Positions 1-64,000 are shown, counted from the first letter of the stretch. The stretch is 64,000 nt of DNA from Fimbriimonadia bacterium (GCA_041483895.1 JBGPGO010000017.1:13808-77807), one strand, 5' to 3'. Translations and numbers: made by a program. Notes: generated by a model from the sequence alone, not told the origin.

Positions 1-525
1 ACCGCCACGATTGCCATGGAGGCGGCGCTTACGGGTCACTTCGTTCTGTCAACGCTCCACACGAACGACGCCACGAGCGCGCCCAACCGCTTGGTGGATA
101 TGGGCGTGGAGACCTTCCTCATAGCGTCCTCGCTGATCGGGGTTTTGGCCCAGCGGCTGGTCCGAAAGGTCTGCGTCAAGTGCGTCGAGGAGTACACGGA
201 GAACTGCGACACCCTTCGTCGATTTGGGTTCCGTGTTTCGGATGCGCTAGAGGCTGAATGCGGTGGAACACTCAAACTCTATCGGGGCAAGGGCTGCGAC
301 CATTGCAAGGGGAGCGGATACAAGGGCCGTTCGGGCGTCCATGAGCTTCTCGAATTCACCGATGAAATTCGCGACCTGGTGCTGAAGAAAGAGCCGTCCC
401 ACCGGCTGCGGGCTTTAGCTGAGCAGACTACCGGGATGCGAAGCCTCCAAGACGACGCGCTGGTAAAAGTATTACGTGGGCTGACGACTGTGGAAGAAGT
501 AGTCCGTGTGATTTACAGCGGTTGA
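1..525 (+). CDS. Type IV pilus / T2SS assembly ATPase (PilB/GspE family), C-terminal part, truncated by the window edge
   Basis: [16 protein letters not shown]is-box, LAQRLVR, CxxC...CxxC zinc motif with GYKGR, C-terminal G-x-TT-x-EEV. Confidence 0.92.
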
Positions 526-533
526 GGTACTGA

Positions 534-1400
534 ATGTCCGCATTGCCGAACCAACAAGTAGCGATCGATGCCGTCCTCGCCCAGGTAAAAGACCTGGCGG
601 TTCTGCCACAGGTCGTGTACAAGATTCTGGAGCTTACGGGCAATCCGACCGCATGTGCCTCGCAAGTTGAACAGGCTGTCTGCATCGACCCAGGGTTTAG
701 CGCGAGGGTATTGAAGCTCGTCAACTCGGCCTATTACAGCCTGTCCAAACCTGTCGGATCGATCAAGGACGCCGTGATGTTTATCGGGTTCAAGTCGCTT
801 CGGCAGCTCGCGATGACGATCGGCGCGTTCGACATGTTCATGGGAAAGATGGACAAAGGCAGCATGCGGCGCCGGCTGTTGTGGCGGCATTCGTTGGATA
901 CGGCGACGGTCGCACGGGAGCTGGCGGCACGATTTCAAGATGTCAGTCCGGATGAGGCCCACGCCGCAGCCCTGTTGCACGACATCGGCAAGTCGATGCT
1001 GGAACAGTATGGCTATGTCAGCTATGAGGCGGTGGAGAGCCTGATGGACATGGGGATCAGTCCTCTCGAAGCTGAACGGCAGGCGCTTGGCGTTGACCAT
1101 TGCACGATGGGAATGGCGGTCGCGGCGCACTGGCGGTTCCCGTCTTTTCTTACCGAATGCATCGGATGCCACCATGTTCCCGGACCGGACATGGACAATC
1201 CGCAGCTTTGCGCGATCATCGCGATCGCAAACGCATTTGCTCATTTACATAGTTCCAAAGAGGAGGCGGTCCCTCGCGATCGCATCCCGGATTGGGCGGC
1301 AAATCTGCTGGGTCTCAACGATCCAGCAATCGCCAATGCCACGTATGAAGAATGCCGCAACGCCATCGACCAGTCCGCCGCTCTGGCGGGCGCGTTTTGA
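534..1400 (+). CDS. HDOD domain protein
   Basis: LAVLPQV, DPGFSARVLKLVNSAYY, LWRHS, ALLHDIGK, DH and W-x-FP motifs typical of HDOD. Confidence 0.9.
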   Translation: MSALPNQQVAIDAVLAQVKDLAVLPQVVYKILELTGNPTACASQVEQAVCIDPGFSARVLKLVNSAYYSLSKPVGSIKDAVMFIGFKSLRQLAMTIGAFDMFMGKMDKGSMRRRLLWRHSLDTATVARELAARFQDVSPDEAHAAALLHDIGKSMLEQYGYVSYEAVESLMDMGISPLEAERQALGVDHCTMGMAVAAHWRFPSFLTECIGCHHVPGPDMDNPQLCAIIAIANAFAHLHSSKEEAVPRDRIPDWAANLLGLNDPAIANATYEECRNAIDQSAALAGAF

Positions 1401-1415
1401 GAGGAGTCAGGCACG

Positions 1416-2621
1416 ATGTCCGAAACCTTTGACTGGAAAAAACTGATACCGGCCGATCTTAAAGGCCCATCGCAGGGAATGGCCGAGGCGTTCGGTCAAC
1501 CGGACCTGCGCGTTGAGCCCGGAGGAGCATCACAAGTGTCCGAAAACATCCGGCCGATCAGCGAACTGCATATCGACGACCTTCTTCGCGAATGCGTCGA
1601 GAGAAAGGGCTCGGACCTCCATATCACCGTAGGACTTCCTCCAACAGTGCGAATTGATGGCGAATTGGTGTCCCTCAGCTACGCCCGGCTGGAGGACAAT
1701 GACACCCGCCGACTAGTCTACGACGTTCTCAGCGTCGACCAGCTCAAGCAGTATGAGATGACGCACGAATTGGACTTTGCGTACGGCGTCAAGGGTGTTG
1801 CTCGATTCCGATTCAACGTGTATATGCAGCGTGGCGCGGTTGCGGTCGCGATGCGGGTAATTCCTTCGCGGATACCGAGCTTCGAGGACCTTCGACTGCC
1901 GCCGGTTATCCGGGAATTGAGCAAGCGGTCAAGCGGTCTAGTTCTGGTCACTGGGCCCACGGGATCAGGTAAGTCCACTACGATCGCGACCATGATCGAC
2001 GACATCAACTGCAATCGGACTTCGCATATCATCACAATCGAGGACCCGATCGAGTATCTGCATTCGCATAAGAGCTGCATGGTCAATCAGCGCGAGGTGG
2101 GATCGGACACGAAGGCCTTTGCCAACGCGCTTCGAGCCGTTCTTCGGGAAGACCCAGATGTCATTCTGGTTGGAGAGATGCGCGATTTGGAGACGATTAC
2201 CGCCGCGCTCACACTTGCCGAAACGGGCCACTTAGTATTCGGTACACTGCACACCCGGAACGCCCCGCAGAGCATCGACCGAATCGTCGACGTATTTCCA
2301 CCGGAACAACAGGAGCAAATTCGTGTTTTGCTCAGCAACACGCTCGAAGCGATCGTCGCGCAGCAGCTCCTCCCCATGCTGGGTGGAGGGCGAATTGCCG
2401 CGATCGAGATCATGGTTGCAACCGCCGCTATTCGCAACCTTGTCAGAGAAGCGAAGACCCACCAGATGTACTCCAGCATCGAGACGGGCCATGAACATGG
2501 CATGCAAACGATGGACCGGGCGCTTGCGGACATCCATAAGAACGGGTACGTAAGCTATGAGGAAGCCGCTCGGCGATCCATCGACAAAGACACATTCTCT
2601 CGCCTGGTAAAGGGCGGATAG
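1416..2621 (+). CDS. pilT: Type IV pilus retraction ATPase PilT
   Basis: SDLHI, Walker A GPTGSGKST, TIEDPIEY, LREDPDVILVGEMRD, AETGHLVFGTLHT, AIRNLVRE and GMQTMD motifs; GAGGAG RBS. Confidence 0.95.
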   Translation: MSETFDWKKLIPADLKGPSQGMAEAFGQPDLRVEPGGASQVSENIRPISELHIDDLLRECVERKGSDLHITVGLPPTVRIDGELVSLSYARLEDNDTRRLVYDVLSVDQLKQYEMTHELDFAYGVKGVARFRFNVYMQRGAVAVAMRVIPSRIPSFEDLRLPPVIRELSKRSSGLVLVTGPTGSGKSTTIATMIDDINCNRTSHIITIEDPIEYLHSHKSCMVNQREVGSDTKAFANALRAVLREDPDVILVGEMRDLETITAALTLAETGHLVFGTLHTRNAPQSIDRIVDVFPPEQQEQIRVLLSNTLEAIVAQQLLPMLGGGRIAAIEIMVATAAIRNLVREAKTHQMYSSIETGHEHGMQTMDRALADIHKNGYVSYEEAARRSIDKDTFSRLVKGG

Positions 2622-2637
2622 GCTTCTTTTAACGCGA

Positions 2638-2661
2638 AATCCCCTCCTGAAGGAGGGGATT
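2638..2661. terminator. GC-rich hairpin between convergent genes (probable terminator)
   Basis: AATCCCCTCC-TGAA-GGAGGGGATT perfect 10 bp stem; U-tract weak. Confidence 0.6.
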
Positions 2662-2682
2662 CGTGGTTCTGGACTCTGACGA

Positions 2683-4350
2683 TCAGAAGTGCGTGATCCG
2701 GACGTCCATGAAGTCCATGCTAACAAGGTGACCGATCAGCAGATTGGTCTGAATCCTGATCCTCATTTGACCGGTGTTGGAAGTGTAGTCGTTCGGATCG
2801 CCGGGGAGATCGACCGAATATGCCGTCTCCGTTGGACTCAACGGATTACTTGTCGAGGCAATGGCCCACGAGTTTGACGCCCACTTGTAAACGTACAGCT
2901 TGGCGCCGACCGCAACGGTAGATGCCGCCCTGAAATCGACCGTGCCCGCAAGTTTGGTGTTGATCCCTACGTTGAATTCGACATAGTAATCGCTTCCGAA
3001 CTGCTCATACGTGCCTTTGCCGGCGACAGTGTACGTTAGGACGACGCCATTGTCGGTCAGCAACACATTGTTGTCGTCGGTGAGAAGTGATGTGTAGTCG
3101 CCTGAAAGGATATTTCCCTTGAGCATCGTGACGCCGGAGGGATAATAGGTATCTTCGGTCGGAGGCGGGCCGATGTTGTTAATCGCATTGCTGAGATTAA
3201 TCCGGCCATGGGCGACGAAGGTCCCGACGTTATCGCAGGTGTTTTCCAGGGCGGCTCGGACAATCTGAGCGCTGACCTTGGAACGAGGGCCGCCCAACTT
3301 GCTATAAACCAGAGCTGCGGCCCCAGCCACATGCGGGCAGGCCATCGACGTACCGGAAAGGTTCGTGTAGCCGCTGCCGTAAGTTGAGTAGATGTTTTCG
3401 CCAGGGGCAGCCACATCGACCCAGCTGCCATAGTTCGAGAAGCTGGACCGCGCATCGGCACTGTTGGTTGAAGCGACGGCGATGGCATTGGCGTACCAAG
3501 CGGGATAAAACGGCGCGGTGCTGTTATTGTTTCCGGCGGCACAGCAAACGACAGTTCCGCCATTCCAAGCACTGGTAATCGCCGATTCCATGGCGCCGTC
3601 ACCGCCGCCGCCCAGACTGAGGCTGATGACCTTAGCTCCGTGCGAGGCCGCATATCCGATGCCAAGCGCCACGTTCGATGTGCTGCCCGAGCCGCCGCTA
3701 TCAAGTACCTTGACGGCCATCAGCGAGCAGTTGAAGGCGACACCGGCGATGCCGACACCGTTGTTCGTGTTGGCGGCCGCGATGCCCGCACAGTGCGTGC
3801 CATGTCCGTTATCGTCCAAGGGGAAGTCGTCATTATTTACGTAGTCATGACCAAGGGCCACTTTGCCGGTTAGGTCTGGATGGTTGTAATTGACGCCGGT
3901 GTCGATTATGGCGATCACTGTTCCGACATCTCCCGTCCAGGTATTCCACGCCAAATCGCACTTGATCTTCTTCGGTCCATATTGCGAACCCCACGACGGA
4001 TCGTTCGGCGTGAACGTGGCATGGACAACATGATCCGGCTCAGCATACTTAACGTTCGGCTGCAATGCAATCTGGGCAATCTTGGCGAAAATGTCGGTAT
4101 TGGCCGGATATTTGATTCGGACCATGTATATTTCCGGTGCGAATGCATCGACTGTTCCACCAAACATCTGTGAACCTAAGGCTATTTCCGTTCCGTTGGC
4201 CTCTCCGAAGAATCCAACGACAACGGTGTTCTTTACGTATTCAATCCCATTCTTATCGCGGGCAATTTGCAGGGTCTGTTCCTTGCACATTCCAGTGCAA
4301 AGGAACAAGATCGCAGCACCCACGACCGAAAGACTGCGGTAAAAACTCAT
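2683..4350 (-). CDS. Secreted subtilisin-like S8 serine protease (thermitase-like) with an extra C-terminal beta domain
   Basis: Catalytic triad motifs IIDTG, HGTHCAG, GTSMACPHVAG; signal peptide; AAGGAG RBS. Confidence 0.95.
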   Translation of the reverse strand: MSFYRSLSVVGAAILFLCTGMCKEQTLQIARDKNGIEYVKNTVVVGFFGEANGTEIALGSQMFGGTVDAFAPEIYMVRIKYPANTDIFAKIAQIALQPNVKYAEPDHVVHATFTPNDPSWGSQYGPKKIKCDLAWNTWTGDVGTVIAIIDTGVNYNHPDLTGKVALGHDYVNNDDFPLDDNGHGTHCAGIAAANTNNGVGIAGVAFNCSLMAVKVLDSGGSGSTSNVALGIGYAASHGAKVISLSLGGGGDGAMESAITSAWNGGTVVCCAAGNNNSTAPFYPAWYANAIAVASTNSADARSSFSNYGSWVDVAAPGENIYSTYGSGYTNLSGTSMACPHVAGAAALVYSKLGGPRSKVSAQIVRAALENTCDNVGTFVAHGRINLSNAINNIGPPPTEDTYYPSGVTMLKGNILSGDYTSLLTDDNNVLLTDNGVVLTYTVAGKGTYEQFGSDYYVEFNVGINTKLAGTVDFRAASTVAVGAKLYVYKWASNSWAIASTSNPLSPTETAYSVDLPGDPNDYTSNTGQMRIRIQTNLLIGHLVSMDFMDVRITHF

Positions 4351-4548
4351 TATAAGATTGCTCCTTCATCGACGCTTTAGGACTCAAATCGCCAGGCAGA
4401 ATGCGGCCTGACGGTACGAGGGCTTAAGACAGTATACAGGAGAAAAAGGTTCCAGCCCGCCTCTTAAAGGCACCAGGCCTCCGGTGGAGGGAGGCCTGGA
4501 AGGGCTACGCTGCGAGAATAGCCCAGGGGATGAGTCAATTCAATTTTT

Positions 4549-5229
4549 GTGGTCTGCGACTCAGCGTGCATTGGCATTAAACAGGTACCGAACAAAATCC
4601 GTTCCCGAAAATTACGAAAATTTGCAGGGAGCGGCCAATCCGCCTGGATTCCGTTGGCCGTCGGGATGGTAGTGTATTCCGTGCTTAGTTTTTTGCGGAG
4701 AATTTCGACGCTGCTGCCTGGCATCATTGCCTGTGCCATGCTCGTCGGCGGTTGCGGGTCCGGACCGTCAAAGTCAGCCGCTGCGAGACCCGGCATGCAG
4801 GAGACATCGAAACCGATCGACGAGCGTCCGTGGGCCGATTTCGAGCATGAACTGGTCCGTATTGGGACGGTTTCCCTTCAAAAGCACAGCCACCGTGGCG
4901 GGAAAACCGCCGCTATCTACGGCACACCGTGGGCCGCGGAGGCGCTGAAGAAGTACATCGCCGGCCCGCGCACTTGGCCGGGGGAGTTCCGGACCGGCTC
5001 CATGTTTGTGCAAAGCCACGAGGATGGCACCGTGTACGTCATGAGAAAGAGGCCGCTCGGCCGCCTATCGAACTCGAAGGATTGGTATTTTGCCTTGGAG
5101 CGCGAGGGCAGAATCATCCTGCAGTCGGGTACGACGCCGGACAAGACCATCCAAGAGGCCTGTATCAATTGCCACGCAACGCTGGCAGCGAAGTCGGATT
5201 GGGTTATTCCGCCCGGGCGCTCGAAATAA
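4549..5229 (+). CDS. Cytochrome P460/c'-beta-like c-type heme lipoprotein (true start probably downstream, about 4666-4738)
   Basis: Lipobox LVGGC; VMRK, DWYFA, CINCH heme motif and DWVI near the C-terminus. Confidence 0.6.
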   Translation: MVCDSACIGIKQVPNKIRSRKLRKFAGSGQSAWIPLAVGMVVYSVLSFLRRISTLLPGIIACAMLVGGCGSGPSKSAAARPGMQETSKPIDERPWADFEHELVRIGTVSLQKHSHRGGKTAAIYGTPWAAEALKKYIAGPRTWPGEFRTGSMFVQSHEDGTVYVMRKRPLGRLSNSKDWYFALEREGRIILQSGTTPDKTIQEACINCHATLAAKSDWVIPPGRSK

Positions 5230-6007
5230 CGATCCTCCTTCGAACACGCCAAGCCACTCCCAGCAGGGCCGCTCCCGTGCCGACAAACGTTGAGGGTTCG
5301 GGAATCGGCGGTGGCGGGCTGTGACCCGGATGCAAGAAGATCAGTCCAGGCAGGAATCCCAGCCAGCCGGGGATGCCGCCCACAGCCACCGGTACGATGG
5401 CCTCTTTCCCCGATTCTTCGATGACATCCGGAGTCTGTACGGATATGTCGGGAATGCTGGGGATGACAGCCGTCACCATTGCCGGCTCATCAAATTCGAA
5501 CTCCGGCTGTGGACTTTGAACCACCTGGACGCGATCCGGCTGCATCATCTCGTCGATGCTGGTTGATAGCGGCAGGTCCGGGTTAAGGTCGAGCGTGACT
5601 GGTTCCGGAGTGAAGACGCTGAACTTCCAGATCATCGGGTTGCCGCAGGAGAATTTCAGGATCGGCACACCCATCGAATTGGCCCAAACGGCTGTATGCG
5701 CCTTGAGCACGAATTCTCGCACCCGGATCTGCCCATTCGGAGTTACGTTGTAGACATCGAAGCGGCCAGCCCTGTCGAGCCGTATCTTTGCCAGCGCCGA
5801 AAACAGCCGGATGACTTCGGCGGGCGAGATGCCGAAGTGCCTCACATAGCGATCCATCACCTGCGGGTCCTTCTTGACCAAACGCACCAGCTGCGCGGTC
5901 GAGTAGGCAGGCTGATTTAGGAACGCGTTCGGCTCGATGGCGAGCGAAGGCGTAGCCAGAGTTAACCAGGTTACAAAACAAAATATTGCAGCGTATGCCC
6001 TCATCAA
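5204..6007 (-). CDS. Secreted PEP-CTERM protein
   Basis: Signal peptide; C-terminal IPEPST + hydrophobic stretch + RVRRR; CGNP motif. Confidence 0.8.
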   Translation of the reverse strand: MMRAYAAIFCFVTWLTLATPSLAIEPNAFLNQPAYSTAQLVRLVKKDPQVMDRYVRHFGISPAEVIRLFSALAKIRLDRAGRFDVYNVTPNGQIRVREFVLKAHTAVWANSMGVPILKFSCGNPMIWKFSVFTPEPVTLDLNPDLPLSTSIDEMMQPDRVQVVQSPQPEFEFDEPAMVTAVIPSIPDISVQTPDVIEESGKEAIVPVAVGGIPGWLGFLPGLIFLHPGHSPPPPIPEPSTFVGTGAALLGVAWRVRRRIVISSARAE

Positions 6008-6178
6008 AACCCATCCTCTCTAACAAAACAGACAAAGACGGGACCGTCCAGTGCAATTGCAAGTTCGGTTCTATTCTACAATAACATCCTGCAATTCCTA
6101 TGCCAGAGAGTGCAAGAACCGGTAGGAATCGAATGCGAACCGGCAATTCTGACTGTTGCGGATTCGGCGGCCCTGCAA

Positions 6179-6994
6179 TTAGTCGGATACCAGGCGGGCA
6201 ATTTCCACAAGCTGTCTTAGCAGGGGCTCTGCTTGGGCGAGGGGCCACTGGGTTGCGGGGTCGGACAGGGCCCGCTCGGGATCGGGGTGAATCTCCATAA
6301 AAATGCCGTCCACTCCGGCGGCGACGGCGGCGCGGGCGAGTGGGGGGATGGCTTCGCGATTGCCGCCGGATACCGTTCCCGCCGCGCCGGGCCGTTGGGC
6401 GGAATGCGTGGCGTCAAATATTACGGGGACGCCGAGTGAGCGCATGATAGGCAGACCGGCCATGTCGACGATGAGGGTGTTGTATCCGAACGTGGTCCCG
6501 CGCTCGGTGAGGGCGATTCCCTTTGCGCCGGCGTGCCGCAGCTTGTCCACGATGTTCTTGCAGTCCCAGGGCGCGAGGAACTGACCCTTCTTGACGTTGA
6601 CCGGCTTGCCCGTTGCCGCGGCGGCGAGAAGCAGGTCGGTCTGTCGGCAGAGAAAGGCTGGGATTTGCAGCAGGTCCACCACCTCGGCGACTGTGGAGCA
6701 TTGGTCGGGAAGGTGAACATCGGTGGTGACCGGAACTCCGAATTCGCGCTTGATAGCCGAGAGGATTTGCAGGCCGTCGTCCATTCCGGGACCGCGCGGC
6801 GTGTCACCGGAGGAGCGGTTGGCCTTGTCGAAGCTGGCCTTGAAGATATAGGGGATCTCCAGCCGGGAGGTGATCTCTACGAGGGCCGCGGCAACTGTCC
6901 GGGAAAGATCGAGGCTCTCGGCGACACAGGGACCGGCGATGAGCGCCAGCCGCCCGCCGCCTATCTTCACCCCGCCGACTTCTACGACTTCCAT
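6179..6994 (-). CDS. kdsA: 3-deoxy-8-phosphooctulonate (KDO8P) synthase
   Basis: IAGPCVAE, FKASFDKANRSS, QIPAFLCRQTDLL, NVKKGQF, ERG, FDATHS; start set at MEVV (6994). Confidence 0.96.
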   Translation of the reverse strand: MEVVEVGGVKIGGGRLALIAGPCVAESLDLSRTVAAALVEITSRLEIPYIFKASFDKANRSSGDTPRGPGMDDGLQILSAIKREFGVPVTTDVHLPDQCSTVAEVVDLLQIPAFLCRQTDLLLAAAATGKPVNVKKGQFLAPWDCKNIVDKLRHAGAKGIALTERGTTFGYNTLIVDMAGLPIMRSLGVPVIFDATHSAQRPGAAGTVSGGNREAIPPLARAAVAAGVDGIFMEIHPDPERALSDPATQWPLAQAEPLLRQLVEIARLVSD

Positions 6995-7138
6995 GCGCCT
7001 ATTCTGGCACGCGGGCTGGTGTCGTGGTCTTGGTTGTCGGCACGCGACCGGTATCGGAAGCAGTGAACCCCGACACATCGCATGATGAGCGGCCAGCAAG
7101 GGCGTTTCAATGATATTCCGCCGCAAATTCTCCCGAAT

Positions 7139-7155
7139 CTAACCAAATCTTCACA
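7139..7155 (+). promoter_or_regulatory. Possible Pho-box-like direct repeat upstream of phoB
   Basis: CTAACC-N5-TTCACA with 11 bp spacing, about 60 bp upstream of the phoB start. Confidence 0.35.
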
Positions 7156-7216
7156 GTCTAGGCCGTATGCTTTAAGAATGACTTTGACCGCAAGCAATGA
7201 GCTTGGAGGTACGGAA

Positions 7217-7903
7217 GTGACGAAGGCCTCCATTTTGGTGGTAGACGACGAAGAGGACATACTCGATCTCGTTCGGTTCAATCTGGGGCGAGAAGGCTTT
7301 CAGATTTCGGAAGCGGCGAGCGGTGAGGCCGCGCTGGCGAAGATCAAGCAGAAGCTGCCCGACCTGATCATTTTGGACCTCATGCTGCCGGGGCTCGATG
7401 GCTACGAAGTTTGCCGGGCTTTAAAACGTGATCCCCGAACGGCCCAAATACCTATTATAATGCTAACTGCCAAGGGAGAAGAAGCAGATATGGTAGTCGG
7501 CCTAGAGCTAGGGGCAGACGATTATTTACCGAAGCCGTTCAGTCCGCGGGTGTTATCCGCGCGGGTGAAGGCGGTCCTGCGTCGCTCCGTGGCGCCCGCG
7601 GCAGACGAGACGGCCACACTGCGAATCGGCAATATGACGCTCGATCCGCGCCGGTATGAAGCCCGAGTCGAAGGCCAAATCGTCAATCTCACCGCAACCG
7701 AATTCCGAATCCTTCACTATTTGGCACGCCGGCCGGGGTGGGTTTTCACCCGCGACCAGATCCTGACCTCGGTCCAACACGGGGAGTACCCGGTGACGGA
7801 CCGTTCCGTTGACGTGCACATCGTTTCTCTCCGTCGCAAGCTTGGGACTTGCGCCGAAATGATTGAAACCGTTCGTGGGGTCGGATACCGGTTCCAAGGG
7901 TAG
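7217..7903 (+). CDS. phoB: OmpR-family response regulator, PhoB/PhoP-like
   Basis: ILVVDDE, LDLMLP, IIMLTAK, GADDY-x-x-KPF, RSVDVHI, ETVRGVGY; GGAGG RBS before GTG 7217. Confidence 0.85.
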   Translation: MTKASILVVDDEEDILDLVRFNLGREGFQISEAASGEAALAKIKQKLPDLIILDLMLPGLDGYEVCRALKRDPRTAQIPIIMLTAKGEEADMVVGLELGADDYLPKPFSPRVLSARVKAVLRRSVAPAADETATLRIGNMTLDPRRYEARVEGQIVNLTATEFRILHYLARRPGWVFTRDQILTSVQHGEYPVTDRSVDVHIVSLRRKLGTCAEMIETVRGVGYRFQG

Positions 7904-9671
7904 CGCCTTGCGCCGACCGGGTCTCGTCTCCCAACTAGCTTCCACTCACTCGCTCATCCTCGTTCTTGCCGTCGTGCTTGTCACCGTCGCTTCTTGCTTC
8001 GTGTGGGAACGGCCCTATACGCAACAGATCGCGACGTCGCTGGAGCAAGGGACCAAACTGCTCGCTCGGGACGCCGCCGAACTGATCCCCACAAAGCGGT
8101 TCGATATCTTGACGGTTAATTGCGTTGACGCGGCCGCGGGATCGCCTCTGCGATTTTCGTTCATCTTGCCTAGCGGCGAGATCGGAGCCGATTCGGCGCA
8201 GTACGCCGAGCGCGACAGGGCATTGGCGTGGCCGGGAGTGCGTGAGGCGCTGTCCGGCCGAATTGCGCGATCCGGCACGGATATGGAACCGTCCGCGTCG
8301 GAACAAATGTTTGTTTGCGCCCCCGTGAAATCCGGGGACGAGGTGATCGGGGTGGTGCGCGGCAGCGTTCTGACCGCGGCGTTCCGCGAGGTGACGGTGG
8401 CCGCATATAGCCAGATCGCCATCATCGGGCTGATCGCGCTGGTTCTGACGATCACGCTGTCGGTCCTCACCCATCGCAGGATTTCCCGGGATGTGTCCGT
8501 GATTCGGACCGCCGTTCGGCAGCTCGAATCGGGCCAGGCGCCGAAGTTCCCTCCGATCGATTCGGAGGAGATTGTCGGCCTGGCGGAGACCCTCGGCGTA
8601 ACGGCCCGAACGCTAAACGATCGATTCGTCGAACTGTCACGCCAACGCAACGAGCGGGAGGCCATCCTGACCAGCATGGTGGAAGGGGTCATTGCCGTTG
8701 ACCTCCAAAATCGAATCGTTCTGGTCAACGATGCCGTGGGACATCTGCTTTCCACTTCGGTGACCGATCCGGAAGGCAAGCCGTTGGAGGAGGCTGTACG
8801 CAATGCCGACCTGCACCGATTCGTCGCGGGCGCCCAGTCTTCGCGCGAATTGGCGCAGGGGGAAATCGTCGTGAGGGACCCCAACGAACGGATCATGCTG
8901 GCGACGGCGACTCCGCTGCAGGATGCCAACGGCGGACGAATCGGCACACTGATCATGCTGAACGATGTGACTCAGCTCCGGCGTTTGGAGCGGGTGCGAA
9001 AGGACTTCGTGGCCAACGTGACCCATGAGCTGAAGACGCCGATCAGCGCAATACAGGGCGCGGTGGAGACGCTTGGGGATGGCGGACCTCTTGACATTGA
9101 AGATACGAAGCGGTTTCTGGATATGATTCTGCGGCATTCCAACCGGCTCAATGCGATTATCGACGACCTGCTGTATTTGGCGCGGGTCGAAGAGGAGGAA
9201 GGCCGCTCGACGCTGGATTTGGAGGAGGCGCCTTTGATGCCGTCCTTGCGCGGGGCGGTTGTGAACTGCACGAAGATGGCGATGGATGCTGGAATTCAGC
9301 TTCGTCTGACGGGCTCCGACGAGCTGCGCGCGGCCATCAACGGGCCGCTCCTGGAGCAGGCCGTCACGAACCTGCTGGAGAACGCGATTCGATACAGCGG
9401 GCAAGGGAAAGAGGTAGCGGTCGAGGTGGAGCGGGTGGATGGGGGGATTGAGATTCATGTGCGCGATCAGGGGATCGGGATAGAGGCACACCATCTGCCT
9501 CGGCTGTTCGAGCGATTTTATCGGGCGGACGCGGCTCGAACCCGGGCCTCCGGCGGGACGGGGCTGGGGCTGGCGATTGTGAAGCATATCGTGCAGGCCC
9601 ACGGCGGTGAGATCGGCGTGACGAGCATCCCAGGCAAGGGGTCCGTGTTTACGATACGGCTTGCGGCCTAA
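7863..9671 (+). CDS. phoR: Sensor histidine kinase, PhoR-like (TM, HAMP, PAS, HisKA, HATPase); start uncertain
   Basis: FVANVTHELKTP H-box, NLLENAIRY, DQGIGI, FERFYR, GTGLGLAIVKH. Confidence 0.85.
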   Translation: MKPFVGSDTGSKGSALRRPGLVSQLASTHSLILVLAVVLVTVASCFVWERPYTQQIATSLEQGTKLLARDAAELIPTKRFDILTVNCVDAAAGSPLRFSFILPSGEIGADSAQYAERDRALAWPGVREALSGRIARSGTDMEPSASEQMFVCAPVKSGDEVIGVVRGSVLTAAFREVTVAAYSQIAIIGLIALVLTITLSVLTHRRISRDVSVIRTAVRQLESGQAPKFPPIDSEEIVGLAETLGVTARTLNDRFVELSRQRNEREAILTSMVEGVIAVDLQNRIVLVNDAVGHLLSTSVTDPEGKPLEEAVRNADLHRFVAGAQSSRELAQGEIVVRDPNERIMLATATPLQDANGGRIGTLIMLNDVTQLRRLERVRKDFVANVTHELKTPISAIQGAVETLGDGGPLDIEDTKRFLDMILRHSNRLNAIIDDLLYLARVEEEEGRSTLDLEEAPLMPSLRGAVVNCTKMAMDAGIQLRLTGSDELRAAINGPLLEQAVTNLLENAIRYSGQGKEVAVEVERVDGGIEIHVRDQGIGIEAHHLPRLFERFYRADAARTRASGGTGLGLAIVKHIVQAHGGEIGVTSIPGKGSVFTIRLAA

Positions 9672-9838
9672 TCAAGAGCTTAGATGCGACCGGTCTCCTG
9701 ACCGAGTCGCAACGAATTCTACGATACGATTGGCGGCTTAATCCCGAGCCTAGATGCGACCGGTCTCCCGACCGAGTCGCAACGATTCTTTAGGTCTCCT
9801 GACCATACTTGCGACGCGGTCGGGAGACCGGTCGCATC
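9650..9838. repeat. REP family A: 70 bp tandem duplication plus inverted REP pair (REPIN-like)
   Basis: GATGCGACCGGTCTCCYGACCGAGTCGCAA at 9683 and 9753, inverted copy 9809-9838; 9650-9719 repeats at 9720-9789. Confidence 0.9.
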
Positions 9839-9846
9839 GGAGAAGA

Positions 9847-9885
9847 CCCCCACCCCAGCCCTACCCCGCAAGCGGGGGAGGGGGA
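9847..9885 (+). repeat. BoxC-like repeat family B (CCCCACCCYAGCCCTCCCCCGCAAGCGGGGGAGGGGA)
   Basis: Related copies at 22284-22314, 22591-22640, 40082-40120, 51488-51524 (reverse) and a partial copy near 57144. Confidence 0.85.
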
Positions 9886-9892
9886 TTAGGGA

Positions 9893-12028
9893 TCAACATC
9901 CCACACCGAAGTTTATGAATACGATATTCAGGTCCTGAAGGGTGACGACTCCATCGTGGTCCAGGTCCTCGGGCAGGCCGGAACCGGTCTCGCCGAAATG
10001 CAGAAAAATTAGGTTCATGTCGAGCAAATCTACGCAGCCGTCGCCGTTTACATCACCCTGCGGGAAGTTCTCGAGCGCGAAGAGCTGCGCCTCCTGCAGC
10101 TGCACCCAGTTCTGATCCACATCGCTCACGATGCGCGCGTACCGCCCCCTTACCGGCGTGAAACTGTACTCACACCGATTGCCGAGCCCGGTCAGCCACT
10201 GCAGCTCGAAATCCCCGGCCTGGCGGGTCAGGTCCCAATCGGTCTCCAACGGAACAATGGTCTGCTCACCGGCGAACTTGCCCGTCGTAGAGACCTCCAG
10301 ATGGAACTGGCTGAACCAATCGTGGGTGTTTCCGGCATACGAAAAAATGATCGCCTTGTAGAGCCAGTAGTTCTTTTGCAGGTCCACCTGCCACCACTGG
10401 TTCGCGAGGCCCAGCGGATACCAGGTGCGCGTTGGATCGGTCGTATCCCCGTTGTTGGCGTTTGCCGCGTGTTGCGCGTCGCTGCTTGCCGTCGCGGGTT
10501 TGCCCAGCGCCACGTCCACGATCCCGAGCGTGGCGCCGTCGGGCGGAGGGAAGATGCTGGTCAGAAACGTGTAGGTCGCGGCGTCGGTCTGCCCGCTCCA
10601 ATACGCGAGATTGGGTTGGATGATTTCGAGCCAGCGGTAGTCTTCTTGGCCGTCTTTCACGATTTTTATCATCATCAGCGCGTTGGCGCCGACGACGTTG
10701 ATCTTGCCGAACGGATTTGCGCGGAGGGTATGTCCGGTGGCGGTGGTAGTCGTCGGCGTCGATCGGTTGGGAAGCGCCATGCGCCCGTTCCAGTCCGACA
10801 TCCCGGTTATCACCGGGACGTTCGTGATCTGTTCGTTATTCTCGTTCTTTTGGTAGATGCTGATCTGGGCATCCGTCAGCGGGTCGCCATTGATATCGTA
10901 TAGCTGGATCGTGTTGCTGAGAGGCACGTCGTACATGAACTCGCCGTAGTAGCCCCGCCGCTTGTGCAGGTTCCGTTGGAAGAAGCCGGCGGTATGGGAG
11001 TCATAGTAACTGCCGTCGAAACCGGGCCACACATAGCCCCCGCCCATCAGCCCCGCCGCGTGGAAACCGTGTCCCGAACCCAGCTGCGTGCCGTCCAGAC
11101 GCATGATGTGATTCCAGCTAGGGTCCAGGTTCATGCGATATTCGTCGATGGCGCCGAGCTGGTGGGACAGCTCGTGCACGAGACCCCAATCGATGGAATT
11201 AATGATGGCATTCACATAGGTGTCCCAATCGAGCTGCTTTTGCTCCAAAGTGCTCCCATAGGTGGTGAATTGCCATCGTCCGTCGTTGAGCAGAACGTGC
11301 GGATCGGCGTCCATGTACGCCTGCCAATTGTTGAGGTTGTTGGGATCGAACGGCACGACGTTGATTTCTTCCACTCGAATTCGTTCGGTGATGCCGTTCG
11401 GGGCGACGAGCTGGTAGATGGAATGAGCGAAGTCAAGACGCATCGCGTCGAATTGCCACCGAAGCCAGTCCTCGAATGATTTGGTGCCGAAACCGTTGAT
11501 GCGGGCGTTGAACCGGTCGTATAGTCCCTGCTCGATCCAAATGCAGAAGCTCAGGCCGTTGGTGTAGTCGGCGTAGGTGTTGTTTTGGATGTACAGGTCC
11601 CCGATCTGATGGTCGGGATCGACCTGGATTCGGACCTTGTGATCGTCCAGGTTCGGCGGCCAGGTCCATTGCAGGGTGACGGTCACAGTCATGCCCGGCG
11701 CGACGTCACCCAAGTACACCTGGTTCTGCGGCGTCTGGGCCACGTCGTCGATGTACCATCGATACGCGAAATTGGTGGCCGCCGTCGTGCCGTGGTTTCG
11801 TATTTGGGCCGTGAAGGTGACCGCCTCGCCAGGGTTGGGCCAATGCTGGTCCAGGATCGGGTCTTTCCCGCCATGCGTCGATGCAAGAGAGGGGATGCCG
11901 TTTCCGTCGTATTGAACGTTGTATCGCCAATACAGCGGCGAGCGGCTGATGCATCGCACGCCCAGATCGACATACGCTTGCGCGCCCGAACAGGCGAGCA
12001 CCGAAATCGCGACCGCCCACTTCACCAT
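9893..12028 (-). CDS. Secreted multidomain protein: CARDB-like Ig domain, HExxH putative zinc peptidase, F5/8-type discoidin domain, dockerin-like EF-hand tail
   Basis: Signal peptide; IRNHG..VDPD..NN CARDB pattern; HELSH; DVALGKPATASS/WWQVDL/GRYARI discoidin; GDVNGDGCVDLLD. Confidence 0.75.
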   Translation of the reverse strand: MVKWAVAISVLACSGAQAYVDLGVRCISRSPLYWRYNVQYDGNGIPSLASTHGGKDPILDQHWPNPGEAVTFTAQIRNHGTTAATNFAYRWYIDDVAQTPQNQVYLGDVAPGMTVTVTLQWTWPPNLDDHKVRIQVDPDHQIGDLYIQNNTYADYTNGLSFCIWIEQGLYDRFNARINGFGTKSFEDWLRWQFDAMRLDFAHSIYQLVAPNGITERIRVEEINVVPFDPNNLNNWQAYMDADPHVLLNDGRWQFTTYGSTLEQKQLDWDTYVNAIINSIDWGLVHELSHQLGAIDEYRMNLDPSWNHIMRLDGTQLGSGHGFHAAGLMGGGYVWPGFDGSYYDSHTAGFFQRNLHKRRGYYGEFMYDVPLSNTIQLYDINGDPLTDAQISIYQKNENNEQITNVPVITGMSDWNGRMALPNRSTPTTTTATGHTLRANPFGKINVVGANALMMIKIVKDGQEDYRWLEIIQPNLAYWSGQTDAATYTFLTSIFPPPDGATLGIVDVALGKPATASSDAQHAANANNGDTTDPTRTWYPLGLANQWWQVDLQKNYWLYKAIIFSYAGNTHDWFSQFHLEVSTTGKFAGEQTIVPLETDWDLTRQAGDFELQWLTGLGNRCEYSFTPVRGRYARIVSDVDQNWVQLQEAQLFALENFPQGDVNGDGCVDLLDMNLIFLHFGETGSGLPEDLDHDGVVTLQDLNIVFINFGVGC

Positions 12029-12124
12029 ACCCGTCCTCCCTTGCCAACACGGCGCCGGCGTTTCTATTGACGGCTGCCGGGTTGCGGCGTTTCATACAGG
12101 ATATCGCAGGTCGGCCGCAAATTC

Positions 12125-12210
12125 GATGCGACCGGTCTCCCGACCGAGTCGCAAGTATGGTGAGGAGACGTCAAGAAACTTTGCGACTCGGTCGGGAGAC
12201 CGGTCGCATC
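12125..12210. repeat. REP family A inverted pair (REPIN-like), second locus
   Basis: 30 bp arms 12125-12154 and 12181-12210; spacer is the reverse-complement homologue of the spacer at 9783-9808. Confidence 0.9.
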
Positions 12211-12260
12211 TAACTTGATCTTCGCAGGAAGCGGTGCTCTGGCAACGAATCCCCACTAGC

Positions 12261-13100
12261 GTGAAACGATTGATTGGCGCGCATATGTCCACTTCGAAAG
12301 GCTTCGATGGGGCAATACGGGAAGGAGCCGAGATCGGCTGCGACTGCGTTCAGGTGTTCACGTCCAGCCCGATGATGTGGAAGGGCAAGACGATTAAAGA
12401 GGAGGACGTGGCGAAGTTCCACGCGGCGATCAAAGAGACGAAGATGGGGGCGGTGCTGACGCACGGGATTTACCTGATGAACCTGGCCTCGCCCGATGCG
12501 ACCATCTTAGAGCGCTCCAAACAGGCCTACGTGGAAGAGCTGACGCGCTGCGCGAAGCTCGGCATCCCGCATGCTGTGGTCCACGTCGGAAAGCACATGA
12601 GCTCGGGCGAAGAGGCGGGCGTCAAGACGCTTGGAGAAAGCATCGCATGGGTGCTAGACAATTCCGAGGGGTCGGATATCGCGATGGAGACGGACGCGGG
12701 ACAAGGGACCTGCATCGGGCACAAGTTCGAGCATTTGGGCAAGGTTTTGGAGATGAACAAGGGCCATAAGCGGCTTCGGGTCTGCATGGATACCTGCCAC
12801 ATCTTTGCCGCCGGGTACGACATCCGCACGCCGGCGGGGTTCAAGAAGGTTCTGGACGAGTTCGACAAGATCATTGGGCTGGACTGCCTCATAGGGATCC
12901 ATGCCAACGACAGCAAGTACCCGCTGGGCTCGCAAAAAGACCGGCATCAGCATATTGGGGACGGGGATATTGGCCTGGAGGCGTTCCGGTTCCTGGTAAA
13001 CGAGAAGCGGATCGCCCACGCGCCGATCTATGTTGAGACGCCGGAGATGGAGACGATGCACGCGGAAAACGTCCGCCGGCTGCGGTCGCTGGTGAAGTAA
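12261..13100 (+). CDS. nfo: Endonuclease IV (AP endonuclease family 2)
   Basis: IGAHMS, QVFT, HGIYLMNLAS, ETDAGQG, CMDTCHIFAAGYD, HANDSK, DRHQHIG, ETP. Confidence 0.95.
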   Translation: MKRLIGAHMSTSKGFDGAIREGAEIGCDCVQVFTSSPMMWKGKTIKEEDVAKFHAAIKETKMGAVLTHGIYLMNLASPDATILERSKQAYVEELTRCAKLGIPHAVVHVGKHMSSGEEAGVKTLGESIAWVLDNSEGSDIAMETDAGQGTCIGHKFEHLGKVLEMNKGHKRLRVCMDTCHIFAAGYDIRTPAGFKKVLDEFDKIIGLDCLIGIHANDSKYPLGSQKDRHQHIGDGDIGLEAFRFLVNEKRIAHAPIYVETPEMETMHAENVRRLRSLVK

Positions 13101-13174
13101 GCGGGGATTGAAAGGTTTGAGCCGATGAGTCCGCACCGCGAGACGACTCGCAGCCGCCCGTTGGCATCCCGACT

Positions 13175-14641
13175 CTACGGCACTCCGATCTTGGCGCTCT
13201 GCAGCCAGGCCCCGCCCATATCCGTGACCTTCGTGTTGAACGCCCAGTCGCCGCTGGCATTGGTGATCTTCATGACGAATAGGTTCTTGCCTTTCCGAAG
13301 CTGCACATCGATAACATTCGGCTGGTGGTGCCACTCGCGGTTGGCCGACGACGCGTAGAGCAACTGCCCGTTGTGCCAAAGCTTGAGGCCGCCGTCGCGT
13401 TGGTTCCAGATCTGGGCGAGCTGATCTTTGTCGGACTCGACCTCGAACGCGGCGTATACCACCTGGTCTGTGGTCAGTTCGCCCAGGGCGTCGGCAAAGC
13501 ACATGTACTTGCCCGGCGCGGAGGCCAGCTTCCAGGGCCGCCTGCCGTTCAGCGTCGCCAGCTTCGCCCCAATCTGGGCCTCGTCCGTGAACGCGTGATC
13601 GAGGCCATGGTCGGGCTTTCCTTTGGCCGCGAAGGGTCCGAGCACCAGCATGTCGCGCACGTAGGGGTTCAGCCAAGGGTTGTTGGAGCGGCGGGTGCAC
13701 GTGAGTTCGCGCCACATCTTGCGGGTGACGTACTCGCGCATGATCTGCTCGTAGAACGGCAGCCAATACTTCTGCCCTTCCTTAAGCCCGAAGACGCCCC
13801 ACAGCTCGCTGGCGCCGCCGCCGTCCGAGGTCCAGTCCATGAGGTCGTCGTAGCCTTGCACCCAGCCCAGGGCCATGCTGACGCAATGGAGCCACTCGTG
13901 GAGTTGGACTTCGCCGTCGGGACCCGTACAATTGCCCGCGCCACAGTTGAAGCCCACCCAGGTCGCCAGCTTGGTCTCGGGGAACGCGCCCATGGTGCCG
14001 GCGAGGCAGCTCCAGTTCAAGGGGTCGCTCTTCTCGTTCTTGTCGCCGGCGGCCTTGGCGTAGGCGAAGATGCTGTCTGCATCGCCGCGCTTCATGCCCT
14101 TGAGCGCTGAGGCGCAGGTGCTGAATCCAGGGTAGCCCTCCCACGAGGTCAGGGGCTTGTCGACAATCTCCATCTTCCATAGGATGCGGAGGTTGCCGTC
14201 GGTGTACTTCCACACGAGGTCCTTGAAGCCGTTCATGCCTTGCCGGATGCCTTCGATCTCGTCGTCGCGGAACTTGTAGACGGAGTGCAGGTCCTTGCCC
14301 TTGTCGTCCTTGTGCTTGACGTCGGTGTTGCGAAACACGAGGACCTTGACCTTCCACTCGCCGGCTTTGGCGGGGTCGGCGTTTGGGGGCACCTTCGCGC
14401 GAAGCTCTCGCAACTTAGCGAAAAGGACGGCTCGGGTGGTCGTCTTCGTGTCGGTGTGGCCCGAGTCGAGGATGTCCTCGTACAACTGAAGCGCCTTGGC
14501 GAAGTCGCCTTGTTTATCGGCCTCGACGGCGGATCGACGCGCGGCGTTGGCGTCGGGCAGGAATGGGACGGTCTTTGGCGCCTCTAAGGCGCTGAGAGCA
14601 GGCAAGGCAATGGACATCATGGCTATCGCGGCAACGATCAT
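13175..14641 (-). CDS. Secreted hypothetical protein with HExxH motif and a C-terminal beta-sandwich domain
   Basis: Signal peptide; HEWLH; LVLGPF...DGGLKLWHNG...LRKGKNLFVMK pattern. Confidence 0.6.
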   Translation of the reverse strand: MIVAAIAMMSIALPALSALEAPKTVPFLPDANAARRSAVEADKQGDFAKALQLYEDILDSGHTDTKTTTRAVLFAKLRELRAKVPPNADPAKAGEWKVKVLVFRNTDVKHKDDKGKDLHSVYKFRDDEIEGIRQGMNGFKDLVWKYTDGNLRILWKMEIVDKPLTSWEGYPGFSTCASALKGMKRGDADSIFAYAKAAGDKNEKSDPLNWSCLAGTMGAFPETKLATWVGFNCGAGNCTGPDGEVQLHEWLHCVSMALGWVQGYDDLMDWTSDGGGASELWGVFGLKEGQKYWLPFYEQIMREYVTRKMWRELTCTRRSNNPWLNPYVRDMLVLGPFAAKGKPDHGLDHAFTDEAQIGAKLATLNGRRPWKLASAPGKYMCFADALGELTTDQVVYAAFEVESDKDQLAQIWNQRDGGLKLWHNGQLLYASSANREWHHQPNVIDVQLRKGKNLFVMKITNASGDWAFNTKVTDMGGAWLQSAKIGVP

Positions 14642-14786
14642 GGCACAACCTCTCGGGACTGGTATGCCCACATTATGGCGTCGGACCTGCGGTGGCCGGT
14701 GCGCCACAGACAGCGAATGAGGAGGCAATGCACGATCCTCATCCGCCCTGATCTACTGGGCCGCTAGAAACTCACCGCTCAGCCCA

Positions 14787-15278
14787 TTAGAAATGCACTT
14801 GCTGATCGCCCCAGCATGTTTGTAGGTAGTCGATCTGCGCGGCATGGGAAAAGGCATGAATCCCCGGCAATTTCATCAGGAATGTCATCGGCATGGACCA
14901 GCCCAGCGAACTATCAAGAGTAGTGCCGATCGCTTCAGGAGTCAATGTATCGAGGGCAGCGATCACTTCGTCCGTGTTCTTTCGGAACAGGCTCTCCATC
15001 TCGACCCGGCTGGTTAACACCTGTTCCGCGGCCTCTATTCGCGCCACGAACTCGGGTATTTCATCGCCGGTTGGGAGCTTCCGATCGCGAATCATCTGTG
15101 CAAAGCTGCCGGCACAAAGCGCTGTGTGCGCGGCAATCCGGATGGCGGACTTTGCTGTCGGCGACGGTGTCCAATTCAGCTTGTCGTCCGGTACAAACGA
15201 GAACGTCTTCAGGAATTCCTCCATTCCATGCACTGCGCTCTCTTTATAGGAAGCAACCAGACTTTCCACTTTTGTCAT
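14787..15278 (-). CDS. DinB/YfiT-like protein
   Basis: VPDDKLNWTPSPTAKS, AAH and C-terminal H-x-x-x-H-x-x-Q-I-x-Y-L motif; GAGGAGG RBS. Confidence 0.8.
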   Translation of the reverse strand: MTKVESLVASYKESAVHGMEEFLKTFSFVPDDKLNWTPSPTAKSAIRIAAHTALCAGSFAQMIRDRKLPTGDEIPEFVARIEAAEQVLTSRVEMESLFRKNTDEVIAALDTLTPEAIGTTLDSSLGWSMPMTFLMKLPGIHAFSHAAQIDYLQTCWGDQQVHF

Positions 15279-15334
15279 CCTTCCTCCTCATGCCGATTCT
15301 GTTGCGTTTCGGCGGGGCCGCTGATGGTTTTACA

Positions 15335-16282
15335 TCAGACGTCATCAGATTTGAAATAGAGTCGAGCAACCTCGGCAACGGCTTGATCCGCATAAAGTGC
15401 CTTCTTAGAGCTCTTTGGATTTCCAGGATCGAGTAGCCGGATGTGGCACAAGTCTGCATTCGCCTTTATCTGATTCAGGACTTGTATAAATCTCGGATCC
15501 GCTTTGAATTCCGAATGGTCATCCTTTAGCTTAGTGACGAGCGATTTGTAGTCCAGCGGAAAGACTGTCCTGATGTCCTCCTGGGAGATTTGAACCTTTG
15601 GAGCCAGTGGATCATGAGTAAGGGCAAGCCCGGTTGTAGCTGGAGTGGAACCACTGGTTTGAATCGGATTGATTTGAGCATTCATGGGACCTATCTGGGC
15701 AATTCGAGCGAACAAATCCGTCCATCTCCGTTCGACAGAAACTTCGATGTGACGCATCATTTCCGCAAGTTCGGGATACTTGATGCGTTCGGACTTTGCT
15801 CGGTACCGGTAATAGATGTCTCCCTCTTTTATTTCACCCACATTCTTAGTCGCCATCACGGGCTTTCGGAGGGCCGGCGGCGCATAAATGTAGCCAAGGG
15901 TCACTCCATGGAGCAGGAACGTCCCTCGGACATAGCGCACCTCTGGTGAAAAGTACTCGTTTAGAAACCCCGTTATCGTCGCATCATCCTGCTGTTCAAA
16001 GTTGGCGGTGAGCAATCCGACGAGCTCTCTCGGCTGATTCTTGACGCCGAAAATGAGATACCCACCTGAAGAATTTGCGAAGGCCGCTAGCGTCTTGCTG
16101 TAGCTGTCCTTCGACCCCCAATTGAATGCTTGCTTAAACTCGATGCTAGACCCCTCTCGGGCCAATACTCGACGTGGGGACGAATCGTCGACCTTCAACC
16201 GGCGGACAAGAGTGGTCTCGTGGTCTTCACCGATTTCCGCTTCCTTATGCTGTGCGCTCGTGTACTTCTTCACTTGCGTCAT
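15335..16282 (-). CDS. AlbA_2 (Schlafen-like) domain protein with an extra C-terminal domain
   Basis: REGSSIEFK, AAFANSSGGYLIFGV, YYRY motifs; C-terminal LDPGNPKSSKK-x-x-Y segment. Confidence 0.85.
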   Translation of the reverse strand: MTQVKKYTSAQHKEAEIGEDHETTLVRRLKVDDSSPRRVLAREGSSIEFKQAFNWGSKDSYSKTLAAFANSSGGYLIFGVKNQPRELVGLLTANFEQQDDATITGFLNEYFSPEVRYVRGTFLLHGVTLGYIYAPPALRKPVMATKNVGEIKEGDIYYRYRAKSERIKYPELAEMMRHIEVSVERRWTDLFARIAQIGPMNAQINPIQTSGSTPATTGLALTHDPLAPKVQISQEDIRTVFPLDYKSLVTKLKDDHSEFKADPRFIQVLNQIKANADLCHIRLLDPGNPKSSKKALYADQAVAEVARLYFKSDDV

Positions 16283-16627
16283 TCTTTTACCCGAAGAAGC
16301 AACACAAGTTCCCGACACATCGACAAACCCTGGCGGGGGGGGCATCTGTCCAGCGGCCAGAACAGGGCCTAGGCGAAGCTTGGAAATGGCCGAGCGAAGC
16401 TGGAAATGAGCCGTCAGTCCTGGGAATGACCGCCTAATCCCGCCTCGAGTCGATCCGGTGCGACGCTGCCATGAGGATTCTGGGTGCCTCCGAGGTATCC
16501 TATAACGGTTTCGGGGTAGGGTGAGCTCAGGTTCTTCGCAGCCTCGGCCGAATTAGGACGCCATCGTCGCGGCTGAACCGTCTTTCTAGTCGGAACGTAG
16601 GATCAGCCGTGTTTGGAAGGAAGCGTT

Positions 16628-19348
16628 ATGGGCCGAATGAAGCAGTCGAAGCACAAGTACAGACCAACCCTCTTCGACAGCATGCCGGTCCCTGACGATC
16701 AGAATGCCTACACGACGGCAAAGCACCTCACGAACGAGGCAAGCGTCGAGCAGTTCTTTGTCGCCCCTTTGCTCAAGGACCTGGGTTTTACGCAAGGGGA
16801 CATTAAGCCCAAGACGAGCATTAGCGAACTTACGGTTTCCAAAGGAGCACGCAAGCTCAAATACAAACCGGACTACGTCCTACTCAGCGGCAAAATGCCA
16901 GTTTGCGTTCTGGATGCGAAGTCGCCCAACGAGAAGATTGAAGACTGGATAGAGCAGTGCAGCGGCTATTGCCTCGCTTTGAATCGGACAGTAACAGGAG
17001 CAAACCCGGTCCAGTATTTCCTGCTCACCAATGGATACCGAACAGCTTTGTACCGCTGGGACGCTGAACAGCCAATTCTTGATCTGAACTTCGCGGACTT
17101 CAACTACGGCAACGCTCGGTTCGATGAACTCCGCTCCCTCGTCGGCCCAGCGGGCCTTAAAGCGGTGCTTGCAGGGTTGGCCCCCCTGCCGACCGGCCAG
17201 CACGTATTCAACCGCGTGACAGGAGAAAAGGCGAGACAACTCTTCGCCCAGTGCCACAAGGCGATCTGGAAATCCGAGGTGTGCTCGCCCTCAAAGGCCT
17301 TCATGGAGTTCATCAAGCTCATGTTTGTCAAGCTGGCCGAGGATAAGCGGTTGCGGCGGTTGGAAGAAACAAAAGCGGTGTTTGCCGACAACTCGGCGAA
17401 GATTTCCGTACCACGCCAGTACGTGCGGTTCTCCTCTCGCTGGATCGACAGTCGTCTTGAAGACGGGATCACCAACCCTATCAACGACATACTGTTCCAC
17501 CAGTTGCGAGATGAGATCGAGAGGGGTATCCAGCTTAAGGAAAAGAAGCGCATCTTCGACACAAACGAGGAAATAGACCTGCGTCCCGATACGATCCAGG
17601 AAGTAGTCCGAAAGCTCGAGGGCTTTGACCTATTCGGGATTGATGAGGACCTGAACGGGCGGCTCTTTGAGACGTTTCTCAGTGCCACGATGCGTGGTCG
17701 CGACCTCGGGCAATTCTTCACGCCTAGATCGATCGTGAAGATGATGACAAAGCTTGCCGACCTCCACGCTGATCGCAGTCGGCAAGATCGGATTCTAGAC
17801 GGATGTTGCGGCACAGGAGGGTTCTTAATCGAGGCATTGACCGAAATGCGGAACCGAATTAGGGAAAACAATTCATTGTCCGAGAACGAGAGGGACAACC
17901 TTTACGGCATCATCGCAAACCAGTGTCTGTTCGGTGTTGACTACGGCAAAGACCCCCCACTAGCGCGGATCGCACGGATCAACATGTATCTGCATGGAGA
18001 CGGCGGCAGTCGCATTTACTATGCCGACACGTTGGACAAGTCCTTCTCCGAGCCATCTGCCACGCCACACGAACTAGCCCAGAATCTCACCGAGATACGA
18101 GACGAGCTGGAGGACGGCAGCTATTTCGACGCTGTGTTAACTAATCCACCTTTCTCAATGGCGAAGGAAGCGAAGAACCCAGCAGAAAAGAAGATCCTTG
18201 AACCATACGCCGTGGCCCACGATGGCGCGAAAAAGAGGCTCCGGAGCTCCGTCCGGTCGAGCATTCTATTCATTGAGCGGTACTTCGATCTCTTGAAGCC
18301 GGGCGGCTACTTGATTAGTGTTCTCGATGACACGCTCTTGTCGAGTAGTGATTTCCGCTTTGTCCGAGACTTCATCCGAGAGCACTTCCTTATTCGTGGG
18401 CTGATCTCGTTGCCTGGTGATGCTTTCCGACGCTCGGGCGCACGCGTCAAGACTTCGGCAGTGATACTTGAGAAGAAGCGTAAAGCAATCGACAAGCAAG
18501 CCTCCTGCTACGGCTACTTTTCTACGGCGTTGGGTGTCGATGACCTAACGCCTCGCGCCGATAGTCTATCTATCGCACGAGCGCGCGATGCCGCGACGAC
18601 CGAGATGGACAAGATCGTTGCTGAGTTTCGGAACTTCATGGCGAAGGGCACGGCACCTCTTGTGTTGCCGCCTAGTCGGTTCGCGGATCGGCTTGACCTG
18701 AAGTTTTGCGCGCCGACGCTGAACCGAAAAAGCACGAACTGGAAGAAGGCAGGCTTTGAGGTGCGACCGCTCTCGAAGGTGCTAAAACTAATCAATTTGG
18801 AATGGACTCCAAGCGACCACCCGGATGAACTGCACCGTCTCCTGAAGGTTACATATAATGGCGACTGCCAAGTGGAGCGTGAGATTCTGGGTAAGCAGAG
18901 CAAGGCGTCAACCTTTTACCGTGTCAAAAAAGGCCAACTTGTGTTCTCTACCATTCGTGCCACGGACGGCGCAGTCGGGATCGTTTCAGCAGAATTGGAT
19001 AGCGCGTTTGTCTCGTCGACAAGCTTCAATGTCTTCGATGTTGGCGATGAAGAGACGACGGCATATGTGTGGTCGGTGTTGCGATCCTTCGAGGTTCGCG
19101 CCGATCTCCAATCGCTTTCTCCAGGCACAAACCGATACACATCCTACTGGCCAGATATTGACATCGTTGAGATACCTTGGCCTGACGCCGCTACGCGGAA
19201 AAAGATCGCGAAGGCCGCGCTCAAGGTTTTAGAAGCTCGTCGTGCTGTCGGAACGCTCGAGTCTGCCGTTGACGATCTATTGAAACCGCTGGATATCAAC
19301 AGCGAGGACTCCAAGTCTCGATTCAGGGCGTCAAAAGCACCCACCTAA
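16628..19348 (+). CDS. Single-chain restriction-modification enzyme (HsdR_N-like nuclease + N6-adenine MTase + TRD-like C-terminus; type IIG-like)
   Basis: PD...DAK nuclease motif, LTNG, GQFFTP, DGCCGTGGFL, NPPF; HsdS-like C-terminus; no helicase domain. Confidence 0.88.
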   Translation: MGRMKQSKHKYRPTLFDSMPVPDDQNAYTTAKHLTNEASVEQFFVAPLLKDLGFTQGDIKPKTSISELTVSKGARKLKYKPDYVLLSGKMPVCVLDAKSPNEKIEDWIEQCSGYCLALNRTVTGANPVQYFLLTNGYRTALYRWDAEQPILDLNFADFNYGNARFDELRSLVGPAGLKAVLAGLAPLPTGQHVFNRVTGEKARQLFAQCHKAIWKSEVCSPSKAFMEFIKLMFVKLAEDKRLRRLEETKAVFADNSAKISVPRQYVRFSSRWIDSRLEDGITNPINDILFHQLRDEIERGIQLKEKKRIFDTNEEIDLRPDTIQEVVRKLEGFDLFGIDEDLNGRLFETFLSATMRGRDLGQFFTPRSIVKMMTKLADLHADRSRQDRILDGCCGTGGFLIEALTEMRNRIRENNSLSENERDNLYGIIANQCLFGVDYGKDPPLARIARINMYLHGDGGSRIYYADTLDKSFSEPSATPHELAQNLTEIRDELEDGSYFDAVLTNPPFSMAKEAKNPAEKKILEPYAVAHDGAKKRLRSSVRSSILFIERYFDLLKPGGYLISVLDDTLLSSSDFRFVRDFIREHFLIRGLISLPGDAFRRSGARVKTSAVILEKKRKAIDKQASCYGYFSTALGVDDLTPRADSLSIARARDAATTEMDKIVAEFRNFMAKGTAPLVLPPSRFADRLDLKFCAPTLNRKSTNWKKAGFEVRPLSKVLKLINLEWTPSDHPDELHRLLKVTYNGDCQVEREILGKQSKASTFYRVKKGQLVFSTIRATDGAVGIVSAELDSAFVSSTSFNVFDVGDEETTAYVWSVLRSFEVRADLQSLSPGTNRYTSYWPDIDIVEIPWPDAATRKKIAKAALKVLEARRAVGTLESAVDDLLKPLDINSEDSKSRFRASKAPT

Positions 19349-19425
19349 ATGAGACGGTCGCTAGCCGAAAGAGTAACGGTTGCAAAAAGCCATATCGGCC
19401 TTTTCTTTCGTTTGTTCGAAACGTT

Positions 19426-19611
19426 GTGAATGGCGAGATCGAGGATGTGGCCGCTGGTTGCCGCTTCGAGCGGGAAGGCGGGCGGCACTCAATTTGGCTC
19501 AATCCGGCAAACGGCGCGTCTGCGGCTATTCCGCGGCATACCGAGTTGAAGCGGAACACCGTACGGCAGATTTGCCAAGACCTTGGCGTGGAGAAACCGC
19601 TTGGAATGTAA
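19426..19611 (+). pseudogene. HicA-family toxin with its N-terminus replaced by repeat-derived sequence
   Basis: GCRFEREGGRHSIW, IPRH-x-E, VRQICQDLG; the usual N-terminal helix is missing. Confidence 0.7.
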
Positions 19612-19612
19612 C

Positions 19613-19834
19613 CTAAAAGACCGGCGCGATGCGCTCGATCAGCGTCTTGGGGCCTTTTGCGCGAAGGGCTTGATCGCGCCGATAGGCGGTCAGCTCGTGA
19701 AGGGCATCCAGGACCATCTCCCGCGCTTCTTCGACCGTCTCGCCTTCGGAGACAGCACCGGGCACCTCCGGAATGAAAGCCGTAAAGCCGCCTTCTTCCG
19801 CAGGTTCAAACACGATGGTGATTTCGCTGTCCAT
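19613..19834 (-). CDS. HicB-family antitoxin
   Basis: EEGGFTAFIPEVPGAVSEGETVEEA motif; TATAAT 6 nt before ATG. Confidence 0.88.
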   Translation of the reverse strand: MDSEITIVFEPAEEGGFTAFIPEVPGAVSEGETVEEAREMVLDALHELTAYRRDQALRAKGPKTLIERIAPVF

Positions 19835-19965
19835 GAGTCTATTATACGCCGAGGACTCGCAGTCGGCGACTCGAAGGTAGGATTTCTTCGTTAGTTTGCC
19901 TTTTCTTAATTCTGTTCGAAACGTCGTGAATGGCGAGATCGAGGAAGTGGCCCGCCGGTTGCGAA

Positions 19966-20304
19966 TCAGTGAAACGGACGCACCTCGACCGGCGCCCGAC
20001 AGGCGACGACGGCCTTGCGTCCCCACTCCACCGCCTCGGCCAGGTCAGCGCATTCCAGCACCCAGAAACCGCCCACGTGCTCCTTGGTCTGAAGGTACGG
20101 TCCGTCGGTGATGAGCACCTCCCCATCGGGCTGCGCCCGTAGCGACTTCGCGTTGCGTGCCGGTTGCAGGCCGTCGGCGGAAATCCTGACACCGGCAGCC
20201 ACCATCTCGGCGTTGAGCGCGCAGATATCGCGGACCATCGCTTCGTCCTCTGCGACAGACGGGTCGTAATCGTCTGGGTGGTGAATTGCAACCAAATACT
20301 TCAT
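19966..20304 (-). CDS. YciI/DGPF-family protein
   Basis: ITDGPYLQTKEHVGGFW and VEVRP motifs. Confidence 0.9.
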   Translation of the reverse strand: MKYLVAIHHPDDYDPSVAEDEAMVRDICALNAEMVAAGVRISADGLQPARNAKSLRAQPDGEVLITDGPYLQTKEHVGGFWVLECADLAEAVEWGRKAVVACRAPVEVRPFH

Positions 20305-20367
20305 GACTTCCCCTTTAACGGTCTTCGGGCGGGCCGGTTGCCCTGCCTTCACGTTATAGTGGCACGG

Positions 20368-20697
20368 CTACGACAAATTGTCCAAGAATTCCTCCGGCCG
20401 CTCGACGAGCCCGGGGCGGACCGGATTCTCGTGGATGTAGTCCAGCTTCTGCCAGAACACCAGGATGTTCCTAAAGCCCACGATCTCGTGGATATCGGGA
20501 AGCCGGCCCGCCACTTCCGGAGCGCCATTCTTGAGCTGAGTGGCCGCCTCGCCGACGACGAAGAGCTTGCGCTCTACCATGGCGCGGAGGCCCTTGTCCT
20601 TCAGATAGTCTTCTTGGGTTTTGCCTTCGAGAAACTCCAGAGCGTCACGCCCGTTCGTCAGGATGTCCTCAAGCCAAAGTCCAGGGTCACGGCGCAT
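20368..20697 (-). pseudogene. HepT-like (DUF86) HEPN toxin, truncated and fused to a RAYT/Y1 transposase fragment
   Basis: WLEDIL, VERKLFVVGEA, GFRNILV lacking the catalytic His, then QKLDYIHENPVRPGLVERPEE. Confidence 0.75.
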
Positions 20698-20986
20698 AGA
20701 GGGTCACTGCGCCGGCTTCGGCGCTGCGGCGGAGCCTGGAGTTCTCGAGCAGGTCCACCTTGCGCCCAAAGAGCTTCTGCATGTCTTCGAGCAGCCCGAA
20801 GTATTGCTTTCCCAGCCTCATGCTAGCGGGAGGCGCGTCGAACTCAACCAGAAAATCGAGGTCGCTGCGTTTCGGGTCGAACTCATCGCCGGCGGCAGAC
20901 CCGAACAGTCTCAAACGCCGCACCGCGTATTGGCGGCACAGCGATTCCAGCTTCTTCCGGGTCTCCAGGCTCACCTCGAACGGCAT
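20687..20986 (-). CDS. MNT nucleotidyltransferase antitoxin (MntA-like)
   Basis: LFGS, SDLDFLVEF, FGRKVDL; overlaps the HEPN gene. Confidence 0.9.
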   Translation of the reverse strand: MPFEVSLETRKKLESLCRQYAVRRLRLFGSAAGDEFDPKRSDLDFLVEFDAPPASMRLGKQYFGLLEDMQKLFGRKVDLLENSRLRRSAEAGAVTLYAP

Positions 20987-21060
20987 GATCGTTATTGTAG
21001 CCCAGCGTCAGTCCGCATGAAACACTTCTTCCATCGGCGCTCGCCATGGCTGTTCCAAAC

Positions 21061-22182
21061 CTAATACCCACACTCCCTGGCCGCATCCCCAAACACCCTC
21101 AGATTCTCCACGGGTGTGTCGAAGAAGTGGTCCGAGGCGGACATGATGTAGCCCCCGTCCCGGCCGAAACCCTCGAACAGGCGGTGCACCTCACTCCGGA
21201 TCTGCTCGTGCGTGCCCGTGGTCAGCACGTTGAACTGATCCATGCCGCCGATCATCGCCATCCGCCCGGCATAAAAATCGCGGACACGAGAAGGCTCGGC
21301 GATGTTGCCCCCGACCCCGGGCGGCGACAAGGTCTCCGACGCGTCGGCCTCGTTCTCGACGATCTGATCGAGGATGTGCATCATGCCTCCGCACGTGTGG
21401 TAGGCGGCGATGTGGCCGGCCGCGTGAAGCGCGCGGTGCATCTCGCGGTCGTACGGCAGGCAGAACTCGCGGTGAAAGCCGGGCGAGATCACGGTGTCGC
21501 TGCCCGCGCCGCCCCCCGTCTCGATAATGTCGAACCGCGCGCCCACGAGCGACTCCTCGATGAACCGCAGCTTCTTGTTCAGCAGCGCCTTCAGCAGGCT
21601 GTGCAGCCACGCGGGGTCGTCGATCCCGGCGAGCACCATGTCCTCAAGGTTCATCAGGCAGCATGCGTGCTGCCAGCATCCGGCCTGGTCGCCCCAGACG
21701 AAGCCGCGCAGGATCCCCGCGTCTCCTACCCGGTCGTACTCCTTTTGGATCGCGTCTTTGCTCAGGCGCGAGACGGGCATGTACTGGTCGATCAGCTCGA
21801 CGTCCTCGGGCCGCTTGATGAGGTACTCGGTGATCCAGGTGGTGCGGTCGTTCGCCTCGGTCTTGTAGGTCAGGGCGCCCCCCGGCGTGCTGACGGTGTG
21901 GTGCACCACGCGGTGGAGGGGGTCGGAATCCACCAGTTCCGCCTCGTCCCGCCAATCGGGCATGGACGCCACGAACCTCTCCGCGTCGGTGATCCAGAAC
22001 TGGCCCATGGCCTCGAAGTACTGGATCGAGGCGTCGAGGCCGCAGACCTTGAAGGCGTCGAGGGGGTCCGCGCCGCCCATGAAGGTGTCGAGGTGGTATT
22101 GCTGCCACTGGTGGATCGTCGCCGGCAGGCGGTCGGGCTTTTCCCGGTGAAGGGCGGCGAGCATGCGGTCTTTGCTGGTCAT
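21061..22182 (-). CDS. Uroporphyrinogen decarboxylase / MtaA-CmuA family protein
   Basis: MTSKDRMLAAL..EKPDRLP, ISP-x-x-x-REF-x-LPY, YHTCG, GGMDQ, GGYIMS. Confidence 0.85.
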   Translation of the reverse strand: MTSKDRMLAALHREKPDRLPATIHQWQQYHLDTFMGGADPLDAFKVCGLDASIQYFEAMGQFWITDAERFVASMPDWRDEAELVDSDPLHRVVHHTVSTPGGALTYKTEANDRTTWITEYLIKRPEDVELIDQYMPVSRLSKDAIQKEYDRVGDAGILRGFVWGDQAGCWQHACCLMNLEDMVLAGIDDPAWLHSLLKALLNKKLRFIEESLVGARFDIIETGGGAGSDTVISPGFHREFCLPYDREMHRALHAAGHIAAYHTCGGMMHILDQIVENEADASETLSPPGVGGNIAEPSRVRDFYAGRMAMIGGMDQFNVLTTGTHEQIRSEVHRLFEGFGRDGGYIMSASDHFFDTPVENLRVFGDAARECGY

Positions 22183-22331
22183 GTTGCCTCGGGGTATGAG
22201 TACAGACTTCGACGCCGCGAGACCCCAATCCTCTTGGCTCTTCTCCATCGCTCACCTTGCGTGGGCTCCGCTCAGGACAAGCTCTAACCCTCCCTCGCAA
22301 GCGGGGGAGGGGATTATCGCCGAATTCATTA

Positions 22332-22358
22332 TCCCTTCACAGTCGCACTGTGAAGGGA
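22332..22358 (-). terminator. Hairpin immediately 3' of rnpB
   Basis: TCCCTTCACAGT-CGC-ACTGTGAAGGGA perfect 12 bp stem; no clear U-tract. Confidence 0.55.
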
Positions 22359-22364
22359 GATTCT

Positions 22365-22784
22365 GGGGAGTTGGCCTGTAAGCCGGGTTCTGTATTTGTG
22401 CGGCGATCTATCTGGGACCCATGTCGCCATGGGCCTCAAGCAGCCTACCCGGAGGGTCAGCGGGCCGCTTCATCCCCTCCCTATTTGGCCTTGCTCCTGG
22501 CGGGGTTTGCACGGCTGCCTTGTTGCCAAGACACCGGTGAGCTCTTACCTCACCATTTCACCCTTACCCCCTGCCCGGATGATCCGAGAACCCCCACCCT
22601 AGCCCTCCCCCTTGCTCGTTCCTCGCAAGAGGGAGGGGATCTGGGACCATTCGGGCAAGGGGCGGTATGTTTCTGTTGCACTTTCCGTCGAGTCGCCTCG
22701 CCCGGGTGTTACCCGGCGCCATGCCCTGTGGAGCCCGGACTTTCCTCCCCGGCCGAAACCAGAGCCACCGCCCGGCCAACTCCC
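22365..22784 (-). ncRNA. rnpB: RNase P RNA (bacterial class A)
   Basis: Minus strand GAGGAAAGTCCGGGCTCC, GGAAAGTGCAACAGAAA, AGGGTGAAATGGTGAGGTAAGAGC, ACAGAACCCGGCTTAC; P1 pairing GGGAGTTGGCC/GGCCAACTCCC; TAGAAT -10 at 22791-22796. Confidence 0.97.
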
Positions 22785-23021
22785 TCCCCTATTCTACGTT
22801 GTCAGTGCCAAAGATAAGAAATACACTTTTTTTCGTCGGAAAGGTAGCTTACTGGGTTAGCAATCGGGTACATAAGCCGCGTACCGAAAAGCTCGGTCTA
22901 TCAGGGACGGCAAAGTTCCAAGTGATCCGCCCGCCAAGAGGCTGGGTGGACATGCGTACCGGCGATGTCTCGTCTCGGAGATGCGAGGCATCGACTTATT
23001 ACTATTGGAGATGCAGCTAAA

Positions 23022-23714
23022 ATGAGAACCAGAACACCGGCTGTTCCGTTCTGGGAATCGCTTGAGATCGACGAGCGACGCCTTCTCGAAGGCGCCGGCC
23101 GCGTCAGCAACATCGAGAGGCGAACACTTCTTTACTCGCCCGGAGATCCCAGCGAATCCATCTATATCGTCAAATCCGGCCTCGTTCGACTCGTCCGCTC
23201 GGTCCAAAAGGGCCGAGAATTGACCCTCGCTCTCTGCGAGAAGGGTCATCTGTTCGGAGAGTCGCCTCTGTTTGAGGAAGGCCCCCGCACTCACTATGCC
23301 GAGGCGCTGCTGGACAGCGAAATCCTCGAAATCCCGGTTGCAAAGTGCCGCGCTTTGATCAGCAGCACGCCCGGTCTTTCGATGAAGTTCACTGCGGCGG
23401 TTTGGAACCGGAGAGCGGAGACCGACCAGCGCATCGAGGATGTAATCTTCCGAGATGTCCCCGCCCGCCTTGCCCGCTCGCTCATCTGGCTTTCCGAGAA
23501 ATACGGAGAGACCAATGGGAAAGGTACCGTCGGCATCGGCCTTCGACTGACCCACCAGGAGCTTGCGAGCATCGTCGGCACCACGCGCGAAACCACAACG
23601 CTTGTCCTCAACAAGTTCAAGCGCGAAGGTCTGATCGGTTCCTCTGGCAGGAGCCTGTTCATCAAGAAGCCCGATAACCTTCGCCACATGGGCGATTCAC
23701 CGGGACGAAGATAG
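23022..23714 (+). CDS. Crp/Fnr-family transcriptional regulator
   Basis: YIVKSG, FGE, cNMP-binding fold, LTHQELASIVGTTRETTT HTH. Confidence 0.92.
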   Translation: MRTRTPAVPFWESLEIDERRLLEGAGRVSNIERRTLLYSPGDPSESIYIVKSGLVRLVRSVQKGRELTLALCEKGHLFGESPLFEEGPRTHYAEALLDSEILEIPVAKCRALISSTPGLSMKFTAAVWNRRAETDQRIEDVIFRDVPARLARSLIWLSEKYGETNGKGTVGIGLRLTHQELASIVGTTRETTTLVLNKFKREGLIGSSGRSLFIKKPDNLRHMGDSPGRR

Positions 23715-24536
23715 CGACCATTGGAGGCTGCGGCCATCGGTGACAAACCGAATCGATCCGTCTGTATCTGTTCGCAGAATATGGATGCTTCGATGCCGCA
23801 GCCTCTCCATCACTTCCGCGCTGGGGTGGCCGAACTGGTTCCCTCGTCCGCAACTGATCACGGCGAATGTCGGCGCTACCTTGTCCAGCCATTCTTCTGT
23901 CGATGCTGTATCGCTTCCATGATGGCCGACCTTTAGCACGTCCGCTCGGATGTCTCGTCCCGTCGCGAGGATTCTCTCTTCTGCCAACGCTCCAGCGTCC
24001 CCGGTAAACAGAAACCGTCGCTCCCCAAACCGCACTCGCACGATGACCGACGTGTCATTCATCTCTTCCACCGGATCGCTAGTCGGTGATAGCACCTCGA
24101 TCTGCGTTCCATCGGACAGATCGATCTCTTGTCCGCGATAGGCCTGTTTCAGACGCATCCCGTTGGTTCGCTCCCTGCGGCTCAGATCGCACTCGATGCC
24201 ATTGAACAGCACGAGCTGGACGGGGACCGCGGCGATGAGCTGCTCCGCCCCTCCAATGTGATCGGCCTCGGGATGCGTCCAGATGAACAGATCCACACGG
24301 AGGACGCCAATTTCGCGGAGCGCCTGGAGAATGATGGCGGAGCTGCTCCGGCCTTCCTCGAATTTCGGGCCGGCGTCGATGACGATGATCGCTCCGCCCG
24401 GCGTTTTGACCACTGCCGCGTCCCCTTGCCCCACGTCGAGAAACCGGACCTGCAGCTCCGGATTGGCGGCAGGCCAAAGGAGCGCGGCGACCGAAGCGCC
24501 CCATATCCCGACCGCGCCGAGCTTAAGCCACTTCAC
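23697..24536 (-). CDS. ComEC-type metallo-beta-lactamase domain protein
   Basis: FLDVGQGDA, THPEADHIGG, FLFTGDA, LKVGHHGS, GHP, RTD. Confidence 0.9.
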   Translation of the reverse strand: MKWLKLGAVGIWGASVAALLWPAANPELQVRFLDVGQGDAAVVKTPGGAIIVIDAGPKFEEGRSSSAIILQALREIGVLRVDLFIWTHPEADHIGGAEQLIAAVPVQLVLFNGIECDLSRRERTNGMRLKQAYRGQEIDLSDGTQIEVLSPTSDPVEEMNDTSVIVRVRFGERRFLFTGDAGALAEERILATGRDIRADVLKVGHHGSDTASTEEWLDKVAPTFAVISCGRGNQFGHPSAEVMERLRHRSIHILRTDTDGSIRFVTDGRSLQWSLSSSR

Positions 24537-25965
24537 GCTTCGGCTCCCGAGCCAGACCGATGAAGAGCAGGTAGTACGGCGCCAGCCAGATGGGGCTGAA
24601 CAGCGGGACCAACACGCTGGACCAAGAGAGTCCGCCGATGGTAGAGCTCACGGCGGCAATCCAATTCGCGCAAGGAGCCGCAATTCCCGCGAGCCAAAGC
24701 GGCTGCCATCCCGGCACGAACGCCAACATAGGCCCGATAAGACCCGCGATGAGACAGGGCGCAACGAATGGCGCGCAGAGCAGATCGCCAATCACAGACA
24801 GTGTCGGCACGCGACCGAAGTGGTAGGCGATGAGGGGGCCGCTGGCCAACGTCGCGACGAAGGTGGTTGCGGCCGCCGTGGCGACCCAACGCAGGACCTG
24901 TCCGGAAAGACGGTCGTGCGACGATGGGATTCTTTGTCCCAGCCAACGATTGATGGCGGGCATCCAGAGGATGAGGCCCCCGGCGGCAAAATACGAGAGT
25001 TGAAAGCCCGCATCCATCACTGCGGACGGATCGGTCAATACCTGATAGATTCCGCCTGCGCCGAGGGCGGTCAGTGCGTCGGAGGGCCTCCGGACGATGG
25101 GCGCCGCGACGTATATGATCATCGCTACCGTCGCGCGCATGACCGCGGGGGCCGCGCCCGCAGCCAACGCATAGGCGATAAGAATAAGTATGCAGGCGAA
25201 AACCGATGCAAATCGTGGCAGAGGCAACAGAGAGAATATCCAGTTCACCAGGATTCCAAGAATGGCCACGTTCAGACCGGATGCCGCAAGAAGATGATAG
25301 ACGCCCGTCCGTTTCATGTTGTCGCGAATCGCCATCGGGACCGATCCTGGGTCGCCGAAAACGATGGCGGTCGTCATCTTGGCGGCCTGCGGATCCATGG
25401 AGCGGCGATAGGCCGTCTCCATCTGCGAACGAACTCGATAGACAAGGGCGCGGGACGGAGTGTCGGAAGGCGCTCTGAGGTGGACGCTAAATGCCGTTAC
25501 GTTTGCGTAAACTTGAAGCCGGCGGCCGTACGCGGGCTCAACCGGATTGACTCTCCCACGAATCTCAATCCGATCGCCGGGTCCAAAACTGCTGCCCCTC
25601 GGCAATGTGACCATGATGTCCGCTTCCACCGGCTCACTGTTTTGGGTTTCGAGATGAACCTTCCACCGGTTGGCGCCGACAGGCCAATCCAACCGGCCTT
25701 CCAAAACCGACGCTTCGTTCACGGTATCGAATCGCACCGGTGAGTCCAGTGTGAATGCCTGTTGTTGGCCACTGGCAAGTCCCCCCGCGCCCGCCGCCAG
25801 CGCGCATAGCGTCATCGGCCACCACGCGCGCCATAGGCCCGCAACGGCAGCCAGTCCGGCCAAGAGGAAAAGGGAGATGTTCCCGCACAGAATGAATGCC
25901 GCCGACCCGGCGACGAGGGCGAGGGAGACCTGAAGGAGCGGGCGCGGCCTGATCGTCTCAAACAT
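24523..25965 (-). CDS. comEC: ComEC/Rec2 competence membrane domain protein
   Basis: GVYHLLAASGLNV, AVMRA, GFQLSY; many TM helices. Confidence 0.88.
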   Translation of the reverse strand: MFETIRPRPLLQVSLALVAGSAAFILCGNISLFLLAGLAAVAGLWRAWWPMTLCALAAGAGGLASGQQQAFTLDSPVRFDTVNEASVLEGRLDWPVGANRWKVHLETQNSEPVEADIMVTLPRGSSFGPGDRIEIRGRVNPVEPAYGRRLQVYANVTAFSVHLRAPSDTPSRALVYRVRSQMETAYRRSMDPQAAKMTTAIVFGDPGSVPMAIRDNMKRTGVYHLLAASGLNVAILGILVNWIFSLLPLPRFASVFACILILIAYALAAGAAPAVMRATVAMIIYVAAPIVRRPSDALTALGAGGIYQVLTDPSAVMDAGFQLSYFAAGGLILWMPAINRWLGQRIPSSHDRLSGQVLRWVATAAATTFVATLASGPLIAYHFGRVPTLSVIGDLLCAPFVAPCLIAGLIGPMLAFVPGWQPLWLAGIAAPCANWIAAVSSTIGGLSWSSVLVPLFSPIWLAPYYLLFIGLAREPKREVA

Positions 25966-26473
25966 TGGGAGTGAATCGGCATGCCGGGCAGAGGTCCGCT
26001 CCGGTTGCGTAGCGCGAGCCGCACCGAGGACAGGTTTTGTACCGCTCGTCCGCAGCCCTCCTGGCGTTGGATTCTTTCACGGACTTTTCTATGGCCGCAA
26101 AGAGCTCCGTCAAGGTTTCGTACCGGTTTCTTTTGTGAGGGCGGACATGTTGGACTTCCGTCTCTTTCTCCTTCGGGGCTAGCTCGCCGATGAAGGTGCG
26201 GATGTCCCGAACGATCTCTTTGCCGATCGCCTCGTTGATTTTCACGCGGATCTGTTCGCGGCGAAGGCTGATCTCCTGGTTCCAAGCGCTGTCGGTCACG
26301 GCGACCCAGAGCGTGTCCCCTCGCATCTCCGTAGCCCTCGAGACGCGGGCAAGATGCTCACCGACCGCCACATCCCATTGGGCGATGGCCGACTGCATCA
26401 GGAGCGGCCGCTCCCATCCGAGACGACGGACCACGCGCACAAGCGCCGAACCGGTTTGAATCAGATTGCTCAT
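25958..26473 (-). CDS. dciA: DUF721/DciA-family protein with C-terminal zinc ribbon
   Basis: W-x-x-x-VG, L-x-V-x-V-x-DSAW-x-QE motif; directly downstream of recF; CPRC...CPAC. Confidence 0.8.
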   Translation of the reverse strand: MSNLIQTGSALVRVVRRLGWERPLLMQSAIAQWDVAVGEHLARVSRATEMRGDTLWVAVTDSAWNQEISLRREQIRVKINEAIGKEIVRDIRTFIGELAPKEKETEVQHVRPHKRNRYETLTELFAAIEKSVKESNARRAADERYKTCPRCGSRYATGADLCPACRFTPNV

Positions 26474-27594
26474 TCTTCGGAGAGTATGCTACCGCACACG
26501 CGCACCAGCTTGGCGGATTGTAGGACGGACTTTGGCAGTTGGCCCGGTTCCGTGCAGGTCATGATCATTTGCGCGCTGCCGGAAAACAGCTCCAGCAGGC
26601 GCCCTCTGCGGCCTTCATCCAGGTCCGACAGCACGTCATCGAGCAAGATGACGGGAGTTTCCCCGGTCCGTTGCTCGGCGATGGCAGCCTCCGCTAATTT
26701 GAGCGCCAAGGCGGCGCTTCTCTGCTGTCCTTGCGAGGCAAACTGCCTAACAGACTTCTGTTCGATCGTCAGATCGATGTCGTCCCGATGGGGGCCGCGG
26801 GTCGTGTTGCCGCGCTTGATATCCGTCGCCCTCGATTCCGCAAGGGCCTGCGCGAAGGAGCCCGCCGGGGCATCCGGCTTGTAGGTGACGCTCAGAACCT
26901 CGCTATCGCCGGAAAGCGCCTTGTGCATATCAGTTGCTTTGGGCGCGATGCGGTCGATCCATTGCGTCCTGGCGCTAATCAGTGGTTCTCCATATCCGAT
27001 CAGGTGTTCATCCCAAACGTCCAAATCCATAACCGACCCGATACGCTGGGCGAGATTGGCGACGAGGCCGTTTCGCTGGGTCAGCGCCCGCTTGAATCGG
27101 GCCAGATTGGTCGCGTACGAACCCATCAGTTGCGCCAGCTCCACGTCCATGAACTCTCGGCGAAATGCGGGCTCCCCTCGCACTATATTGAGGTCCCTGG
27201 CGCTGAAATCAACCGTATGCAGCATTCCGATGATGTCAATCGTCTTCGTGAGCGTCGCGCCGTCCACAGATGCTTGCTTCTTGCCGCCGAGCGGAAAGCT
27301 GACGGCGATCTGCGTTTCCCTTCCGCTCTTGTCCAGACCGCCTTCTACCTGGCAGCCTTCCGAATCCCAACGGATGAGATCGGAATCTCTGCCGCTGCGA
27401 AAGCCTCGCGTCGTGGAGAGAAAGTGCATCGCCTCGAGAAGATTCGTTTTCCCCTGACCGTTCTCGCCGTGTAGAATCGTTATGGACTGCGACGGTTCCA
27501 ACGTGGCGTCGGAATAGCTGCGGAAGTCGGTGGCATGAATGCGGAGCAGTCTCAATCGGCGTTCTCCACAATGCTTATTGATGCTCGAACCCAT
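26470..27594 (-). CDS. recF: DNA replication/repair protein RecF (start may be about 39 nt downstream)
   Basis: FRSY, GENGQGKTNLLEA, GPHRDD, SQGQQR, LLDDVLSDLD. Confidence 0.96.
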   Translation of the reverse strand: MGSSINKHCGERRLRLLRIHATDFRSYSDATLEPSQSITILHGENGQGKTNLLEAMHFLSTTRGFRSGRDSDLIRWDSEGCQVEGGLDKSGRETQIAVSFPLGGKKQASVDGATLTKTIDIIGMLHTVDFSARDLNIVRGEPAFRREFMDVELAQLMGSYATNLARFKRALTQRNGLVANLAQRIGSVMDLDVWDEHLIGYGEPLISARTQWIDRIAPKATDMHKALSGDSEVLSVTYKPDAPAGSFAQALAESRATDIKRGNTTRGPHRDDIDLTIEQKSVRQFASQGQQRSAALALKLAEAAIAEQRTGETPVILLDDVLSDLDEGRRGRLLELFSGSAQMIMTCTEPGQLPKSVLQSAKLVRVCGSILSEE

Positions 27595-27599
27595 AGAGT

Positions 27600-27832
27600 C
27601 TTAATACTTATTATTATAATACAAATCGCAGTACTCCCCAAAGGCTTATACAGATGGCGGAAATGACCAAATTATCAGCCGCAAAACTTGATCTGTCATT
27701 CGTTAGAAAGTTGTTAGAAGAGTGTGGAAAACCGGCCCTAGAGTGTGGAAAAGGAATCAGTTTTCCACACGTTCGTCATCCGGCCCGACTTCTCCCCACT
27801 CTCTCCACCCCTATTCCACAGGTCTTTCCCCG
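27600..27832. promoter_or_regulatory. DnaA-box cluster with AT-rich tract (candidate oriC)
   Basis: TGTGGAAAA 27723-27731 and 27744-27752, TTTTCCACA 27761-27769, TATTCCACA 27812-27820; TTAATACTTATTATTATAAT at 27601-27620. Confidence 0.7.
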
Positions 27833-27861
27833 ACCGCGTCCATGCCATAATGAGTGCCCTA

Positions 27862-28572
27862 ATGACCGGCGAGAATGCCCCCGCGACGTGCCGTCTTGTG
27901 ACCGTCATCGTACCCGTCTATAACGAAGAAAAAACGGTCCAAGACCTGATTCGGAGGGTTCTGGATGCGCCATTCGAAAAAGAGCTGCTGGTGGTCGACG
28001 ACGGCTCGACGGACGGAACCGCAGCGCAGGTCGAATCGATGGGCGACGAGCGGGTACGGCTGATCTGTTCTAGGAGCAACAATGGCAAGGGCGCCGCAAT
28101 CCGCGAGGCCATTCCATACGCCAGGGGGAAGGCCATCGTGATTCAGGACGCCGACCTGGAATATGATCCCAACGAAATACCCCAAGTTGTGGGGCCGATT
28201 TTGGCCGGGCAGGAATCCATAGTGTACGGCAATCGCTTTGAGCGTGGGTTTCCGAAAGGAATGGCTCTGCCGAACCGGGTCATCAATTGGATCCTCGCAA
28301 AGTTGGTCTATGCCCTGTTTGGCTACCCACTTCACGATGAGGCGACCTGCTACAAGGCGTTTCGCACGGACCTGCTGCAGGGAATGGAGCTGACCTGCCG
28401 GCGGTTTGAGTTCTGTCCGGAAGTGACGGCGAAGGCGCTGCGGGCCGGAGAAAAGATCAAGGAAGTGTCCATAACTTATACACCACGGAGCAAAAAGGCG
28501 GGGAAAAAGATACGATGGTACGACGGCGTGGCCGCAATTTGGACGTTGATAAAGTATAGGTTTTCCCGATGA
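27862..28572 (+). CDS. Glycosyltransferase family 2 (DPM1-like)
   Basis: [36 protein letters not shown]. Confidence 0.92.
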
Positions 28573-30578
28573 GCAATAGACTAAAGGACGCAACGAGCCC
28601 GTACCTCTTGCAGCACTCCGAAAACCCGGTCGATTGGTATCCATGGGGTTCGGAGGCGCTGGGGCGGGCGGCGAAGGAAGACAAGCCGATTTTCTTGTCC
28701 ATCGGCTACGCGGCCTGCCACTGGTGCCACGTGATGGAGCACCATGTTTTCGAGGATGCCAAGATCGCGGAGCTGCTACGCGCGGGCTTCATCGCCATTA
28801 AAGTGGATCGGGAAGAGCGGCCGGACATTGACGCGCAGTACATGCTGGCCTCGCAAATCCTAACGGGTGGCGGAGGGTGGCCGCTTTCTGCCTTTCTTAC
28901 CCCGGAGCTGAAACCGGTCTTTGCCGCGGGCCGATATTTCGATGCGGCGCAGTTCACGGCGCTCATTGGCAACGTCGCGCGGCTGTGGAAGGAGCGGCGG
29001 GCGGACCTGATTGCGGATGCCGAGCGGATTTCGGATGCGATCCGGGAGGTCGCTCGGGCGCGGCGGCCGGGGCTGGTGGGACCGGGCCTTATGGACAAGT
29101 ATGTGTCGCAGATGGCTCCCCGTTACGATCCAAAGCACGGAGGCTTTGGCGGCGCGCCCAAGTTTCCTTCTGTTCCGGGCCTATGGCCGCTGCTTGGCAG
29201 CGAGATGCTGGACGGGACTTTGAAGGCGATGGCGCGCGGGGGTATCCACGATCACGTCGGCGGCGGGTTTTTCCGATACTCGACGGACGAGCGGTGGCTG
29301 GTGCCGCATTTTGAAAAGATGCTCTACGACCAAGGGCAGCTTGCCTCCATCTACGCTGCGGCCTTTGCGCTGAATCCGGACCCGGACTACCGCGCGGCGG
29401 CGCTTGGGATTGGCGAGTTCGTGCGGCGGGAGTTGACGGATAAGGGCGGCGGGTTCTATTCCAGTCTGGACGCGGACAGCGAGGGGGAAGAGGGGAAGTT
29501 TTACGTTTTTGCCGTGGACGAGATTCGGGCGGCGCTTGGGGCGGAGGCGCAGCGGTTTTCAGAGCTGTACGGCATTTTGGAACGCGGCAACTTCGAGGAT
29601 TCCAATGTGCTGAGTCTCGTCGATCCGCAATCGCCGGTTGGGGCGCTGCCGGACCAGCGGCAACGGCTGTTCGATGCTCGGTCGAAGCGCGTGCGGCCCG
29701 CGACCGACGACAAGGTGTTGTCCGGCTGGAACGGGCTGATGATCGAAGGGTTAGCGCGGGTAGGGCGCGTGTTTGCGGACGAAGCATCGACAGAGGCCGC
29801 CCGCCGCGCGGCGAACTTCGTGCTCGGAACCATGAGGCCGGATGGGGTGTTGCGCCGCAGCTACCGCAATGGAAAGCTGAGCGGTCCAGGCTATCTTTCG
29901 GATTACGCTTTCGTCATCAATGGCCTCCTGGAGCTTCCCACGCAAGCGGGGGCTGGGGATTACCTCTCGGCCGCCGTCTCGCTGGCAGAGAAAATGGTGG
30001 AGCCATTGTGGGATCCGATCGGTGGCGGGTTCTTCGATTCGGAGGAATCGCCCGATCTGTTGGGACGGATGAAGTCGGGCGAAGACGGCGCGGAACCGAG
30101 CGGAAACGGCGCGGCGGCGCGTGCCCTCCTTCGTCTTGCGGAGGCCACCGGCGATTCGAAATGGCGGGACCTGGCCGGGGCAACGGTCCGCGCATTTGGC
30201 GGCCTAATCGAAGCGCATCCCGCCGCCTTCCCCAACCTCGTCATTGCCGCCCATGACCTCCAGCAAGAGACCGCCGAGGTGCGGGTTTCGTTGGAAGGTT
30301 CGTCGGTCGTCATCGACATCCCCGAAGGCTGGCACATAGCCACCCACGGCGACGGACAGACTATGGGCCTAAACATCTCCATCGAATCCCCCGGCGCCAC
30401 TGCAACACCCGACTATCCGGCTGGCGAATACGACGAAACCCTGGACCGACAGGTCTATCGCGGCCGCGTGGTCGTCCCGATCGGAATCGACAAAGATGCC
30501 GCTGTGGCGATCACGGTCCGCTACCAGCCATGCACCGAATTCTCCTGCCTGATTCCGCAAACCATGTATCTCCCCTAA
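28569..30578 (+). CDS. Thioredoxin-domain protein YyaL/SSP411 family with a C-terminal DsbD_N-like domain
   Basis: [41 protein letters not shown]-terminal GWHI..YQPC..C. Confidence 0.92.
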
Positions 30579-30587
30579 CGCCGCTCC

Positions 30588-30785
30588 GTGTTCGGGAATC
30601 CCGATTACGCCGGTTTCGAGGACGATTCTCCGACAAGGACAGCCCTCAGAGGCGTGGAGCTAAAGGGCCTGTCGGGAACGCGGTCGGAGGTGACCGCCAT
30701 AGCGGATCTGGTGGGGGTGGCGGGTTCACAAAGCCATCGAGGAAGGCGAAGGAAACCTCGGCCGTCGATAAAATCCATTACGTAA
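30588..30785 (+). pseudogene. Possible remnant of a CHAT-domain protein
   Basis: VFGNPDY...LKGLSGTRSEVTAIA resembles the region preceding the CHAT catalytic core; short and without RBS. Confidence 0.4.
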
Positions 30786-30993
30786 TAAGTACCCATCTGT
30801 CATTTAAAATCCCGACACACAGAGTCTTCTAGGATTCGTTAGAATATCTCAGAAAGTGGACAAGCCGGTCGAGTTGACATTCACCGGCGACAAGAATCTC
30901 GGCTGCGGCTGCAGCGTGGTCGTTAAGTCTCTTAGTATCCGCGGAGATGTATCTTGTTAGTGGAGCGGGTTCTTATATTGATAGGAGAAGACC

Positions 30994-33717
30994 ATGTTTG
31001 CAACAACCACCTTGACCGACTACGCCGTCGCCGACTCTGAGTTGAAGAGTCTCGACATCATTGCACGTTCACCACTTTTTATCAAGACGATGTTTATCGG
31101 ATTGTCGCTGTCGCTAGCCAGCCTTGCGGTTGCGCAAGACCCAATCCGCTTCCTCTTCGCCCCCGCCACGCAGACGGGGCTAGCTCCATATAACGCCGCG
31201 CTGGCCGACCTCGATGGCGACGGAGATTTGGACGCGGTCACCGCGGACTATGGAGACGGTGAAACTAGCACCGCCACGGTTCTGATCAACCGGGGGGACG
31301 GCACCTTCCTCGCCCCGGTCTCCTATTCGGTGGGCGATGGCGCCGTCGATGTCAAGCTTGGCGACTTCAACGGTGACGGCCGTCCCGACATGATCACCGC
31401 GAACCAGATGACGGGCCAGAACTTTGGCACTCGCAGCTACTGTACCGTCCTCATAAACAACGGCAATGGCACGTTCGGCAATCGTCATGACTACGATGTC
31501 GGTTTCAACAGCTACTGCGGCGCTGTGGAAATCGCTGACTTCGATAAAGACGGGAAGCTCGACTGGGCCGCAGCGGCCATGTGGGACGGGTACATCTATG
31601 TCTACCGCGGGTTGGGAAACGGCACTTTTGCGCTCCGGAATGCGATTCCCGCTTCGGAGCCGACCGGCGTCGTGGCGGCCGACTTCAATCGCGATGGCCG
31701 GATTGACATCGCGTTCCATACGGTCAACGACCTTTACGTAATGATGAACAACGGAACGTCTTTCGGGTCCCCCGTCTATTACGACAACTGGCCGGCGAAC
31801 GTCGCCGACCTCGCGGTGGCAGACTTCAACAAGGACGGCGCCCCGGATCTCGTATCCGTGGGGTTCCAGACGACGGTCTTCGTCAACGATGGTTTCGGGG
31901 CATTCAGCTCCAAGATCACCTTCCCGGTCGCGGAGACCACGACCGGCGTGATTACCGGAGACTTCGATGGCGACACGTGGATTGACTTCGCGGGCGCCAA
32001 CTATGGGGAGAACTCCGCCTCCGTGTATTACAACGACGGCAACCTCGGCTTTCATGATAAGCGGAACTGGGGGGTCGGCTTCGCCCCGAACGGCCTCGCC
32101 GCAGGGGACCTGAACGCAGACGGCAAGCTGGACATGCTCGTCGTGAATAGCCAGATGTCCCAGGACACCGCCACCGTCGTGCTCAACGAAGGCGACCGGA
32201 ACTTCTTGGCGCGGCGCGAATACGCGATTCGCGGCTATGGATACGGCATCGACATCGGGGACCTGAACCGCGACGGTTATCTCGACGTGGCGACCGCCGT
32301 TTACGTCGGAAACGCGGATCGCGTGACGGTCTTTTACGGCACCGCCGACGGCTCATTGTCCGCACCCTACGACGTGGAAGTATTCGGCAACAACATTCCC
32401 ACCGATGTGGCGATCGGCGACCTCAACGCCGACGGATGGCCAGATCTGGTCGCGAGCATCTTTAGCCCTGGGAACAGCATCCGCGTTTGGCTCAACCGTG
32501 GGGACGGCACGTTCAATCCCAGCGCGAGTTACGATGCCGGAGGCAACCCCAGCGGCGTCGGCATCGGTGACCTGAACGGGGACGGGAAGGCCGATATCGT
32601 TTGCTCCAATGGCTCATCGAACGACAGCAGCGTGTCGATCTTTATCAACAAAGGCAACGGCACGTTCAAGCCACAGATTCGGATCGGCACTTTGTCCCGA
32701 CCAAGCGACGTCGTGTTCGGAGACTTCGACCGGGATGGAGACCAGGACTTCGTGGTGACCCACGTGGGTTCCAGCTCTGTCTTGCTGTTCCGAAATATGG
32801 GCAGCGTGACCTTCAGCCTCCAGTCGTTCAACGCCGGAGAAGTGCAGAGTGGCGGCGTCGTGTCCGACTTCAACGGAGACGGGTGGGTCGACTTTGTCAC
32901 CGGTGGCGGGCGCCTCAAGTTCCTCCCCAACATCGGCGGCAACTTCGGACCGGCCGTCGAATCCCCCATTGTCGCGGCCTACGTCACGGCCGCCGATTTG
33001 GATAGGGACGGCCTCCTCGATGGTGCGGGCACGAACGGCGTCAGCAGTTACGTCAACTTCGGGCCGGGTGCGGGCAACGGAACGTTTGGGTTCGAGGGGA
33101 CGATGGCGGCCGGCTACAACGTTGGCAAGATCGTGGCGGGAGACATCGATCACGACGGATTCATGGAGCTGCTGACGGCCAATGGCGGGCGCTCCATCAG
33201 CGTCTTCACCAACCGAACCTTGGGAACGCCCTGCAAACCCGACGTCATGAGCCTTGAGAACGGGACCGCGATTTCGGGCGGTCTTCCGGAGATCCTCCTG
33301 TGCGACGACCGCACCTTCGACGTGCGTCCTCTCGCCGCTGCTGTGGCGCCGTCGCCGCCGCTGAGGAACGGGAGTAGGAGCGAATATCCGATCGCGATCA
33401 TCGTCGAGGGCACTTCCCCCATAGATTCGCCCTCGTCGCTGGCTATGGTAATCGAGAGTCGAAGCAGCGTTTCTGGGGTTGGCCAGGTCGCGAGTCTTTG
33501 GGATTGGTCCGCGAACATGTACCGGCAGATCGACTCGAGGCTCCTAAAGACCGTCGATGACAGCCTCGTGCTGCTCGCCACCGGCGACTTGCGCCGATTC
33601 GTGCAGCCCGGAACGAACAGAATACGAGCGATGCTGGGTTACCGCCCCTTCGCTTCGTACGTCCCACCAAGCTGGGTCGTAAAGGTCGACCAAGCCGGCT
33701 GGCGGATCATGCCGTAG
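30994..33717 (+). CDS. Secreted FG-GAP/VCBS repeat protein with a C-terminal beta domain
   Basis: More than 10 D-[LF]-[DN]-x-DG-x-x-D repeats with N-x-G-x-GTF spacers. Confidence 0.9.
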   Translation: MFATTTLTDYAVADSELKSLDIIARSPLFIKTMFIGLSLSLASLAVAQDPIRFLFAPATQTGLAPYNAALADLDGDGDLDAVTADYGDGETSTATVLINRGDGTFLAPVSYSVGDGAVDVKLGDFNGDGRPDMITANQMTGQNFGTRSYCTVLINNGNGTFGNRHDYDVGFNSYCGAVEIADFDKDGKLDWAAAAMWDGYIYVYRGLGNGTFALRNAIPASEPTGVVAADFNRDGRIDIAFHTVNDLYVMMNNGTSFGSPVYYDNWPANVADLAVADFNKDGAPDLVSVGFQTTVFVNDGFGAFSSKITFPVAETTTGVITGDFDGDTWIDFAGANYGENSASVYYNDGNLGFHDKRNWGVGFAPNGLAAGDLNADGKLDMLVVNSQMSQDTATVVLNEGDRNFLARREYAIRGYGYGIDIGDLNRDGYLDVATAVYVGNADRVTVFYGTADGSLSAPYDVEVFGNNIPTDVAIGDLNADGWPDLVASIFSPGNSIRVWLNRGDGTFNPSASYDAGGNPSGVGIGDLNGDGKADIVCSNGSSNDSSVSIFINKGNGTFKPQIRIGTLSRPSDVVFGDFDRDGDQDFVVTHVGSSSVLLFRNMGSVTFSLQSFNAGEVQSGGVVSDFNGDGWVDFVTGGGRLKFLPNIGGNFGPAVESPIVAAYVTAADLDRDGLLDGAGTNGVSSYVNFGPGAGNGTFGFEGTMAAGYNVGKIVAGDIDHDGFMELLTANGGRSISVFTNRTLGTPCKPDVMSLENGTAISGGLPEILLCDDRTFDVRPLAAAVAPSPPLRNGSRSEYPIAIIVEGTSPIDSPSSLAMVIESRSSVSGVGQVASLWDWSANMYRQIDSRLLKTVDDSLVLLATGDLRRFVQPGTNRIRAMLGYRPFASYVPPSWVVKVDQAGWRIMP

Positions 33718-33877
33718 GCCCACCAAGACAGTGGCCCTTGTGCACGCCGTCTAAGCGGCCGATAGCGACGGTGCATTCCGTCCAAGGCACAATTTCCAGG
33801 CGCACGGTCCGAACAGTAGGTTCATAGCGGGTTGTTAGAGTACCCGCTACAAGGGTCTGGCAAGTCAAGCAATGGAT

Positions 33878-34096
33878 TTACAGTTCGGCCCATTCTTGGG
33901 GATCGATGCCGGCCTGCCTGAGAACGGATCGAAGGGTACCGATGACGACTTCACGATGTTTCGGCACGGTTGCGGTACGTGTTACCGCGTCTTTGGTTTT
34001 GGCAAATTTGACGTGGCTACCCTCTTGGCTCACTTCATGGAAGCCCGCGGCCAGAAGTTTTCTGCGGACCTCACGATAGGGAAGCGGTCTAAGCAG
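33878..34096 (-). CDS. HicA-family toxin (72 aa; not in the ORF track; probable CTG start)
   Basis: Manual translation: LLRPLPYREVRRKLLAAGFHEVSQEGSHVKF...TVPKHREVVIGTLRSVLRQAGIDPQEWAEL; overlaps the hicB stop. Confidence 0.85.
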   Translation of the reverse strand: MLRPLPYREVRRKLLAAGFHEVSQEGSHVKFAKTKDAVTRTATVPKHREVVIGTLRSVLRQAGIDPQEWAEL

Positions 34097-34295
34097 CGGC
34101 TATCTCGATTTCGAACGGGATTAGTTTCGGAGCGCTTGAAGCGGTTGGCGGTGTGAAATGGAGGGTCAATGCCTCTTTTAGGTTATCGAGGGCCTCTTGT
34201 TCTGTCTCACCTTGGCTGGCGACATCCACCTCGATGCACTGCGCGACATACCAATCGCCCTCCGACCAGACGCTGGCGGTGAACTTCTGCTTCAT
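34089..34295 (-). CDS. HicB-family antitoxin
   Basis: EGDWYVAQC...VASQGETEQEALDNLKEAL; TATAAT 6 nt before ATG. Confidence 0.88.
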   Translation of the reverse strand: MKQKFTASVWSEGDWYVAQCIEVDVASQGETEQEALDNLKEALTLHFTPPTASSAPKLIPFEIEIAAA

Positions 34296-34470
34296 CCCTC
34301 CATTATACATGGCGCCGGGCGATGTGTCGGGGTTCACTGCTTCCGGCCACCCATCGCCCGCCGACACCCAAGACCCCAACACATCCAGAGGCTGGCGATT
34401 TGGCGAGGGGCGTGGTAAGATGAATTTCAGTTACTTGCGTGCGATTCAGAGCTGGGTAGGAGGTCGAACT

Positions 34471-36270
34471 ATGAACCGGTGTGGGCGTTCGTGGGGTTGT
34501 GGCTGGCGAGAGGTGTTTTGCTTGCGGATAATCGGGACGGTCATCGTGGGCCTGTTCCTAATCAGTACCGGCATGGCTCAGCAAGGCACGACGGTCCGCG
34601 TATCGGTGTCCTCCTCCGGGGCGCAAGCAAGTCCGGGCATCGCTGACGACTTCACTCCATCAATCAGCGCGGACGGCCGTTATGTCGTCTTTACCAATGT
34701 GGCCGACAACCTTGCGCCCGGTGACGCGAATGGTAAAACGGACGTATTCGTTCGCGACAGGATGTTGGGAACGACAGAATTGGTGTCGGTGTCTTCGACC
34801 GGCGAGATCGGCAACTCATGGAGTGGAGGTTCGTCTATCAGTTCCGATGGTCGCTATGTCGCCTTCAATAGTTCGTCGGACAACTTAGTCATTGGGGACA
34901 CGAACGGCGCCGTTGACGTGTTTGTCCGCGATCGGTTGCTGGGGACCACTGAACTGGTTTCCGTCTCGTCCACCGGGGAACAGGCAGATGCGGACAGCTC
35001 TCTCGGCGGGCTAACGATCAGCGCGGATGGCCGGTATGTCGTTTTTGACAGTCGCGCGACTAATCTCGTCGCCGGTGACACGAACGGCCACAACGACGTG
35101 TTTGTTCGGGATCGACAATCGGGGACTACCGAGCGGATATCCGTATCATCTACAGGCGATCCTGGGAATTTCAATACGGTCGGTGGCGTCTCGATCAGCG
35201 CAGACGGCAGGTATGTCGCATTTGCAAGCGCGTCAACCAACCTTGTTGAATCAGACACGAACGGCGCGATTGATGTGTTTGTGCGGGATCGCAAATTGGG
35301 AACTACGGAACTGGTTTCCGTTTCATCGACAGGAGCGCAAGGCCATGGGTTGAGTTTCCCACCAGTCATCAGTGCGGACGGAAGATTTGTCGCCTTTAGA
35401 AGCAGCGCGAGCAACTTGGTTGATGGTGACACGAACAACGGCACAGACATCTTCATTCGCGACCGGCAACTCGGAACAACAGAGTTGGTATCCGCCTCCT
35501 CTTCCGGTCAAATTGGGAACGGCCAGAGCCAAGATTTCTCAATGAGCCCGGACGGTAGATTCGTTGCTTTTTCCAGTTCCGCGAGCAATCTGGTCCCGGG
35601 GGACACGAACGGCCGATAAGACATATTTGTTGCTGATCGACAACTTGGAACGTGGCAACGAATTTCGGTCTCCACAGACGGGGACCAAGGAAACGATGGT
35701 AGCGGCTATGCCGCGATTTCTGCGGATGGGCGATTCGTCGCCTTCAACAGCTCGGCAAGCGATCTGGTCGCGGGGGATACGAATGGTTCCGATGACTGTT
35801 TCGTCCACCAGATCGGTTCGGGGGCTGGATGGGGTGACGCCGAGATCACGCTGAGTGGTCACCTAACCCCTGTGGGGTACGTGGGGACCTTGCCTGGGAG
35901 CATCTTATTCGAATTTCGAAAACTCGGTGACACGGCGCCATTCGATACCCGAATCGCCGCCGTCGCTTTGGATGGAACATACACGGTCACGGCGTACACG
36001 CGGCAGATGGATGCCAGCGTCAAGACTTTGTCATGGCTTCGCCGCACCGTTTCTGTCGATGCCAGTTCCGGCCCTGTGAGCGGACTGGATTTTGCCTTCA
36101 CCATCGGCGACACGGACGGGAACAACGCCGTGGACATTGGGGATCTGAACTCGGTTCTCATTGCCTTCGGACAGACGGACGATCCCGCCGATGTCGATGG
36201 CGACGGGACAGTTGATCTCCCGGACCTCAACTTTGTTTTCGTCAACTTCGCGACCGTCGGCGATCCGTAA
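34471..36270 (+). pseudogene. TolB/PD40-like beta-propeller repeat protein with dockerin-like tail, interrupted by one in-frame TAA (35617-35619)
   Basis: Repeats ISADGRYVAF...NLV-x-GDTNG-x-x-DVFVRDR continue in the same frame after the stop and join ORF 35872-36270. Confidence 0.85.
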
Positions 36271-36473
36271 CTGTCTGCAGCGAAGCCGGTGGCCGCGTTT
36301 TGAAACATGCCAAGCATTCCGGCGGTGATGACTACAAGTAGCAACCGTGGCATGGGTATCGGTTGAAGACCAACGTGGGGAATGTGAAGTTGGTTTTGCG
36401 GGGCTAGGCGCGCCTCCGATCGGGGTGCACCCTGACGGGGGACTGGGAGTAACGGTGGCCTCGAGCCCGCATT

Positions 36474-36505
36474 GGACATATAGGACCTATACGACCTATA
36501 TGTCC
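36474..36505. repeat. REP-like palindrome
   Basis: GGACATATAGG-ACCTATACGA-CCTATATGTCC inverted repeat; single copy in the window. Confidence 0.5.
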
Positions 36506-36587
36506 TATCGCTGAGAGTTGGCCCGCTGGCAGCAAAGGTCAATGCCGGCAAGATGCCAGCGTTACAAGGGACAGGTAAACTGCCCGC

Positions 36588-38192
36588 GTGACGGAGACGC
36601 CTACAAGCGGCAGCGTGGCCCGGGCCTCGGGGCTCATGATCGCCGCGATCTTTCTTTCCCGCGTGCTCGGACAGGTGCGCGACACCGTCATCGCCTATAA
36701 GTTCGGACAGGGCGCGGACGCCGACATGTACCGCGCGGCGTTTACCCTCCCCGATCTGTTTTTCTTTCTGCTCGCGGGCGGCGCTCTCTCGTCGGCCTTT
36801 ATCCCCGTCTTCTCCGAGTACCTGCACAACAAGAAAGAGGAGCAGGCATGGGAGCTGTTCAGCATCCTGTCCTCGGTTATGGGGCTGGCGGTGGTGGCCA
36901 TCGTCATCGTCATGGCGGTGTTTGCCGTGCCATTGGTGCGACTCGCGTTCGCCTTTCCGGAGGCGCAGATCCAAGAGACGGCACAGCTCAGCCGCATCAT
37001 CCTACCGGCTCAAATCGCGTTCCTGATCGGCGGTCTGATGTTCGGGACGTTCTACGCGCGGCACCTGTTCCTGATGCCCGCCCTTGCGCCGAACATCTAC
37101 AACATTGGCATCATCGCCGGCGCGCTGATCTTGACGCCGTTCGTCCACCCGCCGATTTCGGGTTTGGTGTGGGGCGCTCTGGCGGGAGCGTTTCTCGGCA
37201 GTCTGATCCTGCCCGGTTATGTGTTCTTCCGGACGGGCGGGCAGTTCCGGCCAAGCCTCCAACTCAAAAACGAGCAGGTAGTTCGGGTGTTCAAGCTGAT
37301 GCTGCCGGTGATTCTGGGCCTTTCCCTGCCGGGCGTGTACGCGATCGTCGTTCGGTCCATGGCGTCGTGGTCGGAGGTGCCGGGGTCGGTGGCGGCCATC
37401 GAGAACGCCAACCGGCTTATGCAGGCGCCGCTCGGCATCTTCGGACAGGCGCTCGCGCTGGCGGTCTTCCCCAGCCTCTCGCTGTTCGCCGCGCGCAAGG
37501 AGATGGAGAACTTTTCAGGCACCCTCAATCGCAGCCTGCGCGCCGTGTTGTTCCTCACGATCCCTGCCGGGCTGTTCCTTGCGCTGTTTCCGGAGGAGCT
37601 GCTTCGAGTGCTGCTCCAGTACGGCAGGTTCCATCCGGAGGACACGGCCTACGCGGCGCAGGCACTTCGGATGTTCGCCATCGGGGTCCCTGCCTGGTCC
37701 GCGCAGGCGATTTTGATGCGGGGCTTTTTCGCACTGCAGGACACGATCACGCCCATTGTCCTCGGCACCATCACCACCCTGATCTTCCTGCCCCTGAGCT
37801 GGTTTCTGCTCAAGTCCCCGCTCGGTTACGCCGGCCTTGCTTTGGCGGTTTCCATCAGCGCGACGCTCCTTTTCGTCTCAATGGTGTTCGCCATGCGGCG
37901 CAAGCAGGTGGACACGGAGTTCGGAAAGCTCGGTCGAATCATCATCGCCTCGCTCTTCGCATCGGGGGTGGCGGGAGGAATTGGTTGGCTTGCTTGGTGG
38001 GGCATCCACACTTTACTGGCCCACGTTCTGCGCCAACCGAATCTTCTGTCGGCGGCGGGAATTCTCGGGGCCTTCCTCTCCTTGTCGTCGGCCTATTTGC
38101 TGATGGGGAAGGTGCTAGGCATCGAGGAAACCAAGTACGCCACCAATATGATCGCCCGCCGGTTCGGGGCCGGCAAAAATAAAGTCATTTGA
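36588..38192 (+). CDS. murJ: Lipid II flippase MurJ (MviN)
   Basis: SRVLG-x-x-RD, AF-x-LPD, GALSSAFIPVF, ANRLMQ-x-PLG, F-x-A-x-x-DT-x-TP; about 14 TM helices. Confidence 0.95.
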   Translation: MTETPTSGSVARASGLMIAAIFLSRVLGQVRDTVIAYKFGQGADADMYRAAFTLPDLFFFLLAGGALSSAFIPVFSEYLHNKKEEQAWELFSILSSVMGLAVVAIVIVMAVFAVPLVRLAFAFPEAQIQETAQLSRIILPAQIAFLIGGLMFGTFYARHLFLMPALAPNIYNIGIIAGALILTPFVHPPISGLVWGALAGAFLGSLILPGYVFFRTGGQFRPSLQLKNEQVVRVFKLMLPVILGLSLPGVYAIVVRSMASWSEVPGSVAAIENANRLMQAPLGIFGQALALAVFPSLSLFAARKEMENFSGTLNRSLRAVLFLTIPAGLFLALFPEELLRVLLQYGRFHPEDTAYAAQALRMFAIGVPAWSAQAILMRGFFALQDTITPIVLGTITTLIFLPLSWFLLKSPLGYAGLALAVSISATLLFVSMVFAMRRKQVDTEFGKLGRIIIASLFASGVAGGIGWLAWWGIHTLLAHVLRQPNLLSAAGILGAFLSLSSAYLLMGKVLGIEETKYATNMIARRFGAGKNKVI

Positions 38193-38241
38193 CGGATCGG
38201 CAAATGCTTGATACAATGCGGTGGGAGGATGAATTCATCTT

Positions 38242-39258
38242 ATGAGATATTTACCGGTCCTTGCACTCGTTTTGCCGGCCCTCGCGGCGGCGCAATACAA
38301 TTTGGACAGCTCCAAGTGGAGCCAAGGCGGCCTCGTGGACGCCCACTTCAGCAGCATCCTTTATAGCTTCGACCAACTAGACTATCCGGTCGCCATTGAC
38401 TGTTCCCAATCGATCCCGTTTGGCGAGGATGGGAACGCTTCAACGCTCAGCATGACCATTGACGTCGGCGCTTTGAGCGGCGGGCAGATCAACTACATCG
38501 CCACCGCCACAGGGTCCCTCAATACGGCCACCGGCGTGTTCACCACCTCGGTCAACCAGACGGGTCTCAATGTCCCATTCACCGTTAACGTAAATGGGAC
38601 GAACTACAACCTGGTGATGACCAGTGTCGCTGTCACGATGAACGGCACGGTGTCTGGGAGCAATAGCTGTTTCATTGGCAACTCGTGGCGAAATCCTGGA
38701 AGTCTTCTTACCAGTGACTCGGTTACTTCCAAGGCGACGATCAAAGGGTATTTCGACGTCATATTCCATCCGACTTGGACTTTCACAGCCGAGAACTTTC
38801 GGGTTACTTCTGAACTGTGCGATTGTCCGGGGGTCACGATCGGCGGGACCATCGAGCTGCAGAACATCAGCTGTCCGCCCACAGGTCAGCAGGTAGAGGT
38901 GATCGTGCGGAATGGCACCACATCGGAGACCTCCACGGCGACGCTGGATTCCGGAGGCGGCTATTCTGTGACTACGCACATTGCGGGTCCGGTCACGGTA
39001 TTGGCGAAAGGCTCCCATTGGCTGCGCGCGAAAACCACGGCCAATACGTCCGGAGGAAACGTCACGGGCGCCGATCTGTCCCTGATCAACGGGGATGTCG
39101 ATGGAGACAATTTGATCGGCCTGCCGGACCTCAACGCCATCTTCATCGCTTTCGGGTCGACCGACGGCGGACCGGAAGATCTGGACTGCTCGGGCCAGGT
39201 CGGAGTTGATGACATGAACATTGTGTTCATCGGCTTTGGGACGCTCGGCGAAAACTAG
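38242..39258 (+). CDS. Secreted protein with Ig-like plus dockerin-like EF-hand C-terminus
   Basis: Signal peptide; KGSHWLR; GDVDGDNLIGLPDLN and DLDCSGQVGVDDMN. Confidence 0.75.
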   Translation: MRYLPVLALVLPALAAAQYNLDSSKWSQGGLVDAHFSSILYSFDQLDYPVAIDCSQSIPFGEDGNASTLSMTIDVGALSGGQINYIATATGSLNTATGVFTTSVNQTGLNVPFTVNVNGTNYNLVMTSVAVTMNGTVSGSNSCFIGNSWRNPGSLLTSDSVTSKATIKGYFDVIFHPTWTFTAENFRVTSELCDCPGVTIGGTIELQNISCPPTGQQVEVIVRNGTTSETSTATLDSGGGYSVTTHIAGPVTVLAKGSHWLRAKTTANTSGGNVTGADLSLINGDVDGDNLIGLPDLNAIFIAFGSTDGGPEDLDCSGQVGVDDMNIVFIGFGTLGEN

Positions 39259-39307
39259 GTCCTTTCTCGGCACTGCTGAGAGGGGGATTGGTCAAAATTA
39301 GTACCTG

Positions 39308-39341
39308 TTAGCCCATCGACTAAATTTAGCCGATGGGCTAA
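39308..39341. promoter_or_regulatory. 34 bp near-perfect palindrome (terminator or operator)
   Basis: TTAGCCCATCGACTAAATTTAGCCGATGGGCTAA, one mismatched pair. Confidence 0.55.
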
Positions 39342-39436
39342 ATATTGATCAAGGCTCTGTCTGGCCCGTCTTCCAGACGATTCAAGGTCGGCGAACACGG
39401 CCCCTAGTCCATTCGCCCTAAATGCCTCGGTGTGTG

Positions 39437-39465
39437 TTGACTAAAATAGACAACATAGGTAGAAT
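39437..39465 (+). promoter_or_regulatory. Sigma70-type promoter at the head of the phage-like cluster
   Basis: TTGACT-N17-TAGAAT. Confidence 0.7.
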
Positions 39466-39502
39466 ATCGTCTACTAATCAGGCACATAGGGCGGAGGCGG
39501 CG

Positions 39503-39745
39503 ATGACATTCAGTTGCAGCGCGTGCGGGGCCGAGCATCTGGCGGCGGGAGAGCACTGCGAACCGTGCGACCGGTTTATTGGGGCGCTCGAAGGGCTGCT
39601 CGACCAATATGAGGACCCGCTGCCGGCGCTCAAACAGTTCTGCCAGGACGAATTCGATTGGGTGGTTTTCGACGGCGAAGAGGAGTACGAACAGGACTGC
39701 GTGGACCGCATGCGCGATCTGCGGGATGAGGGAATCGGCTTATGA
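39503..39745 (+). CDS. Small acidic CxxC...CxxC protein
   Basis: GGAGG RBS; CSAC/CEPC; ATGA overlap with the next gene. Confidence 0.6.
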   Translation: MTFSCSACGAEHLAAGEHCEPCDRFIGALEGLLDQYEDPLPALKQFCQDEFDWVVFDGEEEYEQDCVDRMRDLRDEGIGL

Positions 39746-40077
39746 GGCAGGCTGCGAAGCAGGGGGTGGATGGCGCCAAGACCAAGGCGGCTGGTCGGCG
39801 TCGTGTCGCGGCCAAGGCGGAGGAAACGCAGGCGCTCTCTTTGGAATCTGCATTCCTCCGAGTGTCTGAGCGGCGAGGAACGACCCCGAGTGAGCTGTTC
39901 ACGAGCGTGATTGACTCGGGGCTCGTCGCCCAGGCGGAAAACGGGCATGGCTGGGCGGTGAAGATGCTCCTGGATGGCCTGTGCGGCGACGGGGTCAGCG
40001 CGGATCCCGACCCACCACTCAGCCCGGCCGCGGGACTGCGGATCTACGAGATTGTGCGGGAAGAGAAAGGGGAATGA
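39742..40077 (+). CDS. Hypothetical protein, terminase small subunit by position
   Basis: Immediately upstream of and overlapping the large terminase; basic N-terminus; AENG-x-x-WAVKMLLD helix. Confidence 0.45.
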   Translation: MRQAAKQGVDGAKTKAAGRRRVAAKAEETQALSLESAFLRVSERRGTTPSELFTSVIDSGLVAQAENGHGWAVKMLLDGLCGDGVSADPDPPLSPAAGLRIYEIVREEKGE

Positions 40078-41543
40078 TAGGCCCCCACCCTAGCCCTCCC
40101 CCGCAAGCGGGGGAGGGGATTTCTTGTGACGGCCTCTCGTCGAGAGGTGGGTCGCGCAAGAAGGCTTTGGCATCCATGACAACGGTGGAAGCGACACGAT
40201 TGTCGGCTGCCAGCTCTCTTGCGGCCTACGCCGAAATCGTTCACGGCCTCTCGGCTGCGCCGCATCATCGCGAGTGGATCGAGGCGCTGGAAGATCCGGA
40301 TCGCAAACGGATTTTGATCACCGCGCCGCCGGGGCATGGTAAATCAACCTGGGTGGCCGTCATCTATCCGGCCTGGCGTCTCGCGAGGAATCCGGCGGAG
40401 CACATCGTGCTGACGTCCGTCACGGATAACCAGGCCGAGGACCGGGCGAGCGCCGTCGGCTCCGTTGTGCTGTCAAAAGAGTATCGCCGTCTATTTCCTC
40501 ATGTGCGGCAAGGCAAGAGATGGACGCGCGGGGATTGGGAGCTCGCGAGATCGCAGGTGGACGACAAAGACGCCACGATGTTCGCCTGCGGCGTGGGGAG
40601 CTCTTCGCTGATTGGCAGACGGGCGGATTGCATACTTATTGATGATCCGATGTCGGAAGAGACCGCGCGCAGCGCGATTGGCCGCGAGGCGCTTGCGACA
40701 TGGTTTCGCCGCACGCTGCTGACCCGCGCCGCGGGCGACGCGAAGATCGTCTGCATCATGACCCGATGGCATCAGGACGACTTGGCGCCGGTTCTGATCG
40801 AGGCCGGATTCGAACATATCCGAATGCCGGCGGAAGATTACTGGTCGCCGGGCGGGGCTCTATGGCCAGAACTGTACCCACCCGAATTTCTGCTCGAAAG
40901 AAAACGGGACATGGGGACTGCGCTATACAACTGCATGTATCTTGGCGACCCGTCGGGATTGGAAGGCAGGCTGTTCCGTCGAGAATGGTTTGAGATCGTG
41001 CGGGCCGCGCCGGCGATCACGCACGTTGTGAGCGGATGGGACCTCGCGGCCAGCACGCGAAACGAGTCGGATTATTCGGTGAAGACGACTCTCGGTCTCG
41101 GGATCGATGGGAGCGCCTATGTGCTCGGCGTTTGGCGAGAGCGGAGGGAGTTTCCTGTCATCCGCCGAGAGATTGCGTCACAGGGGGTTTTGGACTCCGT
41201 TGCCGCGGTCGGCATCGAAACCAACGCGTTTCAGTTGGCGGCGGTGCAGATGCTCAAAGAGGACCAACTGCCGTTTCCGATACTGCCAATCTCCGCCGAC
41301 AAAGACAAGGTGAGTCGCGCTTTGGAATGGATTGCCGCTGCGGAGGCGGGACGGATCAAACTGGTCTCCGGCGGATGGAATGACGCCTGGCTTTCGGAAA
41401 TAACCGGCTTTCCCGATTCGCCGCACGATGATCAGGTGGACAGTTTCGGCGTGGCATGGCGGGTTGCGAATCGATTCCGTGGAAGTCGGCGGGGACTGTT
41501 GGCGGGCGAAGAGCGGCTTGCGTCCGCATCGATGGATTGGTAA
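40074..41543 (+). CDS. Phage terminase large subunit (Terminase_6/6C-like); alternative start 40176
   Basis: Walker A APPGHGKST, ILIDDP, TRWHQDDL, LWPE, GWDLA, SDYS, FP-x-x-x-HDDQVDS nuclease motif. Confidence 0.93.
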   Translation: MIGPHPSPPPQAGEGISCDGLSSRGGSRKKALASMTTVEATRLSAASSLAAYAEIVHGLSAAPHHREWIEALEDPDRKRILITAPPGHGKSTWVAVIYPAWRLARNPAEHIVLTSVTDNQAEDRASAVGSVVLSKEYRRLFPHVRQGKRWTRGDWELARSQVDDKDATMFACGVGSSSLIGRRADCILIDDPMSEETARSAIGREALATWFRRTLLTRAAGDAKIVCIMTRWHQDDLAPVLIEAGFEHIRMPAEDYWSPGGALWPELYPPEFLLERKRDMGTALYNCMYLGDPSGLEGRLFRREWFEIVRAAPAITHVVSGWDLAASTRNESDYSVKTTLGLGIDGSAYVLGVWRERREFPVIRREIASQGVLDSVAAVGIETNAFQLAAVQMLKEDQLPFPILPISADKDKVSRALEWIAAAEAGRIKLVSGGWNDAWLSEITGFPDSPHDDQVDSFGVAWRVANRFRGSRRGLLAGEERLASASMDW

Positions 41544-41552
41544 GGGGGAATT

Positions 41553-42758
41553 ATGGCTGGGAATGGTGGGTTGTTCAAAGAGCGGGCGCCGTCGTTTTCG
41601 AGCGGAGTCTTGGCATCCGCCCGGTATCCGATCGGCAGCGGTGGGGAGCCGATTGTCGGCTATGATGAACTGCGCCGGCGATGGTCGGTGTTGCGCAAAA
41701 TCGAACGGGATCCGGTGGTTTCCGCCGCGCTGGCGTTTAAGAAATGGCTGCCGGTAGGGGACGGTTGGCGGGTCTATTCGGCGGACGACAGTCCGGAGGC
41801 CGTCAAACAGGCGGAATTCGTCCGGTGGTGCTTCGCGCAGATGGAGGGGACGGTCGAGGAGCTGATCTCGAATGTGCTCGATGCCGTTGCGGTGGGCTTT
41901 AGCGTTGTGGAAAAGGTGTACCGGATCGTCGACCGGGGAGAATACGCGGGTTTTCTCGCGCCGGTCCGGTTCGTTCCGAAAGACCCTTCCACAATCGGAT
42001 TCGAGCTGGGCGCCAGCGGGCAAGTGGAAGCGATCACATTTACGGTTCCGGGTAGAGCGAATGCCGAGCCTCTGCCGCCCGAAAAGTTCATTCATTTTGT
42101 GTACGAAGGAAAATATCGAAGTCCGTACGGATGCGGCGATCTGGTGAAAGCCTACCGCTCGTGGTGGTCGAAGGACAATGCGCTACGCTGGTGGGCGATG
42201 TTCGTCGAAAAGTATGGCGTTGTTCCCCGAATCGGAAAATATGAAGACGGCGCAAGCCAGGAGTTTCAGCAAGAGCTGCTGGACCAACTGAAGGTCTCCG
42301 CGGCGAACACGGAATTTGTCGTGCCCAAGTCAGTCGAGCTGGAGCTTTTGCAGCCGGACGGAGATGGCCAGGCATTCGAGCGTTTTGTAACATATCACGA
42401 CAAAGAGCTTGCCAAAGCGATTCTGGGAAACACGCTTCTCGTGGATGAGGGACAGCGGGTTGGCAGCATGGCGCTCGGGAAAGTGCACTTGGAGGTGCTC
42501 CGGGCGCAATTGCGAAAACTGAAGCGCATATTGGAAGACCGGGTTATGGGCGAACAGATCATTCGCCAGATTATCGATATCAATTACACCGCAACCGACC
42601 GATATCCCAGATTCGTGCTGCCGGATGCCCGCAAAGAGGAGCTGACGGAGCTGGCGAAAGCCATCGCGCTGATGGTAGACAAAGGAATAGTAGAACCGAC
42701 CGAACCCTGGGTGCGGGAATGTCTCGGATTTCCCAAGCAGGAGGAGTATGCATCCTAA
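41553..42758 (+). CDS. Portal protein, DUF935 / Mu gp29-like
   Basis: LDAVAVGFSVVE, PYG-x-G, W-x-x-FVEKYG-x-x-PRIGKY, KAILGNTL, GSMALGKVH. Confidence 0.88.
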   Translation: MAGNGGLFKERAPSFSSGVLASARYPIGSGGEPIVGYDELRRRWSVLRKIERDPVVSAALAFKKWLPVGDGWRVYSADDSPEAVKQAEFVRWCFAQMEGTVEELISNVLDAVAVGFSVVEKVYRIVDRGEYAGFLAPVRFVPKDPSTIGFELGASGQVEAITFTVPGRANAEPLPPEKFIHFVYEGKYRSPYGCGDLVKAYRSWWSKDNALRWWAMFVEKYGVVPRIGKYEDGASQEFQQELLDQLKVSAANTEFVVPKSVELELLQPDGDGQAFERFVTYHDKELAKAILGNTLLVDEGQRVGSMALGKVHLEVLRAQLRKLKRILEDRVMGEQIIRQIIDINYTATDRYPRFVLPDARKEELTELAKAIALMVDKGIVEPTEPWVRECLGFPKQEEYAS

Positions 42759-42978
42759 CATGACACGTCTGCAGAACGCCATCGAAATGATTCGTTTCGG
42801 CAAAATCACGGAGATACACATCGCCGACGGAATACCGCTGCGATTCAGAGTTGAACAGATGATTGATCTGAGCCGTGACGAATCGGTTGCCGCGCTGGAT
42901 CAAGACGGTATCGTGCCCAAGAGAAAAGCCGGTCCGCAATTGGACCGGCTGACTCGTAAAGCAAGATTAGCAGGTTAA
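42748..42978 (+). CDS. Small protein, DUF2292/YezD-like
   Basis: IRFGKIT-x-IHIADG-x-P-x-x-x-x-VEQ pattern; overlaps the portal stop; GGAGGAG RBS. Confidence 0.5.
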   Translation: MHPNMTRLQNAIEMIRFGKITEIHIADGIPLRFRVEQMIDLSRDESVAALDQDGIVPKRKAGPQLDRLTRKARLAG

Positions 42979-43457
42979 TTCTTGCAAAGGATCTTGATGT
43001 TGCCACTGGCCACATACCCGACACGCAGATGATAGAGCGTACCGTGTGCGACATCGCCGACAACCAATGCAATCAGATCGATGCTAAAAATGTTGTCGGT
43101 GATAACGGCTGCCATCTGAGCAGGCTTGCCATTGTAGATCACCTCGGCGACGAATGCGGCGGCGGCAAAGTTCCACGCCTGGGCGCAAACGAACTTGCCG
43201 AACCGAGTGACCCGCACGTCTATGCGGACAGGGCTAAGTGTCGCCGCGCGCATTTTACCAGCGACCGGCCAGAATTCCACATAGTGGAAACGGCCAAAGC
43301 CAATGCCATTATTTACGCCGGCAACCCAAAAATCGGCAGCCGCCTGTTTGCCGTCGGAAGTCCAGATGCCTGGCGACCCATAGGCAATCATGCTATCGGC
43401 AAACGCAGCGCCAACTGCCGAAACGGCTACAACGGCAGCGATCAAAGTTCTTTTCAT
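42975..43457 (-). CDS. Secreted hypothetical protein on the opposite strand inside the cluster
   Basis: AAGGAG RBS; signal peptide MKRTLIAAVVAVSAVGAAFA; C-terminal GNIKI. Confidence 0.7.
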   Translation of the reverse strand: MKRTLIAAVVAVSAVGAAFADSMIAYGSPGIWTSDGKQAAADFWVAGVNNGIGFGRFHYVEFWPVAGKMRAATLSPVRIDVRVTRFGKFVCAQAWNFAAAAFVAEVIYNGKPAQMAAVITDNIFSIDLIALVVGDVAHGTLYHLRVGYVASGNIKILCKN

Positions 43458-43717
43458 TATGATTCTCTCCTTCATGAATGAGATGGCCAAATGGCCACGA
43501 GCGGTTCGCGCAATCAACGCGTAATCCTAATAGTAACACAGTAGTACTTCTCGGTCAAGTTTTGCCAGGTGAGTTTTGTACATAATGGTAGTAGTACTTG
43601 TGGTAGTAGTACTGATAGTTGTTTTGACAGGAAGATCATGATCTGGCTTGCTTTACCAGATTTTCGGTGACTGTCCTTGGAGCGGGTCGGGACCAAAGTC
43701 CTAAAGTTTCATTCTAC

Positions 43718-43738
43718 TAGACGCACGTCTGGTATACT
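43718..43738 (+). promoter_or_regulatory. Extended -10 promoter with an adjacent palindrome
   Basis: TG-G-TATACT at 43730-43738; AGACG-CA-CGTCT palindrome at 43719-43730. Confidence 0.5.
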
Positions 43739-43830
43739 GTTGTCAATAGGAACGCGGGATGGCTTCGGTTCGGCGGTAGACGTGTAGCGAAGCGGAAGAA
43801 GCGATTGGCAAAAGGCTGGCCCGACAAACG

Positions 43831-43876
43831 GGAGGTCTTCGGCGAGATTGGGCGCCGAGGGCCTCCTTATTTTTTT
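43831..43876 (+). terminator. Intrinsic terminator in the leader of the protease-capsid-tail operon
   Basis: GGAGGTCTTCGGCG-N8-CGCCGAGGGCCTCC followed by TTATTTTTTT, ending 14 nt before the ATG. Confidence 0.8.
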
Positions 43877-43890
43877 GAAGGCGGGGTGGA

Positions 43891-44853
43891 ATGCGAGAAG
43901 TGATTAAACACGCAAAGCTGTTTGAGGCGGGAGTCTATGAGGACAAAGGGCTCGAAATGACGGAAGAGGACATTGACGAATTGATCGAGGCATCGGGCCC
44001 AGTGCCGCTTACGATCGGGCATTTGGATCCGGAAACGGAGAACCCGCTGCGACTCGGTGTTGTGAGCGGCCTGTATCGGAAAGGCAAAGAGCTGTTTGGC
44101 GTGATCCGATTTGTGCCGGAAGCATGGGCGCTTGCGGTCAAGTCCGGCGCCCGTTGGCTGTCGATCTGCCTCGACATGCTGCGAAAGCGGCTAGTGGAGG
44201 TTTCGCTCGTTACGAATCCACGAGTCAGCGACGCGAAGGTGAAATTCGACTCGTCGGAACCGATCGAATTCACCGTTCCCTTTGACACGACGCTCGATGA
44301 TCGCGCGTCCGTGGTGCGTCAATCGATTTACGATGCGTATGGTCCCGACGTGTGGGTTTCGGAAGTGTACGATGACAGTGCGATTGTTGAACGGGGCGGC
44401 GAGCTTTGGAAAGTTCCTTATCAGTTGAATGCGGACAATGTGGCTGTTCTTTCGAATCCGATACCTGTAGAACGCCAGTATGTCCCGACGAAATTCAACG
44501 CCCAGGTCGTAGAGGCTTTGGGCCGGGAACGCGAGGCCTTTCGGCGAGTGCGACGCGATCGGATGGAAGAAACAATACTGCAGTGGAAGCGTGACGGCAA
44601 GCTGCTGCCCGCCGGCGAGAAGACGGCGCGAAGGATCTTGTTCGGTCCCGCGGATGGCGCGGAGCTGTTTCAAAAGTTCCTAGATGATCAACCGGCGGGT
44701 CTTCTGTTGCGAGAGGTCGTTCCGTTTCATGGGGAGTCGCTCGACGGCCTCCCCGAACTGGATGCCTCGGAGGCCTCGTTCTGTGACCGATCGGGGATTC
44801 CTCTGGACGAGTACCGGCGCATGAAGGCGGGACCGCCAAAGAGAAGGCGCTGA
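43891..44853 (+). CDS. Prohead protease/scaffold (Mu gpI-like)
   Basis: P-x-x-IGH, G-x-V-x-x-L-x-x-x-G-x-x-L, WLS, EVSLVTNP; C-terminal GKLLPA scaffold motif. Confidence 0.78.
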   Translation: MREVIKHAKLFEAGVYEDKGLEMTEEDIDELIEASGPVPLTIGHLDPETENPLRLGVVSGLYRKGKELFGVIRFVPEAWALAVKSGARWLSICLDMLRKRLVEVSLVTNPRVSDAKVKFDSSEPIEFTVPFDTTLDDRASVVRQSIYDAYGPDVWVSEVYDDSAIVERGGELWKVPYQLNADNVAVLSNPIPVERQYVPTKFNAQVVEALGREREAFRRVRRDRMEETILQWKRDGKLLPAGEKTARRILFGPADGAELFQKFLDDQPAGLLLREVVPFHGESLDGLPELDASEASFCDRSGIPLDEYRRMKAGPPKRRR

Positions 44854-44919
44854 AATCACGCGTCTTCGGCTCTGACGAATGAGAAGTCAACTTGAAGGTA
44901 GTTTCAGGAGGTGTGATCG

Positions 44920-45354
44920 TTGGCTGCATTGACAGCAGATTTGAATCATCCCATAAAGGATGGCGTGATCGTGAGCCAAAAGATGGCTGCGGTCAAGATT
45001 TACAAAGGCGCAATGGTGGGTATGGCGGATGAAACCACCGCAGGCGTACCTGACACAGGATACGTGACAAACCTGGCGACCGGCACAACCAACGCGATGA
45101 TATTTGTTGGTGTGGCGGAAGAGATGGTGGACAACTCCGGCGGCTCCGCCGGCGCGAAATCGATCAAAGTACGTCGGACCGGGAGATTCGTCTTTCCGAA
45201 AACCTCCGCGGTACAGGCGGACGTGAGTCGGGAGTTCTACGCGTCCTCGAATCAGGACCTAACAACAACGGCAACCAAGAATGCGAAGGTTGGCAAATGC
45301 ACGGCATTGATCGACAGCAGCCACCTCGAAATCGCCATCAGCAACTACGCCTAA
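44920..45354 (+). CDS. Capsid decoration/cement-like protein
   Basis: IYKGAMV, FVGVAEE-x-VDNSGGSAG, VRR-x-G-x-F; located between protease and capsid; GGAGG RBS. Confidence 0.7.
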   Translation: MAALTADLNHPIKDGVIVSQKMAAVKIYKGAMVGMADETTAGVPDTGYVTNLATGTTNAMIFVGVAEEMVDNSGGSAGAKSIKVRRTGRFVFPKTSAVQADVSREFYASSNQDLTTTATKNAKVGKCTALIDSSHLEIAISNYA

Positions 45355-45372
45355 GGAAAGGGGGACAGATTA

Positions 45373-46338
45373 ATGCCTGTTGCAAATTCAGACGTCACTG
45401 ACTTCATCGGTCCGGTCCTTCGGAACGATTTTTATGAAGCGTACTATCAAGCGCTCGACGGAGCGGATCAGCGCGGAGTTGACCTGCTCTCTTCGACCAT
45501 CGCGGTGTCCGGAAATACGGCAAAGTTTCCCTTTGCCGGCGATATTCCGCAGATGAGCCGATGGTCGGACGAGCGCGCCTACGACGCCTTCAGCACGTAC
45601 AGCTATTCCGTGACTCTCGGGGATCCGTGGGAGGAGACCGTTGCCATAAAGCGGACGGCGCTGCGCGATGATTTGACCGGCCAGCTCCGCCAGCGAGCGC
45701 GGGATCTCGGCGCGGTGGCGATCTCGAATCGCCTCAAGCAGATCATCAGTTCGCTGGAGACCGGAATTTCAAACAAGTGCTACGACAGCCAAAACTTCTT
45801 TGCGACCAGCCATCCGGCAAGGTCTACGGACGGAACAAGCACCACCTATGGCAACTCCGGAACGTCCGCCCTGGATGCGGCGAGTTTGCAGGATACGGTG
45901 CAAACGATGCGGCTATTCACGTCGGATCAGGGCCATCCGTTGGGCATCACGCCATCACACCTTTTGGTCGGTCCCAACCTGGAATGGCGGGCACGGCAAC
46001 TCCTCGAATCGCCCGTCGTGATTGTCAACGTGGGGGACTCAGCGGTCGGTTCCGGCGCAACGGCGGCGACGCCCTATAAGAACGTTCTCGTCAGCACCCT
46101 GGAGCTGATCGTCAGTCCTTGGATCGGCAACTTCCATTGGTACGTGATGGACCTGATGAAGCCCATCAAGCCCGTGGTGTTGGTTACCGAGATGGGCGAG
46201 CTTATCGAGTTCCAGTACCTGGAAGAAGGCAGCGAGCATTCGTTCAAGCGGGACGAGTTCGTGTTCGGCGTACGCGATCGTTTCGAGATAGGGTACGGCC
46301 TGTGGCAGGTCGCGTACTATCAGGGAGGCACGGCCTAG
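45373..46338 (+). CDS. Major capsid protein, Mu gpT-like
   Basis: P-x-M-x-x-W-x-x-ER, E-x-TVAIKR-x-x-L-x-DD, CYD-x-QNFFA-x-x-HP, LGI-x-P-x-x-L-x-V-x-P, IGYGLWQ. Confidence 0.9.
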   Translation: MPVANSDVTDFIGPVLRNDFYEAYYQALDGADQRGVDLLSSTIAVSGNTAKFPFAGDIPQMSRWSDERAYDAFSTYSYSVTLGDPWEETVAIKRTALRDDLTGQLRQRARDLGAVAISNRLKQIISSLETGISNKCYDSQNFFATSHPARSTDGTSTTYGNSGTSALDAASLQDTVQTMRLFTSDQGHPLGITPSHLLVGPNLEWRARQLLESPVVIVNVGDSAVGSGATAATPYKNVLVSTLELIVSPWIGNFHWYVMDLMKPIKPVVLVTEMGELIEFQYLEEGSEHSFKRDEFVFGVRDRFEIGYGLWQVAYYQGGTA

Positions 46339-46339
46339 C

Positions 46340-46597
46340 ATGGATTGGCTGCAACTGGCTGGTCTTTTGAGTCTTGGAGGGGTGGTCGGCGCAATCGTTG
46401 CGCTGGCCTCCGCCGGGGCCCGTCTGAAGACCGATTGGGAGACACTGCGCGATTCGCTGGTCCCGTATTTGACACAGCGAAACGCCGCCGGCGATATCGA
46501 TGCGGAGTTCCTTCTTTCCGCCATCGGTCCGGTGGATGCGGATATGAAGGCGTCGGCACAAGCATTGCGATCTGTGCAACAGAGAATCCGGCGGTGA
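46340..46597 (+). CDS. Small protein with an N-terminal TM helix
   Basis: GGAGG RBS; hydrophobic N-terminus; GTGA overlap with the next gene. Confidence 0.6.
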   Translation: MDWLQLAGLLSLGGVVGAIVALASAGARLKTDWETLRDSLVPYLTQRNAAGDIDAEFLLSAIGPVDADMKASAQALRSVQQRIRR

Positions 46598-47052
46598 GCA
46601 TTTCGATCCCCGTCGCGGAGATGAAAAGCGCTATCGAAGGATTCATCGCGCTGGCTTGGACCGACGTGACAAGTCCCATCAAATACGAGCGACAGGCGGA
46701 CAGGATTCTTTTGGACAAGGCGGTGACGCCGAACGCGGCGGTCGTCTGGAGAGATCCGGAATCCCAACCGCCGTGGTCGCCGGAGATCGGCACCTACCTG
46801 TTCCCAATCGACGTGTACTACCTGGTTCAGTCGGAGACCCCTGGGCAGTTGGAGTCGACGGTGCAGGGCAAGGCCCGGGATTTTTTGAACCAAGCAATTG
46901 CGGCGAGGAATCGGTGGGCCGGCGTACCGGAAATGCACAGCTGGAGATTGGTAGGCAGTGAAACAGAACACAAGCGCGCGGACGCCTGGCGTGCATCCGG
47001 ATGGGCAAGCGCCCGGATCGCGCTGGAGGTCCAACTCGACTATGAAAAGTGA
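46594..47052 (+). CDS. Hypothetical virion protein (tail completion/terminator-like by size and position)
   Basis: Translationally coupled GTG; about 150 aa with alternating beta pattern at the C-terminus. Confidence 0.5.
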   Translation: MSISIPVAEMKSAIEGFIALAWTDVTSPIKYERQADRILLDKAVTPNAAVVWRDPESQPPWSPEIGTYLFPIDVYYLVQSETPGQLESTVQGKARDFLNQAIAARNRWAGVPEMHSWRLVGSETEHKRADAWRASGWASARIALEVQLDYEK

Positions 47053-47281
47053 TGGCCGTGAAGGGGTCACCCTGTCCTGGCTGCAGTTCGGTATCGGCGT
47101 AATGGGTCTGTTCGTTACGATGTTCAGTGGTTGGCATTCGATCGTAACGCAGTTGGAAATCAACACCGCGGTGCAGCAGCAGGATCTGTCGGAAGTAAAG
47201 ACCGCTGTGAAGGAACAATAGTCTGTGTTGACCGATTTGCGCGATCGAGTCGTGCGGATGGAAGAGAGGTCCAAGCGATGA
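47042..47281 (+). pseudogene. TM + coiled-coil protein (holin-like?) with an in-frame TAG at 47219-47221
   Basis: Read-through gives ...KEQ*SVLTDLRDRVVRMEERSKR, ending in an ATGA overlap with the next gene. Confidence 0.65.
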
Positions 47282-47691
47282 GCTACTTTGCCGATGCGGA
47301 TTTGACGGAGCGGATTCGTGGGACGAACGTGACGCCGACCTCCGGGGAGATTAGCGCGGCGCGGGCGTTTGCGGAGGGGTATGTGGATGCGGCGCTGACA
47401 CCGAAATACAAGTGCCCCTTCAACCCTGTGCCGGACCTTGTCAAGTTCATCGCGCTGGACATAGCGGCTTACGACGTTCTGTGCAAGCATTTTTCGATCG
47501 AGGACCCGAACGTCGGGGATCTGATCCAACAGTTTTGGTCCCGGGCCCACGAGACGATCGCGCGGCTGCAGGCTGGCACTTTCAACTTGCATGACAACGC
47601 GATCGTTGACGAGGCCGCGGAAAAACAGATCATGGCTTCTAAGACGACCGACCAGATTGTGGTAACCGACGAGGCGCTCACGGACTGGTAA
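47278..47691 (+). CDS. Head-tail adaptor, Mu gp36/DUF1320-like
   Basis: MSY-x-x-x-x-DL, VD-x-x-L-x-x-x-Y-x-x-P-x-x-PVP, DIAAY. Confidence 0.8.
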   Translation: MSYFADADLTERIRGTNVTPTSGEISAARAFAEGYVDAALTPKYKCPFNPVPDLVKFIALDIAAYDVLCKHFSIEDPNVGDLIQQFWSRAHETIARLQAGTFNLHDNAIVDEAAEKQIMASKTTDQIVVTDEALTDW

Positions 47692-47703
47692 GGGGAGGAA
47701 TGG

Positions 47704-48123
47704 ATGGCGCAACGACTGATCGCGGAAGACGCGACGATAACGATTACGCCGGGTGGTCCGGATGATGGGAGCTTTACCGCCGGCACGCCGGTTACGCTGA
47801 AGTTCCGGCAGGCCCGGTTTATCTTTGACAACGAACTGGTGGATGTGACGGCGGCCGGGGATCAATACCTGTTCCACCGGATTGCGCACAAGGATTTCAC
47901 TGTTGTGTGCGAGGGATTGGTGCATACGACGAACACCAACTATCCGGACATGACCTACCTTGCTTTCGGCAACGACCTCGCGCGGCTGACATGCACGCTG
48001 ATCGGGTCCGGCAAAGTGGTTACGATAGACGGGATGGTTCAGAAGCTGTAGCTCAATGTTGATGAGCCGAACACGGAGAGCATCACGCTGAAGCCATACG
48101 GCATCGCGCCGTCGCTGGCGTAA
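47704..48123 (+). pseudogene. Probable tail tube protein with an in-frame TAG at 48049-48051
   Basis: GGAGG RBS; VDVT-x-x-GD motif; read-through QKL*LNVDEPNTESITLKPYGIAPSLA ends in a TAATG overlap. Confidence 0.6.
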
Positions 48124-48529
48124 TGGCAATTGAGGTCCAACGGATCGATGATCTGAGAACATTGATCCAGGTAGCCGCCAATCAGCGCGAGGCGCGTTCT
48201 TTGGCGGTGCACTTCAGTGGACTGTACGGCTTCGAAGTAACGCCGGAAGATGTGAAAGTGGCATCTGTGATCGCGGGGTGCTCCGGGAAATCGCTTGAGG
48301 AGATCGTGCAGCTATCTCGGACGGAGGGCCCGTTGTTGGTGGAGACGCTGCGCAAGTGCAATGAACTGAACGGGTGGGAGAGTGGCGGAGGCCCTTTTGG
48401 GAGTGCCGGTGGTGGGACCGGCTCCTCCGCGCCTCGCTAGCCGGGTTGGGACGCCACCCGTTCGAACTGGCCCACCCCGGCTCGGCGTTGCCCCGGTGGG
48501 CGTTGGAGGAGGTGATGGATGGTCATTGA
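48123..48529 (+). CDS. Tail assembly chaperone pair (G/GT-like): short form ends 48440, -1 frameshift form ends 48529
   Basis: Canonical slippery heptamer C CCT TTT at 48392-48398; -1 frame is open (WECRWWDRLLRASLAGLGRHPFEL...) up to the next gene. Confidence 0.7.
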
Positions 48530-48941
48530 TTTTGGTCCGCTATTGGAACCTGCGGCGACCTACTTTGGCGAGATCGATCGGTTGGTATCGGCTGTGAGTC
48601 CTGTTGAAGAAATGCCGAACCCCGAAGAGCCGCTCGCAGATGGCAACTTCGGCACAGCGCAGCGGAATTGAGAACATATCTCGACCCCGGTAAATCCAAA
48701 GGGCGACTTCCTCCGGACGGATGCAGCGCCGGGAAGAAAACGTGGGAAATCGGAAGCGGCCCCGCATGTTGCTCGCGCTTCCGGCGCCGGTCCCTCATCG
48801 GAGCAGGTTGACCTCCAGCGCCGGACAAACGAACTGCTGGAGCGGATGATTACGGCGATTACCGCAAACGGATCACCGTCGCGAAGCCGGGCCCATTGGA
48901 TCGGACCGTCGATCTCCGAGCAACTGGCAACGGACCTATAA
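48519..48941 (+). pseudogene. Very short tape-measure-position ORF with an in-frame TGA at 48669-48671
   Basis: GGAGGAGGTG RBS; frame stays open after the TGA (…VDLQRRTNELLERMITAI…) up to 6 nt before the next ATG; not in the ORF track. Confidence 0.5.
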
Positions 48942-48947
48942 CTACAG

Positions 48948-51191
48948 ATGTCACTGCAACTCAACCTAAACATAAACGGATACGATCTGATTGAGGCCGG
49001 ATGGGGAAAGACCCTATCCGCGCAGCAGTTCGTCGTCGATGGGCCGCTGGACAAAGACCTATGGCGGGAGCCGCTGACGGGCGCGCTGATGCTGCGGCCG
49101 GCGCCGTTCTCGGCGGAGTGGCGGGAGAGTCTTTCGTTCGAAGCGAGCAAGCTGGACGCGACCGATTTCCATCTCCAATCCCCCTATTGGGAGACGATCC
49201 TGACCAAAGGCGGCGACAGCGATCCGTTTCTCTCCACCGTTTATGCCGCGGGCAGCACGACATCCGGAATCGAATACAGCACCGGGATAGACATCGCAGG
49301 CCTGAAGACCAGCTACGGCGATAGTCTCGTCTGGGCGCTGCAGTCGAAGACGAATTCGGAGCTCAACCAGGGCCTCTACGCTGAGGTCCGGAACTTTGGA
49401 TACAACTTCGAGAAGGTCTCCAACTACCTGGCGATCATGTTTGGCCAATACGCGATTCGACTTCAAACCGACGGCATCGCCATTCTATATAAGTATAAGC
49501 CTGCCGCAAATAGTTGGACATTTCTCAAAGAAATGCGGTTTGCGGGTCAATCGGAACAGCACGGGACAAGCCTGTCGCTGCTCATCCTTCCCGTTCTTGG
49601 AAACCGGCTGCATTTCTATTTTTCGACCGGCCGCGCCGTCAACGCCGCCTATGACAATCAGCGGTCGCCCGGGCCGCGCGACAGTTACTATTCGTACCGG
49701 ATGCCGATTGAGGAAGAGACCTGGGACAACAGCGCTAAAGTGTGGCGGGTCGTCGACCAATCCCCCATCCGAGTGGCCGTAGCGCCGGGCCGGCGGTACC
49801 TGATGCAGATGGGCCGCGTCGTCTTTCCGACCGACGCCAAGTCCGCGACGCTTGGGCACGATGACCTCGGCCTGCCGCGATCGAATGACCCTTCGGCGAC
49901 TCTCTACGGATACGCGCCGGGAAATTCAAGCGTGGACAGCACGATTCTGGACAAGACGACCGGTGTGGAATTCCTGTCCGGAACGGATACCAAGCCGCAG
50001 CCAAGGGTAACGCTCCAGGCAGCGTCCAACGGCATCTGGAGCCCGGAGGTGCACGGAGTCGCCCTTGATTTTCCGGAGCTTATCTTTGCCATCAGCCGTA
50101 GCCAGATGAACGCTTCCGTGGACGTATTGCGGGTCCGCTTGCGGCTTCATAATGAGCTGGAACCTCAGGAGATGGAGGTCTATCTGCGAGATCCGATTGG
50201 GGCGTACTCGTCGCTCCGCGAATTGGCCTCCGTTCCTTCCAAACTCGCTTTGGCCGGGGGGATCGTTTTTCAGGGCGACAGCGTGCGGGTGGAATCGCTG
50301 GATGCTCCCGGCCCGCCCGTCGTGCGCCTGCGATTTCGGGACGGATGGGAGCGATTGGAGCAACTGCAATTTGGTCCGGAGATCAACTACGACGGAATGC
50401 TTCACACGGACGTGATTCGGCGCGTTCTCAACCGTGCCGGCTTTCCGGATGGTTTCATATCAATCTCGGATGACGATGTTCAATTGCCGGGAGGCGGTCA
50501 GTCTACGGGCGATCCGAATTCGATTCCATTGAGCCCGGCGGCGAACGATTGGCGATTTGCCCCAAAGCCTCGTGACACGCCCGCCGAAATCGCGAGACTG
50601 GTCGCGAAGCAGTTTTCCGGCTGGCGGCTTCGGCATGACGGCGGCGTTTGGCGCTATCAACCCAAGCCCGGCTCGACGACGCCTTCCAAATACGTTTACC
50701 TCACTACAGGAGGCTATAACGGATCCGGCCACAGTGCCGCGGATCGGATTCGCGCGTTCGATTATCGTCAACACAAATTTCCGCCGGACTTCAACACGCT
50801 GTACGTTTATTGCGCGGATGCGACGGGCGGCGAGGTCCGGCGCGTGACGACGATTGAACAGAACGAGCCGTCGATCACTGATTCCGGAAGCGATGACTAC
50901 GTCGGGCGAGTTTCGGAATCCCACATTTCGGTATCGTGGGCGCCCACGCTTGGGGCCTGCTCCCGCGTGTCGCGATTGCTGATGGAAGAGAGCGGGCACG
51001 CGCGGCGCGTGGTGGTCTTCACCGGGGAATGGAAGCCGGGATTCGTGCCGGATACGATTGCTGAGTTATTCGGGACGAACAACGAGTCGCTGGGGATATT
51101 TCTTCTGGAAGAAGTGGAGATATGGATCACGCGCGATTGGGATGAACTGTACGAAGCGACCTATGTCGCGTCCCGTTTGGTTGCGCCGTAG
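48948..51191 (+). CDS. Large tail/baseplate-hub-like protein (hypothetical)
   Basis: 747 aa ORF in the tail region; C-terminal half with a hub-like pattern (VFQG, RDGWERL, PDFNTLYV). Confidence 0.55.
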   Translation: MSLQLNLNINGYDLIEAGWGKTLSAQQFVVDGPLDKDLWREPLTGALMLRPAPFSAEWRESLSFEASKLDATDFHLQSPYWETILTKGGDSDPFLSTVYAAGSTTSGIEYSTGIDIAGLKTSYGDSLVWALQSKTNSELNQGLYAEVRNFGYNFEKVSNYLAIMFGQYAIRLQTDGIAILYKYKPAANSWTFLKEMRFAGQSEQHGTSLSLLILPVLGNRLHFYFSTGRAVNAAYDNQRSPGPRDSYYSYRMPIEEETWDNSAKVWRVVDQSPIRVAVAPGRRYLMQMGRVVFPTDAKSATLGHDDLGLPRSNDPSATLYGYAPGNSSVDSTILDKTTGVEFLSGTDTKPQPRVTLQAASNGIWSPEVHGVALDFPELIFAISRSQMNASVDVLRVRLRLHNELEPQEMEVYLRDPIGAYSSLRELASVPSKLALAGGIVFQGDSVRVESLDAPGPPVVRLRFRDGWERLEQLQFGPEINYDGMLHTDVIRRVLNRAGFPDGFISISDDDVQLPGGGQSTGDPNSIPLSPAANDWRFAPKPRDTPAEIARLVAKQFSGWRLRHDGGVWRYQPKPGSTTPSKYVYLTTGGYNGSGHSAADRIRAFDYRQHKFPPDFNTLYVYCADATGGEVRRVTTIEQNEPSITDSGSDDYVGRVSESHISVSWAPTLGACSRVSRLLMEESGHARRVVVFTGEWKPGFVPDTIAELFGTNNESLGIFLLEEVEIWITRDWDELYEATYVASRLVAP

Positions 51192-51206
51192 CGCTGGAGG
51201 AGATCG

Positions 51207-51434
51207 ATGAGACCACAAAGCGATTGGATTCGGCGGGCATTGCGAAGGCATGCTCGAAAGCAATATGTATCGGAGGCCGATGGTCCGTTTACGAGCGGAA
51301 ACCTGTCAACGCAGAAGATGGATGTTTTGCGCCTGCCGCTATCCGCCTCTGCGAGACTGGATGCCGGCAACGATGGCGGCCTCTTTTTGATAGGGCTTTC
51401 CCTTGTGGGCGGCGAGGATGTTATTGGACTCTGA
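51207..51434 (+). CDS. Small hypothetical phage-like protein
   Basis: GGAGGAG RBS; C-terminal FLIGLSLVGGEDVIG motif. Confidence 0.6.
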   Translation: MRPQSDWIRRALRRHARKQYVSEADGPFTSGNLSTQKMDVLRLPLSASARLDAGNDGGLFLIGLSLVGGEDVIGL

Positions 51435-51451
51435 TTCGGCCCAGTAGCGTT

Positions 51452-51659
51452 GGTAGCCGCACGCTGTAGCTTGCTCCGGGTTCGGACTCCCTCCTCCGCT
51501 TGCGGGGGAGGGTTGGGGTGGGGGCGTATCGCTGGGTTTCAACGCGTCTGCGCAAGCTGAAGCGTGCGGCTACCGGTTGATGACAACAAAGGAAATCCAC
51601 ATTCCATTTCATTGACGATCGCATCGTCAAGACCGCGCAAGCTAAGGCATGCGGCTACC
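51452..51659. repeat. Repeat cluster: three REP family C copies (GGTAGCCGCACGCTTTAGCTTGCG-like) plus one boxC-like copy
   Basis: REP at 51452-51474 (+), 51550-51574 (-), 51635-51659 (-); boxC-like 51488-51524. Confidence 0.88.
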
Positions 51660-51684
51660 GGTTGACGACAACAAAGGAGAATTT

Positions 51685-54592
51685 GTGGCGGCGGATATTT
51701 TTCGCACTGGCAGGACGCGGCGGCTGACTCTTACCTTCGACTACGAGATGCTTGGGTTATATCGCGAGATATTCCCCGTCGGTCCGGGCTTCATCGCCCA
51801 GACCGGCATGGCGGTCCACTGGATGGGATTCGAGCTTTGGGGCGGCGCACTCAATGACGTCTGCGGCCAGATCCCGACCGGAGCTCCCGGCAGCGGTTTT
51901 CTCCCGCCTCCGGCGGGCGGACCGTCCGGCATCGTGTATGTGTTCCAGCTCAAGCTTCCCGCCGATCTGGGCGTTGGATGGGGCAATTTTTACAATCAGT
52001 ATGGTCCCTGGGGCAGCCCGGGCCATCAGTACCCGGTCGCCGCGTATCAGGAGATGCCGGATGCGACGCCGACGGATTTCAGCGCGAAGGGTTCGGTCAC
52101 GCTCTATATGGACGTCGAGGAATGGAAACAGATTAGCGTCGACTTAGCCACGCCCCGAGTCCTGCTGGATTACCCGACGAGCGGCGCGGGCCCCGCTGAC
52201 GACGACTTTGTGGGGCTTTCGACTTTGGGATACTTTGAGGGCCCAAAGGCGGGCGGCGAATATGGCTTTTCGATCGCGATGACAAACGGCAATGGCGCGA
52301 GCTTCTCTGGATCGATTCCCGCCGGACTGAGCGGCGCGGAACCGGAAGCGCACCGGTCGATTGCCCGCATTTTGATGGCGCCGTCCGGAGACGATCCGAT
52401 CGCCGCCAAAATCAAAACTATGAAGCTGAACGGAGACCCGATCGACTTCGACCTTCTTCAATACAGCAGCTCGCCGGTCGCCGTCAGCGGAACTTCCGGC
52501 GGTACGATTAACTTCGATGTGGATCCGACAACCGTCCTTGGTCCGTACCAGGCGCGGTGTGACTGCACGCCGGATACCGCAATTCACATCGATGGCCTAA
52601 CCACGCGCTTGTTTGAGCAGAATTACGGCGCATCCGTGGATGTCAGGCGGTCTTGGGCCGATACTCCTTTGCTGTCCTGCGCCAACGGCGTCTACTCAGG
52701 TACCGAAAGCTACAAAGATGAGTCGGTTTCCGTGCAACTATGCGACAGCATCGGACCAATTGTACTGCAATCCGCTCTCGTGCAAAAACCGGACCTGTTC
52801 GTATGGCTGGACAACGCCTGGATGGTGGCGAATGGGGAAATGCCGCAGGATTGGCGCATCCTCATCGCGGATGATTTTTCCTGGGCGCCGTTCTCACTCA
52901 TGCATCGGTCCACAAGCCTGATTGATGATTTCAATAGCACTGCCGGATGGAGCGGTGCGAACGTGACACTCAGCGTTGCGAGCGGCGCGATGGTGACGAA
53001 GGTGAGTGGCGGAGCCGGTTCTGTGACAAAAAACTACTCCGAAGACGCCTCTCAGTATAGACGGCTTCGCCTCCGCGCGAGAGGCTCCGGCTCATCTACC
53101 ATTCGCGTCCGAATCAATGGCAGCGGGCTCTATTCTTGGAATGTTGCTGTCGGCCCGATCTATCAGGAAATCGTGATCGATTTATGCGCTCCCGGCGGAT
53201 CATCGGCTCTCTATGATCTGACCGACAATAGCTATGTCGCTCCCGGCGACTTTTATGGACCGCAACAGATAGCAAGCATCGCATTCGAGGACCTCCAAAA
53301 CGGTCAGACATACTACTTCGATAGAATTGAATTTATCCGAAGCGGCAGCGCCACCTACACTCCACTGCCGCCCTTCGATGAGAGCTATGTCGGAGATGAT
53401 GGCATTCGTCGGTATCGAGTATGTTGGGGCCTTGCAGACCGGCGGCAGGTGTTTGATATGCCGTACCGGAAGGATGACACGTTTGTCAGCGTCGCGGCGC
53501 TGATATCGGAGATCCAATCGCACGACGCATACGATATGAGAATCACGGCGGTCGCATCGCCGGCCAGCGACGCAACGAACTACTATTTCAATCACTCAGC
53601 CAGGCCCGCGGCGTTCATGGCGACCGAAACCTATCAGGGAGGCATTCGACGCAGCCGCGTGGACACGCCGATGGGGGGGGTTGTCCTCCGTGCAGTGGCT
53701 GCTGCGATTCGACAAAGTGGAGATCTACCCAGGTATCGGAAATCCCGCGGGCAGCTTTGGGGGGGCCTATCCGTTGCGATTTACCAAACGGTTGGAAATG
53801 ACGGCGCATGGCCTTGTGCTCGACAATTCCGCTCACCACGCGGCGGCAGGAGCATCCGTCGATTTGAAGCTGGGGAGCGGGGTCCAGCAGACGGTGATTG
53901 CCGATTCGGAAGGTTACTATCGCTTCGCCCCGTTCAAAACATTGGCGGGTTCCTGGAAGGTTGCGTCCGGGACGAGCGGCGACGTCACGCTTTCATCCGG
54001 ACTGACGGACAGAAAGTACCGATGGGCGGGGCTGGCAAGCAACACGGCCTTGGTCGCCGGCCCAACAGCCATCGTCGCCGACAAGACCGGACGCCTCTAC
54101 ATCGCGAATGTGGATGATACCAATCTCTGATGCCGGCGGATCGACATCGGCGGATCAGCGCAAGACTTCTTGGTGGAATCCGGCGTAGAGCAGGACGGCA
54201 TCGGCATAACCTGGGCGCAGCCACATCAACTGTTTGTCATATATCTGTTGTCCGGCTCAATCCATTTCCGCAAATCAGAAGATGACGCAGCGACATGGGA
54301 GGAAGCGGTGGAAATATTTGCAAGTGGCGATTATCCGAATATAGCCGCCGATCCCGCGAACGGATTGCTGTATGCGTTTCGGCACGATGGCAGCGATCTG
54401 GTAAGCAAGAGATCGGTGGATGGTGGCGCTACATGGCAGAGCGAAATAGTAGTTGTATCATCCTGTCCAGCCCAACAGTGCGGCGTAACCGTTCGGCCGG
54501 ACGAGTCATATTCGATATATGTATCATACAAAGATGCGGGTGGTGCGATCCAAACCGCGATCAGCAAGGACAACGGACTTACATGGGGGTAA
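51685..54592 (+). pseudogene. Large tail-associated protein broken by a frameshift at G8 (53673-53680) and an in-frame TGA (54128-54130)
   Basis: AAAGGAGA RBS + GTG 51685; removing one G joins ORF 53681-54130, which is in frame with ORF 54170-54592 (BNR-like S-x-D-x-x-x-TW repeats). Confidence 0.7.
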
Positions 54593-54595
54593 CGC

Positions 54596-55789
54596 ATGGG
54601 ATATAACCGATTGACCGATGGCGGTGTGCTGTCGGCAACGCAACAGAATCAAAACTGGTCGGATATCGAGGCGCTGTCGGAAATAGGGGAAGGATTCTGC
54701 GTTTTGTCGGGCCTTACCCTGGCAGCGGGGTCTGGATTGTCGGTTGACGTGGCCGCCGGGCAGGCCGTGATCAATAAACTTGTGACAAAGAGCGCGGAGA
54801 CGGTTACGGGGCTGCCCGCCTCAACAACAACATATCTGTGGCTTCGCGATGACGGCGTCTTCACGCAGACATCGAGTCTGTCCCCTCCGACCGGTGCACA
54901 TGCGCTGCTGGGGTCCGTGACGACTGGGACTACGGACGTCACGGGGGTTGACAGCGCCATAGCCTGGAAGGGCCGGCGCGTCGAGGACGCCACGAAGCTG
55001 ATTGCGGGTCCGAATTCTCTCACCGTGGTCCTGAACGCACCGCAAGTTGGTGTTGGAACCGATTCTCCTTCGGACACGCTGCACGTTTCGGGCATTGCGC
55101 GGGCGGATGCGATCTCTTTGCCGGAACGGGCATCGCCGCCCACGCCGGTGGCGAATCGAGCATTCTTGTATTCCAAGGACGACAGCGGCGACACAGAGCT
55201 GTTTTTCTGTGATGACGGAGGCGCGGAAGTTCAACTGACACGAGACGGCAATATCGCCGTCGCGGCCTACCTGCTCCTCGCCGGCGGAACCATGGGAGGG
55301 AACGTCGTGATGGGAGGCAGTCACAAGCTGACCGGATTGGCCGCCGGAACGGCGAACGGCGATAGCGTGCGATACGAGCAGTTGATGAATCATAGCATTC
55401 GAACTTTCGGAATCAATGCATTATCTTATCTCCAGCTTCAGAATACGACTAGATACTATCCACTGAATGGCTATCGAGGGCCGAGCGTGGGAAATGAAGC
55501 ATACGTCCAGGTGAAGATGTATGAGAAATCGTATCAGTTCAAGAACTTGCGAGTATATGTCAGTGCGAACACGACGAGCGCGTCATCCACTGTCAAACTG
55601 CGCGACGATGGCGCGGATAGCAGCTTGGTTGTAACGATCGGCGCGGGGCAAACGGGATCGTTTGAGAATGTATCGGACACTCCCACCGTTGATGCCGGAT
55701 CGCTTTGCAACTACTCAGTGTTTGCGGGAGCGGGGGGAACGGGATCTATGACAATTGAATCAATACAGGTTGACGCGGTGAGCAGCTAA
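54596..55789 (+). CDS. Tail fibre-like protein
   Basis: VLSGL-x-L...GLSVDVAAG-x-A, VGVGTDSP-x-x-x-LHV-x-G, LAGGTMGG, TGLAAGT-x-x-x-D-x-V fibre motifs. Confidence 0.75.
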   Translation: MGYNRLTDGGVLSATQQNQNWSDIEALSEIGEGFCVLSGLTLAAGSGLSVDVAAGQAVINKLVTKSAETVTGLPASTTTYLWLRDDGVFTQTSSLSPPTGAHALLGSVTTGTTDVTGVDSAIAWKGRRVEDATKLIAGPNSLTVVLNAPQVGVGTDSPSDTLHVSGIARADAISLPERASPPTPVANRAFLYSKDDSGDTELFFCDDGGAEVQLTRDGNIAVAAYLLLAGGTMGGNVVMGGSHKLTGLAAGTANGDSVRYEQLMNHSIRTFGINALSYLQLQNTTRYYPLNGYRGPSVGNEAYVQVKMYEKSYQFKNLRVYVSANTTSASSTVKLRDDGADSSLVVTIGAGQTGSFENVSDTPTVDAGSLCNYSVFAGAGGTGSMTIESIQVDAVSS

Positions 55790-56100
55790 TGGTGATACGA
55801 TGGAGTCCGGATACGTGTGATTGTGTGATTGACATGGATGAAAACGGCAAGTATGTCGGAACAGTTGCGGTGTGCAAAGAGCCGGCGCACAAAGCGGCAG
55901 CCGGGGATGGCGGCCATTTAGCCGTGGTGATCGGCCACCAAGCGCCATATAATGACCTGGGAAAGTACTCTTCTGACAAGTCGGAGGACATGCAGCCGTG
56001 GGACTTCGACGAGCGGTCGGAGAAGATAAGGGACGTGCAGGCGAAGGCGTCGGCGGCGAAAGAGGCCGAGCGGGATAGGATTCGAGCGCTTGGTGCGTAA
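55789..56100 (+). CDS. Hypothetical phage-like protein (possible fibre chaperone)
   Basis: TAATG overlap with the fibre gene; W-x-PDTC-x-C...C...H motif. Confidence 0.6.
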   Translation: MVIRWSPDTCDCVIDMDENGKYVGTVAVCKEPAHKAAAGDGGHLAVVIGHQAPYNDLGKYSSDKSEDMQPWDFDERSEKIRDVQAKASAAKEAERDRIRALGA

Positions 56101-56102
56101 CG

Positions 56103-56540
56103 ATGGATGGAATGGACGATAGCGGCTATTTGACGAGCGCCCACCCCCTGTTTGAGGTGGAGATGGAGCGCAGGCGCAGGGTCAGCCAGACGGCTTTTGG
56201 CAGCTTGGCGGTTGGGCTGTTTGCGGTCTGCGCCTTTCTTGTGGCGTACATTCCACTCGTTGTAATTCTGTATGTGCAGCTTGCGCCGCATCCGCCGCCA
56301 TTCAATTGGGGCGCGGCGTTGGTAGTTGGCGGCTGTCTGACGCCGCCGTATGTTGCCTTGCGGCTCTTGGCTCGGCGGCTCATGGTGGGATTTGCCCGCC
56401 TCGATGAGGCGGAGCGGAGGGTGCCGGCGAATTCCGATGCGCGGCGATTGCCGCTGCCACGGGGGTACTGCGGTCCAGCGCTCTTGCGGCGGTCCGACGA
56501 GCCAACGACGGATCTGTTACGACCGCACGAACTCTCGTAA
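56103..56540 (+). CDS. Hypothetical membrane protein with C-terminal LLR...LLRP motif
   Basis: Two TM helices; ALLRRSDEPTTDLLRP. Confidence 0.6.
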   Translation: MDGMDDSGYLTSAHPLFEVEMERRRRVSQTAFGSLAVGLFAVCAFLVAYIPLVVILYVQLAPHPPPFNWGAALVVGGCLTPPYVALRLLARRLMVGFARLDEAERRVPANSDARRLPLPRGYCGPALLRRSDEPTTDLLRPHELS

Positions 56541-57125
56541 AATCGCCCGTACCCATGTCGCATCGGTATTTGGAATCCTAATCGGCAGTGCGACCAGCTC
56601 GTACTCGCCCTCGGGCGCATCTCGCAGATCCAAATTCTCCAGAATGGCGATACCGGCTTCGCATAGCCGGAGGTGGTTGGGCAGCGTCTTGCTTTCGGCG
56701 GCATCGACCGAAGGGCCGTCCACCCCGATCAACACCGCGCCCATCCGGACCAGCCATTCGATCGCCGTACCAGGCGGATAGGTGAACGATGGGTCGAATT
56801 TCGAAAAGTCGGAGAGGCTGTTGCGAGTCTTGAATAGGACGCGTCGTCCCGGCGAGATGGTCAGACCCGCGAGGCGATCCCAATCGTCGATCTCGATCAC
56901 GTTGGCAGGGCCGATGAAGACCTCCAGAGGGTGATCCGGCGCGCCGTCTTTGTAATGATGGGGCTGGTCTATGTGCGTGCCGGCGTGGGCGCTGGCGGTC
57001 AGGCAGGTGACGTTGCACACGTCGCCGCGCTCCATGCTCATCGTCACGCTGCGCGAAAACGGCACATCGCCGGGGAAGACAGCGGTGGTTTCGTCGAGCG
57101 GCCGAGAAATGTCGATGATGCGCAC
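56517..57125 (-). CDS. Cyclase family / kynurenine formamidase (KynB-like)
   Basis: IDIS, VFPGD, HAGTHIDQP-x-H, GVDGPSVD, ILENL, ALP. Confidence 0.9.
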   Translation of the reverse strand: MRIIDISRPLDETTAVFPGDVPFSRSVTMSMERGDVCNVTCLTASAHAGTHIDQPHHYKDGAPDHPLEVFIGPANVIEIDDWDRLAGLTISPGRRVLFKTRNSLSDFSKFDPSFTYPPGTAIEWLVRMGAVLIGVDGPSVDAAESKTLPNHLRLCEAGIAILENLDLRDAPEGEYELVALPIRIPNTDATWVRAILREFVRS

Positions 57126-57189
57126 AAGCGGGGGATTCGATAGCCCCCCACCCTATCCCTTCACCGGCGCACACAAGGGTCTTCTCTTT

Positions 57190-57250
57190 CGCAAGCTAAA
57201 GCGTGCGGCTACCGGTTTGGATTCTGCGCAAGCTAGAGCGTGCGGCTACC
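57190..57250 (-). repeat. Two REP family C copies
   Basis: CGCAAGCTARAGCGTGCGGCTACC at 57190-57213 and 57227-57250; the second supplies the TAG stop of the SDR gene. Confidence 0.88.
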
Positions 57251-58205
57251 GGGATCGGTTGTATGCGGTGAGTCGATCTCTGCGCCGAGCCAGTTCGCTG
57301 TGGTAATGAAGACCCAAGGTTGCCGCGTTCTCCCGCGCCCAATCGGTTAGTCGCGTCTCGCCGGCCGGAGCGGAGTCCGTTAGCAGGAGATTCTGCATGA
57401 GACCGGTGATTTCGTCACGCGTGATGATGACATCGCCGACGAACCAGCCCATCGCGCGGGTGGCCAAATATGCGATCGCCGGCGGGACGGATAGAATGCG
57501 CCGCGGCTTTCCAATAATCTTCCCAATCTCCTCCGCAATTCCGCTATAGGTGAATGTTTCCGGGCCGGTAGCGTCGATGACAACATTCTCGCGAAGCGCG
57601 CCCTGCTCAATAGCCAGTTTCGCCAGATCGTCGACATAGATCGGCTGCATCCTGTATTGCCCGTCGCCGAACACGCCGAAAACCGGAAACCGGCGCAACG
57701 CCCAGGCGATGTTGTTTATGAAAATGTCCTCTTTGCCGAACAGCACCGTGGGACGCAAAATTGCATACGACAGTCCCGACTCTCGCAACGCACGCTCCAA
57801 CCGCGCTTTACCACTGAAGTACTCTAGGGGAGAGTCCTCAGACGGGTTGGTGATGCTGACATGGACCACGCGCGGCACACCCGCTCTTTTGGCGGCGTCG
57901 AACAGCGTCATCGTGTTGGCAACCGCCTGCGCAAACGTAAGGTTCCGGTAGTTGAAGCGCACCCAATAGGTGATGATGAACGCCTCCGCCCCATCCAATG
58001 CGTGCGCCAGACCGTCCGGATCGCCAAAGTCCAATGGCCGAACATCGATTTTGCCGTGCAGACGATGGGCGCGATTCGGGGAGTTCGTGAGCGTCCGAAC
58101 CTCATGCCCGGCGGCCAGCAGGCGCTCGGCGATGTACTGGCCGGAGTAGCCGAACGCACCGGTTACCACGTGCACGCTAGCGACCCAACCGCCCTCGGAA
58201 ATCAT
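57246..58205 (-). CDS. NAD(P)-binding atypical SDR (NDUFA9/NmrA-like)
   Basis: [10 protein letters not shown]-x-x-x-[22 protein letters not shown]. Confidence 0.85.
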
Positions 58206-59124
58206 CCGCCGTCAGCCGCAGGCCTTCGTCAAGCTTCGTCGTCGGCTCCCAGCCCAGGATCGTGCGCGCCTTGGTAAGGTCCGGCCGGCGGCGACGGGGA
58301 TCGTCCTGTGGGGCCGGGTAGACGTGCTCGATCGGCCCCTGAGAACCCGTCACCCGCAGAACCGCCTGGGCAAATTCCAGCATCGTGAATTCCTGCTCCG
58401 AACCGATGTTCATCGGCAGTTGGTAATCCGAAAAAGCCAACCGCCAAGCGCCTTCCAAGATATCGGAGACGTAGCCAAAGCTTCGCGTCTGCAGCCCGTC
58501 GCCGTAGATGGTGAGCGGCTTTCCCTGCAGCGCCTGCATTAACAGATTCGGCACGACGCGTCCATCGTCCAGCCGCATCCGTGGACCATATGTGTTGAAA
58601 AATCGCACGATCCGGACATCGAGGCCATGGTAGCGATGATAGGCCATCGTCATCGACTCAGCATACCGTTTCGCTTCATCGTACACGCCGCGCGGCCCGA
58701 TCGGATTCACATTCCCCCAATACTCTTCCCTTTGCGGGTGCTCCAGCGGGTCGCCATAAACTTCCGACGTGGAGGCGAGCATGAACCGCGCGCCCTTGGC
58801 TTTCGCCAGCCCCAGGGCCTTATGCGTACCTAGCGCCCCGACCTTCAATGTCTGGATGGGATACCGCTCGAAATCCACCGGACTGGCAGGTGAGGCAAAA
58901 TGAAAAATGAAGTCCACCGGGCCCTCGACGTCGATGTGCTCGGTCACGTCAAACCTTACAAATTCAAATTGGGGATTGTCCATCGCATGCGCGATGTTAT
59001 TAGTACTGCCGGTGATCAGGTTGTCCAGGACGAGCACGCTCCAGCCCTCCGCCAGGAGACGGTCGGACAGGTGCGATCCCAAGAAGCCGGCGCCGCCGGT
59101 TATGACCGCCCGGGGCATTGGCAC
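58177..59124 (-). CDS. UDP-glucuronate decarboxylase-like NAD-dependent epimerase/dehydratase
   Basis: [37 protein letters not shown], NTYGPRM. Confidence 0.92.
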
Positions 59125-59205
59125 AGAATCCGATAGTTCATAGTTGGCACAGATGTACCCGGTTTTTGACGAGAATGGCTGTGTGATCTATCGAATCAAG
59201 CGTTT

Positions 59206-59940
59206 CTAAGCAGCCGGCTTGCGAATTTCGGACTGAAGCTCCATCCACTCTTTCTCGGATTCTTCCGCCTCTTTCGCACGCAAAACTTTGTTGTCGGCCT
59301 GAGCCTTCTCGACGACTCCATTGATCCAAGCAAGGGCCTCTTCCGAGACGGTATCGAAGCGAACGTCCACTTCAAGGCCGGAGGTGGGATTGTCGTGCTC
59401 GCCGATCACGCGGATAACTTCGCCCATCACGATGAACCTCGAATCCGCCGTTGTGAACCGCACCCCAAGGCGGGTTCCCAGCCGCAGCCGAATACGCCCG
59501 TTCAACCGAGCGGAGGTCGTGCTCAGAGCAGAAACTTGGGACGGCAGCGTCTTGATTCCTTTGCCTTCGCCGGATGCCAAGAGGAGAACATCAGCCGGCA
59601 AGGAGGTTGGCGCCCGTACCGACTCGTCGTATACGACGACATTCCAAGCCTCGGGCGGCCGAATCGCGAACGCAAAGCCGCGGCGGCTTCGCTTGAAGTC
59701 CTCGACCGTTGCCATCGCGCTTTGCTCGATGTGACCGTCATCCAGGGCAAGCTGCACCTGCGTGCCGCGCAACGGCTTCGCCGATAGGGTTGGGATGACG
59801 AACCAGACGAGGTCCGGGTCCACCGCGACAACCATGCAGTTGACCGGGTCGTCCAAAATGCCTCGCCGCAAAAGCCGCAAGGACAGCCGTTCGCCGACCG
59901 TCAAAGGGATAAACTGATCGCCGGTAGCACGTGTCACCAT
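59206..59940 (-). CDS. YcgR-like PilZ-domain protein (degenerate)
   Basis: N-terminal beta domain, LS-x-x-x-ARL, GEVIR, V-x-F and C-terminal helix of the PilZ fold. Confidence 0.55.
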   Translation of the reverse strand: MVTRATGDQFIPLTVGERLSLRLLRRGILDDPVNCMVVAVDPDLVWFVIPTLSAKPLRGTQVQLALDDGHIEQSAMATVEDFKRSRRGFAFAIRPPEAWNVVVYDESVRAPTSLPADVLLLASGEGKGIKTLPSQVSALSTTSARLNGRIRLRLGTRLGVRFTTADSRFIVMGEVIRVIGEHDNPTSGLEVDVRFDTVSEEALAWINGVVEKAQADNKVLRAKEAEESEKEWMELQSEIRKPAA

Positions 59941-60043
59941 TAAGTATTATTCCAGTCCGGCAGAGGTTGACAGCCGGTAGTGTCACTAGTGATCTTCGTC
60001 AACCCCTCGGCCTAAGTGCAGGTATAAACCCCTACGGAGGTGC

Positions 60044-60556
60044 ATGATGCGAACGTGCCCAAACTGCGGGACCGGGCTAGAGACTATCAACTTTGCCGGG
60101 ACCGCGATAGATAAATGTCCGAAGTGCGCGGGAATCTGGTTTGACGCGAGTGAGTTGAAACGAGTGAAAGATGGAGATCCTACGGGTTGGAAGGAGATCG
60201 AAGACCAGATCGCGCCGCTGCCCGATAAGCCGATTACCCCCGACCCGGCCTGGAAGGCATGCCCCGCTTGCCGCCAGCCGATGTACCACTACCGGTTCAT
60301 GCTCAACTCGGACATCATGCTGGACCAATGTACGGCCTGCGACGGGATTTGGGTGGACGATGGCGAGCTAGGCCGGATGCAGCAGTTTTTGGATGAGTGC
60401 GCCAAGAAAGACCAAAAGCTGCCTGCGGAGGCAATCGCGATGGCTGGGGAGCTGGAGGCCAGAGCGCAGATGAATCGGGAGCGGGCACAGTCCATCATGG
60501 CATTCAATCATATCTTCATGACTCGTTTGCCCTTCATGGGCTATTTCGGCCCATGA
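60044..60556 (+). CDS. Double zf-TFIIB-like zinc-ribbon protein
   Basis: Two CP-x-C...D-x-C-x-x-C-x-GIW-x-D-x-x-EL units; GGAGG RBS. Confidence 0.88.
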   Translation: MMRTCPNCGTGLETINFAGTAIDKCPKCAGIWFDASELKRVKDGDPTGWKEIEDQIAPLPDKPITPDPAWKACPACRQPMYHYRFMLNSDIMLDQCTACDGIWVDDGELGRMQQFLDECAKKDQKLPAEAIAMAGELEARAQMNRERAQSIMAFNHIFMTRLPFMGYFGP

Positions 60557-61560
60557 CTTCTGCCGAGGATCGGGCGGTCGCGTTTTGCCGCGGCTGTGGG
60601 CAAATCTGTCCTGATCCGATTCCCGAACCGGGCCATTATTGGCGCTGCACCAACTGCAACAAACGGCGACGCATCCTGCGGGCCGATCCGGTCCATCGCC
60701 TCAAGGTCCTGATGACATGCGTGCGAAATCCCATCGACGCTGTGGCCAATCCGGCAATCGATGGCCTGGTTGTCTTTCGCGAGCAGGTGTTTGGGCCGCT
60801 GCTGACCGAGATCAAGAGACGGCCCCAACGGGCGTACGAAATTGGCGCCGCGATGGGCCGGATCAATAAAGAGATGGCGTTTGAGATGTTGATGAAACAG
60901 ATGCCAAATTCGAAGTGGAGCGCCTGTGTCACTTTGGTTGCGGCATCGCCAGTCCTAGTCATCACCCTGATATTCTCGATCGCCTCTCATGCATTTGCGC
61001 CTTTCCTTTTTGGTCTTGTTTTCGGACTCACGCTGTTTGGGCTCGGGCGAAGCCTGGTTGCAAGCGCCGCGCTTGGGGTCCCGCTGGCGCTGTGCGGTCT
61101 CGGCGATGTGCGCGCCGTGGGGCCGTTGGCGCGGGCTTACGATTCCGCGCACCTGCCGAAAGGCGCCAAGAGCGGATTGCAATCCCTTTTCGAAAAAGTA
61201 GAGGAGCGAAATGCCGGCGACTTTCGAAAAGAGGATCTGGAGATATTGGAAACACTGTGCATGGATGTTGATGCCGGGTTCGCCATCGCCGCCATCCGGG
61301 CGCTCGGTAACGTGGGAAATGAAGATACCAAATTCGATAACGTCCTCAAGATCGCGACGGTCAATAGCGATCGGGGCAAAGCGGCCTACGAAGCAAGAAA
61401 AAATCTGAAAGAAGCGATCGCGCGCCGGAAAGAGGCGAAGACTCTCTTACGCGCGGCGGATAGCGAAGACATGGATCCGAAGCGGCTGCTCCGCCCCGCT
61501 ACGGAAGGCGAAACGCATACCGACCAGCTTCTCCGACCCGCCGACCGAGATGCCTCGTAG
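60553..61560 (+). CDS. Membrane protein with zinc ribbon, HEAT-like repeats and C-terminal LLRA/LLRP motifs
   Basis: ATGA overlap start; CRGC/CTNC; two TM helices; LGDVRAVGPL, AIRALGNVG. Confidence 0.7.
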   Translation: MTSAEDRAVAFCRGCGQICPDPIPEPGHYWRCTNCNKRRRILRADPVHRLKVLMTCVRNPIDAVANPAIDGLVVFREQVFGPLLTEIKRRPQRAYEIGAAMGRINKEMAFEMLMKQMPNSKWSACVTLVAASPVLVITLIFSIASHAFAPFLFGLVFGLTLFGLGRSLVASAALGVPLALCGLGDVRAVGPLARAYDSAHLPKGAKSGLQSLFEKVEERNAGDFRKEDLEILETLCMDVDAGFAIAAIRALGNVGNEDTKFDNVLKIATVNSDRGKAAYEARKNLKEAIARRKEAKTLLRAADSEDMDPKRLLRPATEGETHTDQLLRPADRDAS

Positions 61561-61795
61561 CCGTGGGTCGGATTGCAATTATGCCATCACGTGCCCGTAC
61601 CCAAGACCCACGTGGCAACCATTCGATAACCTCCCAACGTGGGTCTTAGCAACTTCTCGCAGCCGAGGGTCGCATTGGCGCGGGGTTTTCAACGTCCAAC
61701 CACCAAGACCCACGTGGCAACCTCGCGATCACCTCTCAACGTGGGTCTTAGTTATCGTCATTCGATCAGTGGCTGCCAGTCCGACCCACGCCTAC
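61557..61795. repeat. Composite REP element (family D)
   Basis: Outer arms GTAGCCGTGGGTCGGA / TCCGACCCACGCCTAC; inner 49 bp hairpin units at 61601-61649 and 61703-61751. Confidence 0.85.
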
Positions 61796-61805
61796 TCTGC
61801 CGGAC

Positions 61806-63623
61806 CTACAGATGCACCATGGATCGGTCCACCGCCATGATCAAAAAGAGAAGCGCCAGATACAGCATCGAGTACTTGTACATAGAGACCGCATGCGGCC
61901 GGTCGGGAAAGCGCAAGAGCTGCACGCTTCGGGCCAAAAGCAGCGCATTGAGCAGTACCGCCGCGACCAGATAGACAGGCCCCAACCGCCCAACCATCGG
62001 CAAAATCGAGACGACCGCCGTGAGGACGGCGTACAGAGAAATCTGAATCACCGTCGCCCGATCGCCGTGGATAACCGGCAGCATAGGCACCCCGGCCTTC
62101 GCGTAATCGTCTTTGATCAGCAATGCCAGCGCCCAGAAATGCACGGGCGTCCACAGGAAGATGATGGCGAACAGCCACCAAGCAAGAGGACTCAGATCGT
62201 TTGTCACCGCCGCCCATCCGACCAGCGGCGGGAACGAACCGGCGGCGCCGCCGATCACGATGTTCTGCCACGTGCGGCGCTTGAGCAGCATCGTATAAAC
62301 GATGATATAAAACACCAGCCCCGCGAGCGCCATGAGAGCGGCCAACAGGTTCGAGGCCAGCGACAGCAATATGAAAGACCCGGCGCCGAGGCAGAACCCA
62401 AATACCAATGCGTTGGCGGGGGGAATCAAATTTGTTACCGTAGGACGGGACGCGGTGCGCTTCATTCGCTGGTCCAGGTCCCGTTCCAGCACCATGTTGA
62501 TCGTGTTTGCCGCGCCCGCCGCCATATAGCCGCCCACTGTAACGGCCATCAATAATCCGAATCCAGGCCATCCCTTCGCCGCGATGAACATGGCCGTGAT
62601 CGTGGTGAACAAGAGCAGGCTGATAACGCGGGGTTTCGTTAATGCGACATAACTTTTCCACGTCGCTTTCATCGGTGTGGCAGGAGTCTCCGGAGCTTGG
62701 GACTCAACCGGCACGATATCTTCAGCCATCGCGGAAGCAACGAACAGCACCAATGCGATCCAGAGAACGTCGGCGGCCAGAAGGTGCGTGATCTGCAGCC
62801 AGATCGGCGCTTGCAGAAACACGTTCATCGATCCAAGACCGGTCTGGACAACGAGCGTCCACACAATCCAGTTCGAGAAGCGCTTCACGTGATCCGAGGG
62901 GCGTAGGTGGCTGAGGAGCCCGGCGTTTAGGATCAGATAAAGGGCGACGGAGATCGCGATCATCGGGTGCAAAATACGCAGCCGGATCAGAAAGTGCGCC
63001 GTCGGGGAAAGGTCCAATTGCAGGTTCTGTGCAAACGTACCACCGGAGAAGAGCGTATCACCCAGCGCCGTCACCGCTCCGCTCGCTCCTAAGAAAAGCG
63101 TTCCCAAGAGCGCCAGCAGCAAAGCCCAACCCACCGCCCCTTGCCCGCGAATTCGGATTGCCGATCCGCCGCTTGCCCACCAGGCGGTCAGGGTCAGGGA
63201 AGCGAGTAGCAGGAAGGTAATCGAAAGATGAATGGACATCATGATAGCCCGGCCGACCGAAGCGTCCTGATTGACCCATTGGAAGCGGACCAGCCCCGCG
63301 CCGGCGAGAGCCTCGGTGACGAGGAACAGCAGCGAAAGGGACGCGCCCATTCGCACACGATGCTTGGCGGGATAGGCTCGGAAGGACCAAACGATGAGGG
63401 CAAAGACCGCCAGCAGCGCCAGCCCGCTGGCCGCGCGATGGCTGAACTCGATCACTTTCTCAGCGCTTTGGAATACCGGTAGGACTTCACCCCCACAGAG
63501 CGGCCAATGACTGCCACAACCGGCCCCGGAGAAGGTCGCGCGCACGAACGCTCCACCAAGAATGACGAGCAGGTTGTACGCCAGCACTCCCCACGCAAAG
63601 TGATGGAAACGAAGTCGTCTCAT
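61806..63623 (-). CDS. ctaB: Fused heme A synthase (CtaA-like) and heme O synthase (CtaB/CyoE)
   Basis: N-terminal GAGCG-x-x-WPLC, EFSHR; C-terminal LTKPRV, D-x-x-MKRT-x-x-RP, YT-x-x-[15 protein letters not shown]-x-x-AG-x-PMLP. Confidence 0.92.
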
Positions 63624-63773
63624 GCGGTCAGTTCACCCACCGGACAGAGAATACCTGTTTGAACCTATGGGATGCCAATTCCAGCATGCCTACCAGTGCC
63701 AGATGCCCAGGCTCCCGTTATAATACCGCTGTTCGTATTGTCAGCTAGCAACTGTTTTGGAAAGAGGAGAAAA

Positions 63774-64000
63774 ATGCTTCGACGCATGTTCTTGGTCCTT
63801 GCGACCGCAGCGATCACAACTACAGCTTTCACTGATGTCGGGGACGGCAACACTTCCGGGAACACTGGAGGCACCACCAACAACGGCAATTCATCGAGCA
63901 CCGAACTGTGGGTGTCCGGACAAGACGGCCACACTTACGGGATGTTTGCGTTCAACGAGTCGACGGGAACGACCTTCGGCCCATCCAAATGCAAGAGAAC
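63774..64000 (+). CDS. Secreted hypothetical protein, N-terminal part (runs off the window)
   Basis: GAGGAG RBS; signal peptide MLRRMFLVLATAAITTTAFT; open to the window end. Confidence 0.6.
   Translation, partial: MLRRMFLVLATAAITTTAFTDVGDGNTSGNTGGTTNNGNSSSTELWVSGQDGHTYGMFAFNESTGTTFGPSKCKR

Follow-up and report, generated by a model that had tools for sequence, protein, structure and literature searches.

A block of about 16 kb in the genome of an uncultured Fimbriimonadales bacterium (G000) carries phage head and tail-side genes with host genes on either side. We consider this locus, with a probability of roughly 0.6, to be the contiguous form of a phage-derived particle set that its family inherits vertically as chromosomal genes, and no prophage. 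By genomic criteria, the set would be a GTA-like or PBSX-like domesticated particle. The family (f1) is represented by three genomes, namely G000 and two members of one sister genus (G001 and G002), together with a few metagenome proteins. The window is the whole 64,000-nucleotide stretch of G000 DNA that was analyzed.

Gene content and surroundings of the cluster

The particle genes form two units. In unit 1, genes for two small proteins precede those for the large terminase and portal; unit 2 runs from the protease/scaffold through the cement protein and the Mu gpT capsid to small proteins that look membrane-like, the gp36 adaptor, and some eight genes on the tail side. The genes are as follows.

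39503..39745, + strand: acidic 80-aa protein containing CxxC..CxxC, opening unit 1 (translation)
39742..40077, + strand: basic 111-aa protein, small-terminase candidate judging solely from its position
40149..41543, + strand: large terminase, conserved part (open frame from 39981; Pfam, PHROG)
41553..42758, + strand: Mu-type portal protein (PF06074 6.6e-70, phrog_113)
42975..43517, − strand: inserted gene for a small secreted-type protein, outside the particle set (translation)
43891..44853, + strand: candidate head protease/scaffold, Mu gpI-like (phrog_976 8e-5)
44920..45354, + strand: cement/decoration-like head protein (phrog_1731 2.4e-20)
45373..46338, + strand: major capsid protein, Mu gpT family (PF10124 1.5e-48)
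46340..46597, + strand: 85-aa protein, its N-terminus hydrophobic and transmembrane-like by eye (conservation, profile match)
46621..47052, + strand: protein of about 143 aa in the head-completion position (conserved with G001 and G002; no family match)
46958..47278, + strand: small protein with a hydrophobic transmembrane-like stretch, then a possible coiled coil (by eye)
47278..47691, + strand: gp36-type head–tail adaptor (PF07030 7.2e-11, phrog_195)
47704..48120, + strand: tail-tube-position gene, 139 aa in G001 and G002 (position; no family match)
48123..48520, + strand: 105-aa gene with a conserved overlapping frame at 48314-48520 (conservation)
48948..51191, + strand: 747-aa phage-like structural protein (conservation, language-model neighbors)
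51207..51434, + strand: 75-aa conserved protein (46–47% identity with G001)
51691..54586, + strand: fibre-like gene with a C-terminal BNR-like domain, broken in G000 (BNR_2 matches below cut-off)
54596..55789, + strand: 397-aa candidate fibre or receptor-binding protein (last gene kept in relatives)
55789..56540, + strand: two ORFs (103 and 145 aa) whose membership of the system is uncertain

Profile searches upheld most of the head functions named in the original prediction. The DUF935 portal, the Mu gpT-like capsid, and the gp36-like adaptor were recovered with the Pfam scores listed above, and the terminase matched Terminase_6C (3e-10), Terminase_6N (8.7e-5), and phrog_38 (8.4e-95). The decoration protein was supported by its PHROG match, with a Pfam Phage_cement_2 (PF09956) match below the curated cut-off. 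The protease stood only in part: phrog_976 weakly favors it, whereas PF10123 stayed below its cut-off in the G001 and G002 orthologues, which are 55% identical to the candidate. Identity with G001 and G002 was 69–71% for the large terminase, 63–64% for the portal, and 69% for the capsid. Comparison with G001 gave 66% for the adaptor, 50% for the 85-aa protein, 47% for the 80-aa protein (against an 80-aa gene in the same position), and 50% for the 111-aa protein (against a 116-aa gene immediately 5′ of TerL), the last of which had no Pfam or PHROG family match.

The predicted pairing of a Mu-like head with a different motor was also borne out, as the terminase has its nearest phage relatives outside the Mu group, for example in Pseudanabaena phage Pam1 (33% identical), and not among the Mu-like phages that match the capsid. 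In hhalign, the 85-aa protein gave a profile match to ‘s87’, a gene that other families carry just 3′ of the capsid (probability 98%, E 2.4e-13). Between portal and protease lies the unrelated opposite-strand gene, which is served by a separate promoter-like site (43558-43530) and a separate terminator-like site (42950-42927); its product has a signal-peptide-like N-terminus, judged by eye from the translation, and no family match. Among the ORFs of this interval, Pfam and PHROG searches gave no match to Mu F (gp30), looked for after the portal. A word-indexed protein search returned only 7 capsid relatives, and of two metagenome scans, the first found none and the second, with alignment, found only three short contigs (1.4–4.6 kb).

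The ORFs that had been called tail tube, chaperone, and tail gave no Pfam or PHROG family match at all. A relaxed-threshold PHROG scan returned nothing for the tail-side ORFs of G000 or G001 or for the small genes of the type A set described below, Pfam and PHROG searches of the downstream ORFs in G000 and G001 revealed no tail sheath, tube, or baseplate families, and the 747-, 822-, and 397-aa tail-side ORFs had no meaningful sequence match among PDB chains. Since these ORFs matched no known family, we only infer the presence of a tail itself. The 747-aa protein is 49–50% identical to its G001 and G002 counterparts, has viral hypothetical-protein clusters as language-model neighbors (score 0.96), and has only 8 relatives among 5.8 billion proteins; judged by eye, its sequence is not tape-measure-like. 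The main 105-aa frame and the overlapping frame are 56% and 62% identical to G001, respectively, and their arrangement suggests a tail-chaperone frameshift pair. The fibre-like gene is a single 974-aa frame in G001 and G002, and for the 397-aa protein, 60% identical in those genomes, clusters of phage tail fibres turned up only as weak leads (score ≤0.81). The 747-aa and tube-position proteins, modeled with AlphaFold from three-sequence alignments, gave unusable structures (pLDDT 28.7 and 39.2).

Near-complete co-orientation was confirmed, every cluster gene lying on the + strand except the inserted one (42975-43517). A Pfam scan of the window covering 75 ORFs (30 + 29 + 16) confirmed MurJ on the left (36588-38192) and identified the kynB-like right flank as a PF04199 cyclase/KynB-family gene (56517-57125, − strand), but the neighbor described as dockerin-like (38242-39258) had no Pfam match. 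These 75 ORFs included no integrase, transposase, repressor, or replication gene, in agreement with the prediction, and the families of the MuA-type DDE transposase, MuB, and repressors were absent from them. No tRNA was found in the window, and the only bracketing direct repeats were host REP copies, so the reported absence of att repeats stands. The structural-only nature of the element is thus borne out by the Pfam, tRNA, and repeat scans. Among intact-prophage features (integrase, att, replication module, lysis cassette), none was found, the sole lysis-related signal being a sub-threshold holin match (E 0.0026) of the 145-aa ORF, which contains a hydrophobic, membrane-protein-like stretch by eye. 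As predicted, no endolysin was found in G000, and the Amidase_2 gene located within the G001/G002 cluster has no homologue anywhere in the G000 genome.

The block common to relatives stops at 55789 rather than at the predicted 56100; the 55789-56540 region is matched by no ORF of the G001 cluster regions. Cluster composition is host-like, with a pooled GC3 of 0.682 (genome mean 0.697, sd 0.065) and a GC content of 0.582, equal to that of the genome. The guess that the lineage is Armatimonadota proved right, the named relatives being Fimbriimonadales/Armatimonadota, and in the literature searched we found no GTA described for this phylum. The cluster does not “stand alone” as proposed but forms part of a family of dispersed head genes that extends more widely through Armatimonadota.

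Promoters and a palindrome shared with recA

The noncoding features of the region are as follows.

39308..39342, no strand: inverted repeat TTAGCCCATCG..CGATGGGCTAA in the gap that separates the cluster promoter from the host gene before it (read from sequence)
39437..39465, + strand: unit 1 promoter-like site TTGACT-17-TAGAAT (10/12 matches)
39459..39474, no strand: operator-like palindrome GTAGAATATCGTCTAC, overlapping the unit 1 −10 hexamer
40081..40117, no strand: REP-a host palindromic repeat (78 genome matches)
43717..43738, + strand: operator-like palindrome CTAGACGCACGTCTGG followed by TATACT, the unit 2 promoter (sequence)
43830..43877, + strand: terminator-like leader hairpin (15 pairs) with a T-run, after the unit 2 promoter and ahead of the protease gene
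51487..51678, no strand: intergenic gap containing three host repeats (REP-a at 51487-51525, REP-b at 51550-51593 and 51635-51678)

The sigma70 promoter predicted at the cluster start exists as a site, but such sites occur at chance level in the region (8 found vs 7.3 ± 3.0 in shuffles). The same promoter architecture is repeated 5′ of the 80-aa gene in G001 and G002, and the palindrome position reads as a perfect GTAGAC-N4-GTCTAC in both. At unit 2, the G001 promoter is TTGACA-17-TATAAT with GTAGACGTGTGTCTGG inside the spacer, and the G002 promoter carries GTAGACGCATGTCTGG. GTAGAC-N4-GTCTRS was found with at most one mismatch at 6/6 unit promoters in the three genomes and, about 190–230 nt upstream of recA, in all three (G000, G001, and G002). 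Particle units account for two of the four perfect sites in the G001 genome and two of the six in G002; the one-mismatch palindrome is no commoner genome-wide than a reversed control, and the region upstream of lexA had no good site. Since both unit promoters and recA share the palindrome, a DNA-damage-type host regulator likely controls both units.

The leader hairpin and U-run occur at the equivalent place in G001 and G002 (three sequences, too few for a covariation test), and Rfam gave no match in 39200-44000. The host REP repeats reported within the cluster were verified as a 37-nt palindromic element with copies at 40081-40117 and 51487-51525, for which BLAST gave 78 and 73 genome matches, respectively. 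In four metagenome runs, depth was very high at both places, reaching 68–94x vs about 4–5x at 40081-40117.

An SOS-type host repressor, acting at the operator observed to be shared with recA, would hold both units off until stress, and the hairpin and U-run observed in the unit 2 leader may add antitermination control. From the known roles of these protein families, the portal, protease, capsid, and cement protein would then assemble Mu-type heads, which the terminase would fill with DNA; the adaptor and tail-side proteins would finish the particles, and cell lysis would free them. A Mu-sized head, if formed here, could take the whole 16 kb cluster, unlike classical GTAs, which counts against this proposal.

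Sister-genus loci, lesions, and competing explanations

Examination of the relatives revealed intact particle genes in two loci in both G001 and G002, and no complete prophage. In G001, unit 2 (C45:24236-36576) adjoins dnaE and is separated from unit 1 (C45:214-3364) by about 20 kb of housekeeping genes; in G002, the units are on separate contigs. The arrangement is therefore contiguous in G000 and split into two loci in the sister genus, among housekeeping neighbors that include dnaE, RNase HII, PlsY, LptF/G, and MiaB. No integrase, replication, or lysogeny genes were present in 55 ORFs scanned around these loci. Conservation at the same locus, which had been put forward as a check, was not seen: the flanks differ between genera, where host synteny is generally poor.

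The dN/dS check, in contrast, turned out in favor of the prediction. Between G001 and G002, dN/dS was 0.04–0.19 for 14 of 16 particle genes (MCP 0.038, cement 0.041, portal 0.057, TerL 0.066), with a median of 0.107 for the 16 particle genes vs 0.091 for 18 host genes, and dS was host-like (0.32–0.98 for particle genes and 0.08–1.09 for host genes). Protein identity between G000 and G001 was 38–75% for 16 particle genes and 28–71% for the 25 host genes of that G001 contig (C45) with a match in G000; the housekeeping genes of the contig showed 52–71% (dnaE 65, MiaB 71, RNase HII 66). The host-like dS and the low median dN/dS between G001 and G002 argue strongly against an ordinary decaying prophage for the family.

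Lesions that the original prediction had missed were found in the G000 copy: two TAG stops, one TGA, and one G8-run frameshift, which hit three connector/tail-side genes. The gene at 46958..47278 is truncated by TAG at 47219-47221, where the G001 residue is Q, with 18 conserved codons beyond; the tube-position gene is truncated by TAG at 48049-48051, with 22 conserved codons beyond; and the fibre-like gene has a frameshift in the G8 run at 53674-53681 and a TGA at about 54127-54129. The TAG at 48049 lies within contigs from three of four metagenome runs (X1, X3, and X4) and the TGA near 54128 within contigs from two (X3 and X4), in each case with zero differences. Because conserved codons continue past each stop, we judged the lesions to be recent. 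When the G001 contig proteins were aligned to G000 (14,533 residues), only one stop fell within a host-gene alignment. Recoding of TAG was rejected, since 933 of 2219 long ORFs in G000 end in it, more than in any other stop. Tail-side impairment, or else phase variation, is probable for the G000 copy and would be of recent date. The prediction of a host-domesticated particle system thus stands in part: structural-only content, host-like divergence, and purifying selection favor it, whereas damage to three connector/tail-side genes in G000 does not.

These lesions raise the possibility that the G000 cluster is a dead relic, that is, that a system functional in the family has been lost in this species and is beginning to decay. 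Besides the four lesions in three genes (TAG 47219, TAG 48049, the G8 frameshift near 53679, and the TGA near 54128), set against the single stop in host-gene alignments, the lack of variants at the covered stops in contigs of the four metagenome runs, the failure to find an endolysin in G000, and the unrelated gene inserted between portal and protease all fit such a loss. We nevertheless regard it as unlikely: the five head genes and most tail-side genes are intact, the promoters, operators, and leader hairpin are all kept, two of the truncations cost only about 19–23 C-terminal residues, the G8-run frameshift could reflect phase variation or an assembly error, and the codons past each stop are still conserved, making any loss very recent at most.

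An ordinary defective prophage remnant, with no host function in the family and conserved merely through youth, appears very improbable, given that the G001–G002 dS equals the host dS (about 0.3–1.0) at a median dN/dS of 0.11, that G000–G001 divergence matches host divergence, that the units are split among housekeeping genes yet intact, that the operator is kept at both units in three genomes, and that the composition is host-like with host REP elements inserted. What speaks for it is that these are phage-type genes without demonstrated function and that a PHASTER analysis (PMC8597652) called similar regions of three Fimbriimonadales MAGs “incomplete” prophage regions. We assign a slighter chance still to a helper-dependent satellite (a PICI-like or capsid-forming island) or a functional phage with its other genes elsewhere in the genome. 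Capsid-forming satellites likewise encode a terminase, portal, protease, and capsid while lacking a complete phage genome, and G000 has a second, unrelated terminase-like gene (C39:2329-3633, 30% identical). However, integrase, replication, and att features were missing from the 75 window ORFs and the repeat scan, as well as from the 55 ORFs around the G001/G002 loci, divergence is host-like, an IMG/VR pattern scan found no relative, and even the closest phage capsids in INPHARED do not exceed 31% identity.

Known particle systems and the wider Armatimonadota head-gene set

According to a review, RcGTA-type GTAs are characterized by a structural cluster of about 15–16 kb, vertical inheritance, purifying selection, separate loci, and host control (PMC11841831). 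Like those of Rhodobacter capsulatus and Caulobacter, the f1 set comprises a structural-only head and tail-side cluster of about 16 kb, the genes of which appear vertically inherited, under purifying selection, and at separate loci (in G001 and G002). It would nonetheless be of independent origin, with head genes of the Mu gpT and Mu portal families in a different phylum, has no recognizable tape-measure, tube, or hub families, and has as its candidate control a recA-type operator directly on both structural promoters. The RcGTA capsid and portal are not known to belong to the Mu gpT and Mu portal families. PBSX of Bacillus is an SOS-induced defective-prophage particle that packages host DNA and kills sensitive cells; it is chromosomal and non-propagating. 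The f1 set similarly consists of phage-derived chromosomal particle genes, its putative link to damage being the operator shared with recA, but it differs in that no sheath or tube families were found, in having no adjoining Xre-type repressor, and in its Mu-like genes. With Mu-like phages (Mu, B3/D3112, Mushuvirus, and Helicobacter prophages), it shares PF06074, PF10124, PF07030, and the cement protein in the order portal..protease-cement-capsid; however, its capsid is at most 31% identical to theirs, it has no transposase, MuB, Mu F (gp30), or repressor, and its terminase is nearest to non-Mu phages (Pam1, 33%).

To our knowledge, GTAs have been shown experimentally in just a handful of lineages. 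The present case would add an independent, Mu-derived, GTA-like candidate from a barely cultured phylum. Its genome shows clear marks of domestication, in that the loci are split, dS and codon usage resemble those of the host, dN/dS is low, and host REP elements have inserted. It also offers a tangible point of entry to regulation in the recA-shared palindrome and a natural contrast between intact copies (G001 and G002) and a freshly broken one (G000). It bears on two questions posed in the same review, namely the true spread of such elements and how they can be distinguished from prophages (PMC11841831).

Of 61 Fimbriimonadales genomes, 47 carry a related, head-only gene set (type A), as do 72 of 251 genomes across Armatimonadota; its genes are scattered around the chromosome, and its tree follows host taxonomy. 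Type A shares with f1 the homologous portal, protease, cement, capsid, and small membrane-like post-capsid protein in identical order; host genes flank it, and none of 133 ORFs scanned in five genomes was a mobility gene. In family f2, as in f1, the operator-like palindrome lies 5′ of the protease gene (8/10 genomes). Type A differs from f1 in its terminase type and in its other small post-capsid genes, which lack detectable homology; hhalign found no link between the f1 connector/tail-side proteins and type A s93, s146, and s101. No tail gene was found near the type A set. One tail-side query alone, the 747-aa gene, was searched in all 61 genomes; it had no strong match outside f1, and the remaining f1 tail-side proteins matched nothing in the capsid-gene loci of eight genomes from other families. 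Capsid identity between f1 and type A is about 37%, compared with 51–64% between families of equal host (RecF) divergence, indicating that the f1 set is not a simple orthologue. The two groups of capsids are not resolvably sister groups, as other library representatives interleave in the tree.

We tentatively suggest, at somewhat less than even odds for the reading taken jointly, that Armatimonadota possess an ancient, vertically inherited, chromosome-scattered capsid-and-packaging set. Besides its terminase, this set would comprise a portal of Mu type, a protease, a cement protein, a gpT capsid, and no more than four small proteins; it would occur as single copies across families and track host phylogeny, and would, at least in f2, be wired to a recA-type operator. 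In f1, which would lack type A, a related set with its own terminase and tail-side module would have replaced it, and replacement of one domesticated particle system by another would argue that the host needs the function. If this reading is true, the set would be a phylum-wide domesticated virus-derived organelle, namely a DNA-packaging, possibly tailless capsid. The dispersed head-gene family recasts “incomplete prophage” calls in these Fimbriimonadales MAGs as a hypothesis of conserved cellular function. Internal stops in type A terminase matches were confined to matches reaching query residue ≥586, with open frames of 407–611 aa, and probably represent alignments overrunning the natural stop.

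Gene content and host surroundings of the cluster

The ORFs at 39.4–56.5 kb of the window are nearly all co-oriented. Pfam and PHROG family scans of 30 ORFs gave the cluster genes the following identities:

Large terminase: Terminase_6C, 3e-10; Terminase_6N, 8.7e-5; phrog_38, 8.4e-95
Mu-type portal: PF06074, 6.6e-70
Candidate protease: phrog_976, 8e-5 (a weak call); the G001 and G002 orthologues match PF10123 below its cut-off
Cement-like protein: phrog_1731, 2.4e-20
Mu gpT capsid: PF10124, 1.5e-48
gp36-type adaptor: PF07030, 7.2e-11

These matches largely confirmed the head half of the virion cluster proposed in the original prediction, whereas its tail half was left without such backing, as no ORF 3′ of the adaptor matched a Pfam or PHROG family. 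The three large tail-side ORFs had no PDB sequence match, and structure prediction of two tail-side proteins gave no usable model. Because neither families, PDB nor models supported these ORFs, we based the label "tail" on four indirect points: the position of the genes 3′ of the adaptor, a fibre-like gene with BNR matches under threshold, a conserved overlapping frame behind the 105-aa gene that resembles chaperone frameshifting, and a language-model atlas in which the 747-aa protein has viral neighbours. In G001 and G002, which belong to the same GTDB family (f1) as the source genome G000 and to another genus, an Amidase_2 (peptidoglycan amidase) gene lies with the adaptor on one side and the tube-position gene on the other (L013:982–1464 and L015:18537–19019, respectively); no homologue was found across the G000 genome. 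A second terminase-like gene of G000, 30% identical and located on a short contig (C39:2329–3633; L036), may belong to a fragment of an unrelated phage within the assembly.

Host genes flank the cluster, MurJ to its left and a PF04199 cyclase to its right, and Pfam scans, which took in another 45 ORFs spread over the window, revealed no gene for an integrase, a transposase, a repressor or replication. The window, which spans C17:13808–77807 of G000, contains no tRNA, and no direct repeats bracket the cluster except host REP copies. The composition of the cluster is that of the host genome (3.95 Mb, 43 contigs): its GC content was 0.582 vs 0.582 for the genome, its pooled GC3 0.682 vs a genome mean of 0.697 (sd 0.065), and its codon log-odds per residue 0.167 vs 0.183. 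In addition, two 37-nt REP copies and two copies of a second repeat occupy intergenic gaps of the cluster, and BLAST searches with the two REP copies gave 78 and 73 genome matches. Both repeats showed very high depth in metagenome runs, and their copies in the window are as follows:

40081–40117, 51487–51525 and 9847–9882: REP-a, 37 nt, palindromic, about 75 genome matches
51550–51593, 51635–51678 and 57189–57269: REP-b, core of about 27 nt

Elsewhere in the window, defence-type genes at 15335–20026 encode a Schlafen/AlbA_2 protein, a 911-aa N6-methylase/Eco57I-type restriction-modification fusion and a HicB-like antitoxin; beside them, at 20164–25743, lie six ORFs (220, 413, 186, 276, 76 and 486 aa) with no Pfam hit.

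Conservation in family f1 and lesions in the source genome

The G001 and G002 counterparts of the capsid, portal and terminase were intact and 63–71% identical to those of G000, and the flanks of the particle set in these genomes were unlike those in G000. In both, the run from the protease to the 397-aa tail-side gene (unit 2) directly adjoins dnaE. Unit 1, consisting of two small genes, the terminase and the portal, lies about 20 kb from the other unit in G001, with housekeeping genes between them, and on another contig in G002. Host synteny was generally poor, as the host genes of one G001 contig scatter over 14 G000 contigs; this is consistent with published statements that gene order is scattered in Fimbriimonas (PMC4072686) and that the Chthonomonas genome is "seemingly disorganized" (PMC4959169). 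In G000, a gene (42975–43517, minus strand) for a small protein whose N-terminus resembles a signal peptide by eye, and which has its own promoter-like and terminator-like sites, separates the portal from the protease, which is the exact split point of the set in G001 and G002; this position is occupied by two host genes in G025 and G010, two genomes from outside the family.

Divergence of the particle genes within f1 is host-like. Identity between G000 and G001 was 38–75% for 16 particle genes and 52–71% for housekeeping genes of the same G001 contig (dnaE 65, MiaB 71, RNase HII 66). Between G001 and G002, Nei–Gojobori dS was 0.32–0.98 for particle genes and 0.08–1.09 for host genes, and the median dN/dS was 0.107 for 16 particle genes vs 0.091 for 18 host genes; the high values of 0.34 and 0.39 both came from called ORFs with a probably non-coding N-terminal part. 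By the criterion set in the original prediction, the host-like dS and low median dN/dS place the set on the side of domestication and not on that of a decaying prophage. It is well supported that the particle set is domesticated in the f1 family; it is a candidate GTA, and the GTA features used for this comparison were those given in PMC11841831. A 242-aa gene just 3′ of the last particle gene (L014:11868–12596 in G001; L016:7362–8150 in G002) was 96% identical between the two genomes, with a dS of 0.077 vs about 0.5–1.0 for its neighbours; recent exchange is a possible cause, as is very strong codon constraint.

Comparison with the intact G001 and G002 genes revealed the following lesions in the G000 copy:

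47219–47221: TAG in the gene for a small hydrophobic (membrane-like) protein; Q in G001; 18 conserved codons after the stop
48049–48051: TAG in the tube-position gene; 22 conserved codons after the stop
53674–53681: frame shifted in a G8 run of the 974-aa fibre-like gene
About 54127–54129: TGA in the same fibre-like gene; R in G001

Recoding of TAG was excluded, since no other stop is as common in G000. Where they were covered, the stops showed no variant in contigs of four sediment runs, each from a different study, among which the genome's own source sample may be included; the TAG at 48049 was covered by contigs of runs X1, X3 and X4, and the TGA by those of X3 and X4. The head genes of G000 are intact. 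The lesions are recent, all of them lying in the connector or tail-side half, and the G000 particle-gene copy is freshly damaged.

The wider gene family and the place of f1

Homologues were tallied in 61 Fimbriimonadales genomes, an unpublished one (G036) being counted as one with none of its sequence used. The capsid query matched 47 of the 61 genomes and 25 of 27 genera, and the portal query 49 genomes. A terminase of another type (from G025) also matched 47 genomes, none of them in f1. Conversely, the f1 terminase gave strong matches in f1 only (70–71% identity) and weaker ones in five non-f1 genomes, four at 31–34% identity; the 747-aa tail-side query likewise had strong matches in f1 only. 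In two complete genomes, the genes are dispersed, with capsid, portal and terminase at 1.41, 1.23 and 2.27 Mb in G020, and the capsid at 1.88 Mb and portal plus terminase at 0.10 Mb in G006. Among 133 ORFs neighbouring the capsid gene in five genomes, Pfam scans showed only a small module, in which the protease, cement protein and capsid genes are joined by no more than four small ones; it is directly bordered by host genes that differ between genomes. Most Fimbriimonadales and many Armatimonadota carry this head-only set as a single, chromosomally scattered copy with terminase and portal elsewhere; the host flanks differ by genus, and the tree of the set agrees with GTDB families (examples: L019:14474–17860 in G034, L031:16001–18171 in G006, L017:8821–18054 in G025, and L077–L081).

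Across Armatimonadota, 72 of 251 genomes matched at E ≤ 1e-20 in a family-specific pattern (for example, 17/18 in family f18, 11/12 in f25 and 0/23 in f8). The GTDB species set contained 149 stretches coding for a relative; among the best 80 of these, each record naming a taxon was Armatimonadota, and a few were labelled just "bacterium". A phylum-wide dispersed capsid gene set, perhaps tailless, is a possibility.

In a capsid tree of 42 genomes, from which four fragmentary matches and G036 were excluded, families f2, f4 and f5 each formed one side of a branch (SH-aLRT 95, 92 and 88), and none of 500 label shuffles gave as few label changes. Pairwise capsid and RecF identities in 20 genomes were correlated without f1 (Spearman 0.87; the pairs are non-independent). 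The f1 set and type A, the head-only set of the other families, share the portal, protease, cement protein, capsid and a small hydrophobic protein after the capsid, in the same order, and a tree with 56 library representatives placed both within one supported clade of 43 rows. The f1 capsids were only about 37% identical to the others vs 51–64% between families of equal RecF divergence (about 38%), f1 has a single capsid gene and a terminase of a type unlike that of type A, with no type A terminase found, and the sister relation was not resolved in the tree. On these grounds, the f1 set forms a lineage of its own that is related to type A: it is either a replacement or an orthologue whose evolution strongly accelerated.

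The nearest INPHARED capsids were those of Mu-like phages (at most 31% identical), whereas the nearest phage terminases came from other, non-Mu phages. A full-text literature search found no GTA or domesticated capsid system described in Armatimonadota. Three Fimbriimonadales MAGs have PHASTER "incomplete" regions, one of which is listed as "portal; head; capsid", measures 7.1 kb and has no att site; the accessible part of that paper gives them no further interpretation (PMC8597652).

A palindrome in the promoters of both units

Alignment of upstream regions revealed a GTAGAC-N4-GTCT(A/G)(C/G) palindrome within the promoters of both units in all three f1 genomes:

Unit 1, G000: GTAGAATATCGTCTAC, 39459–39474, overlapping the -10 hexamer
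Unit 1, G001: GTAGACTTATGTCTAC
Unit 1, G002: GTAGACTAATGTCTAC
Unit 2, G000: CTAGACGCACGTCTGG, 43717–43732, 5′ of TATACT
Unit 2, G001: GTAGACGTGTGTCTGG, inside the spacer of TTGACA-17-TATAAT
Unit 2, G002: GTAGACGCATGTCTGG

The same palindrome lies about 190–230 nt upstream of recA in 3/3 genomes. The particle units account for two of the four perfect sites in G001 and two of the six in G002; further sites were found 5′ of a radical-SAM gene, in G001 and G002 alike, and 5′ of HNH and Mrr nucleases and a glyoxalase/bleomycin-resistance-type gene. We read the palindrome as a putative operator of a DNA-damage-type regulon. No good site was present in the lexA promoter, and the one-mismatch pattern was not enriched over its reversed control. 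Outside f1, the recA-type palindrome occurs no farther than about 120 nt 5′ of the protease gene in 8/10 f2 genomes and likewise in 2/23 genomes of f4 plus f5, with a chance expectation of about 0.1 per region.

In 3/3 genomes, the stretch that separates the unit 2 promoter from the protease gene has kept a strong hairpin with a U-run behind it, which may be an attenuator; three sequences are too few for a covariation test, and an Rfam search of the leader region gave no match. Immediately 5′ of the unit 1 promoter, a 13–15 bp inverted repeat (39308–39342) was observed, which was not seen 5′ of unit 1 in the G001 and G002 regions inspected. Another palindrome-like site lies directly 5′ of a gene for a 391-aa protein in G000 (C8:63543–64728; L209:854–2029), which has a weak PHROG "DNA polymerase" match (1.2e-8) and may be an ImuB-type damage-inducible polymerase. 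Finally, a longer palindrome, AAAGAGTAGAC-N4-GTCTACTCTTT, encloses the operator core at several intergenic G000 sites (C1:5561, C13:108796, C5:70377, C19:46012, C6:46958 and C7:24882; L198, L200, L205, L202, L207 and L208, respectively), which may serve the same regulator or form a repeat family of their own.
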